A stretch of 64,000 nucleotides of DNA from Chitinophagales bacterium (GCA_038243445.1 JBBSRB010000001.1:9949-73948), one strand, 5' to 3'. Positions 1-64,000 are shown, numbered from the stretch's first letter. Notes: generated by a model not told the origin, from the sequence alone. Program-made: numbers and translations.

Positions 1-384
1 GCCCGTAAAGATCAATGGGGCGAGGTGCAGGAATGGATTTGTAACGAATGCCGCTTTGAAAAGAAAAAAGTTGCCGACTGGGTAATAGAAGGACCTACGA
101 AAGTTGCCCGATATTCGGTAATTGGCGCCGGGCACTACACCAATATTGTTACGCCAGAGGAAACCTTTCAAAATGTAATGGATGGCCGTAAACCAAAATT
201 GCTGATGGATATTCATGAAGTAAGTGGCGTAAACAACGTGGACTTAAATAACATAGATGGGCCGGCGACGAACGCAACCTTCAATGGTCAACCTCTTTCT
301 ACCGGTACCAACGTAACAGATGTGAAAGTTGGCAAAGGAAGAAATATGCAAGGAACCGATTCAACAAATCCAGATACACCGTAA
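1..384 (+). CDS. nuoG: NADH-quinone oxidoreductase subunit G, short Bacteroidota type; C-terminal part, 5' truncated by the window edge
   Basis: Frame 1 is open from base 1 (ARKDQWGEVQEWICNECRFEKKK..DWVIEGP) and lies directly upstream of nuoH. Confidence 0.8.
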   Translation, partial: ARKDQWGEVQEWICNECRFEKKKVADWVIEGPTKVARYSVIGAGHYTNIVTPEETFQNVMDGRKPKLLMDIHEVSGVNNVDLNNIDGPATNATFNGQPLSTGTNVTDVKVGKGRNMQGTDSTNPDTP

Positions 385-425
385 AAGACGACGGCTGCCA
401 TTGCAGTTTAAAACTTTGACTTATT

Positions 426-1472
426 ATGTATTTATTACAATTCGATTGGTGGATTTTTTTAGAGAAGTTTATACTAATTGCTGTTATTGTAACCACATCG
501 CTTATTGTGGCCATGTACAGCACGTATGCCGAACGTAAAGTGGCTGCTTTTTTACAAGACCGGCGCGGCCCCAACCGGGCGGGGCCTTTCGGTCTTCTTC
601 AACCGGTGGCAGATGGCGTAAAATTATTTATGAAAGAAGAAATTATACCTACCCTTTCTTCTAAGTTTCTTTTTGTTTTGGGCCCAATGCTGGCAATGAT
701 TACAGCTACCATGACCAGCGCCGTAATTCCCTGGGGCAGCACGATAGATATTGCCGGCCGCGCAGTTCCCTTACAAATTGCCGATATCAACATTGGTGTT
801 TTATACATTTTTGGCGTAGTTAGTTTAGGCGTTTATGGTATTATGATTGGCGGCTGGGCCTCTAACAACAAGTTTTCCTTGCTTGCAGCCGTTCGCGGCG
901 CCTCCCAAATGATTTCGTACGAATTGGCAATGGGGCTTTCGCTGATTGCTGTTTTAATGATTTCCGGATCGTTACGTATGAGCGTTATTGTAAGCGAACA
1001 AATACAGCACGGCTGGAATGTGTGGTATCAGCCCCTGGGTTTTTTAATATTTTTTATTTGTGCCTTGGCCGAATGTAACCGAACTCCGTTTGATTTGCCC
1101 GAAGCGGAAAACGAATTGAACTTTGGTTATCACCAGGAGTATTCTTCCATGAAGCTTGGTTTTTACCTCTTTTCCGAATACATTAATATGTTTATCAGCG
1201 GTGTGCTAATGGCTACGCTTTTCTTTGGTGGCTACGATATTCCATTCGTAAACGAAGCTGCCTGGGGCAATCATTGGTGGGTAGGATTGCTGGGCTTTTT
1301 GATGCTTATGGGTAAAGCATTCTTTTTTATTTTTCTGTTTATGTGGATCCGCTGGACTATTCCGCGTTTCCGGTTCGACCAGCTGATGAACCTGGGCTGG
1401 AAGAAGTTGCTGCCGTTGGCTATTGTAAATATGTTGATTACCGCGGTAGTGGTTTTGTTACTAAATAAATAA
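426..1472 (+). CDS. nuoH: NADH-quinone oxidoreductase subunit H
   Basis: ERKVAAFLQDRRGPNRAGPFGLLQPVADGVKL and AECNRTPFDLPEAENEL motifs; polytopic membrane protein. Confidence 0.97.
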   Translation: MYLLQFDWWIFLEKFILIAVIVTTSLIVAMYSTYAERKVAAFLQDRRGPNRAGPFGLLQPVADGVKLFMKEEIIPTLSSKFLFVLGPMLAMITATMTSAVIPWGSTIDIAGRAVPLQIADINIGVLYIFGVVSLGVYGIMIGGWASNNKFSLLAAVRGASQMISYELAMGLSLIAVLMISGSLRMSVIVSEQIQHGWNVWYQPLGFLIFFICALAECNRTPFDLPEAENELNFGYHQEYSSMKLGFYLFSEYINMFISGVLMATLFFGGYDIPFVNEAAWGNHWWVGLLGFLMLMGKAFFFIFLFMWIRWTIPRFRFDQLMNLGWKKLLPLAIVNMLITAVVVLLLNK

Positions 1473-1507
1473 ACAAATGGTAAGTGAAAAGGCTGGTGTA
1501 AAACGGC

Positions 1508-1515
1508 TAATTTTG
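1508..1515 (+). promoter_or_regulatory. Bacteroidota -7 promoter element (TAnnTTTG) upstream of the MNT pseudogene
   Basis: TAATTTTG ends 7 nt before the ATG at 1523; no clear -33 element. Confidence 0.4.
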
Positions 1516-1522
1516 CGCCTGC

Positions 1523-1826
1523 ATGATGTTTACCACGCAACAAAAACAAAAGGTAGTGTGGCATTATTGTAAAGAGAAACCGGTGAAGAAAGTGTATTTG
1601 TTTGGCTCTTACACACGCGGCGAAGCAGAAGAAAACAACGATGTGGATTTGTTGGTTGATTTAGAAAACGGAAAAGCAAAAGGGTGGCAATTCTTTGTTT
1701 GGTTTTATGAACTTGAAAAAACTTTTTCAAAAAAAAGATGTTGTTTCAAACGTTTTCAAACCAAAGCACACGAGCAATTGGAGGCTAATTGAAAGAATAA
1801 ATAGCGACAAAGTTCTAATCTTATGA
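1523..1826 (+). pseudogene. Minimal nucleotidyltransferase (MNT) antitoxin, frameshifted
   Basis: VYLFGSYTRGEAEENNDVDLLVD matches the GS-x10-DxD MNT motif. After the A-run near 1729-1737 the natural C-terminus (DVVS...RINSDKVLIL*) continues in another frame to TGA 1824-1826. Confidence 0.85.
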
Positions 1827-2103
1827 AAAAGCATGATTTCTATGATGCGGATTGGCTGAAGCTAAAGTTTTGAAAAGGGCAGTAGTGAGAGAGTAAGAAA
1901 TGACAGCAGAAGCTGCTAATTCAATTTCGTTTGAAATGAGACAGCGGTATCCTGAAGTTTAATGGAAAAAGATAATTGCAACGCACAACAGAATTATCTA
2001 CAAATACTTTCATGTAAGTTTTGTTGTGGTTTAGGAAATAATTAAAAATGAATTAACCGTTCTGGAGAAATAGGTAATTCAAATATTGAATGAGGTAAAG
2101 TAA
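1823..2103 (+). pseudogene. HEPN/DUF86 (HepT-like) RNase toxin remnant
   Basis: ATGA overlap with the MNT stop. Frame 1 reads LKRAVVRE*EMTAEAANSISFEMRQRYPEV*WKKIIATHNRIIYKYFHVSFVVV*EIIKNELTVLEK*VIQILNEVK*, a DUF86 pattern with 4 internal stops, a frameshift and a short N-terminus. Confidence 0.85.
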
Positions 2104-2652
2104 ATGCAAGCACTAACAAATAGAAATAAAGAGGTAGATCGGGCGCCTATGACGTGGCTGGAGCGAATTTACCTCTGGAACATTGCAAAAGGCATGGCTA
2201 TCACGTTTAGCCACATGTTCAAAAAAAAGCCTACCATAAACTACCCCGAACAAAAACGTAGCTTTTCAGACGTATTTAGAGGCGTGCAAATCTTAAACAG
2301 AGACGAAGAAGGGCGGGAGCGTTGCACAGCCTGCGGCTTGTGCGCTGTGGCTTGCCCGGCAGAAGCCATAACTATGGAAGCTGCAGAGCGCCAGCCGGGC
2401 GAAGAGCATCTATATCGTGAAGAAAAATACGCGGCAAAATATGAAATTAATATGCTTCGGTGCATTTTCTGCGGCCTGTGCGAAGAAGCTTGTCCTAAAG
2501 ACGCTGTGTATTTAACAAAAACATTTGCTCCGGCCAACTACGCCCGCGAAGGATTTATTTATGGAAAAGATGATCTGTTAATTCCGAACCCGGTAACAGA
2601 GCCAGAAGCTTATGCAGAGGCAAAAGGATCAATTGGTAAAGAAATAAAATAG
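2104..2652 (+). CDS. nuoI: NADH-quinone oxidoreductase subunit I
   Basis: Two 4Fe-4S motifs, CTACGLCAVACP and CIFCGLCEEACP. Confidence 0.97.
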   Translation: MQALTNRNKEVDRAPMTWLERIYLWNIAKGMAITFSHMFKKKPTINYPEQKRSFSDVFRGVQILNRDEEGRERCTACGLCAVACPAEAITMEAAERQPGEEHLYREEKYAAKYEINMLRCIFCGLCEEACPKDAVYLTKTFAPANYAREGFIYGKDDLLIPNPVTEPEAYAEAKGSIGKEIK

Positions 2653-2665
2653 GAAGACAACCGGC

Positions 2666-3160
2666 ATGGGAATAACACAAATACTTTTTTGGATACTGGC
2701 TATTTTTACCTTGTTTAGTGCGCTAATGGTGATTACCAGTAAAAACCCGGTGTATAGCGTGCTGTGGCTTATTATTACCTTTTTCACTATATCGGGCCAT
2801 TATATTTTATTAAACGCCCAGTTTTTGGCGGTGGTAAATATCATTGTTTATGCAGGCGCCATTATGGTGCTTTTTCTGTTTGTACTAATGTTAATGAACC
2901 TGGCAAAAGATAACGAGCCACAAAAAAGCAAATGGCTTAAACTGGCGGGCGCTCTTGCCGGCGGATCATTATTGCTGGTAATGGTGGCTGCGCTAAAAGG
3001 CACCGAGCAGCAAATGACCGAACTGGGAACGGGCAACATAGGACTGATAGAAAATTTAGGACAGGTGTTGTTTACTCAATACGTGGTTCCGTTTGAAATA
3101 AGCAGCATATTATTTTTAAGCGCAATGGTAGGCGCCGTAATTATTGGTAAAAAAGAATAA
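2666..3160 (+). CDS. nuoJ: NADH-quinone oxidoreductase subunit J
   Basis: NPVYSVLWL, IIVYAGAIMVLFLFVLML and FEISSILFLSAMVGA; operon position. Confidence 0.95.
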   Translation: MGITQILFWILAIFTLFSALMVITSKNPVYSVLWLIITFFTISGHYILLNAQFLAVVNIIVYAGAIMVLFLFVLMLMNLAKDNEPQKSKWLKLAGALAGGSLLLVMVAALKGTEQQMTELGTGNIGLIENLGQVLFTQYVVPFEISSILFLSAMVGAVIIGKKE

Positions 3161-3221
3161 ACAAATTTGATCATTGGCAATTAGCTAATTGAGCTAATTA
3201 GTCCATCAGCTAATCAGCATT

Positions 3222-3551
3222 ATGAACGTACAGTATTACATTTTTCTTTCCGTAGCCTTATTTGTAATAGGTATTGTGGGCGTGCTTACCCGCCGTAACG
3301 CCATTATTGTTTTTATGTGTATAGAGTTGATGTTAAATGCGGTAAACCTTTTACTGGTGGCTTTTTCGAAAATGCACCACCTGGCCAACAGCGCAAAAGA
3401 CATTACGGCCGGCACCGACGGACAGTTGTTTGTATTCTTTATAATGGTAGTTGCCGCCGCTGAAGTAAGCGTTGGGCTGGCCATTATTGTTATGCTTTAC
3501 CGAAACACGCAATCCATAGATATAAACTTTTTAAACAGGCTGAAACACTAA
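3222..3551 (+). CDS. nuoK: NADH-quinone oxidoreductase subunit K
   Basis: [12 protein letters not shown] and [12 protein letters not shown] motifs. Confidence 0.96.
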
Positions 3552-3595
3552 AGCTTTCCACTGTCTTTTTAGGAAAGCTTTAATGAGGACTCTTT

Positions 3596-5488
3596 ATGAA
3601 AAATTTGATTTTTTTAATTCCGCTTTTGCCGCTTATTGGTTTTCTTGTAAACGGGCTGGGCCGAAAAACATTACCAAAAGGGGTCGTTTCCTTAATTGGC
3701 TGCGGCGTTGTGCTGGGTTCTTTTCTTATTAGCTTGATGATTTTTTTGCAAGGCAGCTACTCCGCTACCCCTTTTAAATATTTCGATTTCATTAATGTTG
3801 GTGATCTAAAAATTCCATTTTCTTTCCAGGTAGATCAGTTATCTACTTTATTTATATTGATTATAACCGGCGTAGGGTTTTTAATACACATGTACTCTAC
3901 CGCTTATATGCACGAAGAAAAGCGGGAACATTACGGCCGTTATTTTGCCTACCTCAATCTTTTTATTTTTTCGATGCTGCTGCTGGTAATGGGCGGCAAT
4001 TTCTTAATTATGTTTATTGGTTGGGAAGGCGTTGGTCTTTGCTCTTATCTTTTAATTGGTTATTGGTTTAAACATATTGATTATACAAAAGCTGCCAAAA
4101 AGGCCTTTGTAATGAACCGCATTGGAGATTTTGGTTTTTTGCTGGCTATTTTTTGGATTGTTCAACAATGGGGAACGCTTTCCTTTTACGATTTGTTTAA
4201 TGCCGAAACAGGAAAAGTAGCAATAATGTCGGCACAAAACACAACGGCTGTAATTGGCATTACGCTGCTGCTTTTTGTAGGTGCTGCGGGTAAAAGCGCT
4301 CAAATTCCCTTATACACCTGGTTGCCCGACGCCATGGCCGGACCCACGCCGGTATCGGCCTTAATACATGCTGCAACTATGGTTACCGCAGGTATTTATA
4401 TGATTGCCCGCAGCAACGTGCTTTACAACCTGGCCCCGTTTACCCTTACTATTATTGCTATAATTGGTGCAGCTACAGCTTTGTTGGCAGCAACCATTGC
4501 TTTAAAGCAAAACGATATTAAAAAAGTACTGGCTTATTCAACGGTCAGCCAGTTGGGTTATATGTTTTTAGCGCTGGGCAGCGGTGCTTATGTAGCTGCC
4601 ATTTTTCATGTTATGACCCATGCCTTTTTTAAAGCATTATTATTTCTTGGCTCCGGCTCTGTTATACATGCAATGAGCGGCCAGCAGGACATACGTTTTA
4701 TGGGCGGCTTAAAATCTAAGCTAAAAATTACCTACGCCACTTTTGTAATTGGTTGCCTGGCCATTGCAGGCATTCCACCCCTTTCGGGCTTCTTTTCTAA
4801 AGATGCTGTTTTGCTGGCGGCTTTTGAACACAATACTTTTTTATACATTGTAGCATTGATTACAGCGGCTTTAACTGCTTTCTATATGTTCCGTTTGCTG
4901 TTCATCACCTTTCATGGTTCTTTCCGGGGTACAGAAGAGCAAAAACACCATGTGCACGAAAGCCCTGCTGCCATGACAATTCCTTTAATTGTGCTTGCTG
5001 TGCTATCCATTGTAGGCGGTTTCGTAGGCGTGCCCGAAGCATTTATACAAGGTGGCGAAAAGCTAACCCGGTTTTTACAACCGGTTGTGCCCGCATTTGC
5101 CCATCATATTTCGCACAGCACCGAATACCTGTTAATGTTGGTAACTGCGGTTATTTCTATTATAGCCATTGTTATTGCCTGGATGCGGTACCGAACTTAT
5201 AAGGAAGAAAAATCTACCCCTTTTGGAAAGGTTTTGGCCAATAATTGGTATGTAGATGAAGTGTACAACAGTGCTATTGTAAAGCCGCTGAACAAATTTG
5301 GTTCCTTTGCAAACACCTACTTTGAGCGAAGCGGAATTGATGCTTTGGTAAACGGCGTAGGACGGATGGTGAACTATGGAAGCCGCCAACTGCGTTGGCT
5401 GCAAAGTGGGCAAATTGGTAGTTATATATTATTGATGGTAATTAGCATGGTATTGCTGTTTGTGCTTCAGTTTTTTTTACGAAGTTAA
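3596..5488 (+). CDS. nuoL: NADH-quinone oxidoreductase subunit L
   Basis: GWEGVGLCSYLLIG, GKSAQIPLYTWLPDAMAGPTPVSALIHAATMV, KKVLAYSTVSQLG. Confidence 0.97.
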   Translation: MKNLIFLIPLLPLIGFLVNGLGRKTLPKGVVSLIGCGVVLGSFLISLMIFLQGSYSATPFKYFDFINVGDLKIPFSFQVDQLSTLFILIITGVGFLIHMYSTAYMHEEKREHYGRYFAYLNLFIFSMLLLVMGGNFLIMFIGWEGVGLCSYLLIGYWFKHIDYTKAAKKAFVMNRIGDFGFLLAIFWIVQQWGTLSFYDLFNAETGKVAIMSAQNTTAVIGITLLLFVGAAGKSAQIPLYTWLPDAMAGPTPVSALIHAATMVTAGIYMIARSNVLYNLAPFTLTIIAIIGAATALLAATIALKQNDIKKVLAYSTVSQLGYMFLALGSGAYVAAIFHVMTHAFFKALLFLGSGSVIHAMSGQQDIRFMGGLKSKLKITYATFVIGCLAIAGIPPLSGFFSKDAVLLAAFEHNTFLYIVALITAALTAFYMFRLLFITFHGSFRGTEEQKHHVHESPAAMTIPLIVLAVLSIVGGFVGVPEAFIQGGEKLTRFLQPVVPAFAHHISHSTEYLLMLVTAVISIIAIVIAWMRYRTYKEEKSTPFGKVLANNWYVDEVYNSAIVKPLNKFGSFANTYFERSGIDALVNGVGRMVNYGSRQLRWLQSGQIGSYILLMVISMVLLFVLQFFLRS

Positions 5489-5578
5489 ATGGCTGATATT
5501 GGCCGGTGAAACGTTTAAAAAACCATCCGGCCTATAAAAAAATAATTACCAAAGGCCTCTTAAATTGGATTTAGAAAC

Positions 5579-7054
5579 ATGATTGTTTTATTGTTACTGT
5601 TACTTCCTTTAGTCGGCGGGCTGGTTGCTTTCTTTTTAAAAGAAGGAAACAGCGCCCGTGGCTGGTCGTTGGCTATAGCCCTTGCAACTTTAGCGGTATC
5701 TGTTGTTGGAATAATTGGTGCAAAAGGCAGCGAAAACCTGTTTTTTTCTGCGCCGTGGATGGGTAATTTAGGCACCCGGTTCAGCATTGCTTTAGATGGT
5801 ATGTCGCAAATTTTATGTTTGTTGATGGCTGTTTCTTATCCTTTAATTTTTCTTTCCACTTGGAAATCGAACTACTCTAAACCAGCCAATTTTTTCGGCT
5901 TAATGTTGTTGGCACAGGCCGGCATGATAGGCGTGTTTATAGCAACTGATGCCCTCCTCTTTTATTTCTTTTGGGAGCTTGCACTGATACCTGTTTATTT
6001 TCTTTGTTCCGGATGGGGCGGCGAGCGTCGCATTCCGGTTACGTTTAAATTTTTTATTTACACGTTTACGGCATCTTTATTAATGCTGCTTGGGCTGTTG
6101 TACCTCTATTTTCAAACGCCCGACCGCTCTTTTGCGCTGGAAGCTTTTTACGCATTGAAGTTGCCAAACGAAACGCAGCTTTGGGTGTTTTGGTTGTTGT
6201 TTATTGCCTTTGCAGTAAAAATGCCGGTGTTTCCATTTCATACCTGGCAGCCCGATACCTACGAGCAATCGCCAACAGCAGTAACTATGGTATTAAGTGG
6301 GCTAATGGTTAAAATGGGTGTTTATGGTGTTATTCGATGGGTGCTTCCGGTGGTTCCCGTTGCTTCTTATCAGTGGGGCGATGTGGTAATGAGTATGGCC
6401 GTTATTGGTATTGTGTACGCATCTGTTTTAGCCATGCAGCAAAACGATTTAAAACGTCTCGTTGCCTATTCATCTATTGCGCACGTAGGTTTAATGGCAG
6501 CAGCCATTTTCGCCGAAACAAAAACCGGACTTCAGGGCGTGCTAATGCAGATGTTTAATCATGGTGTAAACATTATTGGGCTTTGGATTGTGGTGGAATT
6601 AATAGAACGTCAGTTCAAAACCCGAAAGCTATCGGAACTTGGCGGGGTAGCCCAAAAGGCGCCGGGACTAACAATTTTATTGGTGATTTTAGCGCTTGCA
6701 AATGTTTCCCTTCCGCTCACCAATTCATTTGTAGGAGAATTTTTAATGTTTAACGGCATATTTAATTCTACTGCTACAAAATACAGTGCGCTGTTTTCGG
6801 CGGTGGCGCTGATTAGCATTATTTTGTCGGCGGTATATACATTGGGCATGATACAGAAAATTTTTTACGGACCTACAAATTCTATTACAGAAAATACGCA
6901 TGATATTTTCACTAACGAGCGCGTGGCTTTGGGTGTAATTGTTTTGCTGATTGTAACCTTTGGCGTGTATCCGCAACCGCTGTTAAACCTGACCAGTGAT
7001 TTTGTTGACGTTCTTTTAAAACAGGCAAGTGTTGCCAACCTGATGGTAAAATAA
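5579..7054 (+). CDS. nuoM: NADH-quinone oxidoreductase subunit M
   Basis: FYFFWELALIP, AFAVKMPVFPFHTWQPD, LKRLVAYSSIAH. Confidence 0.97.
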   Translation: MIVLLLLLLPLVGGLVAFFLKEGNSARGWSLAIALATLAVSVVGIIGAKGSENLFFSAPWMGNLGTRFSIALDGMSQILCLLMAVSYPLIFLSTWKSNYSKPANFFGLMLLAQAGMIGVFIATDALLFYFFWELALIPVYFLCSGWGGERRIPVTFKFFIYTFTASLLMLLGLLYLYFQTPDRSFALEAFYALKLPNETQLWVFWLLFIAFAVKMPVFPFHTWQPDTYEQSPTAVTMVLSGLMVKMGVYGVIRWVLPVVPVASYQWGDVVMSMAVIGIVYASVLAMQQNDLKRLVAYSSIAHVGLMAAAIFAETKTGLQGVLMQMFNHGVNIIGLWIVVELIERQFKTRKLSELGGVAQKAPGLTILLVILALANVSLPLTNSFVGEFLMFNGIFNSTATKYSALFSAVALISIILSAVYTLGMIQKIFYGPTNSITENTHDIFTNERVALGVIVLLIVTFGVYPQPLLNLTSDFVDVLLKQASVANLMVK

Positions 7055-7055
7055 T

Positions 7056-8426
7056 ATGAACACATTAATTTTTACAGCTTTATCGGGCGTGCTTATGATG
7101 TTTAGCGCCTTTTTATTAAAAAGCAAAACGGCAGTACGCCTGCTGGCGCATGTTTTACTGGCAGCCATTATTATTATCAACTTGCTGGAGTTAAGAGATG
7201 TACGCCTGTTGAATATTAATGTTGAGGGAATGATGCAGTTCGACCGGTTTTCTTTGCTGTTTACCCTTGTTGCCAATGTTTGTACGTTTGCTTTTTTCGC
7301 GCTTTCTTCAAAAGATATGGAAAAGGTTGGTGTGCACTACAGCGATTATTTTGCACTTCTTTTTTTTATTTTAAGCGGTGTTGTGCTTGTGGCTTCGTTC
7401 ACGTCTTTGCTTATTCTATTTTTAGGTATTGAAATTATTTCTATCCCACTTTATATTCTTACGGGCAGCGATAAACGTAATTTAAAAAGCAACGAAGCGT
7501 CCCTCAAGTACTTTTTAATGGGGTCCTTTTCAACCGGTTTAATGCTGATGGGTATAGCTTTGGTGTACGGCGCTACAGGCACTTTTAACACTACGCTTAT
7601 GACGTCAGGTTCCAATGGCCCTTCGGTGTTGTTTCTTAGCGGTTTACTGATGTTGTTGTTTTCTATGTCGTTTAAAGTGTCGGCTGCACCTTTTCATTTT
7701 TGGACACCCGATGTATATGATGGGGCGCCAACCGTGTTTACTTCTTTTATGGCCACCATTGTAAAAGTTGCGGGCTTCATTGCTTTTATGCGGCTGTTTA
7801 GTCAGGCTTTTGGCGACATAAGAGCCGAGTGGCAATTGTTGGTAGCAATAGTAGTTGCGCTTACCCTTTTTATAGGAAATATCACGGCCGTTTTTCAGCA
7901 AAGCGTAAAGCGTATGCTGGCTTATTCCAGTATTTCGCAGGCTGGCTTTATGATGCTGGCTGTGTACTCTGTAAGTGCCGATGCACGCGAGGGAATAATT
8001 TTATATGCGGCCGCTTACTCGTTGGCAACCATTGGCATTTTTGCTGTATTAATAAAAATGAACGACTATTCTTTTGATGGCTTTAACGGTTTTGCAAAGC
8101 AGCAACCTTTAGTTGCAGTAACGCTCGTTATCTTTTTATTATCGCTTGCCGGTATTCCATTAACCGCCGGTTTTCTTTCAAAATTTTATATGCTAAAAGC
8201 CACTATTGATGCAGGCAGCATGTCCTTATCCATATTTGCTGTGTTGATGGCTGCCGTTAGTGCATATTATTACTTCAGGTTAATACAGGCTATGTATTTT
8301 AAAGATGGAGTGATGGAGCCCATAGAAATAAGCAGCGGTTTTAAGTACACGTTAATTACCATTGCGGCTATTACTGTTCTCCTTGGTATTTTCCCGGGGC
8401 TGCTTACCCACTGGTTGTATTTTTAA
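7056..8426 (+). CDS. nuoN: NADH-quinone oxidoreductase subunit N
   Basis: EASLKYFLMG, FKVSAAPFHFWTPDVYDGAP, KRMLAYSSISQAG. Confidence 0.97.
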   Translation: MNTLIFTALSGVLMMFSAFLLKSKTAVRLLAHVLLAAIIIINLLELRDVRLLNINVEGMMQFDRFSLLFTLVANVCTFAFFALSSKDMEKVGVHYSDYFALLFFILSGVVLVASFTSLLILFLGIEIISIPLYILTGSDKRNLKSNEASLKYFLMGSFSTGLMLMGIALVYGATGTFNTTLMTSGSNGPSVLFLSGLLMLLFSMSFKVSAAPFHFWTPDVYDGAPTVFTSFMATIVKVAGFIAFMRLFSQAFGDIRAEWQLLVAIVVALTLFIGNITAVFQQSVKRMLAYSSISQAGFMMLAVYSVSADAREGIILYAAAYSLATIGIFAVLIKMNDYSFDGFNGFAKQQPLVAVTLVIFLLSLAGIPLTAGFLSKFYMLKATIDAGSMSLSIFAVLMAAVSAYYYFRLIQAMYFKDGVMEPIEISSGFKYTLITIAAITVLLGIFPGLLTHWLYF

Positions 8427-8491
8427 GTGCTTGCCTTTTATAAATAATTTGATTTAGTGTACGCAAGGTTTAGTATTTTGTTCTCTCATAC

Positions 8492-9766
8492 ATGAATACT
8501 TCCGATATATTTTCCCTTGCTTCCCGCACTGTTCGCGGCAACAAGCTGCGCACAGCCATTACAGTAGCTATTATAGCTTTTGGTATTATGGCGCTTATTG
8601 GCATTATTACCGCCATACAGGCTATGAGTCAAAAATTTACGGAGAGTTTTTCTACCATGGGCGCCAATGGTTTTACAATTCGCTACAAGGAACGCAACTT
8701 CAGCATTGGCAATAATACTTCGGAATTAAAAGTATCAAAAAAGGGTGCTAAGAAAGAAAAAAAGTCAAGCTTAGGCAAGCCGTTGTTAATAGATGAAGCA
8801 GAATCGTTTGTAAAGCAATATCGTTTCCCCGCCCGCGTGGGGATTTCCGTTTCTGCTACGCGAGCCGCCATAATTAACTTCGGTTCTAAAAAAACATCAC
8901 CTAATGTTTCCTTATTTGGGGGCGATGAAAATTATCTTTTGTTAAACGGGCTAAGCCTGGAAGCGGGAAGAAATTTCACGCGACAGGAAATTCAGTCTTC
9001 AACCAACGTATGCCTTCTGGGGTACGATGTAGCCCAAAAGTTATTTAAGAACAATCCCGAAAAAGCTGTGAACAATGTAGTGCGCGTTAACGGTGCACCT
9101 TACCGCGTTATTGGCGTTTTGGAAAGCCGGGGATCTTCGTTTGGTTTTAGTCGCGATAATGTGGCCATTACAGGTTACCGGAATATTAAACGAAATTTTA
9201 ATTCAGGGGCTTCTTTTGTTATTGGCGTGATGGCTGATGATATTAACCAGGTAGAGGAAGGCATGGGTGAGGCCGAAGGCGTATTTCGGTCGATACGAAA
9301 AATAAACACAACAGAAGAAAGCAACTTTGCACTTGACCGCAGCGACAGCGTTGCCGAAAAGGCAATGAACAGCCTTGGGTTTTTAACAGGCGCGGCTACT
9401 GTAATTGGGCTTATTACGTTAATTGGTGCCGCTATCGGGTTAATGAATATTATGCTTGTTTCGGTTACCGAACGAACAAAAGAAGTAGGCTTAATAAAAG
9501 CCATTGGAGGAAAAAGCAAAACGGTACGTCAGCAATTTTTAATGGAGGCTATCATTATCAGCATTCTTGGTGCGGTCATTGGAATAATTTTAGGGATATT
9601 GGTAGGAAATTTATTTTCGATGCTTTTGGGTACAGGCTTTGTGGTGCCCTGGGATTGGGTGGGTTATGGCATTTTAATCTGTACCGTTGTTGGCCTGCTG
9701 GCGGGCTCGTACCCCGCATGGAAAGCGGGCAAACTAAATCCTATAGAAGCCCTTCGGTACGAGTAG
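8492..9766 (+). CDS. ABC transporter permease, MacB/FtsX family
   Basis: N-terminal TM, periplasmic domain, IGLMNIMLVSVTERTKEVGLIKAIG and terminal LNPIEALRYE. Confidence 0.9.
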   Translation: MNTSDIFSLASRTVRGNKLRTAITVAIIAFGIMALIGIITAIQAMSQKFTESFSTMGANGFTIRYKERNFSIGNNTSELKVSKKGAKKEKKSSLGKPLLIDEAESFVKQYRFPARVGISVSATRAAIINFGSKKTSPNVSLFGGDENYLLLNGLSLEAGRNFTRQEIQSSTNVCLLGYDVAQKLFKNNPEKAVNNVVRVNGAPYRVIGVLESRGSSFGFSRDNVAITGYRNIKRNFNSGASFVIGVMADDINQVEEGMGEAEGVFRSIRKINTTEESNFALDRSDSVAEKAMNSLGFLTGAATVIGLITLIGAAIGLMNIMLVSVTERTKEVGLIKAIGGKSKTVRQQFLMEAIIISILGAVIGIILGILVGNLFSMLLGTGFVVPWDWVGYGILICTVVGLLAGSYPAWKAGKLNPIEALRYE

Positions 9767-10170
9767 CTAGCAGGTAATAATTCCCCACCCTTTTGCCACC
9801 CTTTACTTTGTTCTAACAAAAAAAAATTGTAGTTGTGCTGCCAAAAAACCTTTCAAAAAGGGGTAGGACAGCTTTAAATAAAATAGCAAAACCCTTTCAT
9901 GCAGCGGAGCAGCAAAAGCATTTTTTAATAATTTTCTTCTTCATTAAGTTTTCTTTCGCCAAGCAAGTGTATCTTTCAATCTTAATAATTGATTAACAAA
10001 TAAAACAAGTAGAAAAAAAAGCGAATCTTTTTTAAACTTCACGTATAAAAAGTAACAGTTCTAAAAAAAAAAAACATTGCAACAAACATTGAATGCTTTT
10101 TTTCAGTAGAATTGTAATCTCTTAAATAAGCTCACATTCTTAAAATCAAAAACAACTAAAAATTACGATC

Positions 10171-11043
10171 ATGGCAGAGCAAAGACCAATTGCAGCAACA
10201 GGAACAACAACTTCGGCGAAGGCTACATCTGTTCAACCCAAAAAAAGCAGTAACCTTATTTCATGGCTTGCACCAATTGGTTGTATCCTGGCCGGTTATA
10301 TTGTGTGGCGTTATTTAATGGGTGCCGATTCGGGTTTTAAACAACCAGATCCCGCAGGTGGTTTCTGGCCGCACCACCTTGGTCCTAAAGACGCATTTCA
10401 TGCCATTTACGAAGGCGGAATTATTGTTCCCCTTCTGATTGGATTATTATTTATGGTAATTACTTTTTCTATTGAGCGCTTTTTAACCATAGGTAAAGCT
10501 CTTGGAAAAGGAAGCATCGCCGATTTTGTACGTAAAGTGCAATACCACCTTGCTAACCGTAACGTTGATGCAGCTTTAGCTGAGTGCGACAAGCAACGCG
10601 GTTCTGTAGCTAACGTAATGAAAGCCGGTTTGCGTCGTTACAAAGAAATGATTAATGTAACGGATTTAGATACAGAACAAAAGGTAATGTCTATTCAAAA
10701 AGAAGTAGAAGAAGCTACAGCTTTGGAATTACCGATGTTACAAAAAAACCTGGTGTTTCTTTCTACTATCGTTTCTCTGGGAACCCTTGTTGCCCTTTTA
10801 GGTACCGTGCTTGGTATGATCCGCTCGTTTGCAGCTCTTGGTGCAGAAGGTGGTGCAGGCGCGGCTTCTAACCTTGCAGTGGGTATTTCTGAAGCACTTT
10901 ATAACACCGCTTTAGGTATCGGTACATCGTCTTTGGCACTTGTTACGTACAACATGTTAACTACAAAAATCGACAGCATTACATACGGTATCGACGAGTC
11001 TGGTTTTACATTAACACAAAGTTTTGCTTCTACTTATAAATAA
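10171..11043 (+). CDS. exbB: MotA/TolQ/ExbB proton channel protein
   Basis: LGTLVALLGTVLGMIRSF and GISEALYNTALG; first gene of an exbB-exbD-exbD-tonB cluster. Confidence 0.9.
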   Translation: MAEQRPIAATGTTTSAKATSVQPKKSSNLISWLAPIGCILAGYIVWRYLMGADSGFKQPDPAGGFWPHHLGPKDAFHAIYEGGIIVPLLIGLLFMVITFSIERFLTIGKALGKGSIADFVRKVQYHLANRNVDAALAECDKQRGSVANVMKAGLRRYKEMINVTDLDTEQKVMSIQKEVEEATALELPMLQKNLVFLSTIVSLGTLVALLGTVLGMIRSFAALGAEGGAGAASNLAVGISEALYNTALGIGTSSLALVTYNMLTTKIDSITYGIDESGFTLTQSFASTYK

Positions 11044-11124
11044 GTAGCAGCTAACTTATGGAAAAAGCAAACTTGTGCATCTAAATACAAAATGATGCCT
11101 CTCAAAATAAAATTTGAATAGATT

Positions 11125-11799
11125 ATGCCAAGTGTTAAAATAGCTAAAAAAAGTTTAGATTACGACATGACTCCCTTTGTGGATATTGCGTTTTTGATTC
11201 TAACTTTTTTTATTATGGCTACCAAAATGAAGCCACCGGCACCAGTGGATATTACAACGCCCAATTCTGTTTCTACCGAAACACTTCCGGAAAACGATGC
11301 GTTGCTGGTGGAAATTGATAAAACCGGCAGAGTGTTTTTTTCTATGCTGGCCGAAGCAAAACCCGATGCAAAGCGGAACATTATTGTAAACCTGAATAAA
11401 ACCAGGAACCTGGGATTATCAGAGGCCGAAATGGACAATTTCGTAAAAATTCAGTCCATTGGTGTTCCGTTCAGCGCACTTAAAAGTTTGCTTTCGCAAC
11501 CGGCAGAAAAAGTAAATGCCGATGCCAGCAGTCTGCCCGGTATCCCGGTGAAAGATTCTGCTTCCAATGAACTTTATTATTGGATTAGAGATGCGGTAAG
11601 TGCATTTGCGGGCAGCCCCATTCAATACCTAATAAAAGGCGATAACGCGTCGAAGTATCCCGAGTTTAAAAGTGTTATCAATTCGTTTACCCGAAATGAA
11701 ATCTTTAAATTCAAGCTGGTTACCTCGCCCGAGGATGCTCCTATAGGTTCCGATTTGTATCGTTCGCGGCAGCCAGGCAGTGCGCCAACATCTGAATAA
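11125..11799 (+). CDS. exbD: ExbD/TolR biopolymer transport protein
   Basis: DMTPFVDIAFLILTFFIM transmembrane motif. Confidence 0.9.
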   Translation: MPSVKIAKKSLDYDMTPFVDIAFLILTFFIMATKMKPPAPVDITTPNSVSTETLPENDALLVEIDKTGRVFFSMLAEAKPDAKRNIIVNLNKTRNLGLSEAEMDNFVKIQSIGVPFSALKSLLSQPAEKVNADASSLPGIPVKDSASNELYYWIRDAVSAFAGSPIQYLIKGDNASKYPEFKSVINSFTRNEIFKFKLVTSPEDAPIGSDLYRSRQPGSAPTSE

Positions 11800-11825
11800 T
11801 TTTTTAAAAATATAAAAAAAACTGT

Positions 11826-12368
11826 ATGGCAAGTTTAGATAGCGGCGGCGATGACGGGCATAAAAAAGGGCCTGGTGTAAAGAAAGCGAAAAAGCTTTCT
11901 ACCCGCCTTGATATGACCCCAATGGTTGACCTTGGATTTTTGCTGATCACCTTCTTTATTTTTACCTCCACCATGAGCTCGCCGGCTGGCATGAAACTTC
12001 TGATGCCGAAAGACACAGAAAAGGTGGATGAACGAAATAAGGCAAAAGAATCGGGCGCCCTTACCATTATGTTGGGCAAAGCCGACCAGGTTTATTATTA
12101 CGAAGGTCAGCTTTCACCAACAGGCGACAACTTTAAATCAACCAACTTTAAGGGTATTCGCGAGGTCATCATTAATAAAAAACGCTCAACACCGCCCGAC
12201 GATTTGGTGATTGTAATTAAACCAAACGAAGAAGCAACGTATAAAAACACTGTGGACATTTTAGATGAAATGACCATCAACGAAATAAAACGTTTTGCGC
12301 TGGTTGATATTACACCCAACGAAAATGAGCCGCTTAAGAAAACCGAGCAGATGAACGGCATAAACTAA
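11826..12368 (+). CDS. exbD: ExbD/TolR biopolymer transport protein (second copy)
   Basis: DMTPMVDLGFLLITFFIF motif; VDILDEM C-terminal motif. Confidence 0.9.
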   Translation: MASLDSGGDDGHKKGPGVKKAKKLSTRLDMTPMVDLGFLLITFFIFTSTMSSPAGMKLLMPKDTEKVDERNKAKESGALTIMLGKADQVYYYEGQLSPTGDNFKSTNFKGIREVIINKKRSTPPDDLVIVIKPNEEATYKNTVDILDEMTINEIKRFALVDITPNENEPLKKTEQMNGIN

Positions 12369-12421
12369 GGGCGTTAAATTATGGAAAGAGGCTTTCAATA
12401 GCATCTAAATAAAAAAACAAA

Positions 12422-13249
12422 ATGGAAGCAAACAAAATTTTAAACACCGATTTTCTGGATTTGCTCTTTGAAAACCGGAACAAAGCGTACGGGGCTTACA
12501 ATTTAAGAAGAACCTACAATAGGCGTATGCTAACAGCTTTGGCTGTTACCTTAGGTGTAGCATTACTTATTTTCCTGAGTTCTTTTTTAAGTAGCTCCGA
12601 AGACGACGACGCTGCTAAGCTAAATGTAAAGGAAGTAGAGCTGATCAACGTAAAAGAAGAGCCACCCCCCGTGGAACCTCCGCCTCCGCCTCCGCCAAAG
12701 CAGGAGCCGCCGCCCAAGGTGGAAATGACTAAGTTTACCCCACCCGAAATTGTAAAAGACGAGCAGGTGAAAAAAGAAGACATTCCGCCTGAAGTAGAAA
12801 AACTGGAGGATACAAAAATTGACGTTATTAACCAGGAAGGAATAAAAAGCATGGATGTAGCAGTGCCAGTTGTGGATGAAGGTAAAGCCGTAGTGGTTGT
12901 AAAAGATGAAACGAACTACGACCAAACCTTTACGAAAGTGGAAGTAGAAGCCGAATTTCCTGGTGGAATGGGCGCCTGGAGAAAGTTTTTGGAACGTAAC
13001 CTTAGCGGTGACGCACCAACCAGCGCCGGAGCGCCTCCAGGATCTTATACTGTTGTGGTTCAGTTTATTGTAGATAAAGAAGGAAACGTTTCCGATGTGA
13101 AGGCGCTTACTAATCATGGCTACGACATGGAAGGAGAAGCCGTTCGGGTTGTTAAAAGAGGACCTAAATGGAAGCCTGCTATTCAAAACGGTCGCCAGGT
13201 AAAAGCTTACCGCAAACAACCGATAACATTTATGGTTACCGACCAATAG
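12422..13249 (+). CDS. tonB: Energy transducer TonB
   Basis: N-terminal anchor (DLLFENRNKAYGAY), Pro-rich linker, TonB C-terminal domain (VVQFIVDKEG...WKPAIQNGRQV). Confidence 0.92.
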   Translation: MEANKILNTDFLDLLFENRNKAYGAYNLRRTYNRRMLTALAVTLGVALLIFLSSFLSSSEDDDAAKLNVKEVELINVKEEPPPVEPPPPPPPKQEPPPKVEMTKFTPPEIVKDEQVKKEDIPPEVEKLEDTKIDVINQEGIKSMDVAVPVVDEGKAVVVVKDETNYDQTFTKVEVEAEFPGGMGAWRKFLERNLSGDAPTSAGAPPGSYTVVVQFIVDKEGNVSDVKALTNHGYDMEGEAVRVVKRGPKWKPAIQNGRQVKAYRKQPITFMVTDQ

Positions 13250-13270
13250 GAAATTATGATTATATTATAG

Positions 13271-13302
13271 AAATCCTCCGCCTTTCGCGGAGGATTTTTT
13301 TT
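13271..13302 (+). terminator. Intrinsic terminator after tonB
   Basis: AAATCCTCCGC-ctttc-GCGGAGGATTT followed by a T tract. Confidence 0.85.
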
Positions 13303-13317
13303 GCCCCCGGAGTACAC

Positions 13318-13325
13318 TAATTTTG
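13318..13325 (+). promoter_or_regulatory. Bacteroidota -7 promoter element for mnmE
   Basis: TAATTTTG ends 8 nt before the mnmE ATG. Confidence 0.45.
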
Positions 13326-13333
13326 ACCCTTAA

Positions 13334-14719
13334 ATGAACAATAAACTTTCTGGTTGGGATGATACAATAGTGGCTTTGTCTACGCCACCGGGCATTGGTG
13401 CCATAGGGGTTATACGGTTAAGTGGCGCGCAATCAATTCACATTATCAATCAGCTCTTTCCTTCCAAAAACTTAAACAGTCAACCTGCCAACACGCTGCA
13501 TGTTGGCCTTTTAGAACAGGATGGAATTATAATAGATGAAGTAGTAGTTTCACTTTACAAAGCGCCTCGTTCCTATACCGGCGAAAACGTGGTCGAAATT
13601 AGTTGCCACGGATCCCCATTTATTCATCAACAGGTAATTAATGCTTGTATAAAACAGGGTGCCCGATTGGCAAAAGCGGGCGAGTTTACACAAAGAGCCT
13701 TTTTAGCAGGAAAGCTTGATTTAACCCAGGCCGAGGCTGTAGCCGACCTGATTGCGAGTAATACCACTGCTGCACATAAAACTGCGCTAAACGCCATGCG
13801 GGGAGGCTTTTCTGAAGCTTTAAAACAGCTAAGGGAACAACTCATTACCTTTTCGGCTTTAATTGAATTGGAATTAGATTTTTCTGAAGAAGATGTGGCC
13901 TTTGCCGACCGTACGCAGTTGCAAAACCTGGTTCAGGTATCATCTTACGAAACGGGGCTGTTATTGCAGTCGTTCAGCCTTGGTAATGTGATAAAAAATG
14001 GAGTTAGTGTGGCCATAATAGGTAAGCCAAATGCAGGCAAGTCAACTTTGTTGAACGCGTTGCTAAACGAAGACCGTGCTATTGTAAGCGAAATACCAGG
14101 CACCACCAGGGATACTATTGAAGAAGTGATAAACATTGATGGTATATTGTTTCGGTTAATAGATACCGCTGGAATCAGGAGCCATACACCCGACAGTATA
14201 GAAAGTGCAGGCATTGAGCGGAGCCGCGAAAAAATGCGGCAATCTGATCTGGTGATTTATTTGTTTGATGTAGCTGAAATAAGTGCCGACGAACTGGCTG
14301 AAATTGCGGCAGAAGTAAGCCGCCTGCAAACCAATGTATTGCTGGTAGGAAACAAGACCGATGCTTTTAACGAGCAGGCAGCACGGGACAAGTTTTCAAC
14401 CATTAGCGAAATTTTATTTATTTCTGCAAAGAGTGGTTTACATCTGGAGGTGTTGCAGGCACGGATGGTAGACCAGGTGTTGCAAAAAGGAGTTAGCGCT
14501 GAAAACGTAATTGTTACCAACACGCGCCACTACCATTCACTGCAGCAAGTACACCAATCGTTAACAGACGTTGAAGAAGGCTTAAAAGAAGGTATAACCG
14601 GCGACTTGCTGGCGTTGGATATTCGCCGGTGCCTCCAGTACCTCGGCGAAATCACCGGCGAAATCACCAATGAAGATCAGCTTGATTATATTTTCAGCAA
14701 GTTCTGTATCGGAAAGTAG
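13334..14719 (+). CDS. mnmE: tRNA modification GTPase MnmE (TrmE)
   Basis: GKPNAGKSTL, GTTRD, DTAG, NKTD and terminal IFSKFCIGK. Confidence 0.98.
   Translation: MNNKLSGWDDTIVALSTPPGIGAIGVIRLSGAQSIHIINQLFPSKNLNSQPANTLHVGLLEQDGIIIDEVVVSLYKAPRSYTGENVVEISCHGSPFIHQQVINACIKQGARLAKAGEFTQRAFLAGKLDLTQAEAVADLIASNTTAAHKTALNAMRGGFSEALKQLREQLITFSALIELELDFSEEDVAFADRTQLQNLVQVSSYETGLLLQSFSLGNVIKNGVSVAIIGKPNAGKSTLLNALLNEDRAIVSEIPGTTRDTIEEVINIDGILFRLIDTAGIRSHTPDSIESAGIERSREKMRQSDLVIYLFDVAEISADELAEIAAEVSRLQTNVLLVGNKTDAFNEQAARDKFSTISEILFISAKSGLHLEVLQARMVDQVLQKGVSAENVIVTNTRHYHSLQQVHQSLTDVEEGLKEGITGDLLALDIRRCLQYLGEITGEITNEDQLDYIFSKFCIGK
14702..14719 (+). repeat. att-like direct repeat, left copy (mnmE 3' end)
   Basis: TTCTGTATCGGAAAGTAG (FCIGK*) matches 16436-16453 at 15/18. 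Confidence 0.8.
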
Positions 14720-14763
14720 AAGACACAAACTAAGCAAATAGCATTTACATAGTAAACCGTTTA

Positions 14764-14790
14764 AAAGCCTCTATTTTAGGGGCTTTATTA
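14764..14790 (+). terminator. Probable intrinsic terminator after mnmE
   Basis: AAAGCCTCT-atttt-AGGGGCTTT stem with one G-U pair, followed by AT-rich sequence. Confidence 0.5.
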
Positions 14791-14908
14791 TGTCCTTACC
14801 TATGGTTTGATTATCATTATTATTGGTTTATTTGGTACAAGTTTTTACCTTAGTTGTACCTCAAAAGGGTTTTAGGCTATCTGAAATCCTTTTAAGGCGA
14901 AGTGATTG

Positions 14909-14934
14909 CACTTAAAGACACTTATTTGCACTTA
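14909..14934 (+). repeat. Three CACTTA direct repeats at exact 10-bp spacing upstream of the HTH gene
   Basis: CACTTA at 14909, 14919 and 14929; copies 1 and 3 extend to TTGCACTTAA. Confidence 0.7.
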
Positions 14935-14954
14935 ACAACAATAAACGCTATCTA

Positions 14955-15305
14955 ATAAGTTCTAATATTAGAGTGAACAAAATTTGCCAGTATTGCGGAA
15001 AGGAGTTTGAAGCCAGAACCACCGTAACAAAAACCTGTTCTGATCATTGTGTTAAGATGCTATACAAGCAAAAACAAAGGAATTTGAAAGTTGAAGGGGC
15101 AAAAGCTGACACGGTAAGGATTAAAACAAAGCCCATTGAAGAACTGAAAGCAAAGGAGTTTTTAACCGTCCGTGAAGTGGCTGCATTGCTTAACTGTTCT
15201 ATTCGTTCTATTTATTACCACATTGAAACCGGAAATCTTAAAGCCGTAAACCTTGCCCAAAGAAAAACTTCTCCATCTTACGACGCTCCTAAAGGATATA
15301 TCTGA
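14955..15305 (+). pseudogene. Zn-finger + MerR-type HTH excisionase-like protein, probably inactive
   Basis: CQYC...CSDHC and FLTVREVAALLNCSIRSIYYHI. In-frame ATA-AGT-TCT-AAT (ISSNIRV) sits where an MSSNI start is expected, and the sequence diverges after LAQRKT. The ORF track starts it at GTG 14973. Confidence 0.65.
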
Positions 15306-15380
15306 AGCAGATAATAGATTAAGCTAAGGAAAGATTTTATTCTAAAATATTAATGGATTGGCAATTAATAAATTTTCTGT

Positions 15381-16130
15381 TTATTCAAAAATGATAGACT
15401 GAATTGCTGCTCCCCTTAATTCCTTTAATACTCCATCAAAATATTGAACCTTGACTTTAGAAACCTTTCCCCAATTAAAAACTTTAGTAAAAAATACTGT
15501 TTCAAAGTTATAGGAGCCACTTTCCATTGAGGCAATAGGACCAACCATTTGAACAGTTTTACTTGAGATTAGGTCATTAACCGGATTATAGATAGAAAGA
15601 GTTGCCCATACATATTTTATTGATGATTTACGAGTGTTAGTGATTGATGCAGTATAGCTAACAAAATCACCATCATAATAAAAGCGTGAAAAACTAAAAC
15701 CAAAACCATTTTTACTTATCGCATCAACGATCTTAGATTTTCTTAATTTTTCATTCTTTTCTTCAATTTGCTTGTCTTGTTCAATTAGTTCCAAGTATTT
15801 TACAGCAACGCTATAGCTATTGCCAGAGTTTGTCGTAAGGTTTTTCAGCCGCTCTTCTTGATCAGAGCTAAAATAAAGTGTATGCCTTTGGAGCCAACCG
15901 GAATCTTTATTGAAAACAACCTTAACCCAGTAATCTACTTTACCTATTGCGATAACCTTACTTCCATTTGGAACTGTAGTAATAATTTGGCTTTTTGGAA
16001 CATTGTAATCATTGAAAGCATGCGGTTGGGTCTGTGTGTAAAGTTTAGTTTGAAATAAAGTTTCTCCAACTGCAATTTGAGCATGTAGGGTAGTGTTAAA
16101 ACAAAATAAAATCAACAGTAGTCTGGACAT
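15381..16130 (-). CDS. Secreted protein: signal peptide, bacterial SH3-like domain, coiled linker, C-terminal beta-sandwich (FxLYD/DUF3426-like); island cargo
   Basis: TVPNGSKVIAIGKVDYWVKVVFNKDSGWL is an SH3b pattern. C-terminal YTASITN..IKYVWATLSIYNPVNDLI. AT-rich coding. Confidence 0.6.
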   Translation of the reverse strand: MSRLLLILFCFNTTLHAQIAVGETLFQTKLYTQTQPHAFNDYNVPKSQIITTVPNGSKVIAIGKVDYWVKVVFNKDSGWLQRHTLYFSSDQEERLKNLTTNSGNSYSVAVKYLELIEQDKQIEEKNEKLRKSKIVDAISKNGFGFSFSRFYYDGDFVSYTASITNTRKSSIKYVWATLSIYNPVNDLISSKTVQMVGPIASMESGSYNFETVFFTKVFNWGKVSKVKVQYFDGVLKELRGAAIQSIIFE

Positions 16131-16435
16131 AAAACAATTTCTCGATGAATGGGTTAAAGGCTAATGCCTTAAAGAGAGTCTAAGGCAGAATTGTTTAAAT
16201 ATTTTTTTTGCATGCACCTGAATAGATGTACATAGTACAAGTAAGAAAGCTATTTTTCATGTTAGCTTTGGTTATAATTTGACTATAAGTATAATAAAAA
16301 TGGGTTGCTTTTCAAATGTACACAAAAGTGAATTAAACCGACAGGATTTTACATATTTGTTCCTTATTTGTATCTAAAAATCACTTTTCATCTATAGAAC
16401 GCAATACGGGTAAGTGTTTCATACACTTTCCTATA

Positions 16436-16453
16436 TTCTGTATTGGAAAATAA
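16436..16453 (+). repeat. att-like direct repeat, right copy (displaced mnmE 3' end)
   Basis: TTCTGTATTGGAAAATAA also encodes FCIGK*; all 3 differences from the left copy are synonymous third positions. Confidence 0.8.
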
Positions 16454-16457
16454 CGAA

Positions 16458-16690
16458 ATGGACGTGAAGGTGATCAGCGGTATTTACATACTTAGTTTGT
16501 TTACACCTAATGGCGATCGTTTGAATGATGAATGGCGTATTGATGATCTGGAATCGGTTGTACGCTAGAGAGGGGCGGGTGTTTAACCGAGCCAACGGGT
16601 TGGTGTATCATGTTCAAAATAAAGCGGCCATTTGAGTTAGGAGATTAAAAGGAATAGCACAGCCTTCAGGTGTATTCATTTTACTAGGAA
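16458..16690 (+). pseudogene. Remnant of a T9SS type-B C-terminal (CHU_C, gliding motility-associated) domain
   Basis: FTPNGDRLNDEWRIDDLE (16458-16568); then in another frame VFNRANGLVYH...*...KGIAQPSGVF. Confidence 0.7.
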
Positions 16691-16771
16691 AGCTTCAAAA
16701 AAGGGTACCCTTTTTAAATGTTTTATTACCCTTACCAGGTAAATTATCTTTTTTAAAGGAAAGGCACAGCA

Positions 16772-18946
16772 GTGCACACATCGCCAATGGCCGGTAAAGG
16801 GGATGCCTTAATTTTACCGCAAAACGTCCTTTCAATAGCAACTTCGCCTAACATATTAGCGCATCCAATAGAATACCTGAAAGGCGTGGGCCCGCAGCGT
16901 GCCGACCTGTTGAAAAAAGAATTAGCCCTTTTTACATTTAACGATTTGCTGCACCATTTTCCTTACCGGCATATAGATAAAACAAGGCTTCTAAAAATCA
17001 TTGATTTAAATGCAGCCACCGAATTCGCGCAAATTCAAGGCACCCTTCAGTACAGCGAAGTAATGGGCGAAAAGGCTTCAAAAAGGCTAATTGCTTATAT
17101 AAAAGATAATACCGGAATGGTTGAATTAACCTGGTTTAAAGGCATTACTTGGGTAGAAAGGCTACTGCAGCAAGGCCAGCAGTACACAGTTTTTGGAAGA
17201 TTGAGTTTTTTTATGGGAAAGCCGCAAATGGTTCACCCGGAGATAGAGCTGGTAAGCGACCAAACTTCACCAACGAAAAGTAAGTTGGAACCTGTTTATG
17301 CAACTACCGAAAAACTAAAAGCGCGGGGACTGGGCGGGCGCCAGATAGGTAAACTGGTGGACAGTTTATTGCAACTCATTTCGCTAAAAGATCTGCCCGA
17401 AAACCTGCCCGGTTCAATAGTTTTAAAAGCAAAACTCCAAAACCGCTTTATTGCGTACAGCACTATTCATTTTCCAAAAAACACCGAAGAGCATTATGCC
17501 GCTGTCCGGCGGCTAAAGTTCGAAGAATTATTTATTTCCCAACTGCGGCTGGCCTTGGTACGGTCGGAGCGGCACAGGCTTTCAAAAGGGGTTGTTTTTA
17601 CTAAACTAGGACAATCGTTTACTTCTTTTTATAATAACAATTTGCCTTTTAGCCTTACCGGTGCGCAAAAAAAAGTGTTGAAAGAAATACGTGTAGATAC
17701 GGCCTCTGGCCACCAAATGAACAGGCTTTTGCAGGGCGATGTTGGAAGCGGAAAGACCATTGTAGCCCTTTTAGCCATGTTATTAGCCATTGATAACGGC
17801 TATCAGTGTTGCCTGATGGCGCCCACCGAAATTTTGGCGCAGCAACATTTAACTTCTATTACCGAACTTTTAAATGGTTTGCCTCTAACGGTGCGAAAGC
17901 TTAGCGGCTCTACCAAAACGGCAGAAAGAAAGCAGCTTTTAGCAGCCTTGAAAGAAGGCGCCGTGGACATAATAATTGGCACGCATGCCCTGATAGAAGA
18001 AGTGGTTCAGTTTAAAAACCTGGGACTTGCCATTGTAGATGAACAGCACCGCTTTGGCGTGGCGCAACGGGCGAGGCTTTGGAAAAAAGCAATCATTCCG
18101 CCTCATGTGTTGGTAATGACGGCAACGCCCATACCGCGTACGCTGGCGATGACTGCCTACGGCGATTTGGATTATAGCGTAATGGATGAATTGCCGCCCG
18201 GAAGGCTGCCCATAAAAACCGTTCACCGTTACGATACATACCGAACAAAAGTGATGGATTTTATTAAAGGTGAAATAAACCTTGGGCGGCAGATCTACAT
18301 TATTTTTCCACTGATAGAAGAAAGCTCAAAGCTTGATTACGAAAACCTGATGCAGGGTTACGAAAATGTAAAGGCTTTTTTCCCGGAACCTAAATATTGG
18401 ATTAGCATGGTACACGGCCGGCAAACGGCAGATGTAAAAGAAAATAATATGCAGCGCTTTGTAAAAGGCGACACGCAAATAATGGTAAGTACAACGGTAA
18501 TTGAGGTAGGTGTAAATGTGCCCAACGCATCGGTAATGGTTATTGAAAGCGCCGAAAAGTTTGGCTTATCTCAACTGCATCAGTTGCGGGGGCGCGTTGG
18601 CCGCGGATCGGAAAAAAGCTATTGTATATTAATGACGGCAACCAAACTCGGAAACGACGCGCGGGAACGGCTTAAGATTATGACTTCTACCAACGATGGT
18701 TTTGAAATTGCTGAAAAAGATTTGGAATTGCGCGGACCAGGCGATATTGAAGGCACCCGCCAAAGTGGTGCGCTTGCCCTTCATTTAGCCGACCTGGTAA
18801 AAGACAAAGCAATATTGGAAGCGGCAAAAGAGCATGCTGAAGAAATTATTGAAAAAGATCCAAACCTCCAATCCGAAGACAATTTGCCTTTAAAACACTT
18901 TCTCATCTCTTTAAAAGGCAAAACGCCGTGGAGCAAAATATCTTAA
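16772..18946 (+). CDS. recG: ATP-dependent DNA helicase RecG (true start may be slightly downstream)
   Basis: YLKGVGP, QGDVGSGKT, VDEQHRFGV, MTATPIPRT, QLHQLRGRVGRG, DLELRGPG. Confidence 0.97.
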   Translation: MHTSPMAGKGDALILPQNVLSIATSPNILAHPIEYLKGVGPQRADLLKKELALFTFNDLLHHFPYRHIDKTRLLKIIDLNAATEFAQIQGTLQYSEVMGEKASKRLIAYIKDNTGMVELTWFKGITWVERLLQQGQQYTVFGRLSFFMGKPQMVHPEIELVSDQTSPTKSKLEPVYATTEKLKARGLGGRQIGKLVDSLLQLISLKDLPENLPGSIVLKAKLQNRFIAYSTIHFPKNTEEHYAAVRRLKFEELFISQLRLALVRSERHRLSKGVVFTKLGQSFTSFYNNNLPFSLTGAQKKVLKEIRVDTASGHQMNRLLQGDVGSGKTIVALLAMLLAIDNGYQCCLMAPTEILAQQHLTSITELLNGLPLTVRKLSGSTKTAERKQLLAALKEGAVDIIIGTHALIEEVVQFKNLGLAIVDEQHRFGVAQRARLWKKAIIPPHVLVMTATPIPRTLAMTAYGDLDYSVMDELPPGRLPIKTVHRYDTYRTKVMDFIKGEINLGRQIYIIFPLIEESSKLDYENLMQGYENVKAFFPEPKYWISMVHGRQTADVKENNMQRFVKGDTQIMVSTTVIEVGVNVPNASVMVIESAEKFGLSQLHQLRGRVGRGSEKSYCILMTATKLGNDARERLKIMTSTNDGFEIAEKDLELRGPGDIEGTRQSGALALHLADLVKDKAILEAAKEHAEEIIEKDPNLQSEDNLPLKHFLISLKGKTPWSKIS

Positions 18947-18997
18947 CAAGGTTTTGCACAACAATTCTCGTTTAATTTAGTTAATTTCAAAATTAGA

Positions 18998-21900
18998 TTG
19001 CGTATCAAACCTCACATACTTACCCTACTTGCCTTTTTGACGTGTTTTGTAGCTTTTGCGCAGAATTATAGCGCCATTGAGTTTATAGAAAATAAAGGCC
19101 AATGGGATTCGCAGGTGCGCTTTACAGGCGCGGTGCCCGGCGGTGCTTTTTATATTCAATCTTCCGGCTTTACCGTTGTTCAAAACCATCCCAAAGAATG
19201 GGCGCAGTTGCGCGAACAAATGCATGCTCACCAGCCAAAAGATGCAAAAAAGGGTAACAAAGAGAGCGAAAACCTGCCGGCACTTACAAAACTCCGATCG
19301 CATGCCTATAAAGTAAGTTTTGTAAATGCCGCTCTAAAACCTTTGATTGTTGCCGATAAACCGCTTGCTACCTACAATAATTATTTTATTGGAAACGATC
19401 CTACTAAATGGGCAACTGATTGTAAAATTTACCAGGGCATAACGCTGCAGGAGATCTATCCAAATGTTGATGTTCGCTATTACGCCCACAACGGACAATT
19501 AAAATACGATTTGATTGTACGACCTGGAGCCGACGTTTCTAAAATTGGATTGAAGTACGAGGGAGTTGATAAGCTTGAAATTAAAAATAAGGAATTGGTT
19601 GTTGGTACTTCCGTTGGATCGGTGAAGGAGCTATCGCCATACAGCTATCAATTTCTTGAAAAAGGTAAAAAAGAAGTTTCGGTAAAATACAAACTTGAAG
19701 GAAATATTGTTCGCTTCGATGTAAAGGGCTACGATCCTTCAAAAACCCTCATTATTGATCCTACTTTTATTTTTGCTTCTTACTCCGGCAGCACAGTAGA
19801 TAACTGGGGTTTTACCGCTACTTACGGCCCAGATGGCAGCATGTATGGTGGCGGAATTGTTTTTGGGCAGGGCTTTCCAACAAATGTGGGTGCGTACGAT
19901 CAAACCTTTAGCTCCGGCGGCTCTTTTTGTGGGTCATCAAGCACTGTAGATATTGGAATTATTAAATTATCGCCGGACGGAGTAAGCCGGATTTATGCTA
20001 CTTATATTGGCGGGAATGGAGTAGATCAGCCACATAGCTTAATTGTAGATGAAGGAGGAAATTTGGTATTAGCCGGAAGATCTGATGCTGCAGATTATCC
20101 TACAACAGGCACGGGCCTAATTGGCCCGGGCGGCAACTTTGATATTGTGGTAACCAAACTAAACGCCTCCGGCAGTAAGCTCCTGGGTTCCAAACGAATT
20201 GGCGGATCAGGTGATGATGGCGTAAATATTTCGCCCTGCCATAGTACCGCTCAATCGTTACAGCAAAACTACGGCGATGGCGGCCGTAGCGAAATTATTC
20301 TGGATGGTGCAGGAAATATTTACGTGGCTTCAAGTACGCAATCAACCAACTTTCCGGCTACGGCAGGTGCTTTTCAAAAAACTGCAGGTGGCAAGCAAGA
20401 CGGAGTAATTCTAAAATTTCCGCCCGATGTTTCTTCCCTGACCTTTGGTACTTACATTGGTGGTACTGGCGACGATGCCGCTTATGTACTTTCAATAAAC
20501 CCCACCAACAACCAGTTGTATGTAGCCGGTGGCACAGCAAGTACTAATTTTCCAGGGATACAGGCTTCTTCGCTAAACAAAACCAACCAGGGTATTGATG
20601 GATATGTTTCTATTATAAGTAACAATGGTTCCTCTTTAATCAAATCAACTTACCTGGGCACCGCAGAAACCGACCAGGTATATGGGCTTAAATTCGATCA
20701 TGCGGGCTTTCCCTACGTAGCAGGACAAACGGGTGGTAACTGGCCCATTATAAACGCTGCCTGGGGCACTGCTGGTGCACCTCAATTCATTGCAAAGCTT
20801 CAACCCGATCTTTCAGCCTTTGTTTATTCTACCCGTTTTGGCACTAAAAGCGCCGTTCCAAATATTTCGCCTGTTGCTTTTTTGGTTGATCGTTGTGAGA
20901 ACGTTTATGTTTCCGGCTGGGGAGGCGTAGTTAATGCCGGCTACAAATCGGCGGGCACAACGGGTTTGCCAATTGTAAACGGTCTTGGACTTACCCGAAA
21001 TGATGGAAGTGATTTTTACTTTTTTGTGCTAAAGAAAAATGCAAGCGCCCAGCTCTATGGCGATGTTTTTGGTCAGTATGGCGGTGGAGCCGATCATGTG
21101 GATGGCGGCACCAGCCGCTTTGATGAAGACGGCGTTATTTACCAGGCCATGTGTGCTAATTGCGGTGGCGGTCCTGGTATGCCGGCAGGCGGCTCATGGT
21201 CGCCAACAAACGCATCCGGAGGCCGTTGCAATTTAGGCATGGTCAAAATTGCCTTAAACCTTGCAGGCACCGCCGCGGGCATTCAACCTTCCATCAATGG
21301 GGTTCCGCGCGATTCGTCGGGTTGTATTCCCTTAACAGTAGATTTTAGAGATACGTTGTTAAATGCGGTTACCTACGAATGGGATTTTACCGGGGATGGC
21401 ATTACCGATCAAATTACCACAGCGCCAAATGCATCGTACACCTACACAGCAATTGGCAAATACAAAGTAAGACTGATAGCGGTAGATTCTACAAGTTGCA
21501 ACATGCGCGACACGTCCTTTGTAACCATAAAGGCGGGTGATTTAGAAGGAAAAATAAGCCTGGCCGGAGAGCGGGTTCTTCCTTGCGAACAGTTCCAATA
21601 TAATTTTTCAAACACATCTCAACGCTCCCCAAAACAAGCTTTTGCTCCCCGCTCGTTTGTCTGGGATTTTGGTGATGGTTCTAAGCGGGATACAGTAGAC
21701 TTTTCATCGGCACCGGTACAGCACACTTTTGCCGCAGTAGGCACTTATAAGGTCAAATTGTATTTTCTTGATCCTGATTATTGCAATGCGCCCGATGTTG
21801 CCGAAATGACGGTTTCTTTCGGCCCCTTGAAAGCCGAATTTACAACTCCTCAAAAAGGGTGCGCACCATTCAATGCGGTCTTTACCAACACTTCTACAGG

Positions 21901-22597
21901 CGCTGCTTTGTATAGGTGGGATTTTGGCAATGGGCAAACATCAACCCAGGATAATCCAACTTATTTGTACACGCAGCCGGGCACCTATGTAATTACATTA
22001 ACGGCTACCAGCCCCGCACCTTGTTTTAAAGAAGATGTAACTACGCAAACAATTGTTGTTACAGCATCACCGGTTGCAAACTTTACTGCAGCACCACAGC
22101 CGCCGGTATTAAATACACCTATTGCATTTACCAATACTTCGTCGCCTGATGCCATTCGTTTTAAATGGAATTTTGGCGATGGAGATACACTGCTAACCAG
22201 CAACAGAAACACACCAGTACAGCACGATTTTAATGTAACCGGCCTTTATAACGTGTGCCTGACTGCATTTAATGCTGCAGGCTGCCGTGCCGATATCTGT
22301 ATGCCGGTGGAGGTAGAAGTGGAGGTTGCTTTAGACGTGCCCAATGCCTTTACTCCCGGCAGCGGCGATTTTAACAGCGTTATATTTCCGCGCGGGTACA
22401 ATATTGCCAAAATGACGTTTACCATTTGGAACAGGTGGGGACAAAAAATGTTTGAAACAGAAAGTCGTAACAGGGGTTGGGATGGCCGGTTTAAAGGCGT
22501 TTTGCAACCTATGGACGTGTATGCTTACACCCTTGAAGTGGAGTTTTTAGATGGCACTAAAACATCTAAAAAAGGGGATATTACATTAATTCGTTAA
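18998..22597 (+). CDS. T9SS type-B substrate: N-terminal FIENKGQW domain, SBBP-like propeller repeats, several PKD domains, CHU_C C-terminal domain
   Basis: FIENKGQW; repeated YSTYxGG-like/ATYIGG units; YxWDFGDG PKD motifs; VPNAFTP...IWNRWGQ...WDG C-terminus. TTG start. Confidence 0.88.
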   Translation: MRIKPHILTLLAFLTCFVAFAQNYSAIEFIENKGQWDSQVRFTGAVPGGAFYIQSSGFTVVQNHPKEWAQLREQMHAHQPKDAKKGNKESENLPALTKLRSHAYKVSFVNAALKPLIVADKPLATYNNYFIGNDPTKWATDCKIYQGITLQEIYPNVDVRYYAHNGQLKYDLIVRPGADVSKIGLKYEGVDKLEIKNKELVVGTSVGSVKELSPYSYQFLEKGKKEVSVKYKLEGNIVRFDVKGYDPSKTLIIDPTFIFASYSGSTVDNWGFTATYGPDGSMYGGGIVFGQGFPTNVGAYDQTFSSGGSFCGSSSTVDIGIIKLSPDGVSRIYATYIGGNGVDQPHSLIVDEGGNLVLAGRSDAADYPTTGTGLIGPGGNFDIVVTKLNASGSKLLGSKRIGGSGDDGVNISPCHSTAQSLQQNYGDGGRSEIILDGAGNIYVASSTQSTNFPATAGAFQKTAGGKQDGVILKFPPDVSSLTFGTYIGGTGDDAAYVLSINPTNNQLYVAGGTASTNFPGIQASSLNKTNQGIDGYVSIISNNGSSLIKSTYLGTAETDQVYGLKFDHAGFPYVAGQTGGNWPIINAAWGTAGAPQFIAKLQPDLSAFVYSTRFGTKSAVPNISPVAFLVDRCENVYVSGWGGVVNAGYKSAGTTGLPIVNGLGLTRNDGSDFYFFVLKKNASAQLYGDVFGQYGGGADHVDGGTSRFDEDGVIYQAMCANCGGGPGMPAGGSWSPTNASGGRCNLGMVKIALNLAGTAAGIQPSINGVPRDSSGCIPLTVDFRDTLLNAVTYEWDFTGDGITDQITTAPNASYTYTAIGKYKVRLIAVDSTSCNMRDTSFVTIKAGDLEGKISLAGERVLPCEQFQYNFSNTSQRSPKQAFAPRSFVWDFGDGSKRDTVDFSSAPVQHTFAAVGTYKVKLYFLDPDYCNAPDVAEMTVSFGPLKAEFTTPQKGCAPFNAVFTNTSTGAALYRWDFGNGQTSTQDNPTYLYTQPGTYVITLTATSPAPCFKEDVTTQTIVVTASPVANFTAAPQPPVLNTPIAFTNTSSPDAIRFKWNFGDGDTLLTSNRNTPVQHDFNVTGLYNVCLTAFNAAGCRADICMPVEVEVEVALDVPNAFTPGSGDFNSVIFPRGYNIAKMTFTIWNRWGQKMFETESRNRGWDGRFKGVLQPMDVYAYTLEVEFLDGTKTSKKGDITLIR

Positions 22598-22612
22598 AAA
22601 GAGGAGTGAGGA

Positions 22613-23662
22613 ATGAAACAGAGAATTTTACATACGTTACTGGTCTGTGGCAGCCTGATGGCTGTTCGGTCTGTACAGGCCCAGGATCTTCACTTTTCAC
22701 AATTTATGAATTCCCCATTAACAACCAACCCCGCAAACACCGGTTTTATACCCGATGGCGATTACCGGCTGGGCATTAACTACCGCGATCAGTGGTCTAC
22801 TGTAATGAGTGTGCCATACAAAACAATGAGCGCTTATGGCGATGTACAGGTGCTTAAAAACAAATCGGAAAACGGCTGGTTAGGCCTTGGCGGCGTTCTT
22901 TTAAAAGATGTAGCTGGCAGCGGCAATCTTACTTCTACAAAAGCGTATGGTTCTGTTGCTTATCATCAAACGCTTGGCTATTCCAGTTTATTAAGTTTGG
23001 GTTTTAATGTAGGATATGTAAACAAACGCATCAACCTAAGCAACTTAAAATTTCCAGATCAGTTCGATGGTAAGTTTTTCGACAACAAAATATCTTCCAG
23101 CGCATACAGCTACTTAACAAATACCAGCGTGCAGTATTTAGATATGCAGGTAGGAATGAATTACGCGTATTTTCCTACCGATAAAGTGTATGTAAATGCC
23201 GGCTTTTCTGCTCATCATGTAAACCGGGCCAAGGAGACTTTTTTCACAGACGATTTTAGTCCGGGTGAAGACAACCGAATTGCTATGAGGCTGATTGGCT
23301 TTTTAAATGGAAGCTTTATGATCAACGAGCAATGGATTGTAAATCCAAATGCTTATGTATCTATGCAGGCGGGCTCTGCCGAAGTGGTAGCAGGTGTAAA
23401 TGCGCATTATAATGTTTCTGGCGATGGTGAATATATTTTAATTGGCGGCGTTTATTACCGTTATAAAGATGCAGCCATTCCCATGATTGGTTTAGGATAT
23501 AAAGATTTTACGTTTGCTTTTACATACGATGCTACTGTATCTTCTTTAAAAAATTACAATGGAAGCCGCGGCGCTTTTGAGTTTTCGCTCACCAAACAAG
23601 GTTTGTTCGATCAGTACAATGGCAACCGGAAACAAACGTTTTGCCCAACGTTTAAAAATTAA
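22613..23662 (+). CDS. PorP/SprF family type IX secretion membrane protein
   Basis: QDLHFSQF...NPANTG, NYRDQW, terminal FEFSL; directly follows the CHU_C substrate. Confidence 0.9.
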   Translation: MKQRILHTLLVCGSLMAVRSVQAQDLHFSQFMNSPLTTNPANTGFIPDGDYRLGINYRDQWSTVMSVPYKTMSAYGDVQVLKNKSENGWLGLGGVLLKDVAGSGNLTSTKAYGSVAYHQTLGYSSLLSLGFNVGYVNKRINLSNLKFPDQFDGKFFDNKISSSAYSYLTNTSVQYLDMQVGMNYAYFPTDKVYVNAGFSAHHVNRAKETFFTDDFSPGEDNRIAMRLIGFLNGSFMINEQWIVNPNAYVSMQAGSAEVVAGVNAHYNVSGDGEYILIGGVYYRYKDAAIPMIGLGYKDFTFAFTYDATVSSLKNYNGSRGAFEFSLTKQGLFDQYNGNRKQTFCPTFKN

Positions 23663-23888
23663 TTACACCCTTTTTGAAGGGTTTTAACGCGTTTGTGGTT
23701 TGAAATTTGGTCGCTTAAGGTTGAATTTTAAAGGTTACCTGTGAGCGAAAAATATAATCTGTAGTGACTCTTGCCTGTGCGTGGGCCGGATAAACCGGTG
23801 GAGTTATCGGGTTGCCCTTGAATTTTTTGATTCTCTTTGTGTCAAGGCAAAAAGAAAAGCAGAATAAGATGCATTTTGCTAAAAAGAA

Positions 23889-23915
23889 GAGATTGCTTCG
23901 TACTTCGCAATGACG
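23889..23915 (-). repeat. CGTC-tagged REP-like palindrome
   Basis: Minus strand reads CGTCATTGCGAAGTACGAAGCAATCTC (ATTGC...GCAAT stem). Confidence 0.65.
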
Positions 23916-24020
23916 AGAGAACTAAAGCCCGTGATTGCAGTGCAAAAAAAGAATGTCAACAAAAGACTGTTTTACTTACCCCTTTTTTAAACGATTTTTA
24001 CAGCAGAATACATTTTTCTT

Positions 24021-25439
24021 ATGATAGCTGCACCAACCTCTCTTCCGGTTTTAGAACAAGTAAATGCTTTCAAATCTATTGTAGGCGAACAGTACGTTTT
24101 AGTAGATGAAGAAGCGCTCCATCAATACGCGCACGATGAAACTGAAGACCTGCATTTTCGCCCTGATGTAATTATAAAACCCCGAACGGCAGAAGAGATA
24201 AGTGCCATTTTAAAAATTTGCAATCAGTACAAAATACCGGTAACACCACGCGGTGGCGGCACGGGTTTAAGTGGAGGCGCACTGCCGCACCTGGGCGGAG
24301 TATTACTGTCGGTAGAAAGATTGAACACCATTATACATATAGATGAACAGAACCTGCAGGTAACTACCGAAGCAGGCGTTATTACCGAAGTGCTGCAAAA
24401 TGCAGTAAAAGCAAAAGGCTTGTTTTATCCGCCCGACCCAAGCAGCCGAGGCACTTGTTTAATTGGTGGCAACATTGCCGAAAATAGTGGCGGCCCAAAA
24501 GCGGTAAAGTATGGTGTGGTAAAAGATTATGTGTTGAACCTGCAGGTGGTGCTGCCTACCGGCGATATTATTTGGACAGGCGCAAACGTATTAAAAAACG
24601 CAACGGGTTACAACCTTACTCAACTGCTGGTAGGTAGCGAAGGAACGCTTGGAATTGTAACTAAAATTGTTTTAAAATTATTGCCCCATCCTAAGCACGA
24701 TCTGCTGATGCTGGTGCCGTTTACATCGGCCGAAAAAGCCTGCGCTGCTGTAAGCGCCATTTTTACCGCAGGCTATACGCCAAGTGCCTTGGAATTTATG
24801 GAACGCGATGCACTTGAATGGGTTATGCGCTTTGTTAACAACAGCATTGTTGGTATAGAAGAAAACATAAAAGCCCATTTATTAATTGAAGTGGATGGAA
24901 ATGATATGGATGTGCTGATGAAAGAAATGGAAGGCATTAGCGAAGTGGTGATGGCTTTTGATTGTGGTGAAATATTATTTGCTGATGATGCGCAGCAGAA
25001 AGCCGAATTATGGAAATTACGGAGGCGTGTGGGCGAAGCCGTGAAGTCAAATTCAATTTATAAAGAAGAAGATACTGTAGTGCCCCGTGCGCAGCTGCCT
25101 GTGCTTTTAAATGGTGTTAAAGAAATTGGCGCAAAACATGGTTTTCATTCTGTTTGTTATGGCCACGCCGGAGATGGTAATTTGCATGTAAACATAATTA
25201 AAGGCTCGCTGACAGACGAAGAATGGAACGGCTCGTTAAAAATGGGAATCAGAGAAATATTTTTGTTGGTTAAATCGTTAGGAGGCACCATTAGTGGCGA
25301 ACATGGAATTGGCCTCGTTCAAAAAGAATACATGAATATTATGTTTGAAGAAAAAGAATTAGAACTGATGCGGGCCATTAAAAACGTGTTTGACCCAGCC
25401 GGAATTTTAAATAAAGGAAAAATATTTGATGCTGAATAA
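24021..25439 (+). CDS. FAD-linked oxidoreductase, GlcD/D-lactate dehydrogenase family
   Basis: PRGGGTGLSGG, YPPDPSS, GSEGTLGIVT, GHAGDGNLH, ISGEHGIG, DPAGILN. Confidence 0.9.
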   Translation: MIAAPTSLPVLEQVNAFKSIVGEQYVLVDEEALHQYAHDETEDLHFRPDVIIKPRTAEEISAILKICNQYKIPVTPRGGGTGLSGGALPHLGGVLLSVERLNTIIHIDEQNLQVTTEAGVITEVLQNAVKAKGLFYPPDPSSRGTCLIGGNIAENSGGPKAVKYGVVKDYVLNLQVVLPTGDIIWTGANVLKNATGYNLTQLLVGSEGTLGIVTKIVLKLLPHPKHDLLMLVPFTSAEKACAAVSAIFTAGYTPSALEFMERDALEWVMRFVNNSIVGIEENIKAHLLIEVDGNDMDVLMKEMEGISEVVMAFDCGEILFADDAQQKAELWKLRRRVGEAVKSNSIYKEEDTVVPRAQLPVLLNGVKEIGAKHGFHSVCYGHAGDGNLHVNIIKGSLTDEEWNGSLKMGIREIFLLVKSLGGTISGEHGIGLVQKEYMNIMFEEKELELMRAIKNVFDPAGILNKGKIFDAE

Positions 25440-25440
25440 T

Positions 25441-26049
25441 ATGAAAAAACAAGCACTGCTTTTATTATTGATTGCTGCTACCCTTACCGGCACAGCGCAA
25501 GATAGTTTAGAACAAAAAGGCTTTAAAAAAGAAAACCTGTTTACCGGAGGAAGTGTGTCGCTTTCGTTTGGTGAAGGCAGCTTTTTAGCAGGCGTAAACC
25601 CAGTGCTTGGTTATAGTATTACAAAATGGTTAGATGCCGGTATTGCCATTAATTATACGTACGCTTCTTTTCGGGATTACAATGTTTTTAACGATAAATT
25701 GCGCCAGTCAATTTATGGTGGTGGCGTGTTTACCCGGGTCTTTCCTGTGCGTTTTCTATTTCTGCAAGGCCAGGCGGAGCATAACTTTATACGGCTAAAG
25801 TATTTGCCTCCAAATGGTGGTACGTCTGAAATTCAAAACAAGCAAGCTACCAGTTTTTTGGTAGGTGGTGGTTATACTACCGGCCGCTTTCCCGGCAGCG
25901 GCGGTTCCTATGGGTATTTTGCCATTTTGTTTGATGTAGGCGACAGCCAGTATTCTCCTTATAAAGACGGCGCTAATCGTTCAATACCCATCATTCGGGC
26001 AGGAATAAACGTACCCCTTTTTCAAGGCAAAAGAACCCGAGATTTTTAA
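25441..26049 (+). CDS. Hypothetical outer-membrane beta-barrel protein
   Basis: ATG 25441 MKKQALLLLLIAA signal peptide; alternating beta-strand pattern rich in G/Y/F. Confidence 0.65.
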   Translation: MKKQALLLLLIAATLTGTAQDSLEQKGFKKENLFTGGSVSLSFGEGSFLAGVNPVLGYSITKWLDAGIAINYTYASFRDYNVFNDKLRQSIYGGGVFTRVFPVRFLFLQGQAEHNFIRLKYLPPNGGTSEIQNKQATSFLVGGGYTTGRFPGSGGSYGYFAILFDVGDSQYSPYKDGANRSIPIIRAGINVPLFQGKRTRDF

Positions 26050-26155
26050 TTGAATTCCTTGATTCTTATTTTATCGGAATACAATGAACAAACTGCAGCA
26101 TGCAGAGCCTGGCTAATTAACATCTGCTACCCCTTTTTCAATACATTTTAAAAGC

Positions 26156-26701
26156 TTAACCTATTTCTAAAAACGAAAGCAGTTCCGAAGGCTCGTTTAA
26201 TACAACAAACTTCTCTTCCAATTCGCCATATAAAAAACCTTCGTCTGCAAGCATTTTCAAATGCTGCAAAAGATGATTGTAAAAGCCTCCGGAGTTTAAA
26301 ATAAAGAGCCGTTTGTCATGTATGGAAAGCTGGTTCCAGGTTAGCATTTCAAAAAATTCGTCGAGGGTGCCAAAACCGCCGGGCAATATAATAGCGCCAT
26401 CACAAAGCTCGTAAAGCGTTCGTTTGCGCACGTGCATATCCTCTACAATCAACAACTCGCTAATGTCCTTGTGCTGGTTCTCCCACGAAAGTAACACTTG
26501 CGGTATAACGCCTCTTACAATGCCGCCGGCAGCCATTGTTGCGTCGGCCGCTACGCCCATTAAACCGTTTTTACCGCCACCATAAATTAGGGCAATGCTT
26601 TTTGCAGCAAGCAATTTTCCAAGTTCGGCTGCATGTTGTTGGTATATATTGTTGTTTCCCCATTTCGATCCGCAAAAAATAGCTAACGATTTTATTTGCA
26701 T
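26156..26701 (-). CDS. LOG family (TIGR00730) nucleotide-binding Rossmann-fold protein
   Basis: IFCGS, YGGGKNGLMG, PGGFGTLDE motif. Confidence 0.92.
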   Translation of the reverse strand: MQIKSLAIFCGSKWGNNNIYQQHAAELGKLLAAKSIALIYGGGKNGLMGVAADATMAAGGIVRGVIPQVLLSWENQHKDISELLIVEDMHVRKRTLYELCDGAIILPGGFGTLDEFFEMLTWNQLSIHDKRLFILNSGGFYNHLLQHLKMLADEGFLYGELEEKFVVLNEPSELLSFLEIG

Positions 26702-26797
26702 GTGCTTCTTACTTATCTTATCACAAAAGGAAAGTAAATTTCTTGAACTTCAAAAACTACATTTGCAGTTACCTAATTGTTTATAAAAAAATAACGC

Positions 26798-28288
26798 ATG
26801 TCTCCAGTATTGTTGTTTTCTTTTGTAATAGGCTACTTTGCCATTTTGTTAGTGGTTGCTTATTTCACATCTCGAAATTCTAATAACGAATCTTTTTTCA
26901 TTGGAAATAAAAATTCCAATTGGATGCTGGTGGCCTTTGGTATGATAGGCACTTCGCTTAGCGGCGTTACGTTTGTAAGTGTGCCAGGTGCTGTTGGAAA
27001 GCAGTTTGGTGGCGGTTTTGAAGGGTTTACTTATTTTCAGATTGTAATTGGCTACGTAATTGGCTATGTGGTCATTGCCTACGTTTTATTGCCGCTTTAC
27101 TATCGTTTAAACCTTACTTCTATTTACAATTATTTAAGCAATCGTTTAGGTTTTGCATCGTATAAAACGGGCGCTTCGTTTTTTATTCTCTCACGCACTT
27201 TAGGTGCAACGGCAAGGCTTTATTTGGTGGTGGCTATTTTGCAGGAAGCAATACTTTCTTCTTTTGGAGTTCCGTTTTGGCTTACTACGCTGGTTATTTT
27301 AATAATGATTTTGTTATATACGTTTGAAGGCGGTGTAAAAACAATTGTTTGGACAGATACCTTGCAAACAACCTGCATGCTTGCAGGTTTGGTTATATGC
27401 ATAATCTACATTTTGCGATCGTTAAACCTCGATTTTAGCGAAGGTTTAAGCCAGCTATCAGAAGGCGGCTATACCACTATTTTTGTAAGCGATCCGAACA
27501 GCCGGCTGTTTTTTGTAAAACAAATAGTTGCAGGTGCTTTTATTACCATTACCATGACGGGCATGGACCAGGAAATGATGCAAAAAAATATTAGCGTAAA
27601 AACCCTTGGCGACTCGCAAAAAAACATGCTCACGTTTGCCATTATACAAGCTGTTGTAGTATTGATGTTTTTATTTTTAGGCGGTTTATTATACCTGTTT
27701 GCAACAGCAAATGGCGTGGCTGCCGCCGGCGATAAACTGTTTCCCACTGTGGCGCTGGAGCATATGTCGCCGTTTATTTCTATAGTGTTTATCATTGCAT
27801 TAATCTCTGCCCTTTTTCCAAGTGCCGATGGTGCTATTACAGCGCTTACTTCTTCTTTTTGTATTGATTTGTTGGGACTAAAACGTAGGGAAGACTGGGA
27901 TGAAAAAAAGAAACAAAACATACGAAAAAGGGTGCATTTTGTCTTTGCTGGTGTTTTCTTATTATTTGTAATGGTGTTTAAATGGGTAAATGATCCAAGT
28001 ATGATTGGCGTTATATTAAAGGTGGCTGCTTATACTTACGGGCCGCTGCTTGGGCTGTTTGCTTTTGGCATGCTTACCAAAAGAAGTGTTCGCGATAAAT
28101 GGGTGCCTTACATTTGTTTTGCATCGCCCATTATTAGCTTTATTATCGATAAGTTTCAAAAAGAGCTGTTCGGGTCTTTCGAAATAGGGCTGGAGCTATT
28201 GATTATTAACGGGCTTATTACTTTTGTAGGGCTGTTACTTGTATCCAAACCATCAACCCATTTACAGCAGGCTGAAACCGCTTTATAA
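26798..28288 (+). CDS. Sodium:solute symporter family protein
   Basis: SFFIGNK, GTSLSGVTFVSVPG, GGVKTIVWTD, MDQEMMQK; about 13 TM segments. Confidence 0.9.
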   Translation: MSPVLLFSFVIGYFAILLVVAYFTSRNSNNESFFIGNKNSNWMLVAFGMIGTSLSGVTFVSVPGAVGKQFGGGFEGFTYFQIVIGYVIGYVVIAYVLLPLYYRLNLTSIYNYLSNRLGFASYKTGASFFILSRTLGATARLYLVVAILQEAILSSFGVPFWLTTLVILIMILLYTFEGGVKTIVWTDTLQTTCMLAGLVICIIYILRSLNLDFSEGLSQLSEGGYTTIFVSDPNSRLFFVKQIVAGAFITITMTGMDQEMMQKNISVKTLGDSQKNMLTFAIIQAVVVLMFLFLGGLLYLFATANGVAAAGDKLFPTVALEHMSPFISIVFIIALISALFPSADGAITALTSSFCIDLLGLKRREDWDEKKKQNIRKRVHFVFAGVFLLFVMVFKWVNDPSMIGVILKVAAYTYGPLLGLFAFGMLTKRSVRDKWVPYICFASPIISFIIDKFQKELFGSFEIGLELLIINGLITFVGLLLVSKPSTHLQQAETAL

Positions 28289-28290
28289 AA

Positions 28291-28929
28291 ATGCACATTG
28301 TAAATCCTTTAGCCGAAAGTTATGCCGCCAAATACACAACGGCTGAAGATGCATTGATTGCAGAAGTGGCAGAATATACTATGGCAAACCGCGAGCATGC
28401 GCAAATGCTTAGCGGGCACTTGCAGGGAAAGCTTTTAGAGATGATCAGTTGTATGATTAAACCCGACCGCATTTTAGAAATTGGAACCTTTACAGGCTAC
28501 AGCGCACTTTGTCTTGCAAAAGGTTTAAAAAAGGGTGGGCAGTTACATACAATAGAAATCAGAAGCGAAGATGCAGAAAAGGCTCAAAGTTTTTTCAGCC
28601 GTTCATCTCAAAAAGAAAAAATAGTTTTGCACCTTGGCGATGCGGCAGAAATAATAAACAGACTACAAGAAACGTGGGATTTGGTTTTTATTGATGCAGA
28701 TAAAACAGGGTACATATCTTACTTTAACCAGGTTTTACCAAAACTGCGCACAAACGGTTTTATTTTAGCAGATAATGTGCTGTTTCACGGGCAGGTTTTA
28801 GAAAAAGAGGTAAAGGGCAAAAACGCTAAAGCCATTCAGGACTTTAACTATTTTATGCTGCAGCGTACCGACGTAGAAAAACTAATGCTTCCCGTGCGCG
28901 ATGGCTTGTTTTTAATCAGAAAAATGTAG
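28291..28929 (+). CDS. Class I SAM-dependent O-methyltransferase
   Basis: ILEIGTFTGYSA, DLVFIDADK, ADNVLFHG. Confidence 0.92.
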   Translation: MHIVNPLAESYAAKYTTAEDALIAEVAEYTMANREHAQMLSGHLQGKLLEMISCMIKPDRILEIGTFTGYSALCLAKGLKKGGQLHTIEIRSEDAEKAQSFFSRSSQKEKIVLHLGDAAEIINRLQETWDLVFIDADKTGYISYFNQVLPKLRTNGFILADNVLFHGQVLEKEVKGKNAKAIQDFNYFMLQRTDVEKLMLPVRDGLFLIRKM

Positions 28930-28957
28930 AACTTGGCCGTTCTTTTAAACTCGTCCA

Positions 28958-29959
28958 ATGAAAAAACTAACCTTTCTTACAGCCTTTTCCTTATGTATTT
29001 TTTCAACTTCGTTTGCGCAGTACAGCGCCATAGTAAAAGCCTACATTGCTCAATATAAAGATATTGCCATAGAAGAAATGAACCGCACCGGTGTACCTGC
29101 ATCAATTACACTAGCGCAGGGCATACACGAAACCGATGCAGGCCGGAGCAAACTGGTGTTAAAATCAAACAATCATTTTGGTATTAAATGTAAAACAGAG
29201 TGGAAGGGCGAATCGGTTTCGCACGATGATGATGCACGGGGCGAATGCTTCCGCAAGTACGATAATCCATACGATTCCTACCGCGATCATTCCGACTTTT
29301 TAAAAACGCGTGCGCATTACGCACCTCTTTTTAAATTAGATGCTACCGATTACGAAGGCTGGGCCTTAGGATTAAAAAAGGCCGGTTACGCAACCAATCC
29401 AAAATATCCGCAAATATTAATAAAGCTTATTAACGATTATGGGCTGCAGGATTATACGTTGGTAGCACTTGGCCGAAAGGTAATGGATGAAACCGATGCA
29501 CTTGCTTCCATGCCCGCCAAGAGGGAGAAAGTGATTTCGAAAGAAAGAGAAATGGAAGTTCAAACCCCTAAAAAAGGGTATCCCGAAGGCGTGTTTCATA
29601 TTAATCGCACTAAGGTAATTTACGTTTTAAAAGGCACTTCTTACCTGGCCATTGCGCAAAAGCACGGACTAGCATTAAGCCGTATTTTTGAGTTTAACGA
29701 TATGGTGGAAGCCGAGGAAACAACCACCGACCGGCTGATATATTTACAAAGAAAACGCAGGGAAGGCGAAACAGAATACCACAAAGTAGCCTCTGGCGAA
29801 ACGCTACATGATATAGCGCAGGCAGAGGGTATTCAGCTCGAAAGCCTTTTGGCATATAACTATTTACGTGCCGATGTGGCGCCAAGTCCAGGCCGGAATT
29901 TGTATCTGAAAAAAGGAGAACAAAAAGGGGGTCAAGCCCTTTTTGAAAGCAAGAAATAA
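28958..29959 (+). CDS. GH73 glucosaminidase with LysM domains
   Basis: Signal peptide; ASITLAQGIHE, NNHFGIKC, GYATNPKY; two LysM-like units. Confidence 0.9.
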   Translation: MKKLTFLTAFSLCIFSTSFAQYSAIVKAYIAQYKDIAIEEMNRTGVPASITLAQGIHETDAGRSKLVLKSNNHFGIKCKTEWKGESVSHDDDARGECFRKYDNPYDSYRDHSDFLKTRAHYAPLFKLDATDYEGWALGLKKAGYATNPKYPQILIKLINDYGLQDYTLVALGRKVMDETDALASMPAKREKVISKEREMEVQTPKKGYPEGVFHINRTKVIYVLKGTSYLAIAQKHGLALSRIFEFNDMVEAEETTTDRLIYLQRKRREGETEYHKVASGETLHDIAQAEGIQLESLLAYNYLRADVAPSPGRNLYLKKGEQKGGQALFESKK

Positions 29960-30022
29960 GCCTCGCCATTTTAATTAAACAGCAGCAGGCTAAAATGCAG
30001 ATTTTTACTGCAAATGGTATAA

Positions 30023-30148
30023 AGAAAACAATCTTTGTACGCCATTGCAAAACAATACCGCGTAAGCCAGCAGCAAATAATAGAGTGGAATAGTTTAGAA
30101 AATACCGGCTTATCTGCAGGGCAGCAATTACGCATCAACACAAAATAA
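30023..30148 (+). pseudogene. Detached LysM domain remnant, same frame as the GH73 gene
   Basis: RKQSLYAIAKQYRVSQQQIIEWNSLENTGLSAGQQLRINTK*, separated from the main ORF by TAA at 29957, 29972 and 30020. Confidence 0.7.
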
Positions 30149-30149
30149 A

Positions 30150-30695
30150 ATGTCACGGATAAAGGTTCACGATAAAGAGTTTGATATATTTTTAACCGAA
30201 GAAAGAATTCAGCAAAAAATAGTCGAACTGTCGCGCCATTTAGAAAAAGATTACACCGATAAAAAGCCCCTTTTTATAGCCATTTTAAATGGAGCTTTTA
30301 TGTTTGCATCCGATATTTTTAAGCACCTGGCCATAGATGCGGAAATTTGTTTTATTAAGCTTGCTTCCTATAGGGGCATGAAGTCAACCGGTCATGTGGT
30401 TACTGCTATAGGGCTTGATGAAGACCTGTATAATCGCCATGTAATTATTATAGAAGATATTGTTGATACAGGTAAAACTCTATTTAATTTTCTTCCACAA
30501 CTGCGGCACCAGCAGCCTGCATCGTTAAAGATTGTTGCCTTGCTTCATAAGCCTGAAGCAGCTCAGTACAACCTGGAGGTAGATTACGTTGGCTTTAGCA
30601 TTCCCGATAAATTTGTGGTGGGTTTTGGGCTTGATTACGATGGTTTAGGTCGCAATTTGAAAGAAATTTACCAGTTGGCACCTTCCACCACTTGA
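30150..30695 (+). CDS. hpt: Hypoxanthine phosphoribosyltransferase
   Basis: ILNGAFMFASD, IIIEDIVDTGKT, FVVGFGLDY. Confidence 0.96.
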   Translation: MSRIKVHDKEFDIFLTEERIQQKIVELSRHLEKDYTDKKPLFIAILNGAFMFASDIFKHLAIDAEICFIKLASYRGMKSTGHVVTAIGLDEDLYNRHVIIIEDIVDTGKTLFNFLPQLRHQQPASLKIVALLHKPEAAQYNLEVDYVGFSIPDKFVVGFGLDYDGLGRNLKEIYQLAPSTT

Positions 30696-30737
30696 CAGGA
30701 ACATTAATAGGTTGTATCTTTTGCGGCTAAATATCAA

Positions 30738-32477
30738 TTGAAACGCCTGTTCTATATCGCTGTGTTATGGTCTCTTCCCCTGTTTGCGAGTGCGCAATAT
30801 TATTTAAGAGGGGAAATAAAAGATGAAAGCGGCCGCACATTGCCAAATGCCACTATTTTGCAATGCAGCAGCGGTTATTTGTTTCACTCCGGCGCTTCCG
30901 GCGGCTTTGGCATTCCTGCTTTTAAGGAAGTAGATACGCTTGTTTTTTCCCTTGATGGGTTTCAAAAAAAGAAATTGCCCGTTTCTGCTGCGGAGTTTGC
31001 TACCATCGTTTTAAAAACCGGCTCTAAAAAAGTTTCAAAAGGTTTTAAGCTGGCTTCGCTAACAAAAGATCTGAAAAGGGAAATACAGCAGCAGTGGTTT
31101 GCCGGCGATGAAACCTATGCCTCCACAATAGAAAATCAAATTATTTCGGCACACCAATATCCTTCTACAGGTTTAACGCTTAACGTGGACAGGGCTTCGT
31201 ACAGCAACATACGCAGGTTTCTAAATACAAAAACCGTTGTGCCACCAGATGCCGTGCGCATAGAGGAAATGCTGAATTATTTTAATTTCGGCTATACAGA
31301 ACCTGCAGATGGCAAAACCTTTGAAATAGACGCGGCGCTTACGCAGTGCCCGTGGAACGGCGCAAACCAATTATTGTTTGCTACCATCAAATCAAAAAAA
31401 GTTCCGCTGGAAAACCTGCCGCCATCCAACCTGGTTTTTTTAATAGATATTTCCGGTTCCATGGATATGCCCAACCGCCTGCCACTTTTAAAAGCCGGCT
31501 TTAGAGGGTTGGTAACCAACCTGCGGGATATAGATTCTGTTTCTATTGTGGTGTACGGCGGCACCGTAGGCATTGCGCTAAATACTACTGGTGGCGGCGA
31601 AAAGCAAAAAATTTTAAACATAATAGATAGTCTGCAGCCGGGCGGCGCCACCCCGGGCGAATCGGGGGTTAAACTGGCATACAGCGTAGCCCGAAATCAT
31701 TTTATAAAAGGCGGCAATAACCGTGTAATACTGGCAACAGATGGCGATTTTAATGTGGGGCTGCGCAGCGAAAACGACCTGGAGGAACTGATTGCCGCGC
31801 AGCGTGAATCGGGTATTTACTTAACCTGCCTGGGCGTAGGAATGGGTAATTATAAAGACTCTAAAATCCAAACACTGGCCCAAAAAGGCAATGGTAATTT
31901 TGCTTATATAGATAGTTATGCAGAAGCGGAAAAAGTATTGCTGACCGAATTTTTGCAAACGCTTTATGCCATTGCCGATGATGTGTACCTAAATGTAGAA
32001 TTTGACCCGGCTTATATAAAAAGTTACCGGCTTATTGGTTTTGATAATAAAGTAGGCGCTATTAGAGACACGGCTGCCATTGTGGAAGGTGGCGAAATTG
32101 GCTCTGCTTTTTCTATGATGGTGGCTTTTGAAGTGGTTCCGGCACATCCGATTGCAGATAGCCTTGCTTTTGTGCAACCTGTTAAGTTTGCCTTGCAATA
32201 CAAACTACCAAATCACCAAAAGTTAATAGAACAAACCGAAAAACCTACTTTTCGGTTTATGCCCCTGGCGCAGCAACAAAAAATGTACGGTTTTGCCTGT
32301 GCCGTCATTGAATTCGGGTCGTTGCTTCGCAACTCGGGCTTTGTAAAAGAAGGCTCCTGGAACAATGTGCTTTCGCTGGCCACTTCTTCGGTGGATAAAA
32401 ACAATATTTCTCAAATGGAGTTTCTTGAGCTGGTGCGCCAGGCCAAAATTATTTACAATAAAAAGCGAAAAAGATAA
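30738..32477 (+). CDS. Secreted VWA-domain protein, YfbK-like
   Basis: VDRASYSNIRRF, VRIEEMLNYF, MIDAS DISGSM, LATDGDFNVG, YRLIGFDN. TTG start. Confidence 0.88.
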   Translation: MKRLFYIAVLWSLPLFASAQYYLRGEIKDESGRTLPNATILQCSSGYLFHSGASGGFGIPAFKEVDTLVFSLDGFQKKKLPVSAAEFATIVLKTGSKKVSKGFKLASLTKDLKREIQQQWFAGDETYASTIENQIISAHQYPSTGLTLNVDRASYSNIRRFLNTKTVVPPDAVRIEEMLNYFNFGYTEPADGKTFEIDAALTQCPWNGANQLLFATIKSKKVPLENLPPSNLVFLIDISGSMDMPNRLPLLKAGFRGLVTNLRDIDSVSIVVYGGTVGIALNTTGGGEKQKILNIIDSLQPGGATPGESGVKLAYSVARNHFIKGGNNRVILATDGDFNVGLRSENDLEELIAAQRESGIYLTCLGVGMGNYKDSKIQTLAQKGNGNFAYIDSYAEAEKVLLTEFLQTLYAIADDVYLNVEFDPAYIKSYRLIGFDNKVGAIRDTAAIVEGGEIGSAFSMMVAFEVVPAHPIADSLAFVQPVKFALQYKLPNHQKLIEQTEKPTFRFMPLAQQQKMYGFACAVIEFGSLLRNSGFVKEGSWNNVLSLATSSVDKNNISQMEFLELVRQAKIIYNKKRKR

Positions 32478-32592
32478 GCGTAAAACTGGTGCGGCTTGTT
32501 TAAAAAAGCTGGCGTAAAAACCCTTCAAAAAGGGTCACCTGTAATTGACTTTACCCCTTTTTTAAAGGTTTTTAAATAGTAGAAATGTTTTT

Positions 32593-33276
32593 CTATCCTT
32601 GAATAAAGCGGCCTAAAAATGAATCATTTCCGTCTTCGGCGTGGCTTACATGATATACGTTTGAAAAAGCACCAACAACCGCCCGGCCGTTTTCCCATCT
32701 TAACTTATGCAGGTTCAAATCAATAACATCGGCCGGTTTTACCTTACGAAACATAGGGTGCATAGTGCCGCCGGTAACGCCTGCCGGTTTTGACGCATCG
32801 TACTGAAACTCCGGATCTACCAAGGTGCCCCGCGGGTACATAATGCCCGGAACGCCGCTGCCCCTGATATCGAGATCGCGGGGATGATGTAACCCAAGCG
32901 TATGGCCGTATTCGTGCGCGGCAGTGGTGGAACCTACATACAAATTTTCTAACTTGAAATAACCGCTGTTGCAGCCAAGTCCATCTACAAACGAAATATT
33001 ACCATGAACAAATTCTTCTATGCGAAAATAATTATTGCGTGCGTTAGTGTTTTGCAACACGTCTAATTCCGATAATTTAGGGTTGTGTTCGGCAGTAATT
33101 TTAAAACATACCAAAAAGGGTACGTTGTTTCGTAAAATAGTTGCCCGGGGTTCATTCCAAAGCGTCTCTATTTCGCTTTTTATTTGTTGAACAAGCTGCG
33201 GCGTTGCAGCCTCTCCATAACAAACAAGGTGCGAATGAATAGTCAGTATATTGTTGTAAATTTCTGCTTCTCCCAT
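32593..33276 (-). CDS. Hypothetical zinc metallopeptidase (metzincin-like)
   Basis: AAHEYGHTLGLHHP (HExxHxxGxxH) plus a downstream GIMYP Met-turn; no signal peptide evident. Confidence 0.7.
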   Translation of the reverse strand: MGEAEIYNNILTIHSHLVCYGEAATPQLVQQIKSEIETLWNEPRATILRNNVPFLVCFKITAEHNPKLSELDVLQNTNARNNYFRIEEFVHGNISFVDGLGCNSGYFKLENLYVGSTTAAHEYGHTLGLHHPRDLDIRGSGVPGIMYPRGTLVDPEFQYDASKPAGVTGGTMHPMFRKVKPADVIDLNLHKLRWENGRAVVGAFSNVYHVSHAEDGNDSFLGRFIQG

Positions 33277-33279
33277 AAC

Positions 33280-35661
33280 TTAGTTGCGCACCGGCTTACC
33301 ACTTTTAAGTACACTTTGTATGCGTTCCAGCGATTTTTTCTCGCTGCACAACGAAAGAAAGGCTTCCCTTTCCAGGTCAAGCAAATATTGTTCGGTTACC
33401 ATTTGCGGCTCGCTTAAATCGCCACCACACATTACATAAGCTAGTTTTTTTGCCACCAGCGAATCGTGGTCGGTAGCGTAGCCTGCCTGCCGCATGCCAT
33501 GAATGCCGGCGTATAAAGCGCCTAAAGCCGAACGGCCCAACACCTTAATGTCTTTGCGTAAAACCGGCTGTACATATCCGCTGTTCCAAAATTCGAGCAC
33601 CGATTTTTTTGCTTCTGATACACGTCGGTTTTGGTTCATAACCACTTCGTCTAATCCTTTACGATACACTCCCAAAGCAAACCCTTCGGCTGCCGATGTT
33701 GCCACTTTTGCAGTAGCAATGGTTAAAAACCGATTTTTTAAAGTGATGGTTTCCGGCTCATCTTCATGCATTTCATCGGAGGCCCGTAACACAAACTCTT
33801 TGGTTCCGCCACCGCCTGGAATTAAACCAACGCCCAACTCAACCAAGCCTGTATATGTTTCTGCCGCCGGGCAGCATTTATCGGCATGTAAGCTCATTTC
33901 GCAGGCACCGCCAAGCGCTAAACCATGCGGAGCCACCACCACCGGTATGGACGAATAGCGCACCCGCATCATGGTATTTTGAAACAAGCGAATGGCAAAT
34001 TCCAATTCGTCCCACTCTTGTTCTATAGCCAGCATAAAAATCATCCCCACGTTAGCGCCGGCGCTAAAGTTTGGCCCCTCATTGGCTATTACTAAGCCTT
34101 TATACCCCTTTTCGGCAAGTTCTATAGCTTTATTTATACCGGTTAATACATCGCCGCCAATAGAGCCCATTTTGGTATTCCATTGCAAGCCCAACACTTC
34201 ATCGCCAATATCAACCAGGTTGCAACTGTTATTTTTCCAAACTGTTTTATCGGCATAATTGCTTAAAATGATAAAGCTGTTGGCACCCGGTATTTCTTTG
34301 TAAGTTTTTGAGGCCGGATCGTAACTAAAACGTTTGCCGCCTTCTACTTTGAAAAATGAGTTATGTCCCGCCGTAATCATTTCGTCTACCCACAGAGCTA
34401 CTGTGTAACCGGCTTCTTTCATAGCTTGTGCTGTGCGGGCTACGCCCAATACATCCCAACTTTCAAAAGCGCCTATTTCCCAACCAAAACCGGCCATCAT
34501 TGCATCATCTATTCTATAAATTTCGTCGCTTATTTCGGGAATGCGGTGCGAGATGTAAGAAAACAATCCATAATGAAAATGCCGGTAAAACTCGCCTGCT
34601 TTATCGGGCGCAGCCACCAGTATTTTTAGCCTTTGTGCTAGGTCTTCCACACCTTTTGCTCCATCTACCGAAGCCCATTTTGGTTTTTGGCGCGGCTCGT
34701 AATCAAGCGTTTTTAAGTTGAGCGATAAGATTTCTTTTTCACCGCCGCTGCCTTTTATTTTTTTGAAAAAGCCTTGTCCGCTTTTATCGCCCAACCAGCC
34801 GTTTTCCACTATTTTATGTAACCATGCAGGTATTTGAAAGGTTTCTTTTGCTTCATCGTTCGGGCAGTTTTCGTAAACGCCATTGGCCACTTTTACCAGC
34901 GTATCAATACCTACCACATCGGCTGTACGAAACGTTGCCGATTTTGGCCGTCCAATAAGGGGACCGGTAAGCGCATCAACTTCATCTATGGTAAGGTTTA
35001 GCCTGTCTACCAATCCAAAAATGGCCATAATGCCGTATACGCCTATTCGGTTTGCAATAAAAGCAGGCGTATCTTTTGCCAGCACGGTTGCTTTTCCTAA
35101 AATCAAATCGCCGTAATGCATTAAAAAATCTACTACTTCAGGCGCTGTATCGGGAGTTGGAATAATTTCCAGCAGGCGCAGGTAGCGCGGTGGATTAAAA
35201 AAGTGGGTGCCGCAAAAATGTTTTTTAAAATCGTCGCTTCGTCCCTGGCTTAACAACCCAATGGGAATGCCCGATGTGTTGGAGGTAATGAGTGTTCCGG
35301 GTTTTCGGAGGTCATCTACTTTTTGGTAAAGCGCCTGTTTAACATCCAGGCGTTCCACCACCACTTCTATTACCCAATCGCAGGTAGCAATTTCTGCCAG
35401 GTTATCGTCGAAATTGCCGGAACTTACTTTTTTGGTAACATCTTTTGTATAGGCCGGCGAAGGGTTGCTCTTAAGCGCTGCCTGCAACGCATCATTCACT
35501 AATTTGTTACGGACCGGCGCGGCGGTGCTTTCTTTTGCTTCGGACGGCACTATATCTAACAATAACACAGGAACGCCTATACCTGCAAAATGCAGCGCAA
35601 TCCGCGAGCCCATAACGCCACTACCTAAAATGGCTACTTTTTTAATGATCCGTTTGCTCAT
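33280..35661 (-). CDS. 3-hydroxyacyl-CoA dehydrogenase/enoyl-CoA hydratase, FadN-like
   Basis: ILGSGVMGS, SNTSGIP, HFFNPPRYL, C-terminal crotonase domain (LGGACE, ELGVGLIPGGGG). Confidence 0.92.
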   Translation of the reverse strand: MSKRIIKKVAILGSGVMGSRIALHFAGIGVPVLLLDIVPSEAKESTAAPVRNKLVNDALQAALKSNPSPAYTKDVTKKVSSGNFDDNLAEIATCDWVIEVVVERLDVKQALYQKVDDLRKPGTLITSNTSGIPIGLLSQGRSDDFKKHFCGTHFFNPPRYLRLLEIIPTPDTAPEVVDFLMHYGDLILGKATVLAKDTPAFIANRIGVYGIMAIFGLVDRLNLTIDEVDALTGPLIGRPKSATFRTADVVGIDTLVKVANGVYENCPNDEAKETFQIPAWLHKIVENGWLGDKSGQGFFKKIKGSGGEKEILSLNLKTLDYEPRQKPKWASVDGAKGVEDLAQRLKILVAAPDKAGEFYRHFHYGLFSYISHRIPEISDEIYRIDDAMMAGFGWEIGAFESWDVLGVARTAQAMKEAGYTVALWVDEMITAGHNSFFKVEGGKRFSYDPASKTYKEIPGANSFIILSNYADKTVWKNNSCNLVDIGDEVLGLQWNTKMGSIGGDVLTGINKAIELAEKGYKGLVIANEGPNFSAGANVGMIFMLAIEQEWDELEFAIRLFQNTMMRVRYSSIPVVVAPHGLALGGACEMSLHADKCCPAAETYTGLVELGVGLIPGGGGTKEFVLRASDEMHEDEPETITLKNRFLTIATAKVATSAAEGFALGVYRKGLDEVVMNQNRRVSEAKKSVLEFWNSGYVQPVLRKDIKVLGRSALGALYAGIHGMRQAGYATDHDSLVAKKLAYVMCGGDLSEPQMVTEQYLLDLEREAFLSLCSEKKSLERIQSVLKSGKPVRN

Positions 35662-35936
35662 AAAAATTAGTTAGTTAAACAACTATTAGCGTGAAGTTAA
35701 GGCAAATCTGTTTTGAATATGTTCAATTTGCTCCTTACCGATACTATTTAAAAGCTTGTTTTTACCTGAATATACTAAGGGAACCTACAGATAAACACTT
35801 AAATTTATATCTATTTATTGTTAGAGTAACGGTGTGGTTAATGCCTTACGTACTTTTTCATGGCTGTTTGCATATTTTTTTTAAAAGCCCATGTTTTATT
35901 TACACCGCAACATCTGTTTCTTAAATTTAACTCTTA

Positions 35937-36974
35937 ATGGCCGATAGTTTGTTAAGCCGCATGACAGAGCACCTTGATTTTACGGGTGTTATTTTTTTGG
36001 TGTTGCAGCCGTGCGGAACTGTGGAATTAATAAATAAAAAAGGATGTACACTTTTGGGCTATTCGAAAGAAGAAATCGAAGGTAAAAACTGGTTTGATCA
36101 TTTTTTGCCGCCAGAAGAAAGACAAATTACCAAAAATTTTTTTTGCGAATTAATGTCTACGGCCACCGAAGCGCCGGACACTTATGAAAACTCAATTTTA
36201 ACTTCTGAAGGAAACATTCGAAGGATAGCCTGGCACAATGCTTTGTTGCGCGATGAAACCGGCCACTTACTTGGTTTGATTTGTTCGGGGCAGGATATTT
36301 CAGATAAAATAGTTTTGCAAAACAGATTAATTTTTCAGGAAACCGAACGGAAAAAGCAGTTGCTGGCGGCTGTGCTTGAAGCGCAGGAAAAAGAACGCCA
36401 GGAAATTGCTTATGAATTACACGACAACATAAACCAGATATTAACAAGCTGCAAATTGTTGCTGGAGCAGGAACTGCAAATTGCCAAACCTTCGCCCTAC
36501 GTGTTAAATACACACCAATATATTACAAGCGCTATTAACGAAATTCGCAACTTAAGTCATCGGTTGAGCCCTTCGCAGTTGAACGATCTGGGACTTGAAG
36601 AATCTATTAACGTGCTTATTGAACGGATCAATTCTTATGCTGATATTTGTATTAATTTCGCATTTCGCCCGGCGGAAGAAGATACGATTGTTGATCCGGC
36701 GTTATGTGTTTCGCTCCTGCGCATTGTGCAGGAACACTTAAATAATGTAATTAAACATTCGGGCGCTACCGAAGCCAACATCACCGTTGATTTGTCGGGC
36801 GAAACCGCCGACCTTGAAGTGCGTGATAATGGAAAAGGTTTTGATTTAAAAGAAACAAAAAGGGGGCTTGGCATAAACAATATTTACAACCGCGCTGAAT
36901 TCCATTCGGGGCAGGCTTATTTCAATACCTCGCCGGGCGATGGCTGCACCTTAAGTATTTGTATTCCGTTGTAG
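35937..36974 (+). CDS. PAS-domain sensor histidine kinase, HisKA_3 type
   Basis: PAS (GKNWFDHFL...IAWHN), H-box ELHDNINQ, N-box NVIKHS, DNGKGFD, GLGINNI. Confidence 0.9.
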   Translation: MADSLLSRMTEHLDFTGVIFLVLQPCGTVELINKKGCTLLGYSKEEIEGKNWFDHFLPPEERQITKNFFCELMSTATEAPDTYENSILTSEGNIRRIAWHNALLRDETGHLLGLICSGQDISDKIVLQNRLIFQETERKKQLLAAVLEAQEKERQEIAYELHDNINQILTSCKLLLEQELQIAKPSPYVLNTHQYITSAINEIRNLSHRLSPSQLNDLGLEESINVLIERINSYADICINFAFRPAEEDTIVDPALCVSLLRIVQEHLNNVIKHSGATEANITVDLSGETADLEVRDNGKGFDLKETKRGLGINNIYNRAEFHSGQAYFNTSPGDGCTLSICIPL

Positions 36975-37242
36975 GAAATAATTGAGTGGGTTTATAGAAT
37001 TATGTTCCATTCGCAATGCTCAATTTTCTGTTTTAAAAAAATCAGGTAACAAATAAGGCAACAGCAATTAACAAAGGTTTTCTATAAAAAGATATATATT
37101 GAAAACACTTGAAAAAGGGGTGTTTCTTTTAGCTTTACCTAATTAAAATCAATAATTTAAAAAGACTAATTTGAGAGAATTGGCTGCCGGCTGTAAACCC
37201 TTTTTGATGCCTTTTTTGATAGTTAGAAACATACAAAAAAGG

Positions 37243-37309
37243 GAGATTGCTTAGTTCATTTCAATAACATGTATATAAAAAGAGAGATTGCTTTGTGCCT
37301 TGCAAGAAA
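37243..37309 (-). repeat. Two degenerate copies of the GAGATTGCTTCG...GCAATGAC REP-like unit
   Basis: gagattgcttagttcatttcaataac (37243) and gagattgctttgtgccttgcaagaaa (37284) align without gaps to the copy at 23889. Confidence 0.5.
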
Positions 37310-37325
37310 AAATATTAATACCAAA

Positions 37326-40300
37326 TCATTCCCACTCTATAGGAGGCAGCGCCCTGTCTTTTAACTCCTGGTTGTAGCGTTTACGATACTTGCGGTTCTT
37401 TTTTATACCAATGCTTGTAGCCATGCCGCTAAAGGTCATTTTAGTTATGTAATTAAAAAACGAACGGTCGCGCAGGCGTTCAAAATACACCAGGCCGGTG
37501 CGGCCGCTGTTATTCTTTTTTATAATGAATGTATTGGCTAAAAAGCTAATGGCGTTTTGAAGAAAAGTTGATTTGTCTTCCTGCCCGTCTTTTACCAATT
37601 GAATGCGCAGGTTCCGGTAAAACATATTCATTTCGCCAAACGAAAGCTCCTCGCGGCCAATTGCTCTAAGATGAAGCGAATCTATTGTGCCCGATTTTAT
37701 AATCAGGTTCGAAAGTGGCGCCAGCACCGGGTTTAAAAACGTTAGCGAAGTAGGTTTCATGCGCAAAGTCATTAAAAACCCGTTTAAACTGTCGGTGTAC
37801 GACTGGCGCACGCGCAGGTTTAGTTGGGCCGAATCCATTAAAAAAGCCGAAAGGTTTAGTGTTAGTGAATCGGTTGCACCAATGTTTCGGTTTTTAATGT
37901 TGTATAAACCGCCGTTTAAGTTTGTTAAATAAAGAGTTCCTTCAGCTCGTGTTTTGGCGTTTCGTTCGGTGTAGGAAAGCAACCCGTTTTGCACGTTCAG
38001 CCTTTGTACGGCTACGGGCAACGTAATATTTTCAATCATATCTACCGGAAGCGGTTTTATTGTTCCACCTAAAAATGGCGGCTCTTTATCGCGGTAAATG
38101 GTAATTATAGGATTGCTTACGTTTATTGTATTTGCTTGCAGGGCACTGTCTTTTGTATATTTTTCCAGGTTAAAACCAGTAAATTTTACAGCGCCTGATT
38201 GAAACGTTATATAATCGGTTTGATAAGGAGATTTGGCTATAACAGAATCTCTTGGCTGCGTTGGGAAATAATTAAAAGAGTCCAGCGAAAGTGTTTGATC
38301 CTTAGAATTGTAATCGGCGCCAAACCAGTTTAGAGTGGTGTTGCTATCTGTGTAATTTCCGCTGCCTGTGCGCAGCCAGGCAGAAATATTATATTTAATT
38401 AACTCGTTAAAATTAGTTACGTAAGCCGATGAAAGATTGAAATTTCCGAGCGACAACTGGTTAAGCAAAAGGGTGCTGTTTGGTTTTCCTAAACGCAGGC
38501 TTGCAGGATTTTGCACATTTAAATTGTTCACCACTCCGCTCCACGTTGGTTTTGAACCTTTGTTAGATAGCTGAAGATTACTTAATTGCACATCCACAAT
38601 GCCTTTTTCTACTCCAATTACTTCGCCTGTTGGTTTTACAAAAGTTGCAGCCGTAGTTTTTGCAGATAAAGAACCTAACTGCACACCAGCCTCGTTAATC
38701 AACAAATTGGAAGCTAATATCAAACTGTTTTTTGAAGGGGGTAAACTGATGATCGAAACAGAATCGTTTTTATGAATTGAAATATTAACAACAGGTTCGC
38801 TGGCGCTGATGTTGTTTATTTGAATGATGTTTTTTGCAGGTGTCGCTTCTTTTTGTATGTCGTTGTGCCCCTTACTTACAGAAATAATTGGTTGCTGCAA
38901 GGCTACATTTTCTATCTGCAAATTGTTTGCGAGGAGCGCATTTAAATCGGCTGAAAAAACAATTTGCGGAGCTGTAAGGCTGACCGAATCTCTGCCCGTT
39001 ACCTGCTTGAAATTTACCGCCGATAGAAATGACGGCGCATTGCTAAAAATACCATATTCTGCGCCGGAAAAGCTTAAACCATTGCTTGCAACAGACAAAT
39101 TTTTTCCGCTTAAAGAAAGACCGCCAGTTGTTACAGCGTTGTTGCCGTGTTTACTTAGGTCTGCTATTTTTAAACTTTTGATATAAGTTGATGCAGAGGA
39201 GTTTTCATTGCTAAAAGTTAGTTGTGTATTGTTACCCGATACATTTTTTATTGAAAAACTTCCGGTACCCTTTTTTGAGCCTTTTGACGGGCTGTTTTTC
39301 AGGTTTATTGTGGCCGAACGCCAGGTAACTCCGTCCACCACTATTGTTTCTTCTAAATCATCGAGCAGCATATTTTTGATAACTACATTATTTACAACGC
39401 CTCGAACACTGTTGGCTGTGCTGCTTAACGATATCTTATCGGCAACAATTAAATTACCAGGTGTTGATCGAACGTTTTTTAATTGAGCCGTTACGCTTTT
39501 TAGTTTTAGTAAACCATTAGAAAAAGAAAGCTGGTCAATAGCTCTGCGCAGCCCTTCGCGGTTTTTTGATTGCAGCAGTTGATTGCTGTATAGGCTAAGG
39601 TTTGCATTTTGAAGTGTGAAAGAAGTGGCTGGGCCCAGCTTCATATTAATCTGGCCGTTTACCACGTTTACTTTATTTAGGGTAACCAAATTACCCACAC
39701 TTTCGAGAGCGGTAAATAAGTTTGTTTTGGTTTTAACCTTGTTGGAAGGCGCCGCAATGTAGTTTATAATGGGATTATACAATTGTGCTTCCTTTGCTTT
39801 TACATTTTGATTAAACACCAGTTCGTACCAATCCAATCCGGTTAATTCAAAATAAGGCACTTTAAAATCGCGGTAGTTGTGTTGTTGGCTGCGGCTTAAC
39901 TCAGTGGCTACAGTAAAATTAGTAAGTACAATTTTGTTGTTTGTAAAGTTTACGCTGTCAAATGTATAAGCCGCCGAACTATCGTCACTATACAAACGGT
40001 AATCTCTCACCAGCATATTAAAACTCTTTACCACTACAGGTTTGCTGGAGTCGGCGTTTATTCGAAGCCCACGCATTTCAAAATCGTCTTTGTTAGAATT
40101 AAACAGCGATCGGCTTTTTTTCCCAATGATGTTAATATGAATGCCGGCGTCTTTTACGCCAATGAAAGCAAGGTCAAGATCACCGGTTAGTTCCTGAACA
40201 ATCTGATCGGGGTTTAATCCTTCCTTTTTCTTTGAACCACCGCCGGCAGTATTCAGGTTAATTTCAAACAGAGGGTTTTCGCAATAAACCGAATCTGCTT

Positions 40301-41174
40301 TTATCAAATTTTTCCGGTACATAGCTTCAAAATCAACTCCTACCAGCATTAGTTTATTAAAAAAAATAGTGTAACTACTTTTGGAGCTGTCGGTGGCAAG
40401 TGCGCTTATGGTGCAGCTATCCATTTGTATGCGTTTGCCAAATAGCTCCAGGTGAAAGCGTTTAAACTGAAGCCTGTGGCGGCCTCCGGGCAGTGTTATG
40501 TTTTGGTTTGTTGTGCGCAGTTCAATACTTTGTTTGTTTTCTACAAAGGCATCCCGCTTTTTTGCGTCATCCGCCGTTCGTTTTAAATCAAAAAAGATGT
40601 TTGAAATGATTACCGGGTCTGAAAGCGCTTTCATTTTATTAATCAACGTCAGTTTAGCGTTGTTGATAATAATGCGGCGAATGCCAAAATCATCCAGCAC
40701 GTCCAACATCGAATTGTACAACTTGCCCATTTCCTGCGTTACCGATAATTCGTCGCCTTCTGTTTGTCGGCTGCTGTCTTTTCGCCACTGCATTATTTGC
40801 ACTGTTGGGTCCTGTAAAATAATAGAATCCAACAAAAGCTTTTTTTGTAGAATAAGCGGCCAAAAAGAATTGATGCGAAGGTTCAATTTCTTAAAACCAA
40901 TATGATAAGTAGTTGGCTGCGTTAAACTGTCGGTGCTGGTAAGGTCGGCCTCCTTTACCTGCAATTCGTTCGTAAAAAAATTGAAACTAAGTTTCGAAAG
41001 TTCAAGTTTTATTTTGCCGCCCGATTTTGTGGCAACCATTTCTTTTAACACGCCGCGAGCATTGTTTACAAACCAAATGTGCAGCCCCAATACCAAAATC
41101 AGCAATACGCTGCAGATAATAAGCAGAACAGTTAAAATACGTCTGGAACGGGGTTTGCTTTTGGCTGTAGCCAT
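37326..41174 (-). CDS. Large AsmA/DUF748-like membrane-anchored protein (1282 aa)
   Basis: N-terminal TM after a basic tail; internally repeated beta-rich modules ending in ..P.I.I. Confidence 0.6.
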   Translation of the reverse strand: MATAKSKPRSRRILTVLLIICSVLLILVLGLHIWFVNNARGVLKEMVATKSGGKIKLELSKLSFNFFTNELQVKEADLTSTDSLTQPTTYHIGFKKLNLRINSFWPLILQKKLLLDSIILQDPTVQIMQWRKDSSRQTEGDELSVTQEMGKLYNSMLDVLDDFGIRRIIINNAKLTLINKMKALSDPVIISNIFFDLKRTADDAKKRDAFVENKQSIELRTTNQNITLPGGRHRLQFKRFHLELFGKRIQMDSCTISALATDSSKSSYTIFFNKLMLVGVDFEAMYRKNLIKADSVYCENPLFEINLNTAGGGSKKKEGLNPDQIVQELTGDLDLAFIGVKDAGIHINIIGKKSRSLFNSNKDDFEMRGLRINADSSKPVVVKSFNMLVRDYRLYSDDSSAAYTFDSVNFTNNKIVLTNFTVATELSRSQQHNYRDFKVPYFELTGLDWYELVFNQNVKAKEAQLYNPIINYIAAPSNKVKTKTNLFTALESVGNLVTLNKVNVVNGQINMKLGPATSFTLQNANLSLYSNQLLQSKNREGLRRAIDQLSFSNGLLKLKSVTAQLKNVRSTPGNLIVADKISLSSTANSVRGVVNNVVIKNMLLDDLEETIVVDGVTWRSATINLKNSPSKGSKKGTGSFSIKNVSGNNTQLTFSNENSSASTYIKSLKIADLSKHGNNAVTTGGLSLSGKNLSVASNGLSFSGAEYGIFSNAPSFLSAVNFKQVTGRDSVSLTAPQIVFSADLNALLANNLQIENVALQQPIISVSKGHNDIQKEATPAKNIIQINNISASEPVVNISIHKNDSVSIISLPPSKNSLILASNLLINEAGVQLGSLSAKTTAATFVKPTGEVIGVEKGIVDVQLSNLQLSNKGSKPTWSGVVNNLNVQNPASLRLGKPNSTLLLNQLSLGNFNLSSAYVTNFNELIKYNISAWLRTGSGNYTDSNTTLNWFGADYNSKDQTLSLDSFNYFPTQPRDSVIAKSPYQTDYITFQSGAVKFTGFNLEKYTKDSALQANTINVSNPIITIYRDKEPPFLGGTIKPLPVDMIENITLPVAVQRLNVQNGLLSYTERNAKTRAEGTLYLTNLNGGLYNIKNRNIGATDSLTLNLSAFLMDSAQLNLRVRQSYTDSLNGFLMTLRMKPTSLTFLNPVLAPLSNLIIKSGTIDSLHLRAIGREELSFGEMNMFYRNLRIQLVKDGQEDKSTFLQNAISFLANTFIIKKNNSGRTGLVYFERLRDRSFFNYITKMTFSGMATSIGIKKNRKYRKRYNQELKDRALPPIEWE

Positions 41175-41463
41175 TTATAAGTAGGAAATAATATTACCAA
41201 CGAAGATACAAACGGAAGGCCAGAGTTCTTTTTTGGGGCCGTAAATAATGGGGTCTACCCTTTTTTAAAGGTTTTGATTAACAAAGCGGCAAACGAAACA
41301 GCAAAGGTCTCATTTATTTTTATCAAAGAATTAATGATTGCTTGCCTCTTAAAATAAAGCCGCAGCTATTTTATACCAAAAGATTTAATCCTTTATTTTT
41401 AGGAATAAAGGATTAACCTACTGATTACAACTTGCCTGAAGATGATACCCTTTTTAAAGCCTT

Positions 41464-43704
41464 TTATCTTACATTCGATCCGTTTAAAGCAGCCTCGTTC
41501 GGGTTTACCAAAATCAGTTTTCCATCGGGCTGCTCGGCGGTTAAAATCATTCCCTGGCTTTCTATACCACGCATTTTTCGTGGCGCTAAATTAGCTACAA
41601 CAATTACTTGTTTGTTTACTAAAGATTCGGGCGTAAAATGCTGCGCAATGCCCGAAACAATGGTTCGTTGTTCAAAGCCAAGATCGACGTTTAACTTTAA
41701 GAGTTTATCGGCCTTTTGCACCTTTTCGGCGGCGGTGATAGTGCCAATGCGCATATCGAGTTTGGCAAAATCGTCGTACACAATTTCGGCCCTTACTTCT
41801 TCGGTTTTAACCTCAGGCATTGCTACCGGCTGTTGGTTGTTGTTTTCTGTTTGACTTTCCATTTTTGAATTTTCTAATCCTTTTTTCAAGTTGTTTATTT
41901 GTTCTTCCACTTCCCTGTCTTCAATTTTACGAAAGAGCAACTCGGGCGGCCGCAACGAATAACCTACGCTTAACAGCTTTACCGAACCTGCGTTTTCCCA
42001 ATCAAGCATCTTATCTACTACCTTCATTAAATAGCTCATTTTTTTTGCGGTGTTTGGCAAAAAAGGGTTTATAAAAATGGCGAGGTTAGCGCAAAGCTGC
42101 AGGCAAATATGCAGGCAATTGTCAATTTCAATTTGTGCCTTTGTGGCTTCGTTGGGGCTGCCGGTAAGAATTTTTGCTTTTATCCAGGGCTCTTTTTCCT
42201 GCATGTATTTATTGCCTTTGCGGGCCAAATCAATCACATCAAAAAGGGCTTCTCTAAAATTATAATGTTCAATACTGTCTTCAATTTTTATTTTTGAGGC
42301 TTTAATCGCTTCAATCAGTTCTTTGTCTTTTTCATCGGCGCTATCATTATGAAACTTAGGCACTTTCCCGCCGGTTAACTTGTGCATCAGCACAAATGTG
42401 CGATTAAAGTAGTTGGCGAAAATGGCCACCAGTTCGCCGTTCACCGCATCTTGAAAACCTTCCCAAGTAAATTCAGAGTCTTTATTTTCGGGTAAAATAG
42501 TGGTTAAATAATAGCGCAACGCATCTGCCATTTGCGGGCCGCCGTTATCTCTTTTTATAAAATCGTCAATATAAGTCTGCATGTCCAGCTTCCAGTTTCT
42601 GCTGGTGCTCATTTTATCGCCTTCCAAATTCATAAACTCGTTGGCGGGCACGTTATCGGGCAAAATATAACCGTGCATTTTTAACATCAGGGGAAAAATA
42701 ATGCAATGAAAAACAATGTTGTCTTTGCCTATAAAATGTACCAGTTTGGTATCGCTGTCAAGCCAGTAAGGCCTCCAATCGTTTCCAGTATTCAGCGCCC
42801 ATTGTTTGGTGGCCGAAATATAACCAATAGGTGCATCAAACCACACGTATAATACTTTACCGTCGGTGGAAGTATTACTGTTTAAATCTGAATCGTTCAG
42901 AGTAGTTGTTGAGGATTTGCTTCCCGGCACTTTTACACCCCAATCCAGGTCTCTTGTTACAGCCCGAGGCTGCAGTCCACCATCTAGCCACCCCTTACAT
43001 TGGCCTAATACATTTGCTTTCCAATCTTTTGCATGCTCGTTTAAAATCCAGTTGCGCAGCCATGCCTCGTGTTTGTCTAACGGCAGATACCAGTGTGTAG
43101 TTGCTTTTTTTACAGGTGGTGCACCGCTTAATGTACTTACCGGGTTGATCAATTCATCGGGACTTAAAGCCGTGCCGCAGCTTTCGCATTGATCGCCAAA
43201 AGCCCTGTCGGAGCCGCAATTTGGGCACGTGCCTTTAATATACCGGTCGGCTAAAAATGTTTGCGCTTCTTCATCAAAGTATTGTTCTGTTTCTTTTACT
43301 TCCAGTAATTCGCGGTCGTTTAAATAAGTAAAAAATTCCTGTGCAGTATTATGATGTATAGGATTGGAGGTGCGGTCGTACACATCAAAAGAGATAAAAA
43401 GATCGTCAAAGTTTTGCTTCATTATTGCATGGTACTTGTCAATAATAGCCTGCGGCGTAGTGCCTTCTTTGCGCGCCTGAATAGGAATAGCAGTGCCGTG
43501 CTCGTCGCTTCCGCATACAAAAACAACGTCGCGTTTTTGCGCCCTTAAGTACCGAACGTAAATATCTGCCGGTAAATACGCACCGGCTAAATGCCCAATG
43601 TGTTTTTGTCCGTTTGCATACGGCAGCGCTGATGTAATTAAATACCTTTTGGGCTCCTTTTTGACGTCTTTTTTCAACGCATTTCTCTCTGTTTGTACAC
43701 TCAT
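41464..43704 (-). CDS. metG: Methionyl-tRNA synthetase with C-terminal tRNA-binding domain
   Basis: SALPYANG..HIGH, Zn knuckle CPNC/CESC, YVWFDAPIGY, KMSTS, C-terminal Trbp111-like domain. Confidence 0.97.
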   Translation of the reverse strand: MSVQTERNALKKDVKKEPKRYLITSALPYANGQKHIGHLAGAYLPADIYVRYLRAQKRDVVFVCGSDEHGTAIPIQARKEGTTPQAIIDKYHAIMKQNFDDLFISFDVYDRTSNPIHHNTAQEFFTYLNDRELLEVKETEQYFDEEAQTFLADRYIKGTCPNCGSDRAFGDQCESCGTALSPDELINPVSTLSGAPPVKKATTHWYLPLDKHEAWLRNWILNEHAKDWKANVLGQCKGWLDGGLQPRAVTRDLDWGVKVPGSKSSTTTLNDSDLNSNTSTDGKVLYVWFDAPIGYISATKQWALNTGNDWRPYWLDSDTKLVHFIGKDNIVFHCIIFPLMLKMHGYILPDNVPANEFMNLEGDKMSTSRNWKLDMQTYIDDFIKRDNGGPQMADALRYYLTTILPENKDSEFTWEGFQDAVNGELVAIFANYFNRTFVLMHKLTGGKVPKFHNDSADEKDKELIEAIKASKIKIEDSIEHYNFREALFDVIDLARKGNKYMQEKEPWIKAKILTGSPNEATKAQIEIDNCLHICLQLCANLAIFINPFLPNTAKKMSYLMKVVDKMLDWENAGSVKLLSVGYSLRPPELLFRKIEDREVEEQINNLKKGLENSKMESQTENNNQQPVAMPEVKTEEVRAEIVYDDFAKLDMRIGTITAAEKVQKADKLLKLNVDLGFEQRTIVSGIAQHFTPESLVNKQVIVVANLAPRKMRGIESQGMILTAEQPDGKLILVNPNEAALNGSNVR

Positions 43705-43790
43705 TCTATTGTTACCGGTTTAACTTTACCTGCCGGCACAAAAATACCGCAACTTGCAGTTAATACTCATAAATCATAAATTGTGTATTC

Positions 43791-44819
43791 ATGATGAACC
43801 GCAAACAGTTTATTGGTGCTACAACAACATTGGCTGCAGGTTTGTTATTGCCAACTGCGGAAGTTAAATCTGCCGAAGATTTCAGTACCGCATGTAAAAT
43901 ACCGCCGTATTTAAAAAAAGGCGATGTTATTGGGATTACTTCACCGGCAGGTTTTATAACCCTGCCCCAAATACAACCGGCGGTGCAGCTAATGGAAAGC
44001 TGGGGCTATAAAATAAAGGTGGGCGATGCCATTGCGAAGAAAGAAAACACATTTGGCGGCACCGATGCGGAACGCGCCTCAGATCTGCAAAGCATGCTTG
44101 ATGATGAAAAGATAAGCGCAATTATGTGTGCCCGCGGTGGTTATGGTCTGGTGCGTATTATTGATGATTTAAACTGGGCAAAATTTAAACAACATCCTAA
44201 ATGGGTTATTGGGTTTAGCGATGCTACGGTGCTGCACAGTCATATTCATGCTAATTGCAACACCGCCACCATCCATTCTAAAATGACGAACTCTTTCCCC
44301 GACAACTGGAAGGATGCGGAGGCTATTCAAATCCAAACAATACTTTCTATTAACAGCGCACTACTGGGAAAAAAAATGGAATACGCTGCCTTGCCGCACA
44401 GCCAAAACAAGCTGGGTACAGCAACGGGCGTGCTCATTGGCGGCAATTTAAAAACGCTTGAAACACTTGCCGGAACCGCATCAGATATAAACACAGCAGA
44501 AAAAATTTTGTTTGTAGAAGATACCGGCGAATACCTCTACAGCATTGACCGTATGTTTTGGAATTTAAAGCGAACTCAAAAATTAAGGTCTTTAAAAGGG
44601 TTAATAGTTGGTGGCTTTAAAGTAAAGCCAGATGATGAGGGCGAAGAATTTGGAAAAACGTTGCAGAATATTGTTTTGGAGAAAGTAAAGGAGTACAATT
44701 ATCCAGTTTGCTTTGATTTTCCGGTAGGCCATCAGCGGGCCAACTTTGCCTTAAAATGTGGTGTAGTGCACCGGTTGTTTGTAAACGAAAACGAAGTTAC
44801 CTTAATAGAAATGTCATGA
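43791..44819 (+). CDS. S66 LD-carboxypeptidase with Tat-like leader
   Basis: MNRKQFIG... leader; ARGGYG, GFSD, FVED, PVGH catalytic motifs. Confidence 0.9.
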   Translation: MMNRKQFIGATTTLAAGLLLPTAEVKSAEDFSTACKIPPYLKKGDVIGITSPAGFITLPQIQPAVQLMESWGYKIKVGDAIAKKENTFGGTDAERASDLQSMLDDEKISAIMCARGGYGLVRIIDDLNWAKFKQHPKWVIGFSDATVLHSHIHANCNTATIHSKMTNSFPDNWKDAEAIQIQTILSINSALLGKKMEYAALPHSQNKLGTATGVLIGGNLKTLETLAGTASDINTAEKILFVEDTGEYLYSIDRMFWNLKRTQKLRSLKGLIVGGFKVKPDDEGEEFGKTLQNIVLEKVKEYNYPVCFDFPVGHQRANFALKCGVVHRLFVNENEVTLIEMS

Positions 44820-45736
44820 TAAAAATTCCACCCTATTTAAAAAAAGGCGATACCATTGGATTGGTTGCGCCTGCCGGATTTATGGCAGCATGTAAAATGC
44901 AAACCTGTATTATCACCTTAAAAGAGTGGGGCTATAATGTGCAATTAGGCGCCACCGCTCAAAGTAGTTCAAGCACTTACTTTTCGGGCACCGATGCCGA
45001 GCGCCTGAACGACCTTCAACAAATGTTGGATGACAAAAACATTAAAGCCATACTTTGTGCCCGCGGAGGATATGGAGTTAGTCGGATAATAGATGATTTA
45101 AATTTCAAAAGGTTTCAAAAAGCCCCTAAATGGATTGTTGGCTTTAGCGATATTACGGTTCTTCATGCACTTCTTTATACGCAGTACAAAACGGCATCGC
45201 TGCATGCGCCAATGGCAGCCGCTTTTAACGACGGTGAGGCCAGCAACGAATACATACTTTCTTTAAAAAAAGCCCTCAGCGGCGAGCCCGCCGAATACAG
45301 TTGTGCGCCACACGAACTTAACAAAAAGGGCCAAGCAACAGGAGAATTGGTGGGAGGGAACCTTACCTTGCTGGCTCATCTTATTGGCACGCCATCAAAC
45401 GTACGCACAAAAAACAAAATTCTTTTTTTGGAAGATATAGGCGAGTATTTATACAGCATTGACCGCATGTTATTACAATTAAAACGAGGAGGTAAATTTG
45501 GCCGGCTGGCCGGACTTATAATTGGTGGTTTTAGCGATATGAAAGATACGGAACGGCCTTTTGGAACAGAAATTCACAACATAATTTACGATCATGTAAA
45601 AGACGCTCCATACCCTGTTTGCTTTGGTTTTCCGGTAAGTCACAATAAAGAAAATGTGGCTTTAAAAATAGGCGGCCATTATCGGTTAAAAGTTACAGCC
45701 ACCCAAACTTTATTAACGGAACAAATAAAAAAGTAA
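44816..45736 (+). CDS. S66 LD-carboxypeptidase, cytoplasmic type
   Basis: ATG 44816 overlaps the previous TGA (ATGA); ARGGYG, GFSD, FLED, PVSH motifs. Confidence 0.9.
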   Translation: MIKIPPYLKKGDTIGLVAPAGFMAACKMQTCIITLKEWGYNVQLGATAQSSSSTYFSGTDAERLNDLQQMLDDKNIKAILCARGGYGVSRIIDDLNFKRFQKAPKWIVGFSDITVLHALLYTQYKTASLHAPMAAAFNDGEASNEYILSLKKALSGEPAEYSCAPHELNKKGQATGELVGGNLTLLAHLIGTPSNVRTKNKILFLEDIGEYLYSIDRMLLQLKRGGKFGRLAGLIIGGFSDMKDTERPFGTEIHNIIYDHVKDAPYPVCFGFPVSHNKENVALKIGGHYRLKVTATQTLLTEQIKK

Positions 45737-45848
45737 AACTTCGGCTTACTAATCTTCTGCGCATATTATATAGTGTTGGGGTAAATCTTCAAATACTATT
45801 TTCTAATTGGTACACACCCCTTTTTAAACTGTTTTTAATTTAGATACG

Positions 45849-47000
45849 TCAATAATAGCGTTGATATATATTGCGCATTCGTTGTGTCAACTCAGATTTT
45901 ATTTGCTCCAGAATTCCTTCTTTTATTTCCTCTTCCCTTGGTTCGTTCGCTGTTTTTCGGTTGTTTATCAGCTGGCGGTCGCTTTCGCTTAAGGCACGTT
46001 CATCGCCACGAAAAGATGCAAACTCAATCTGCCAATTATAACCGCCTTTGAATGCATCATTCCATAATATTTGCCCTTTGCTATTGCGGGCAGTTACGTA
46101 AAGTTCTCCGTCCGATACCAGCGTGCGCCGGGTAACCACTATTTCGGCCGAAACCCTTGCCCATTCCTTTACCACAGAATCGGGTTTGTAAACCGTTTCT
46201 TTTACCACTACTTCTTTCGATACGGTTCGGCTTTGCGTATTGTCATATGGGCGGCCCAGCTCCATTCTGCCCAATCGCAGTTCTAAAATTTCATCTGGTT
46301 CAATGTTATTACTCCGCGCTTCCCATTCCGAAAAAAACTTAATGAACTCATTATTAATATTGTAACGAAGGGTGCGGACAACCTCGTTTTCAAAATTGTT
46401 CAATTCGTACGAGTGGCTGTAACTGTAACCGCTGTTGTAAAATTGAGAAAGAGGTAAAACAACAACCCTTACCACAGCATGGTCGTATGCTTCGTTCATT
46501 TTTTTACGTATTGTCCTGTCCTCCGAATTGTATTGCAGCGCTCTTTTAAAAGAAAGATAGGCTTTACGGAAATCTTCTCTTTGACCACTTTCCATAAAGC
46601 CCAATCCTTTAGAAAAATGTACTTCGGCTGCTTTAATTCCAAACGTTTCTAAATAGGCAGAGTAATCCTGTGCGTTTATAAAGGAAGCAAGCGCCGGCTG
46701 ATTATTTATTTTAATATACAGATTTTGCAATTGCCGGTATTCGGCAAAAATCTGTTCGTACCGTAGTTCCTTATTGCTGTTTGATAAGGCGCGGATATTG
46801 TTTTGGTGCCTGGTTACCGCAAAGCGATACGCGTTTTGTGCAAGTGCTTTTGTTTCGCCATCAGATGGATTTTTTTGAAGTTTTTTTATGGCTAATTCAA
46901 TCGCTTTTTCATAGTTGCCTTTATTATACGCTTTGCCCGCCGTTTTGCAGGCGCCGAGGTAAACAACAAGCACAAAAAGTAGTGAGTAAATCTTTGTCAT
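45849..47000 (-). CDS. Hypothetical lipoprotein with TPR-like helices
   Basis: Lipobox YLGAC after a hydrophobic stretch; helical repeats. Confidence 0.7.
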   Translation of the reverse strand: MTKIYSLLFVLVVYLGACKTAGKAYNKGNYEKAIELAIKKLQKNPSDGETKALAQNAYRFAVTRHQNNIRALSNSNKELRYEQIFAEYRQLQNLYIKINNQPALASFINAQDYSAYLETFGIKAAEVHFSKGLGFMESGQREDFRKAYLSFKRALQYNSEDRTIRKKMNEAYDHAVVRVVVLPLSQFYNSGYSYSHSYELNNFENEVVRTLRYNINNEFIKFFSEWEARSNNIEPDEILELRLGRMELGRPYDNTQSRTVSKEVVVKETVYKPDSVVKEWARVSAEIVVTRRTLVSDGELYVTARNSKGQILWNDAFKGGYNWQIEFASFRGDERALSESDRQLINNRKTANEPREEEIKEGILEQIKSELTQRMRNIYQRYY

Positions 47001-47170
47001 GGGTAGGTTTTTTTATATAGGACGAAAGTTACCTTTTAATGTTACTGCCGAATTGTTATTTAGAAAGCTGTTAACATTTTCACGAAAGGGCTTTCTCGCC
47101 GCGAACGCGGAGGAGCGGAGACGCAAAGAATTTCAACAAATAGCAAGAGTGATTAAAACCTTAGAACATT

Positions 47171-47206
47171 AAAAAACCCTTTTGCTCTTTCCGGCAAAAA
47201 GGGTTT
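47171..47206 (-). terminator. Intrinsic terminator after kup, built from AAACCCTTTT/AAAAAGGGTTT arms
   Basis: aaaaaaccctttt-gc...gc-aaaaagggttt, 24 nt past the kup stop; U tract on the minus strand. Confidence 0.7.
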
Positions 47207-47229
47207 ACTATATATTTTTAAGACAAACT

Positions 47230-49200
47230 TTAATCTTCCAGCCGTTTTAATTTAAGGTTGGTAACAGGCGCTACTATCAGCGGAAACTTTTCAATGGTTA
47301 CGTTGCTTGCATCTAAGCCAAAGCCTCTTTCTTCTGAAAGACTTGCTTCTTTTAACCAAAAATGAAACTTCATTATCATACGTTCTATAATAGGTAGTTC
47401 GTTATCGTGGCTTAGATATTTTTCCAAAACAATAAAAGTAAAATCGCCTACAATATTGCTGCGCTCCAGACTTTCGTACCGGCTGGTAATGTTTACTTCT
47501 TTATTGGCTACCAAATCTTCCACCACTTTCCGAAACATTAAATTAATGCGTGGCTCTATTCTAAATCCTAACCTGAATTCTACCCGAATGATATCGTTTG
47601 GTATAATATGATCTACGCGGTATTCCATAGTGTATGGATCGTCGAGCGTATCTACATGCACAAACCAATAAATATCGGCACGCTTTGGTTTTTTATTTAA
47701 AATAGAATAGATGATTTTATGTTCAATTTCTTTTGGGTTATCGGCGCTGGTTAGGTACACCAGGTGCGTGGCGTATTTGGGCACCGAACGGTCGTTGCTC
47801 AACTCCTGTATTTTGGGAATGTAATGCTCCAGCCGAACAAATTCGATGTAGCGGTTTTTTATTTTACGGGCGCGGAACCAGGCATACATTACTACAAACA
47901 TTAGCCCGCCAATTAAAACAGTAACGTAACCGCCGTGTGTAAACTTTTGTAATAAGGCAATTAAAAACAAACTTTCTACAAAAACATACACAACTAAAAA
48001 CAGCCAAATAAATATTGGCCGTACCCGCCGCATTACCATAAAATTGGCAAAGAGCACCGTAGTCATTAACATGGTGGCTATAATGGCTAAACCATAAGCG
48101 GCTTCCATTCGTTCGGATGTTTTAAAATAAAGCACCACAAACACGCAGCCTGTAAACATCATCAGGTTCAGCGATGGAATAAACAACTGTCCGCGGGCTT
48201 CGGACGGATAACGGATTTTTAACTTGGGCCACAAATTCAGCCGCATGGCTTCGCTGATAAGCGTAAACGATCCGCTGATCATGGCCTGACTGGCAATAAT
48301 GGCTGCCAGGGTTGCAATAATTACTCCGGGAATAATAAACCACTGAGGCATTAAATCGTAAAAAGCATTTATCCCCATTGCTTCCTTTACTTCCTTGGTT
48401 ACCGTTATGCCTCTATAATTCGCCAGCAGCGAAGCGCCTTGGCCTAAGTAATGTAGAATTAAACAAGATTTTACAAATATCCACGAAATACGGATGTTGC
48501 TTTTTCCACAATGTCCCAAATCGCTATATAACGCTTCGGCGCCGGTAGTACATAAAAATACAGCGCCCAGCAACCATAAAGCATTTGGGTAAGAGCTTAC
48601 AAACTGAAAAGCATGGTGCGGACTAAAAGCGGAGATAATGGAAAGATCATCGGAAATATGAATGATACCCAAAATGGCCAACATGGCAAACCAGGTGGCC
48701 ATAACAGGACCAAAAAATTTGCCAATAGATGCCGTGCCAAATTGCTGTAAAAAAAAGAAAAGCGCCAGAATAATTAGCACGATGTAGACAATGTAATGCT
48801 CTATGCCGGCAAAGGTGGGTAGCTTTTCCAGGCCTTCTACGGCCGATGTGATAGAAATGGGCGGGGTGATGATTCCATCGGCAAGCAAGGCCGCGCCGCC
48901 AATCATAGCAGGTAAAACCAACCATTTTTTATGCCGGCGAACAAGAGCGTACAAAGCAAATATGCCACCTTCTCCGCGGTTATCGGCCCGCAAAACCAGC
49001 CATACGTATTTTATTGTAGTTTGAATTGTAAGCGTCCAGATGATGCAGGAAAGACTGCCTATAATTAAGCCATCGTCTATAGTACGCCCATTAATAATCG
49101 CATTATACACGTACAGTGGAGAAGTGCCAATATCTCCGTAAATAATTCCTAAAGCGATCAATAATCCTGCTGTGCTAAGTCTGTTTAAAGGGATTTTCAC
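47230..49200 (-). CDS. kup: KUP/HAK/KT potassium transporter
   Basis: GIIYGDIGTSPLY, ADNRGEGGIFALY, TGAEALYSDLGH, IASQAMISG. GTG start. Confidence 0.95.
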   Translation of the reverse strand: MKIPLNRLSTAGLLIALGIIYGDIGTSPLYVYNAIINGRTIDDGLIIGSLSCIIWTLTIQTTIKYVWLVLRADNRGEGGIFALYALVRRHKKWLVLPAMIGGAALLADGIITPPISITSAVEGLEKLPTFAGIEHYIVYIVLIILALFFFLQQFGTASIGKFFGPVMATWFAMLAILGIIHISDDLSIISAFSPHHAFQFVSSYPNALWLLGAVFLCTTGAEALYSDLGHCGKSNIRISWIFVKSCLILHYLGQGASLLANYRGITVTKEVKEAMGINAFYDLMPQWFIIPGVIIATLAAIIASQAMISGSFTLISEAMRLNLWPKLKIRYPSEARGQLFIPSLNLMMFTGCVFVVLYFKTSERMEAAYGLAIIATMLMTTVLFANFMVMRRVRPIFIWLFLVVYVFVESLFLIALLQKFTHGGYVTVLIGGLMFVVMYAWFRARKIKNRYIEFVRLEHYIPKIQELSNDRSVPKYATHLVYLTSADNPKEIEHKIIYSILNKKPKRADIYWFVHVDTLDDPYTMEYRVDHIIPNDIIRVEFRLGFRIEPRINLMFRKVVEDLVANKEVNITSRYESLERSNIVGDFTFIVLEKYLSHDNELPIIERMIMKFHFWLKEASLSEERGFGLDASNVTIEKFPLIVAPVTNLKLKRLED

Positions 49201-49669
49201 CGGGAGTTATTTAGAAAAGTAAGGAGCAAATCTATGCCTAAAACAAATGTTATCACTATTTACAGCCCGGCCTTTTCTGCGCCGTGGCGTTTTTGCCAGG
49301 TACCCTTTTTATAAGGTTTTTGTAAAAGAACCGCTTTCATTTTCTTAACCGTTAAGCGCACTTTGTCCGTTCCGTTTCGTCCGTTTGCTGCCTGTACCCT
49401 TTTTTAAATGTTTTTAAAGTACAAAGATTGAACTCGTTCAATTGCAAGTTTCAAATCAAAAAAAAATAACACGGCGACGGCAGAACAATAAAGGAAAGGC
49501 GAAGGCGATTTTCTAAATTTTTTTACGCAGGCAGGAAAAGCTCTGAAAAAGGCCCCGGCTTTATTAAAGTGTTAACAAGGGCTGCCCTTTTTTCAATGCA
49601 TCTAAACAAAAGTTTAACCGTCTTAGTTACAGCAGTATAGTAATTTTAAACCGAACAATATTTACAGGC

Positions 49670-51187
49670 ATGAAGTTTTGGAAATTTTTTCTTTCAATTG
49701 GCTTTACACTTTTTTTAGGTAAATCGTTTGCACAAAAAATTGTGTATTCCGAGCCCGACCGGGACGAAACCCGTCGCATTAACTTTGAAGTAATTGGCAA
49801 AGTATCGGGCAATTATCTGATATATAAAAACACCCGAACCAAAAATTACATCGCCGTTTACGATAACGAAATGGTGGAACTGGCAAAAGAAAAGCACAAT
49901 TATTTGCCGGATGACCGCCTGATTAATGTAGATTTTTTTGCATACCCCGATCATGCTTTTATGATTTACCAGTACCAGCGCAGAAATGTAGTTTATTGCA
50001 ATGCTGTTAAAATAGATGGAATGGGGAAAAAGGTCTCAGATGTTATTCAGTTAGATACTACCCATATTGGTTTTACGGCCAGCAACAAAATTTACTCGGC
50101 GGTTAGCAGCGAAGACAAAGGCAAGATTATGATTTTTAAAATTAATGCCCGAAACCGCTCGCTTTTTTTAATAACTACCCTTTTATTTAATAACCACTTA
50201 ACGCTTGAAAAACGCAGCAGCGGCGCTATGCCCATGAAGGACCGCGACGATTACCTGGACGAGTTTGCGGTGGACAATGACGGCGACTTTGTATTTGCCC
50301 GCTTCAACCGCGGAAACAACAACAACATTGAACGAACCTTTTTAATATTGAAAGGCGCACAAACCGATTCGTTTGCCACAACCGAACTGACCATGGATAA
50401 GATTTGGCTTGATGAACCGCACCTTAAAGTAGATAATGTAAACAAACGCTATTTTCTTACCTCGTTTTATTACAAACAAAAAAGAGGCAATATAGACGGA
50501 TTTTATTTTTATGTGTGGGATAAAAAAACCGGTGCACCGGCAATGGAAAACACCGTGGTTTTAGGCGATGAATTGCGTAACGAAGCAAAAGGCGATGCAA
50601 GCACAAGAATGGCTTTTAACGATTATTTTATTAGAAACATAATTATAAAAAGAGATGGAGGTTTTATTATTGGCTCCGAAGCGTATTACACCACATCGCG
50701 CGGCGGCAATTGGAACCGCTGGAATTATATGTATGGCAGCCCGTTTTATTCGTACGATTATTTCTCGTTTTCGCCACTTTACAATAGCTGGTATTGGCGC
50801 AATCGTTACGGCAACCAGGTAAGCCGCCACCATGCCGATAACATTACTATTTTAGCTTTTGATAAAGTAGGCAAACTGGAGTGGAGCAATGTCATTCATA
50901 AAGAACAATTTGATGATGAAAGCGGTGATTATGTTTCGTATCAATTAATAAACACTGGCGAACAACTGCATTTTGTTTTTAACCAGGTAGAAAAAAGGCA
51001 GCAGTTGCTAACCGATTATACCATTGGTCCCGATGGAAAAATTAACCGAAATCCTACTTTAAGAAACCTCGATAAAGGTTACGAATTTTTACCCAAGTTT
51101 GGAAAGCAGGTAAGTGCCCGTCAGGTAATTATACCTTGTTACTACCGCAATTATGTTTGCTTTGCAAAAATCGATTTTAATTCATAG
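49670..51187 (+). CDS. Hypothetical secreted protein
   Basis: Long ORF with a signal peptide (..KSFA-QK); beta-rich; function not recognised. Confidence 0.7.
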   Translation: MKFWKFFLSIGFTLFLGKSFAQKIVYSEPDRDETRRINFEVIGKVSGNYLIYKNTRTKNYIAVYDNEMVELAKEKHNYLPDDRLINVDFFAYPDHAFMIYQYQRRNVVYCNAVKIDGMGKKVSDVIQLDTTHIGFTASNKIYSAVSSEDKGKIMIFKINARNRSLFLITTLLFNNHLTLEKRSSGAMPMKDRDDYLDEFAVDNDGDFVFARFNRGNNNNIERTFLILKGAQTDSFATTELTMDKIWLDEPHLKVDNVNKRYFLTSFYYKQKRGNIDGFYFYVWDKKTGAPAMENTVVLGDELRNEAKGDASTRMAFNDYFIRNIIIKRDGGFIIGSEAYYTTSRGGNWNRWNYMYGSPFYSYDYFSFSPLYNSWYWRNRYGNQVSRHHADNITILAFDKVGKLEWSNVIHKEQFDDESGDYVSYQLINTGEQLHFVFNQVEKRQQLLTDYTIGPDGKINRNPTLRNLDKGYEFLPKFGKQVSARQVIIPCYYRNYVCFAKIDFNS

Positions 51188-51196
51188 CATTGACGT

Positions 51197-52183
51197 GTGA
51201 TTGGTATATTTAAACAAAAAGCGCCAGGCAATGTGGCCCTGCTTGCAATTGTAGGTTTACTGCTTAAACTCCCTCTTTTTCTTTATCCATCCGCACCAGT
51301 AGCCGGGCCGCAGGAAGGCCTTTTTTATAAAGCCCTAGTTGGCTGGCTAAGCAGCGGCGGCTTTTCGTTTTTAGGCGGCGTGCTTTCTTTTTTTCTTTTA
51401 TATGTTCAGGCGCTCATTATTAACGGTATTGTAAACGAATACCGAATGACTACCCGGCACACGTTTTTGCCGGGGCTTTCTTATATGCTAATAACTTCCC
51501 TGCTGCCGCAATGGAGCGTACTATCGGCCGCGCTAATGGCAACAACGCTTATTTTATTGGCTTTCGCCCAGCTTTTTCAATTGTACAACAAGCCCTCTGC
51601 AAATACCAAAATATACAACATTGGTTTGCTACTAGGGCTGGCTTCCTTTTTTTATTTTCCTTCATTTTTATTTGGAGTGGCCATCATCAGCGGACTGCTC
51701 ATTTTACGTCCGTTTCGCCTAAATGAAATTTTTTTATTGCTTTCAGGCATTATTACCCCATTTTATTTTTACGCGGTTTACCTTTTTTTATATGATGGTT
51801 TAACGGTGGAACAACTTATTTCTACGCTTCACATTCACACACCTGGAACGAGGCATTCGCTTTGGATAGCAGGCAGTGCCCTGTTTTTAATTATACCTTT
51901 TTTGATAGGGGCGTATTACATACAAAGCAATTTATTAAAAATGCTGATTCAAGCCCGTAAAAACTGGAGCATTTTGTTATTGTGGCTCTTTTTTGGGCTG
52001 CTAATAGGTTTTGTCAATGGCGGCGGTTCGTTTACCAACTGGATTGTTGCCGTAGCGCCTTTTGCCGCTTTTCATGCCTGTGCGTATTTCTTTCCGCCCC
52101 GAAAGTGGGTTGCTTCTTTTCTGTTTTTTGCTATGGTTGCTTTTATCCTGGTGCAACAATATGTTACAAATGCCTGGCAGTAA
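51197..52183 (+). CDS. Polytopic membrane protein, DUF6427-like
   Basis: MIGIFKQK start (GTG), about 10 TM segments; typical Bacteroidota neighbour of purQ. Confidence 0.65.
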   Translation: MIGIFKQKAPGNVALLAIVGLLLKLPLFLYPSAPVAGPQEGLFYKALVGWLSSGGFSFLGGVLSFFLLYVQALIINGIVNEYRMTTRHTFLPGLSYMLITSLLPQWSVLSAALMATTLILLAFAQLFQLYNKPSANTKIYNIGLLLGLASFFYFPSFLFGVAIISGLLILRPFRLNEIFLLLSGIITPFYFYAVYLFLYDGLTVEQLISTLHIHTPGTRHSLWIAGSALFLIIPFLIGAYYIQSNLLKMLIQARKNWSILLLWLFFGLLIGFVNGGGSFTNWIVAVAPFAAFHACAYFFPPRKWVASFLFFAMVAFILVQQYVTNAWQ

Positions 52184-52206
52184 AAACAGCGAATAGCTTT
52201 GCAGAG

Positions 52207-52214
52207 TATCTTTG
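52207..52214 (+). promoter_or_regulatory. Bacteroidota -7 promoter element upstream of purQ
   Basis: TATCTTTG ends 18 nt before ATG 52233. Confidence 0.5.
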
Positions 52215-52232
52215 CCTTTCAATTTATTAGCT

Positions 52233-52916
52233 ATGAAATTTGGCGTAGTTGTTTTTCCCGGTTCTAATTGCGACAGAGATATACACGATGCGCTGGTGCA
52301 CGATTTAGGTCAGGAATGTGTTATGCTTTGGCATAAAGACAGCAATCTTTCGCTTTTTTCTACCAACGACTGCATTGTGCTGCCGGGTGGTTTTTCGTAT
52401 GGCGATTATTTGCGCACCGGAGCCATTGCCCGTTTTAGTCCCATTATGCAAAGCATTATTGAGTTTGCCAACAGGGGTGGAAAAGTGCTTGGCGTATGTA
52501 ATGGTTTTCAAATTTTATGCGAGTCGCACCTGCTGCCCGGCGCTCTTTTACGCAATAACAATCAGCAGTATGTGTGTAAAAATTTATTTATAAAAGATGA
52601 TGAGGACGAGGTTTATAAGATACCTATTGCGCATGGCGAAGGCCGCTATTATGCCGATGAAGTAACCTTAGACCAGTTGGAGCAAAGGGGTCAGGTGCTT
52701 TTTTATTATTGTAACGAAGAAGGGGCTGTAGTTGAATCAGCAAATCCAAACGGATCGGCACGCAATATTGCCGGCATTTGCAACCAAAGCCGCACCGTTT
52801 TTGGCATGATGCCGCACCCTGAAAGAGCGTGCTCGGCAGCATTGGGCAATACCGATGGACGGAAAGTATTTTATAAATTGTTTGCCAATATTTTATACTC
52901 CGAGCCCGTAGCATAA
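52233..52916 (+). CDS. purQ: Phosphoribosylformylglycinamidine synthase subunit PurQ
   Basis: MKFGVVVFPGSNCD, PGGFSYGDYLR, GVCNGFQIL, GMMPHPER. Confidence 0.97.
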   Translation: MKFGVVVFPGSNCDRDIHDALVHDLGQECVMLWHKDSNLSLFSTNDCIVLPGGFSYGDYLRTGAIARFSPIMQSIIEFANRGGKVLGVCNGFQILCESHLLPGALLRNNNQQYVCKNLFIKDDEDEVYKIPIAHGEGRYYADEVTLDQLEQRGQVLFYYCNEEGAVVESANPNGSARNIAGICNQSRTVFGMMPHPERACSAALGNTDGRKVFYKLFANILYSEPVA

Positions 52917-52981
52917 AGCGGCTATTTTAACACGGCGGTTGCCTTTTAGTTCAGACCTTTGCGCTAGAAAATAAACACCGT

Positions 52982-53428
52982 ATGAAAAAGCTATTATTTA
53001 TTGTATCTCTCTTTTTAATAGGAAATGCTGTAGTGGCGCAAAGCCCGGTTTCGTGGTTGTTTAGCAGTAAAAAAATCAGCGATAAAGTATATGAAGTTCA
53101 GATGACGGCTACGATGCAGCCTGGCTGGCATTTATATGCTCAGGCTCAGCCGAAAGACGCTATTGCCATGCCCACAACATTTCAATTTAACGGTAACCCC
53201 CTTTTAATTTTAGATGGCGCCGTTAAAGAAGTTGGAAAGCTGGAGAAATTTAAAGACGAAATGCTGGATATAACCGCTAATCAATACAGCAATAAAGTAG
53301 TGTTTACGCAGCGTGTAAAGTTAAAAACAAACGCTAAAACAGCAGTTGTTGGAAAACTGGAATATCAAACCTGCGATGATAAAAAATGCCTGCCGCCAAA
53401 AACGGTACCTTTTTCCATTGCTTTATAA
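52982..53428 (+). CDS. DsbD N-terminal domain protein (secreted)
   Basis: Signal peptide; GWHLYA; QTCDDKKCLPP with the Cys pair. Confidence 0.85.
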   Translation: MKKLLFIVSLFLIGNAVVAQSPVSWLFSSKKISDKVYEVQMTATMQPGWHLYAQAQPKDAIAMPTTFQFNGNPLLILDGAVKEVGKLEKFKDEMLDITANQYSNKVVFTQRVKLKTNAKTAVVGKLEYQTCDDKKCLPPKTVPFSIAL

Positions 53429-53457
53429 TAAACTTTTTTAATGTCTTTTTTTTAAAT

Positions 53458-53483
53458 CGGACTCTGAAATGAGTCCGTTTTTT
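53458..53483 (+). terminator. Intrinsic terminator
   Basis: CGGACTC-tgaaat-GAGTCCG followed by TTTTTT. Confidence 0.8.
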
Positions 53484-53855
53484 GTTGAAAATAGTAAAGC
53501 TACAAGCCCCTTTTTTAAGAATTGGCTTAAACGATAATGCAAAGATGTTTCTTTTCTTTGCAGACGGTTAAGTAAAATAAAAACCCCTTGAAAAGGGTAG
53601 TAGCAGGTAAAATTTAAGGCCGAGGCTTACCATTAAACGTTCTTCTTTCAACTCGAAAAATTAACGCTGCTAATCTATTTAATATAGAACTGGTGCAGCT
53701 TAAAAAAGAACCTTTTTCAAGGGTTTTCATCGGCAAAACAGTGCATCAAATATAAAAGTTATTCTAAACCTTAAAAAAGGCATACCTCACTGTTGATGAA
53801 AGCCTTTTTTAAGAATTTTTGTCAAAGCCGATAAAAGTGTATCGCCGTAAAACAA

Positions 53856-54131
53856 TTAAGCTGCCGGATGACCAAAATCTCTTCTTCGTTCTTCCAATAC
53901 AGGCTTTGCTTTCATTTCAATAGCATAGCCAATATCATCCGAAAGTGAATCTACATTTGTATCCCCGATCCAATGCCGTCCTTCCTTATGCAATGTAATA
54001 CGTTGGGGCGGTGTATTGTCGGGGCTGCCTTTATATTGCGAAAGGTTTGCGGTACACAAACCATTGTTTCCTATTTGTACATCGTAGTGCGCTAAAGCAC
54101 TGTCATACAACACAACTGCGGTTACCTCCAT
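53856..54131 (-). CDS. Small hypothetical protein (91 aa)
   Basis: ATG-initiated ORF in an otherwise empty region with protein-like composition. Confidence 0.55.
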   Translation of the reverse strand: MEVTAVVLYDSALAHYDVQIGNNGLCTANLSQYKGSPDNTPPQRITLHKEGRHWIGDTNVDSLSDDIGYAIEMKAKPVLEERRRDFGHPAA

Positions 54132-54314
54132 TATTACTTGTATTAATTAAACATGGTTAGTTCAAAGATGGTGCCCTTTACAGAAAGACATAAACTCAGG
54201 TTTAAGTGCTTTACGTATGAAAGCAAAGCTCTTAAATGTAGAAATTGCGAAACACTTGGAGGAGCGCAATGGAAACAGAGTGGCAAAAGGTGCACAACGG
54301 AACCGCAGAAAAAT

Positions 54315-54342
54315 AAAAAACCCGGATTAAAGTGTCCGGGTT
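54315..54342 (-). terminator. Intrinsic terminator downstream of the ECF sigma gene and the candidate RNA
   Basis: AACCCGGA-N8-TCCGGGTT with an A6 run on + (U tract on -). Confidence 0.8.
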
Positions 54343-54349
54343 AATTAGG

Positions 54350-54411
54350 CGTCATTCTTAACCAGCCGCTCGCGGCAAGCAAACAAAGTGCGGTTGGAGG
54401 CTAAGAATGAC
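54350..54411. other. Long stem-loop element (candidate small RNA or REP-like dimer)
   Basis: GTCATTCTTAACC (54351-63) pairs with GGCTAAGAATGAC (54399-411) at 12/13; inner AGCCGC/GCGGTT stem. Confidence 0.5.
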
Positions 54412-54451
54412 AAAGAGTTGGCGAAAACCGCAAGAGCGAAGATACATCAAT

Positions 54452-55033
54452 TCAAAGTGCAATTTGTTTTTGAAGCATCATCTTGCGCAAGTTAATCAAG
54501 CCATAACGCATACGCCCCAAAGCGGTATTAATGCTACAACCCGTAATGGTGGCTATTTCTTTAAAACTCATATCGGCATAATGACGTAAAATAATCACTT
54601 CACGCTGGTCCTCGGGCAAAAGGTCAAGCATCTCTTTTACCCTATCGTGACTTTGCTTTTTGATCATTTTATCTTCGGCACTTTCTTCGGTAAAGTTCAG
54701 CACCTCAAAAATATCCTGGTCATCGCCGGTTTTAATGGTCGGCGTACGTTTTACTTTTCTAAAATGATCTACACAAAGGTTGTGTGCAATGCGCATAGCC
54801 CAAGGCAAAAACTTACCTTCTTCGGTATAGCGGCCGCTTCGGGTAGTGTCTATTACGCGGATGAATACATCTTGAAAAATGTCTTCGGCAAGGTACTTAT
54901 CCTTAACCAAAAACAAAATAGACGTATATAACTTGTCTTTATGACGCAATACAAGAGCTTCCAAAGCGTTAGTATTGCCGGCAACAAAAGACTGAATTAA
55001 CTCGTGATCGGTAAGTTTAGATAGTATGGACAT
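54452..55033 (-). CDS. ECF-type sigma-70 RNA polymerase sigma factor
   Basis: AEDIFQDVF (region 2), LPEDQREVIILRHYADMSFKEIA...INTALGRMRY (region 4). Confidence 0.93.
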   Translation of the reverse strand: MSILSKLTDHELIQSFVAGNTNALEALVLRHKDKLYTSILFLVKDKYLAEDIFQDVFIRVIDTTRSGRYTEEGKFLPWAMRIAHNLCVDHFRKVKRTPTIKTGDDQDIFEVLNFTEESAEDKMIKKQSHDRVKEMLDLLPEDQREVIILRHYADMSFKEIATITGCSINTALGRMRYGLINLRKMMLQKQIAL

Positions 55034-55279
55034 AAAATACTCCTACAGGGTTTAGATATTAGAGGAAAAACGGGGTAAAAATTTGGAGTAGAAGTTTATG
55101 CAATAGGCTGTTTGTACTTTACGGTTTTTTCTAAATTAGAAGAGATTTGTATTCCAAAAGTACCTCTATATTTTATAAATGCAAGCATCCAAAAAAAAAT
55201 ATTGCCCCTTTTCTGTGAAAGCGGCGTTAATGAATTGTTTGCTAAAAGGGTTAGTAAGCTACCTTTGCCCAATAGTATT

Positions 55280-58135
55280 ATGAAGGAAGCAGTCGAAAAG
55301 AAAAGTACACAGAAGAAAAAATTAGTAGCGGATCCAATAGTTATAAAAGGAGCACGGGTTCACAATTTAAAAAACGTTGATGTTTCCTTTCCCCGAAACA
55401 GCTTAATTGTCGTTACCGGCGTATCGGGTTCCGGTAAATCATCGCTTACTATTGATACGCTTTATGCCGAAGGGCAGCGCCGCTATGCAGAAAGTTTAAG
55501 TGCTTACGTGCGACAGTTTTTAAACCGCATGGATAAGCCCGATGTTGATTACATAAAAGGACTTTCACCTGCCATTGCCATTGAACAAAAAGTAATTACC
55601 CGCACCCCGCGCAGCACCGTTGGCAGCATGACGGAAATATACGATTACCTGCGCCTGCTGTTTGCCCGCATTGGTCAAACCATTTCCCCTATTTCGGGCC
55701 GAACAGTAAAAAAAGATGATGTAAAAGAGGTGCTGGATGCTATTAAGGCAATGAAAGTAGGAACCAAAGTTTTTATTTTGGCTGCCTTTAAGCAACACCG
55801 CTATCGAAATGTAAAAGAAGAATTGAACATTTTAATGCAAAAAGGTTTTTCGCGTATTTATGTATCGGCGCTTTCCCGTACCCAAAATAAAAAACAACCT
55901 GAAAGTGGCACCACTTATCGTATAGAAGATTTGATGGAATCGGAGGAAGAATTGAACTTGGCGTTTATTAATCCCCAAAATGTATTTGTATTAATTGATC
56001 GTATAGTAGCAAAAGAATTGGATGAAGATGATTTGCACCGCCTCGGCGATTCCATCGGCACAGCTTTTTACGAAGGCGAAGGCGATGTGTTTGTAGAAGC
56101 AGATGGCGAAAACTTATTGGGCTTTAATAATCGTTTTGAGCTGGATGGAATTCAGTTTGAAGAACCAAGTCCCAACCTGTTTTCGTTTAACAATCCTTTT
56201 GGCGCCTGCCCTGTTTGCGAGGGTTTTTCAATGGTTTTAGGTATAGACGAAGACCTTGTAATACCCAATAAATTGCTTAGCGTTTACGAAGGCGCCGTAG
56301 CACCGTGGAAAGGCGAAAAGCTGGGTCAGTGGAAAGAAAGGTTTGTAAAAGCGGCCCGTCATTCCCACTTTCCGGTGCATACGCCCATTGCCGATTTAAC
56401 GCCCGAACAATACAACACTCTTTGGAAGGGCAACGAAACCCTGGACGGCATTGATGCCTTTTTTAAAGAGGTAGAACAAAACTTATATAAAGTTCAATAC
56501 CGTGTTTTACTTAGCCGGTTTCGGGGCAAAACAAAGTGCCCCGAGTGCGACGGTACCCGCCTGCGCAAAGAAGCGTTGTATGTAAAAATTCAAGGCAAAC
56601 ACATTGGCGAATTAAGCAGCCTGCCGGTGAAAGATTTGAAAGTTTGGTTTGATGAAGCGGTAAAAAAATTTTCAGAATTTGAGCAAACCGTAGCCAAACG
56701 AATTCAGATAGAAATTACACACCGGATAGATACGCTGTTGAAAGTAGGTCTTGGTTACTTATCGTTAAACCGGCTGGCAAATACATTAAGCGGCGGCGAA
56801 AGTCAGCGCATACAATTAACCCGCAGTTTAGGTAGCAACTTAACCAATTCCTTATATATTTTAGATGAACCGTCTATTGGTTTACACTCCCGCGATACCG
56901 CAAACCTGATTAGGGTTTTAAAAGAGTTGCGCGATTTGGGAAATATTGTTGTTGTTGTGGAGCACGATGAAATGATGATGCGCGAAGCGGATTATATTAT
57001 TGATATGGGTCCGCTGGCAGCGCACCTCGGCGGCGAAGTAGTGGCTACCGGTAATTACACCGAATTAATAGCCAACCCTAAGAGCTTAACTGGTAAATAT
57101 CTAAAAGGCGAATTAAGTATCGATCCGCCAAAAGAGGTGCGCAAATGGACTTCTTCCATTGTTGTTGAAGGCGCCCGTCATCATAATTTAAAAGGACTTG
57201 ACGTTCAATTTCCGCTAAACGTTTTGTGCGTTGTAAGTGGTGTTAGCGGCAGCGGAAAAACAACTTTAATCAAGCATATTTTATATCCTGCTTTGCAAAA
57301 ACTCAAAGGCGAAGCCGGCGATAAAACAGGCTTGCACAAAGTTCTTTCAGGCGATACAGAAGCTATTTCTTCGGTAGAAATGGTCGATCAAAATCCAATT
57401 GGCAAATCATCGCGAAGCAACCCGGTAACCTATGTGCAGGCATGGAACGGCGTGCGCGATTTATATGCGGCGCAGCCCCTAAGTAAGATTCGTGGTTTTG
57501 CCGCAAAACATTTTTCGTTTAATGTAGATGGCGGCCGTTGCGATGCCTGCAAAGGCGAAGGTGAAAAAGTAGTGGAAATGCAGTTTTTGGCCGATGTGCA
57601 CCTTACCTGCGAAGTTTGCGGCGGCAAAAAGTTTAAAGAAGAAGTGTTGGAAGTTCAGTTTAAAGGCAAAAGTGTTTTTGATGTGTTGGAAATGAGTGTT
57701 GACGAAGCAGTTGCTTTTTTTGAAGGGGAAAAAAGCATTGTGTCGGCTATAAAACCCTTAAGCGATGTAGGTTTGGGTTATGTAAAACTGGGGCAATCGT
57801 CCGACACGCTTTCGGGCGGCGAAGCGCAACGCGTAAAGCTGGCCACGTTTCTGGGCAAAGGAAAAGCCGCCGGTAAAGTGTTGTTTATTTTTGATGAACC
57901 AACTACCGGGCTTCACTTTCACGATATAAAAAAACTGCTGCTTTCGTTTAATGCGTTAATAGATGGGGGACATTCTATTTTAGTTATTGAACACAATACC
58001 GATGTTATAAAAAGTGCCGACTGGGTAATTGATTTGGGCCCTGAAGCAGGCGCCGATGGTGGTTATTTGGTTTATGCCGGAGAACCATCAGGGTTAAAAA
58101 AGAAGAAAGAAAGCCATACTGGTGAATATTTGTAA
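55280..58135 (+). CDS. uvrA: Excinuclease ABC subunit A
   Basis: GARVHNLKNV, two Walker A motifs GVSGSGKS/T, LSGGESQR and LSGGEAQR, Zn fingers. ATG 55280 is preferred over the track start at 55112. Confidence 0.96.
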   Translation: MKEAVEKKSTQKKKLVADPIVIKGARVHNLKNVDVSFPRNSLIVVTGVSGSGKSSLTIDTLYAEGQRRYAESLSAYVRQFLNRMDKPDVDYIKGLSPAIAIEQKVITRTPRSTVGSMTEIYDYLRLLFARIGQTISPISGRTVKKDDVKEVLDAIKAMKVGTKVFILAAFKQHRYRNVKEELNILMQKGFSRIYVSALSRTQNKKQPESGTTYRIEDLMESEEELNLAFINPQNVFVLIDRIVAKELDEDDLHRLGDSIGTAFYEGEGDVFVEADGENLLGFNNRFELDGIQFEEPSPNLFSFNNPFGACPVCEGFSMVLGIDEDLVIPNKLLSVYEGAVAPWKGEKLGQWKERFVKAARHSHFPVHTPIADLTPEQYNTLWKGNETLDGIDAFFKEVEQNLYKVQYRVLLSRFRGKTKCPECDGTRLRKEALYVKIQGKHIGELSSLPVKDLKVWFDEAVKKFSEFEQTVAKRIQIEITHRIDTLLKVGLGYLSLNRLANTLSGGESQRIQLTRSLGSNLTNSLYILDEPSIGLHSRDTANLIRVLKELRDLGNIVVVVEHDEMMMREADYIIDMGPLAAHLGGEVVATGNYTELIANPKSLTGKYLKGELSIDPPKEVRKWTSSIVVEGARHHNLKGLDVQFPLNVLCVVSGVSGSGKTTLIKHILYPALQKLKGEAGDKTGLHKVLSGDTEAISSVEMVDQNPIGKSSRSNPVTYVQAWNGVRDLYAAQPLSKIRGFAAKHFSFNVDGGRCDACKGEGEKVVEMQFLADVHLTCEVCGGKKFKEEVLEVQFKGKSVFDVLEMSVDEAVAFFEGEKSIVSAIKPLSDVGLGYVKLGQSSDTLSGGEAQRVKLATFLGKGKAAGKVLFIFDEPTTGLHFHDIKKLLLSFNALIDGGHSILVIEHNTDVIKSADWVIDLGPEAGADGGYLVYAGEPSGLKKKKESHTGEYL

Positions 58136-58155
58136 AACAGGCAAAAAAGGGACTT

Positions 58156-59085
58156 TCACAAAATCAGATACGGCGAAATCTTTTCAAAAATGGTTTCATC
58201 AATTAGTACAATGTTTTTTATTTCATCTACGCTTTTGTAAGCACCGTGCTGGTTTCGGTATTCCACAATAGCATTGGCTAAATTCCATCTAATATACGGA
58301 TGCACTTTTAATTCATCTTTTGTAGCGGTATTAATATTCAGCTTTTTAATTGCAGAGGCATTAACCTGTAAAAAAGGTTTAATCTTTTGAAAGGTAGAAT
58401 CAGGTAATCCATACGTTTCCTTAATTTGAGTTACCGAATAAAAGCCACCTAACTTTTCGCGGAAGGTGATAATGCGGGCTGCCAGTTTGCTGCCAATTCC
58501 AGGCAAGGCAATAAAAGCCGAAGTATCTGCGCTGTTTACATCGGCAATGGAAAAGTTTCGTTCCTTTTTTTCGTACGGAGCTGGTGAAGCGTACCCCTTT
58601 TTAAAGGGTTTTAGGCTGCTTTCAAGTTGAATATAATCTGCTACCCGATCATAAAAACCTTGCGGTAAGCCCCAAATCTTTTTTAGGTCTTCCGGCTTAT
58701 AAAACTTCCCACCCTTGTTTCGATAGTTTACAATTGTTTTTGCCGTTCTGCTGCTTAAACCCAGTCGTTGCCATCCTTCAGCCGGCAATATATTTGGGTC
58801 AAAAGCAAAAAGTTCTCCTTTGGTAAAATCTTTCCGTTCAGAAACTTCGTATTGAAATCCATCCTGACCTCTTGCTTCGGAGTATTTTACCCCTTTTTCA
58901 TACCTTTTTAAAAGGGTATCGGTTGCTTCTTCCAAAACAGAGTTGGCAACAATTGGCGCGGAAGAAGGCGGAAACAACTTTGGACTAAAAACAATAAAAG
59001 CTACAATGGCCACCACGGCAAGACCACCAATCCGGTCTTTTTTGCTGAAGTGCAAATAATCTTCGTAAAGGTTTTTCCAACTCAT
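58156..59085 (-). CDS. Membrane-anchored helix-hairpin-helix DNA-binding protein, ComEA-like
   Basis: N-terminal TM; three HhH-pair units (FDPN..., LPGIGSKLA..., LNINTAT..EL..HPYI). Confidence 0.85.
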   Translation of the reverse strand: MSWKNLYEDYLHFSKKDRIGGLAVVAIVAFIVFSPKLFPPSSAPIVANSVLEEATDTLLKRYEKGVKYSEARGQDGFQYEVSERKDFTKGELFAFDPNILPAEGWQRLGLSSRTAKTIVNYRNKGGKFYKPEDLKKIWGLPQGFYDRVADYIQLESSLKPFKKGYASPAPYEKKERNFSIADVNSADTSAFIALPGIGSKLAARIITFREKLGGFYSVTQIKETYGLPDSTFQKIKPFLQVNASAIKKLNINTATKDELKVHPYIRWNLANAIVEYRNQHGAYKSVDEIKNIVLIDETIFEKISPYLIL

Positions 59086-59155
59086 GTCTGTTTTTAATTA
59101 TATCTCAAAATAATCAAAAATCTTTATGGCGTACTATTTGATGAACGTAAATTTC

Positions 59156-59185
59156 TTGTTTGTGTAGGTTAATTGCTTACTTTTG
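59156..59185 (+). promoter_or_regulatory. Bacteroidota sigma70 promoter for rpoBC
   Basis: TTG (59156-58), a 19-nt spacer, then TACTTTTG (59178-85). Confidence 0.55.
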
Positions 59186-59326
59186 CAATCCTTAAGTTTT
59201 GGCCAAAAACATTTTGACGTCGCAAATTCATGCTAAATAATTGATTATCATTGCTTTTTTCGTTTTTCGAAAGAGGCAGGAAAATCTATTTGCCACGTCT
59301 GACACATTAAAACCGGTTTTTTTCAT

Positions 59327-62300
59327 ATGCCTGCAACAACAACGAACCAAAGGGTCAACTTCGGAAAAATTGGAAACATTGCCGATACTCCGGATCTTTT
59401 GGCTGTTCAAATCCAGTCGTTTAAAGAGTTTTTTCAGTTAGAAACAACACCTGACAAACGCAATGTTGAAGGATTGTTCCGTGTGTTTAAAGAAAGCTTT
59501 CCCATCACGGATACCCGCAACATTTTTGTTTTGGAATTTTTAGATTATTTTATCGACCCGCCCCGTTACACCATCGACGAGTGTATGGAGCGTGGCTTAA
59601 CCTATGCAGTGCCGTTAAAAGCAAAACTGCGTTTAAGCTGTAACGATGAAGAACACATTGACTTTCAAACCATCGTTCAGGATGTATTCTTAGGAAATAT
59701 TCCGTATATGACGCCTCGCGGAACCTTTGTAATTAATGGTGCCGAGCGTGTGGTGGTTTCTCAGTTACACCGTTCTCCGGGTGTTTTCTTTGGTCAGTCG
59801 GTTCACCCCAACGGAACAAAAATATATTCAGCCCGCGTTATTCCATTTAAAGGGGCGTGGATGGAGTTTGCAACAGATATTAACAATATCATGTATGCAT
59901 ATATTGATCGTAAGAAAAAATTCCCCGTTACTACCTTGCTTCGTTCTATTGGTTACGAAACCGATAAAGACATTCTGGAGTTGTTTGGAATGGCAGATGA
60001 AGTGGCCGGCGATAAAAAAGCGCTGGGTAAATACATCGGTCGCCGTTTGGCTGCCCGCGTATTGCGCAGTTGGGTAGAAGATTTTGTGGATGAAGACACC
60101 GGTGAAGTTGTTTCTATCGAGCGAAACGAAGTAATCCTGGAGCGTGATTCTGTTTTAGATGAGGAAGCTATTGATACCATTTCTGAAATGGAAATTAAAA
60201 GCGTATTTGTACAAAAAGAAGACGTTGGTGGTGATTACGCTATTATTTACAACACCTTAAATAAAGATACCTCTAACTCAGAGTTAGAAGCGGTGCAGGT
60301 AATTTACCGGCAGTTGCGCGGTGCCGATGCGCCCGATAACGAAACTGCTCGTGGTATTATCGATAAGTTGTTTTTCTCCGACAAACGCTACGACCTTGGT
60401 GAAGTAGGACGTTATAAAATCAACCGCAAACTTGGACTTGATTTATCTGTTGAGCAAAAAACGCTTACCAAAGAAGATATTATTTTAATTATCAAATACT
60501 TAGTGCGCCTTACAAATGGTAAAGCAGAAGTGGATGATATTGATCACCTGAGCAACCGCCGTGTACGCACGGTAGGCGAGCAATTGTATGCTCAGTTTGG
60601 CGTTGGTTTGGCCCGTATGGCCCGCACTATTCGCGAGCGTATGAACGTTCGCGATAACGAGGTATTTACTCCCGTTGACCTGATTAATGCCCGTACGCTT
60701 TCTTCGGTTATCAATTCATTTTTTGGAACCTCGCAACTTTCGCAGTTTTTAGACCAGACCAATCCGTTGAGCGAAATCACGCACAAGCGTCGTATTTCCG
60801 CACTTGGGCCAGGTGGTTTAAGCCGCGAACGCGCTGGTTTTGAAGTACGCGACGTACACTATTCGCACTACGGCCGCTTATGTACTATTGAAACGCCTGA
60901 AGGTCCAAACATTGGATTGATTTCAACGCTTTGCGTACACGCAGCCATTAACGAAATGGGCTTTATAGAAACACCTTACCGTAAAGTAAACAACGGTAAA
61001 GTAGATATGAAGCAACTTACGTTTTTAAGTGCTGAAGAAGAAGATTTGGCGAAAATTGCCCAGGCTAACACGCCATTAGACGAGAAAAACAATTTCTCCG
61101 AAGAAAAAATTGTAAGTCGCGAAACAGGCGATTTCCCTATACTTGATAAAAACGAAGTAGAATATATGGATGTGGCGCCAAACCAAATTGTTGGTTTGAG
61201 TGCTTCGCTAATTCCGTTTTTGGAGCATGATGATGCCAACCGTGCCCTGATGGGTTCGAACATGCAACGTCAGGCGGTGCCGCTTCTTCGCCCCGATGTG
61301 CCTATTGTTGGTACTGGTTTAGAAGGTCGTGCAGCACGCGATGCGCGTATTCAAATTCATGCCGAAGGAAACGGCGTAGTGGAGTTTGTAGATGCAAACG
61401 AAATTCATGTTCGCTACAAGCGCAACGAAGAGCAGCGTTTGGTATCATTTGAAGACGATTTGATTATTTATAAATTAACCAAGTTTATAAAAACCAATCA
61501 GGAAACTTCTATCAATCTGAAACCGGCCGTTAAAAAAGGTCAGTCAGTTGCCGAAGGCGATTTCTTAACCGAAGGCTACGCCACACAAGGCGGCGAGCTT
61601 GCATTGGGTAAGAATTTGAAAGTAGCCTTTATGCCCTGGAAAGGATACAATTTTGAAGATGCCATTGTAATTTCTGAGCGGGTTGTAAAAGAAGATATGT
61701 TTACTTCAGTTCATATTTCCGAATACGAATTAGAAGTTCGCGATACAAAATTGGGAGAAGAAGAGTTAACGCCCGACATTCCAAACGTATCGGAAGAAGC
61801 AACTAAAGACCTCGATGAAAATGGTATTATTCGCATTGGTGCGCAAATAAAAGAAGGCGATATTTTAATTGGAAAAATTACGCCAAAAGGTGAAAGCGAT
61901 CCAACACCTGAAGAAAAATTACTACGCGCCATTTTTGGAGATAAAGCCGGCGATGCAAAAGATGCTTCCCTAAAAGCACCCAATGGTGTAGAAGGAATTG
62001 TTATTTCCAAAAAATTATTTCAGCGGGCTAAAAAAGATAAAAATTCAAAAGTGCGCGAAAAGGCGGCTATTGAAAAGCTCGAAAAAGTGCACGAAAAGGC
62101 TGTCTCCGATTTAATGGAAGTGCTGTTGGAAAAACTGCAAATCCTTTTAAAAGATCGTTCGTCAGCCGGTGTTAGCAACAACTTTGGTGAAATGCTGATT
62201 GGTAAAGGATCCAAGTTTACGCAAAAAAACTTATCCGGAATTGATTACATGAATGTTGATCCGCTGGGATGGACAGGAGACGCCAAGGTAGATCAGCAAA

Positions 62301-63133
62301 TAAACGTTTTACTGCACAACTACAGCATTAAGTACAACGAAGAATTAGGCCGTTACAAACGCGAAAAATTCAACATTTCTATTGGTGATGAATTGCCTGC
62401 AGGCGTTTTAAAGCTGGCTAAAGTTTATATAGCTGTAAAGCGTAAATTAAAAGTGGGCGATAAAATGGCCGGTCGCCACGGAAACAAAGGAATTGTAGCC
62501 AAAATTGTTCGCCAGGAAGATATGCCGTTTTTAGAAGACGGAACGCCGGTGGATATAGTATTAAATCCGCTGGGTGTACCAAGCCGTATGAATTTAGGGC
62601 AGATTTACGAAACTGTTTTAGGTTGGGCTGGCGAAAAATTAGGTTTACGTTTTGCAACGCCAATTTTTGATGGTGCATCGGTAGAAGATATTGCCGGTTA
62701 CATCAGCCAGGCAGATTTACCAACCTTTGGGCACACCTATTTGTTTGATGGCGAAACCGGCGAACGTTTTCACCAAAAAGCAACGGTAGGTATCATCTAC
62801 ATTATTAAGTTGCACCACATGGTAGATGATAAAATGCACGCAAGAAGCATTGGGCCATACAGCTTAATTACGCAGCAACCGTTAGGTGGTAAAGCACAGT
62901 TTGGTGGTCAGCGTTTTGGAGAAATGGAAGTATGGGCACTCGAAGCTTATGGCGCCGCTAACATTCTTCAGGAATTGCTCACCCTTAAATCGGATGATAT
63001 TATTGGACGCGCAAAAACCTACGAAGCCATTGTAAAAGGCGAAAACATTCCTCGTGCCGGTATCCCCGAATCGTTTAATGTACTGGTGCACGAGCTAAGA
63101 GGTTTAGGGTTAGATCTTAAGTTTCACGATTAA
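59327..63133 (+). CDS. rpoB: RNA polymerase beta subunit
   Basis: [54 protein letters not shown]. Confidence 0.99.
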
Positions 63134-63249
63134 AAACCCGGTGCCTCCGGCGAGTACATCAAAGGAGAAACGCCTGGTTAGTAAAAACAGTTCTTTAAAA
63201 TAAAGTTGATGATTATGTGACCAGCAGAAGTAATACTATGTTGCTTCTG

Positions 63250-63436
63250 TTGCGTCGCACTCTTCAGCGTTCAGTTGGTAAATAAGCAGGTACAAACACA
63301 ACAAAAAGGCCCCCTTTATTGCATGTTTTAGCAGCACAGCTAAAACGCTTTAAAAAGGGTTGTTACAAAAAGTAATTGGCCCCTTTCAGGCATGTTTGCT
63401 GCGTTAAATTACCAACTGTACAAGAGTGCGACGCAA
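63250..63436. repeat. Inverted-repeat element in the rpoB-rpoC spacer
   Basis: TTGCGTCGCACTCTT (63250-64) and AAGAGTGCGACGCAA (63422-36) form a perfect 15-bp IR; inner CAGTTGGTAA/TTACCAACTG is a perfect 10-bp IR. Confidence 0.75.
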
Positions 63437-63507
63437 GGAACGTTGAATAAAGCGATGTTGCCTGGTTTATAAAAATTAAAAAATAAAAACAAAAAACCGC
63501 TACCTGA

Positions 63508-64000
<493 letters not shown>

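What the first reader, a model, noticed from the sequence alone, without database searches (positions are those of the whole stretch)
8728..63360. Abundant dispersed motif (ACCCTTTTTnAAAGGTTTT) resembling an uptake sequence or chromosome-wide binding site
Seen: at least 22 exact matches to CCC-T5-N6-T4, 11 per strand, about one per 3 kb, plus about 10 near matches (e.g. 16689, 16708, 23979, 26130, 29562, 53579, 53709, 53801). Thirteen exact copies lie in intergenic or stop-codon DNA, a small part of the window; nine are in CDSs. Intergenic copies often have an AAAGG/GAAGG spacer, giving a quasi-dyad CCCTT-N4-AAGGG (perfect ACCCTT-N4-AAGGGT at 23667 and 32520). An independent-base estimate gives well under one expected copy. 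Known: the Pasteurellaceae USS is a GC core followed by two phased T-tracts, and USS/DUS occur about once per 1-1.2 kb, on both strands, in genes and in terminators. Inference: this may be an undescribed DNA uptake signal, or a site for a nucleoid or global regulatory protein, in this lineage. Caveat: 8 of the 9 coding copies read as K-x-x-K-K-G/R, so AAA-Lys codon bias may explain part of that set.
Basis: partly seen in the sequence, partly recalled or inferred. Interest (0 to 1): 0.82.

Follow-up and report, generated by a model that had tools for sequence, protein, structure and literature searches.

The report
Lineage-specific uptake-signal-like DNA motif
A 21-base DNA word (TAC-CCC-TTTTT-6 bases-TTTT) occurs about 100 times more often than chance in this soil Chitinophagaceae chromosome and its closest relative, is kept at the same sites in both while absent from other relatives, and behaves most like the DNA uptake sequences known so far only from Haemophilus and Neisseria.

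Summary
The window holds 22 exact CCCTTTTT-N6-TTTT copies, 11 per strand. Null models expect 0.2-0.9; a synonymous-codon shuffle expects 0.5 in genes (9 seen), and a homopolymer-preserving shuffle expects 0.8 between genes (11 seen).

The motif is about 21 bp, asymmetric, and has no conserved flanks. It is absent from 1.39 Mb of 80 related Chitinophagaceae loci and from 78 kb of the nearest outgroups. The closest relative, a JGI metagenome contig, carries 35 copies in 59 kb.

Twenty-one of the 22 window copies have a perfect copy at the same site and orientation there, although intergenic flanks differ at 67% of positions.

Copies in genes sit in hypervariable protein segments. They arose by point substitutions, some non-synonymous. 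One keeps the DNA word in a different reading frame. The two lineages show dialect differences at the same motif positions.

So this is a DNA-level signal read in trans. It is not codon bias, a MITE, a REP element or a simple terminator. Head-to-head pairs form terminator-like hairpins.

The best fit is a DNA-uptake-type sequence (confidence about 0.4). A nucleoid-protein site array is the main rival. No uptake experiment exists.

The parts
8728..8745 (-). Motif copy inside the MacB/FtsX permease gene (coding strand reads K-V-S-K-K-G).
   Evidence: Perfect orthologous copy in the sister (L208:1477). The outgroup has the same amino acids, but AAA AAA GGT gives one mismatch. The motif was completed by a synonymous AAA>AAG change.
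9845..9862 (-). Intergenic copy, 79 nt after the MacB stop codon.
   Evidence: Orthologous copy at L208:2585, with unalignable flanks.
16688..16725 (.). Two abutting one-mismatch copies, head to head (AAAAAGGGTACCCTTTTT), upstream of recG.
   Evidence: The sister has a perfect copy at the site of the second one (L208:9763).
19237..19254 (-). Copy in the T9SS cargo gene, in a variable segment with an indel.
   Evidence: Orthologous copy at L208:12292. The outgroups L209 and L210 have different residues and a 4-codon gap there.
22559..22576 (-). Copy near the 3' end of the T9SS cargo gene.
   Evidence: Orthologous copy at L208:15625. Relative to the outgroups it was made by one non-synonymous change (A>T, GCA>ACA) and one synonymous change (GGT>GGG).
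23668..23685 (+). Intergenic copy 6 nt after the PorP/SprF stop codon; one of the few with a real 6-bp dyad.
   Evidence: -6.5 kcal/mol. Orthologous copy at L208:16736.
26131..26148 (+). One-mismatch (decayed) copy in a convergent intergenic region.
   Evidence: The sister has two perfect copies here (L208:19027 and 19052).
27915..27932 (-). Copy in the sodium:solute symporter gene.
   Evidence: Orthologous copy at L208:20835.
28518..28535 (-). Copy in the O-methyltransferase gene.
   Evidence: Orthologous copy at L208:21438.
32517..32572 (.). Head-to-head pair (32517- and 32555+) between convergent genes; folds into a long hairpin with A and U tails on both strands.
   Evidence: -19.5 and -19.9 kcal/mol. 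The orthologous pair L082:21629-/21668+ folds at -36.9 kcal/mol, z -7.7.
33103..33120 (-). The one copy in T-rich-sense orientation inside a gene (227-aa protein, P-F-L-V-C-F).
   Evidence: Orthologous copy at L082:21080. Six outgroups have unrelated residues at these positions and no length change.
37102..37215 (.). Pair 37102- and 37198+ in a convergent intergenic region, plus a decayed copy at 37226-.
   Evidence: The orthologous copies L082:17180+ and 17053- stand out as conserved islands.
39268..39285 (+). Copy in the 1282-aa gene of unknown function (K-G-S-K-K-G).
   Evidence: Same offset from the gene start (1889 nt) in the sister (L082:15017). The spacer bases differ and the fixed bases do not. 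The outgroup reads TKGNGNG.
41258..41275 (+). Intergenic copy between the MetRS gene and the 1282-aa gene.
   Evidence: ortholog L082:13034.
41448..41465 (+). Copy overlapping the MetRS stop codon.
   Evidence: ortholog L082:12192, also at the stop codon.
45818..45835 (+). Single copy in a convergent intergenic region; no fold.
   Evidence: -1.3 kcal/mol, z +1.25.
49303..49414 (+). Two tandem copies (49303 and 49397) in the divergent region upstream of the kup promoter.
   Evidence: Only the two copies and the promoter-proximal DNA align with the sister.
53580..53597 (-). One-mismatch (decayed) copy.
   Evidence: It aligns with a perfect sister copy (L082:203).
58134..58151 (-). Copy overlapping the uvrA stop codon, 4 nt after the stop of the ComEA-family gene.
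   Evidence: ortholog L204:10939; absent in outgroups L205 and L207.
58595..58612 (+). Copy in a linker of the ComEA-family gene.
   Evidence: The window reads L-K-P-F-K-K-G-Y and the sister reads P-K-T-Y-Q-K-G-Y. The DNA motif is kept, but AAAAAGGG is read in a different frame. The segment is hypervariable in 40 homologs.
58891..58908 (+). Second copy in the ComEA-family gene.
   Evidence: ortholog L204:10178; the outgroups differ.
63342..63359 (-). Intergenic copy downstream of rpoB.
   Evidence: The sister has a perfect copy (L204:5777) and a near copy (L204:5914) in the same intergenic region and orientation. Site-level orthology is not resolved.
58156..59085 (-). Context only: gene for a ComEA-family protein with three helix-hairpin-helix domains. 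It is the one competence-type gene in the window.
   Evidence: Pfam HHH_3, three stretches, E 5.9e-46. TIGR00426, 96.4 bits against a cutoff of 53.1. Homologs are common in Chitinophagaceae that lack the motif.

Best explanation
The motif is a DNA-level signal of about 21 bp: T-A-C, CCC, TTTTT, a 6-base spacer ending in G/C, then TTTT. The two T-tracts start 11 bp apart, about one helical turn. A trans-acting protein of this lineage most likely reads it.

I think it is most likely a DNA-uptake-type sequence. Under that model, competent cells of the clade preferentially bind and take up fragments that carry the word. Recombination of that DNA then steadily pushes near matches towards the consensus (molecular drive). 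Purifying selection on proteins confines the copies to intergenic DNA and to tolerant, poorly conserved protein segments.

Closely spaced head-to-head pairs in convergent intergenic regions secondarily form long hairpins with A and U tails, which could act as bidirectional terminators, as paired DUS and USS do.

Shown here:
- over-representation
- clade restriction
- site conservation
- origin by substitution
- independence from reading frame
- lineage dialects
- hairpin potential of the pairs

Inferred:
- that there is a protein reader
- that the process is uptake plus recombination
- that the pairs terminate transcription
For: 1. Abundance. The window has 22 copies against 0.2-0.9 expected. 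In genes, 9 are seen against 0.5 under a synonymous-codon shuffle. Between genes, 11 are seen against 0.84 under a run-preserving shuffle.

2. Narrow clade.
- 2 copies in 1.386 Mb of 80 Chitinophagaceae loci
- 0 in 78 kb of the nearest outgroups (MetRS 82%, RecG 82-83% identical)
- 35 in 59.3 kb of the sister contig (MetRS 85%, RecG 91% identical)

3. Conservation. Of the 22 window copies, 21 have a perfect sister copy at the same site and orientation; overall DNA identity is 79%. Around intergenic copies, flanks differ at 67% of positions and spacer bases at 50%. The 12 fixed bases are identical in all 21 pairs by construction.

4. DNA-level constraint.
- All three reading frames are used.
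- One orthologous copy is kept in a shifted frame with different amino acids.
- There is no sequence information outside positions -3 to +18.

5. Origin by point substitution, with no length change, at hypervariable residues. This includes a sister-only gain inside recG through two amino-acid replacements. Findlay and Redfield report the same pattern for USS and DUS (PMC2817400).

6. Consensus peak. The sister has 24 perfect against 8 one-mismatch copies in 37 kb.

7. Dialects. At orthologous intergenic sites, position 11 is A in the window and T in the sister at 8 of 12 sites. Position -1 is A against C at 5 of 12.

8. Comparison with known uptake sequences. Density is one per 1.7-2.9 kb, and 31-41% of copies lie in ORFs. 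ORF shares for known uptake sequences are 34.5-65% (PMC2817400). The architecture of a G/C core plus two T-tracts matches the H. influenzae USS (PMC3458573).

9. Pairs. Head-to-head pairs fold strongly.

10. Background. A ComEA-family gene is present. Natural competence with a preference for own DNA, but no defined uptake sequence, is reported in another Bacteroidota genus (PMC7965970).
Against: - There is no experimental evidence of competence or biased uptake in this lineage. No RNA or isolate data exist: the window DNA was found in only one soil metagenome.
- The ComEA-family gene is also present in relatives without the motif, so it does not explain the specificity. No other competence gene is in view.
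- The intergenic bias is steeper than for the H. influenzae USS: 10-fold in the window and about 20-fold in the sister.
- Retention of 21 of 22 copies at 79% DNA identity is very high for a weak drive. It would also fit site-specific function.
- The window lineage has no private perfect copies and has 26 one-mismatch copies, so the process may be weak or lost there.
- Strand bias relative to replication could not be tested on 64 kb.
Confidence: 0.4

Rival explanations
1. The motif is an array of binding sites for a lineage-specific nucleoid-associated or architectural DNA-binding protein. Selection for chromosome organisation or insulation of transcription units keeps each site, as proposed for HIP1 in cyanobacteria.
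For: - Site-by-site retention is very high (21 of 22).
- Copies concentrate between transcription units, upstream of promoters and in 5 of 8 convergent intergenic regions (7 of 8 counting one-mismatch copies).
- Phased T-tracts suggest bent DNA.
- Dialects fit co-evolution with a reader protein.
- HIP1 shows similar conservation and is argued to act in nucleoid structure (PMC5861425).
Against: - Up to three copies sit within 250 bp of one intergenic region, which looks redundant for a structural site.
- The sister gained a copy inside recG at the cost of two amino-acid changes, only 900 bp from an intergenic copy.
- The near-perfect consensus at thousands of sites implied genome-wide is atypical for nucleoid proteins.
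- No candidate protein was identified.
Confidence: 0.25
2. The motif is a transcription termination or insulation element. The T-rich orientation (CCCUUUUU...UUUU) stops RNA polymerase, alone or with a factor. It is therefore avoided on sense strands and collects at gene ends.
For: - 8 of 9 coding copies have the T-rich strand antisense.
- 5 of 8 convergent intergenic regions hold a perfect copy, and 7 of 8 counting one-mismatch copies.
- Head-to-head pairs fold into hairpins with U tails.
- Few canonical terminators are predicted in these regions.
Against: - 12 of 22 single copies have no fold.
- The orientation bias in genes matches the 2-2.5:1 bias of near matches in outgroup genes, so composition explains it.
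- Sense-oriented copies are conserved in the 227-aa gene, and one was newly gained in recG.
- Copies lie upstream of promoters in divergent regions.
- A canonical hairpin terminator sits beside motif copies in the sister.
- Single intergenic copies show no consistent orientation towards the nearest gene.
Confidence: 0.1
3. The motif is a very short REP- or MITE-like repeat, spread by transposition or ectopic gene conversion.
For: - It is lineage-specific, mostly intergenic, and sometimes occurs in inverted pairs at gene 3' ends, as REPINs do.
- Some sister-only copies lie in blocks that are missing from the window.
Against: - Nothing is conserved beyond 21 bp.
- The unit is not a palindrome.
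- 31-41% of copies are in genes.
- Coding copies arose by substitution without any length change.
- Tandem, head-to-head and tail-to-tail arrangements all occur.
- No Y1-transposase gene is in the window.
Confidence: 0.08
4. The motif results from a biased mutation or repair process, for example one linked to a lineage-specific DNA methyltransferase or short-patch repair. Such a process would create and restore the word without any role in uptake or binding.
For: - Copies originate by substitution, peak at the consensus and are restricted to the clade.
- HIP1 has been linked to orphan methyltransferases (PMC4390886).
Against: - The word is long, asymmetric and bipartite with a free spacer, unlike the short palindromic targets typical of methyltransferases and short-patch repair (my own knowledge).
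- No such enzyme is in view.
- For HIP1, conservation was taken as evidence for selection rather than repair bias (PMC5861425).
Confidence: 0.07
5. The motif is a chance product of AAA-lysine codon bias and homopolymer-rich intergenic DNA.
For: A-rich near matches are 2-2.5 times more common than T-rich ones on coding strands of related genomes.
Against: - The synonymous-codon shuffle expects 0.5 against 9 seen, and the run-preserving shuffle expects 0.84 against 11 seen.
- Related genomes of similar G+C content have essentially none.
Confidence: 0.01

Closest known systems
Pasteurellaceae uptake signal sequence (USS; H. influenzae AAGTGCGGT core plus two T-rich tracts)
   Same: - A short G/C core followed by two T-tracts about a helical turn apart.
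- About one copy per 1-3 kb on both strands.
- Copies in genes at poorly conserved residues, made by point substitution.
- Pairs at terminators.
- Subtype differences between sister lineages (Hin and Apl types).
(PMC3458573, PMC2817400)
   Different: - Unrelated sequence and a different phylum (Bacteroidota).
- The core here is only CCC plus flanking bases.
- Far stronger intergenic bias: 59-69% of copies are intergenic, against 35% for H. influenzae.
Neisseriaceae DNA uptake sequence (DUS, with dialects, read by the minor pilin ComP)
   Same: - Share of copies in ORFs (34.5% in N. meningitidis against 31-41% here).
- Inverted pairs that form terminators in intergenic DNA.
- Lineage dialects that differ at a few positions.
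(PMC2817400; Frye et al. 2013 as cited in PMC7965970)
   Different: - The DUS is a contiguous 10-12-mer without T-tracts.
- No ComP-like pilin or type IV pilus gene is in view here.
- Function is untested.
HIP1 (GCGATCGC) of cyanobacteria
   Same: - Over-represented 15- to 300-fold.
- Conserved within and between ORFs across species.
- Not a peptide or RNA motif.
- Function long unknown.
(PMC5861425)
   Different: - HIP1 is an 8-bp palindrome that overlaps methyltransferase sites and is spread across a phylum.
- This motif is 21 bp, asymmetric and bipartite, and is confined to two sister lineages.
REP/REPIN elements with RAYT transposases
   Same: Lineage-specific, abundant, enriched at gene 3' ends, and sometimes in inverted pairs.
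   Different: - REP units are imperfect palindromes and extragenic.
- Here the unit does not fold, a third or more of copies lie in genes, and copies arise by substitution.

Membership tests
DNA uptake sequences (USS/DUS) | Competent cells preferentially take up DNA that carries the motif. | not testable with these tools
   There is no isolate and no uptake data. The window DNA is found in only one soil metagenome.
DNA uptake sequences (USS/DUS) | Genomic over-representation of about one copy per kb, on both strands. | tested here: met
   22 copies in 64 kb (11 + and 11 -) and 35 in 59.3 kb, against fewer than 1 expected.
DNA uptake sequences (USS/DUS) | Restriction to one lineage, with related lineages lacking it or carrying a dialect. 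| tested here: met
   Absent from 1.39 Mb plus 78 kb of relatives. Window and sister differ systematically at positions -1, 9 and 11.
DNA uptake sequences (USS/DUS) | Coding copies arise by substitution at poorly conserved residues, in several reading frames. | tested here: met
DNA uptake sequences (USS/DUS) | The genome encodes competence machinery and a specific receptor. | tested here: inconclusive
   Only a ComEA-family gene is present in the window, and motif-less relatives share it. The rest of the genome was not available.
DNA uptake sequences (USS/DUS) | Under-representation in recently acquired genes. | tested here: inconclusive
   The lineage-variable segments have no perfect copy inside them: window 14.7-16.6 kb, L208 7.6-9.7 kb and the GAF-gene insertion in L082. 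Only about 2 would be expected.
REP/REPIN | Each unit is an imperfect palindrome that forms a hairpin. | tested here: not met
   12 of 22 units fold at 0 kcal/mol.
REP/REPIN | Extragenic location and an associated RAYT gene. | tested here: not met
   9 of 22 copies (window) and 11 of 35 (sister) are in genes. No Y1 transposase appears among the annotated window genes. A genome-wide check was not possible.
MITE | A body of tens to hundreds of bp bounded by terminal inverted repeats and target-site duplications. | tested here: not met
   Information content falls to zero outside positions -3 to +18, and intergenic flanks differ at 67% of positions.
Intrinsic (Rho-independent) terminator | A G+C-rich hairpin immediately followed by a U-tract, downstream of a gene on the sense strand. 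| tested here: not met
   Single copies do not fold and show no consistent orientation. Only head-to-head pairs fold: -19.5/-19.9 kcal/mol (z -2.3/-1.9) in the window and -36.9 kcal/mol (z -7.7) in the sister.
HIP1-like iterated palindrome | A short palindrome that coincides with a methyltransferase target. | tested here: not met
   The motif is asymmetric and bipartite. Methylation could not be tested.
Chi/KOPS-type polar sequences | Strong strand skew that switches at the origin and terminus of replication. | tested here: inconclusive
   64 kb holds no ori or ter. Orientation flips between neighbouring copies (for example 58134- and 58595+), and intergenic copies split 5 - to 8 +, which argues against polarity.

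The most novel reading that the evidence does not exclude
This is the first sequence-specific DNA uptake signal outside the Proteobacteria: a Bacteroidota uptake sequence with lineage dialects. That would imply a new, non-ComP receptor, and self-preferential transformation in soil Chitinophagaceae.
Probability: 0.38. Interest if true: 0.88.

Novelty: new variant of a known kind. Interest (0 to 1): 0.72.

Why it matters
Sequence-specific DNA uptake is established only in Pasteurellaceae and Neisseriaceae. How such signals arise, and what reads them, is still debated.

In Bacteroidota, Riemerella columbina prefers its own DNA, but no uptake sequence has been defined (PMC7965970).

Here a motif with the full genomic signature of an uptake sequence appears in one young clade and is absent from a close outgroup (MetRS 82% identical). 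That gives three things:
1. A concrete 21-bp candidate to test in uptake assays.
3. A view of an early stage of motif accumulation: dialects, gains that cost amino-acid changes, and decay in one lineage.

If the motif instead marks nucleoid-protein sites, it is a Bacteroidota counterpart of HIP1 and is still undescribed.

Tried and rejected
1. Protein or codon explanation. Rejected: mixed reading frames, one copy kept in a shifted frame, and the synonymous-codon shuffle.

2. Single-copy hairpin or terminator. Rejected by folding. The pattern scan for terminators was not above shuffles, 33 against 26.8.

3. A transcription-linked meaning for the orientation bias in genes. Rejected because outgroup genes show the same 2-2.5:1 bias in near matches.

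4. A longer repeat or MITE. Rejected by the information profile.

5. Known RNA families. None in the window at Rfam gathering thresholds.

6. Metagenome scan with an inverted-pair pattern.

7. Viral contigs. Three isolated single hits, no enrichment.

8. Sequencing runs. Only one soil metagenome holds the window and there is no RNA run, so transcript ends could not be examined.

9. Bacteroidota promoter (TTTG and TAnnTTTG). By eye the motif does not fit, and copies lie at no fixed distance from start codons.

10. Literature search for uptake sequences or dispersed motifs in Bacteroidota or Chitinophagaceae. Nothing relevant.

Full report
**Observation**

The expected number is far lower under every null model:

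| Null model | Expected | Observed |
|---|---|---|
| Dinucleotide shuffles, whole window | 0.19 | 22 |
| Markov order 1 / 3 / 5 / 7, whole window | 0.20 / 0.20 / 0.41 / 0.89 | 22 |
| Synonymous-codon shuffle within genes | 0.50 (max 3 of 500) | 9 in CDS |
| Homopolymer-run shuffle of intergenic DNA | 0.84 (max 4) | 11 intergenic |

The 8-mer CCCTTTTT occurs 44 times. Composition-matched 8-mers occur 6-13 times, and related genomes have about 5 per 64 kb. The 6-base spacing is specific.

The coding copies also use all three reading frames.

**Where the window comes from**

The genes are ordinary chromosomal genes of a member of the Bacteroidota: nuo subunits, ExbB/ExbD/TonB, MnmE, RecG, type IX secretion cargo and PorP/SprF, MetRS, UvrA and RpoB. 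The nearest named relatives are Flavisolibacter species, with MetRS 79-81% identical. The window DNA itself is found in only one soil metagenome. No RNA run holds it.

**Anatomy of the motif**

Aligning the copies shows information from position -3 to +18 and none beyond.

- In the closest relative the consensus is T-A-C-CCC-TTTTT-G-A-T-R-G-G-TTTT.
- In the window the spacer consensus is [T/G]-A-A-R-G-G.
- Position 14 is always G or C, and position -1 is never G.
- The two T-tracts start 11 bp apart.

The unit is asymmetric.

**Distribution among relatives**

| Sequence set | Relation to window | Length | Perfect copies |
|---|---|---|---|
| Window | - | 64 kb | 22 |
| 80 GTDB loci around MetRS | Chitinophagaceae, MetRS 68-79% | 1.386 Mb | 2 |
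| Nearest outgroups (MAG ERZ24825753 and two Logan contigs) | MetRS 82%, RecG 82-83% | 78 kb | 0 |
| Sister, JGI contig Ga0307271_100015 | syntenic; MetRS 85%, RecG 91% | 59.3 kb fetched | 35 |

The motif therefore belongs to one narrow clade.

**Conservation**

Alignment of the window with the sister contig gives 79% DNA identity overall. Twenty-one of the 22 window copies have a perfect copy at the same site and in the same orientation. The last one (63342) has a copy in the same intergenic region.

Around intergenic copies the flanks differ at 67% of positions, which is close to saturation. Spacer bases differ at 50%. The copies stand out as islands in otherwise unalignable DNA.

The sister has additional copies. 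Four of them align with one-mismatch or otherwise degenerate remnants in the window (16708, 26131, 53508, 53580). The window has no private perfect copy. The sister's distribution is sharply peaked, with 24 perfect against 8 one-mismatch copies in 37 kb; the window's is flatter, 22 against 26.

**Copies inside genes**

All coding copies examined lie in hypervariable protein segments.

- In the 227-aa protein, the 1282-aa protein, the type IX cargo protein and the ComEA-family protein, outgroups have unrelated residues at these positions.
- The copies arose by substitution without any length change.
- In the MacB permease the residues K-V-S-K-K-G are ancestral, and a synonymous AAA-to-AAG change completed the motif.
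- At 22559 one non-synonymous and one synonymous change completed it.
- In the ComEA-family gene the window reads L-K-P-F-K-K-G-Y and the sister reads P-K-T-Y-Q-K-G-Y. The DNA word is retained, but AAAAAGGG is read in a different frame.
- The sister alone gained a copy inside recG, in the T-rich-sense orientation, through two amino-acid replacements.

These facts place the constraint on the DNA, not on the protein. They also show that new copies still arise by point mutation.

**Orientation**

Eight of the nine coding copies have the A-rich strand as the sense strand. Near matches (2-3 mismatches) in 1.15 Mb of outgroup genes show the same bias, 2-2.5 to 1. Coding composition therefore explains it, and no transcription-linked meaning is needed. 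Intergenic copies split 5 to 8 between strands, and orientation flips between neighbours.

**Dialects**

At orthologous intergenic sites the two lineages differ in the same direction at the same motif positions:

- position 11: A in the window and T in the sister, at 8 of 12 sites
- position -1: A against C, at 5 of 12 sites
- position 9: T against G, at 4 of 12 sites

Parallel change at many independent loci points to a trans-acting reader whose preference differs between the lineages.

**Location and pairs**

The window is 88% coding, yet 13 of its 22 copies are intergenic or at stop codons. In the sister, 24 of 35 copies lie in 5.2 kb of intergenic DNA, one per about 220 bp. Five of eight convergent intergenic regions in the window hold a perfect copy, and seven of eight if one-mismatch copies are counted. 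Copies also lie upstream of promoters in divergent regions.

Tandem, head-to-head and tail-to-tail arrangements all occur. Closely spaced head-to-head pairs fold into long hairpins with A and U tails:

- -36.9 kcal/mol, z -7.7, in the sister
- -19.5 and -19.9 kcal/mol on the two strands in the window

These could act as bidirectional terminators. Single copies do not fold. The pattern scan for canonical terminators was not above shuffles.

**Interpretation**

The data exclude the following:

- chance
- codon bias
- a peptide motif
- a MITE or other long repeat
- a REP-type palindrome
- a simple intrinsic terminator

What remains is a short DNA word recognised in trans. It accumulates and is maintained by point substitution, and protein constraints limit where it can sit.

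This is the genomic signature described for uptake sequences. Findlay and Redfield found them at poorly conserved residues, with 65%, 49% and 34.5% of copies in ORFs in three species (PMC2817400). Here the shares are 41% and 31%. The H. influenzae signal is a short core followed by two T-rich tracts, and only four core bases are critical (PMC3458573). That architecture resembles CCC plus two phased T-tracts. Neisserial DUS also show dialects and terminator-forming pairs.

Natural competence exists in Bacteroidota. Riemerella columbina prefers its own DNA, yet no uptake sequence has been defined there (PMC7965970). The window encodes a ComEA-family protein with three helix-hairpin-helix domains. 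Motif-less relatives have it too, so this shows capacity for DNA binding and not specificity.

I put the uptake-signal mechanism at about 0.4. The main rival, at 0.25, is an array of sites for a nucleoid or architectural protein, as argued for HIP1 (PMC5861425). Two things favour it: the near-complete retention of sites and the steep intergenic bias. Two things count against it: the local redundancy of copies, and a costly gain inside recG close to an existing intergenic copy. Termination or insulation, REP-like spread and repair-linked drive are less likely, for the reasons given under each rival.

**Novelty**

I found no description of this motif, or of any uptake sequence, in Bacteroidota. 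The phenomenon is of a known kind, the USS/DUS/HIP1 class. The sequence, the phylum and the presumed reader are new. The contrast between two motif-bearing lineages and a close motif-less outgroup makes the question directly testable.

**Limits**

- All evidence is comparative and rests on about 123 kb from two lineages.
- Replication polarity could not be tested.
- Depletion in genomic islands could be checked only on about 4.6 kb of lineage-variable DNA, which was inconclusive.
- The competence gene inventory and transcript ends could not be examined.

Noticed in passing
window 58156-59085 (-): The ComEA-family protein with three helix-hairpin-helix domains is only 73% identical to its sister ortholog. 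Other proteins in the window are 82-95% identical to theirs. It carries two motif copies in hypervariable linkers and a third just after its stop codon.
   Followed up: partly
window 14720-16770; L208 7576-9800; L209 7827-9700: The segment between mnmE and recG holds different genes in each lineage. The window has an excisionase-like HTH protein and an SH3 protein. The sister has a response regulator and a CHU_C protein. The outgroup has an ORF6N protein and a glycosyltransferase. It is a gene-turnover hotspot, and it has no perfect motif copy inside it.
   Followed up: partly
window 16772-16946: The recG ORF from GTG 16772 gives 724 aa, 58 residues longer than the sister's called protein (666 aa). 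A TTG at 16946 matches the sister's start. If that is the true start, the paired near copies at 16688 and 16708 and the CCCTTTTT at 16926 all lie upstream of recG.
   Followed up: partly
L208 12020-15663: In the sister contig the type IX cargo gene, one 1199-aa ORF in the window, is called as two overlapping genes of 1029 and 201 aa. This suggests a frameshift, either real or an assembly error.
   Followed up: no
L082 12213-12755: The sister has a 180-aa GAF-domain gene inserted between the MetRS gene and the 1281-aa gene. The window and the outgroup L083 lack it. Motif copies flank it, but none lies inside.
   Followed up: no
window 37326-41174 (-), 45849-47000 (-), 49670-52183 (+): Several sizeable conserved proteins (1282, 383, 505 and 328 aa) match no Pfam or NCBIfam family.
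   Followed up: no
window 43791-45736 (+): Two tandem S66 (LD-carboxypeptidase-type) peptidase paralogs whose ORFs overlap by 64 nt. The same pair is present in the sister and in the outgroup.
   Followed up: no
window 47177-47202: A canonical hairpin terminator lies downstream of kup (9-bp stem followed by TTTTTT). Its stem is built from CCCTTTT and AAAAGGG. It is not a full motif copy.
   Followed up: partly
L119 and L167; L097 and L150 (metagenome contigs): Unrelated organisms carry their own dispersed repeats that end in CCCTTTTT, for example TACCCATCCCCCCCCTTTTTT and CAGGATAGCCCTTTTTAGTTATTTTTTTTT in inverted pairs.
   Followed up: no
window 53429-54451: About 1 kb with no ORF of 100 aa or more holds four degenerate motif copies (53508, 53580, 53710, 53802). 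In the sister the corresponding region holds a 91-aa ORF.
   Followed up: no
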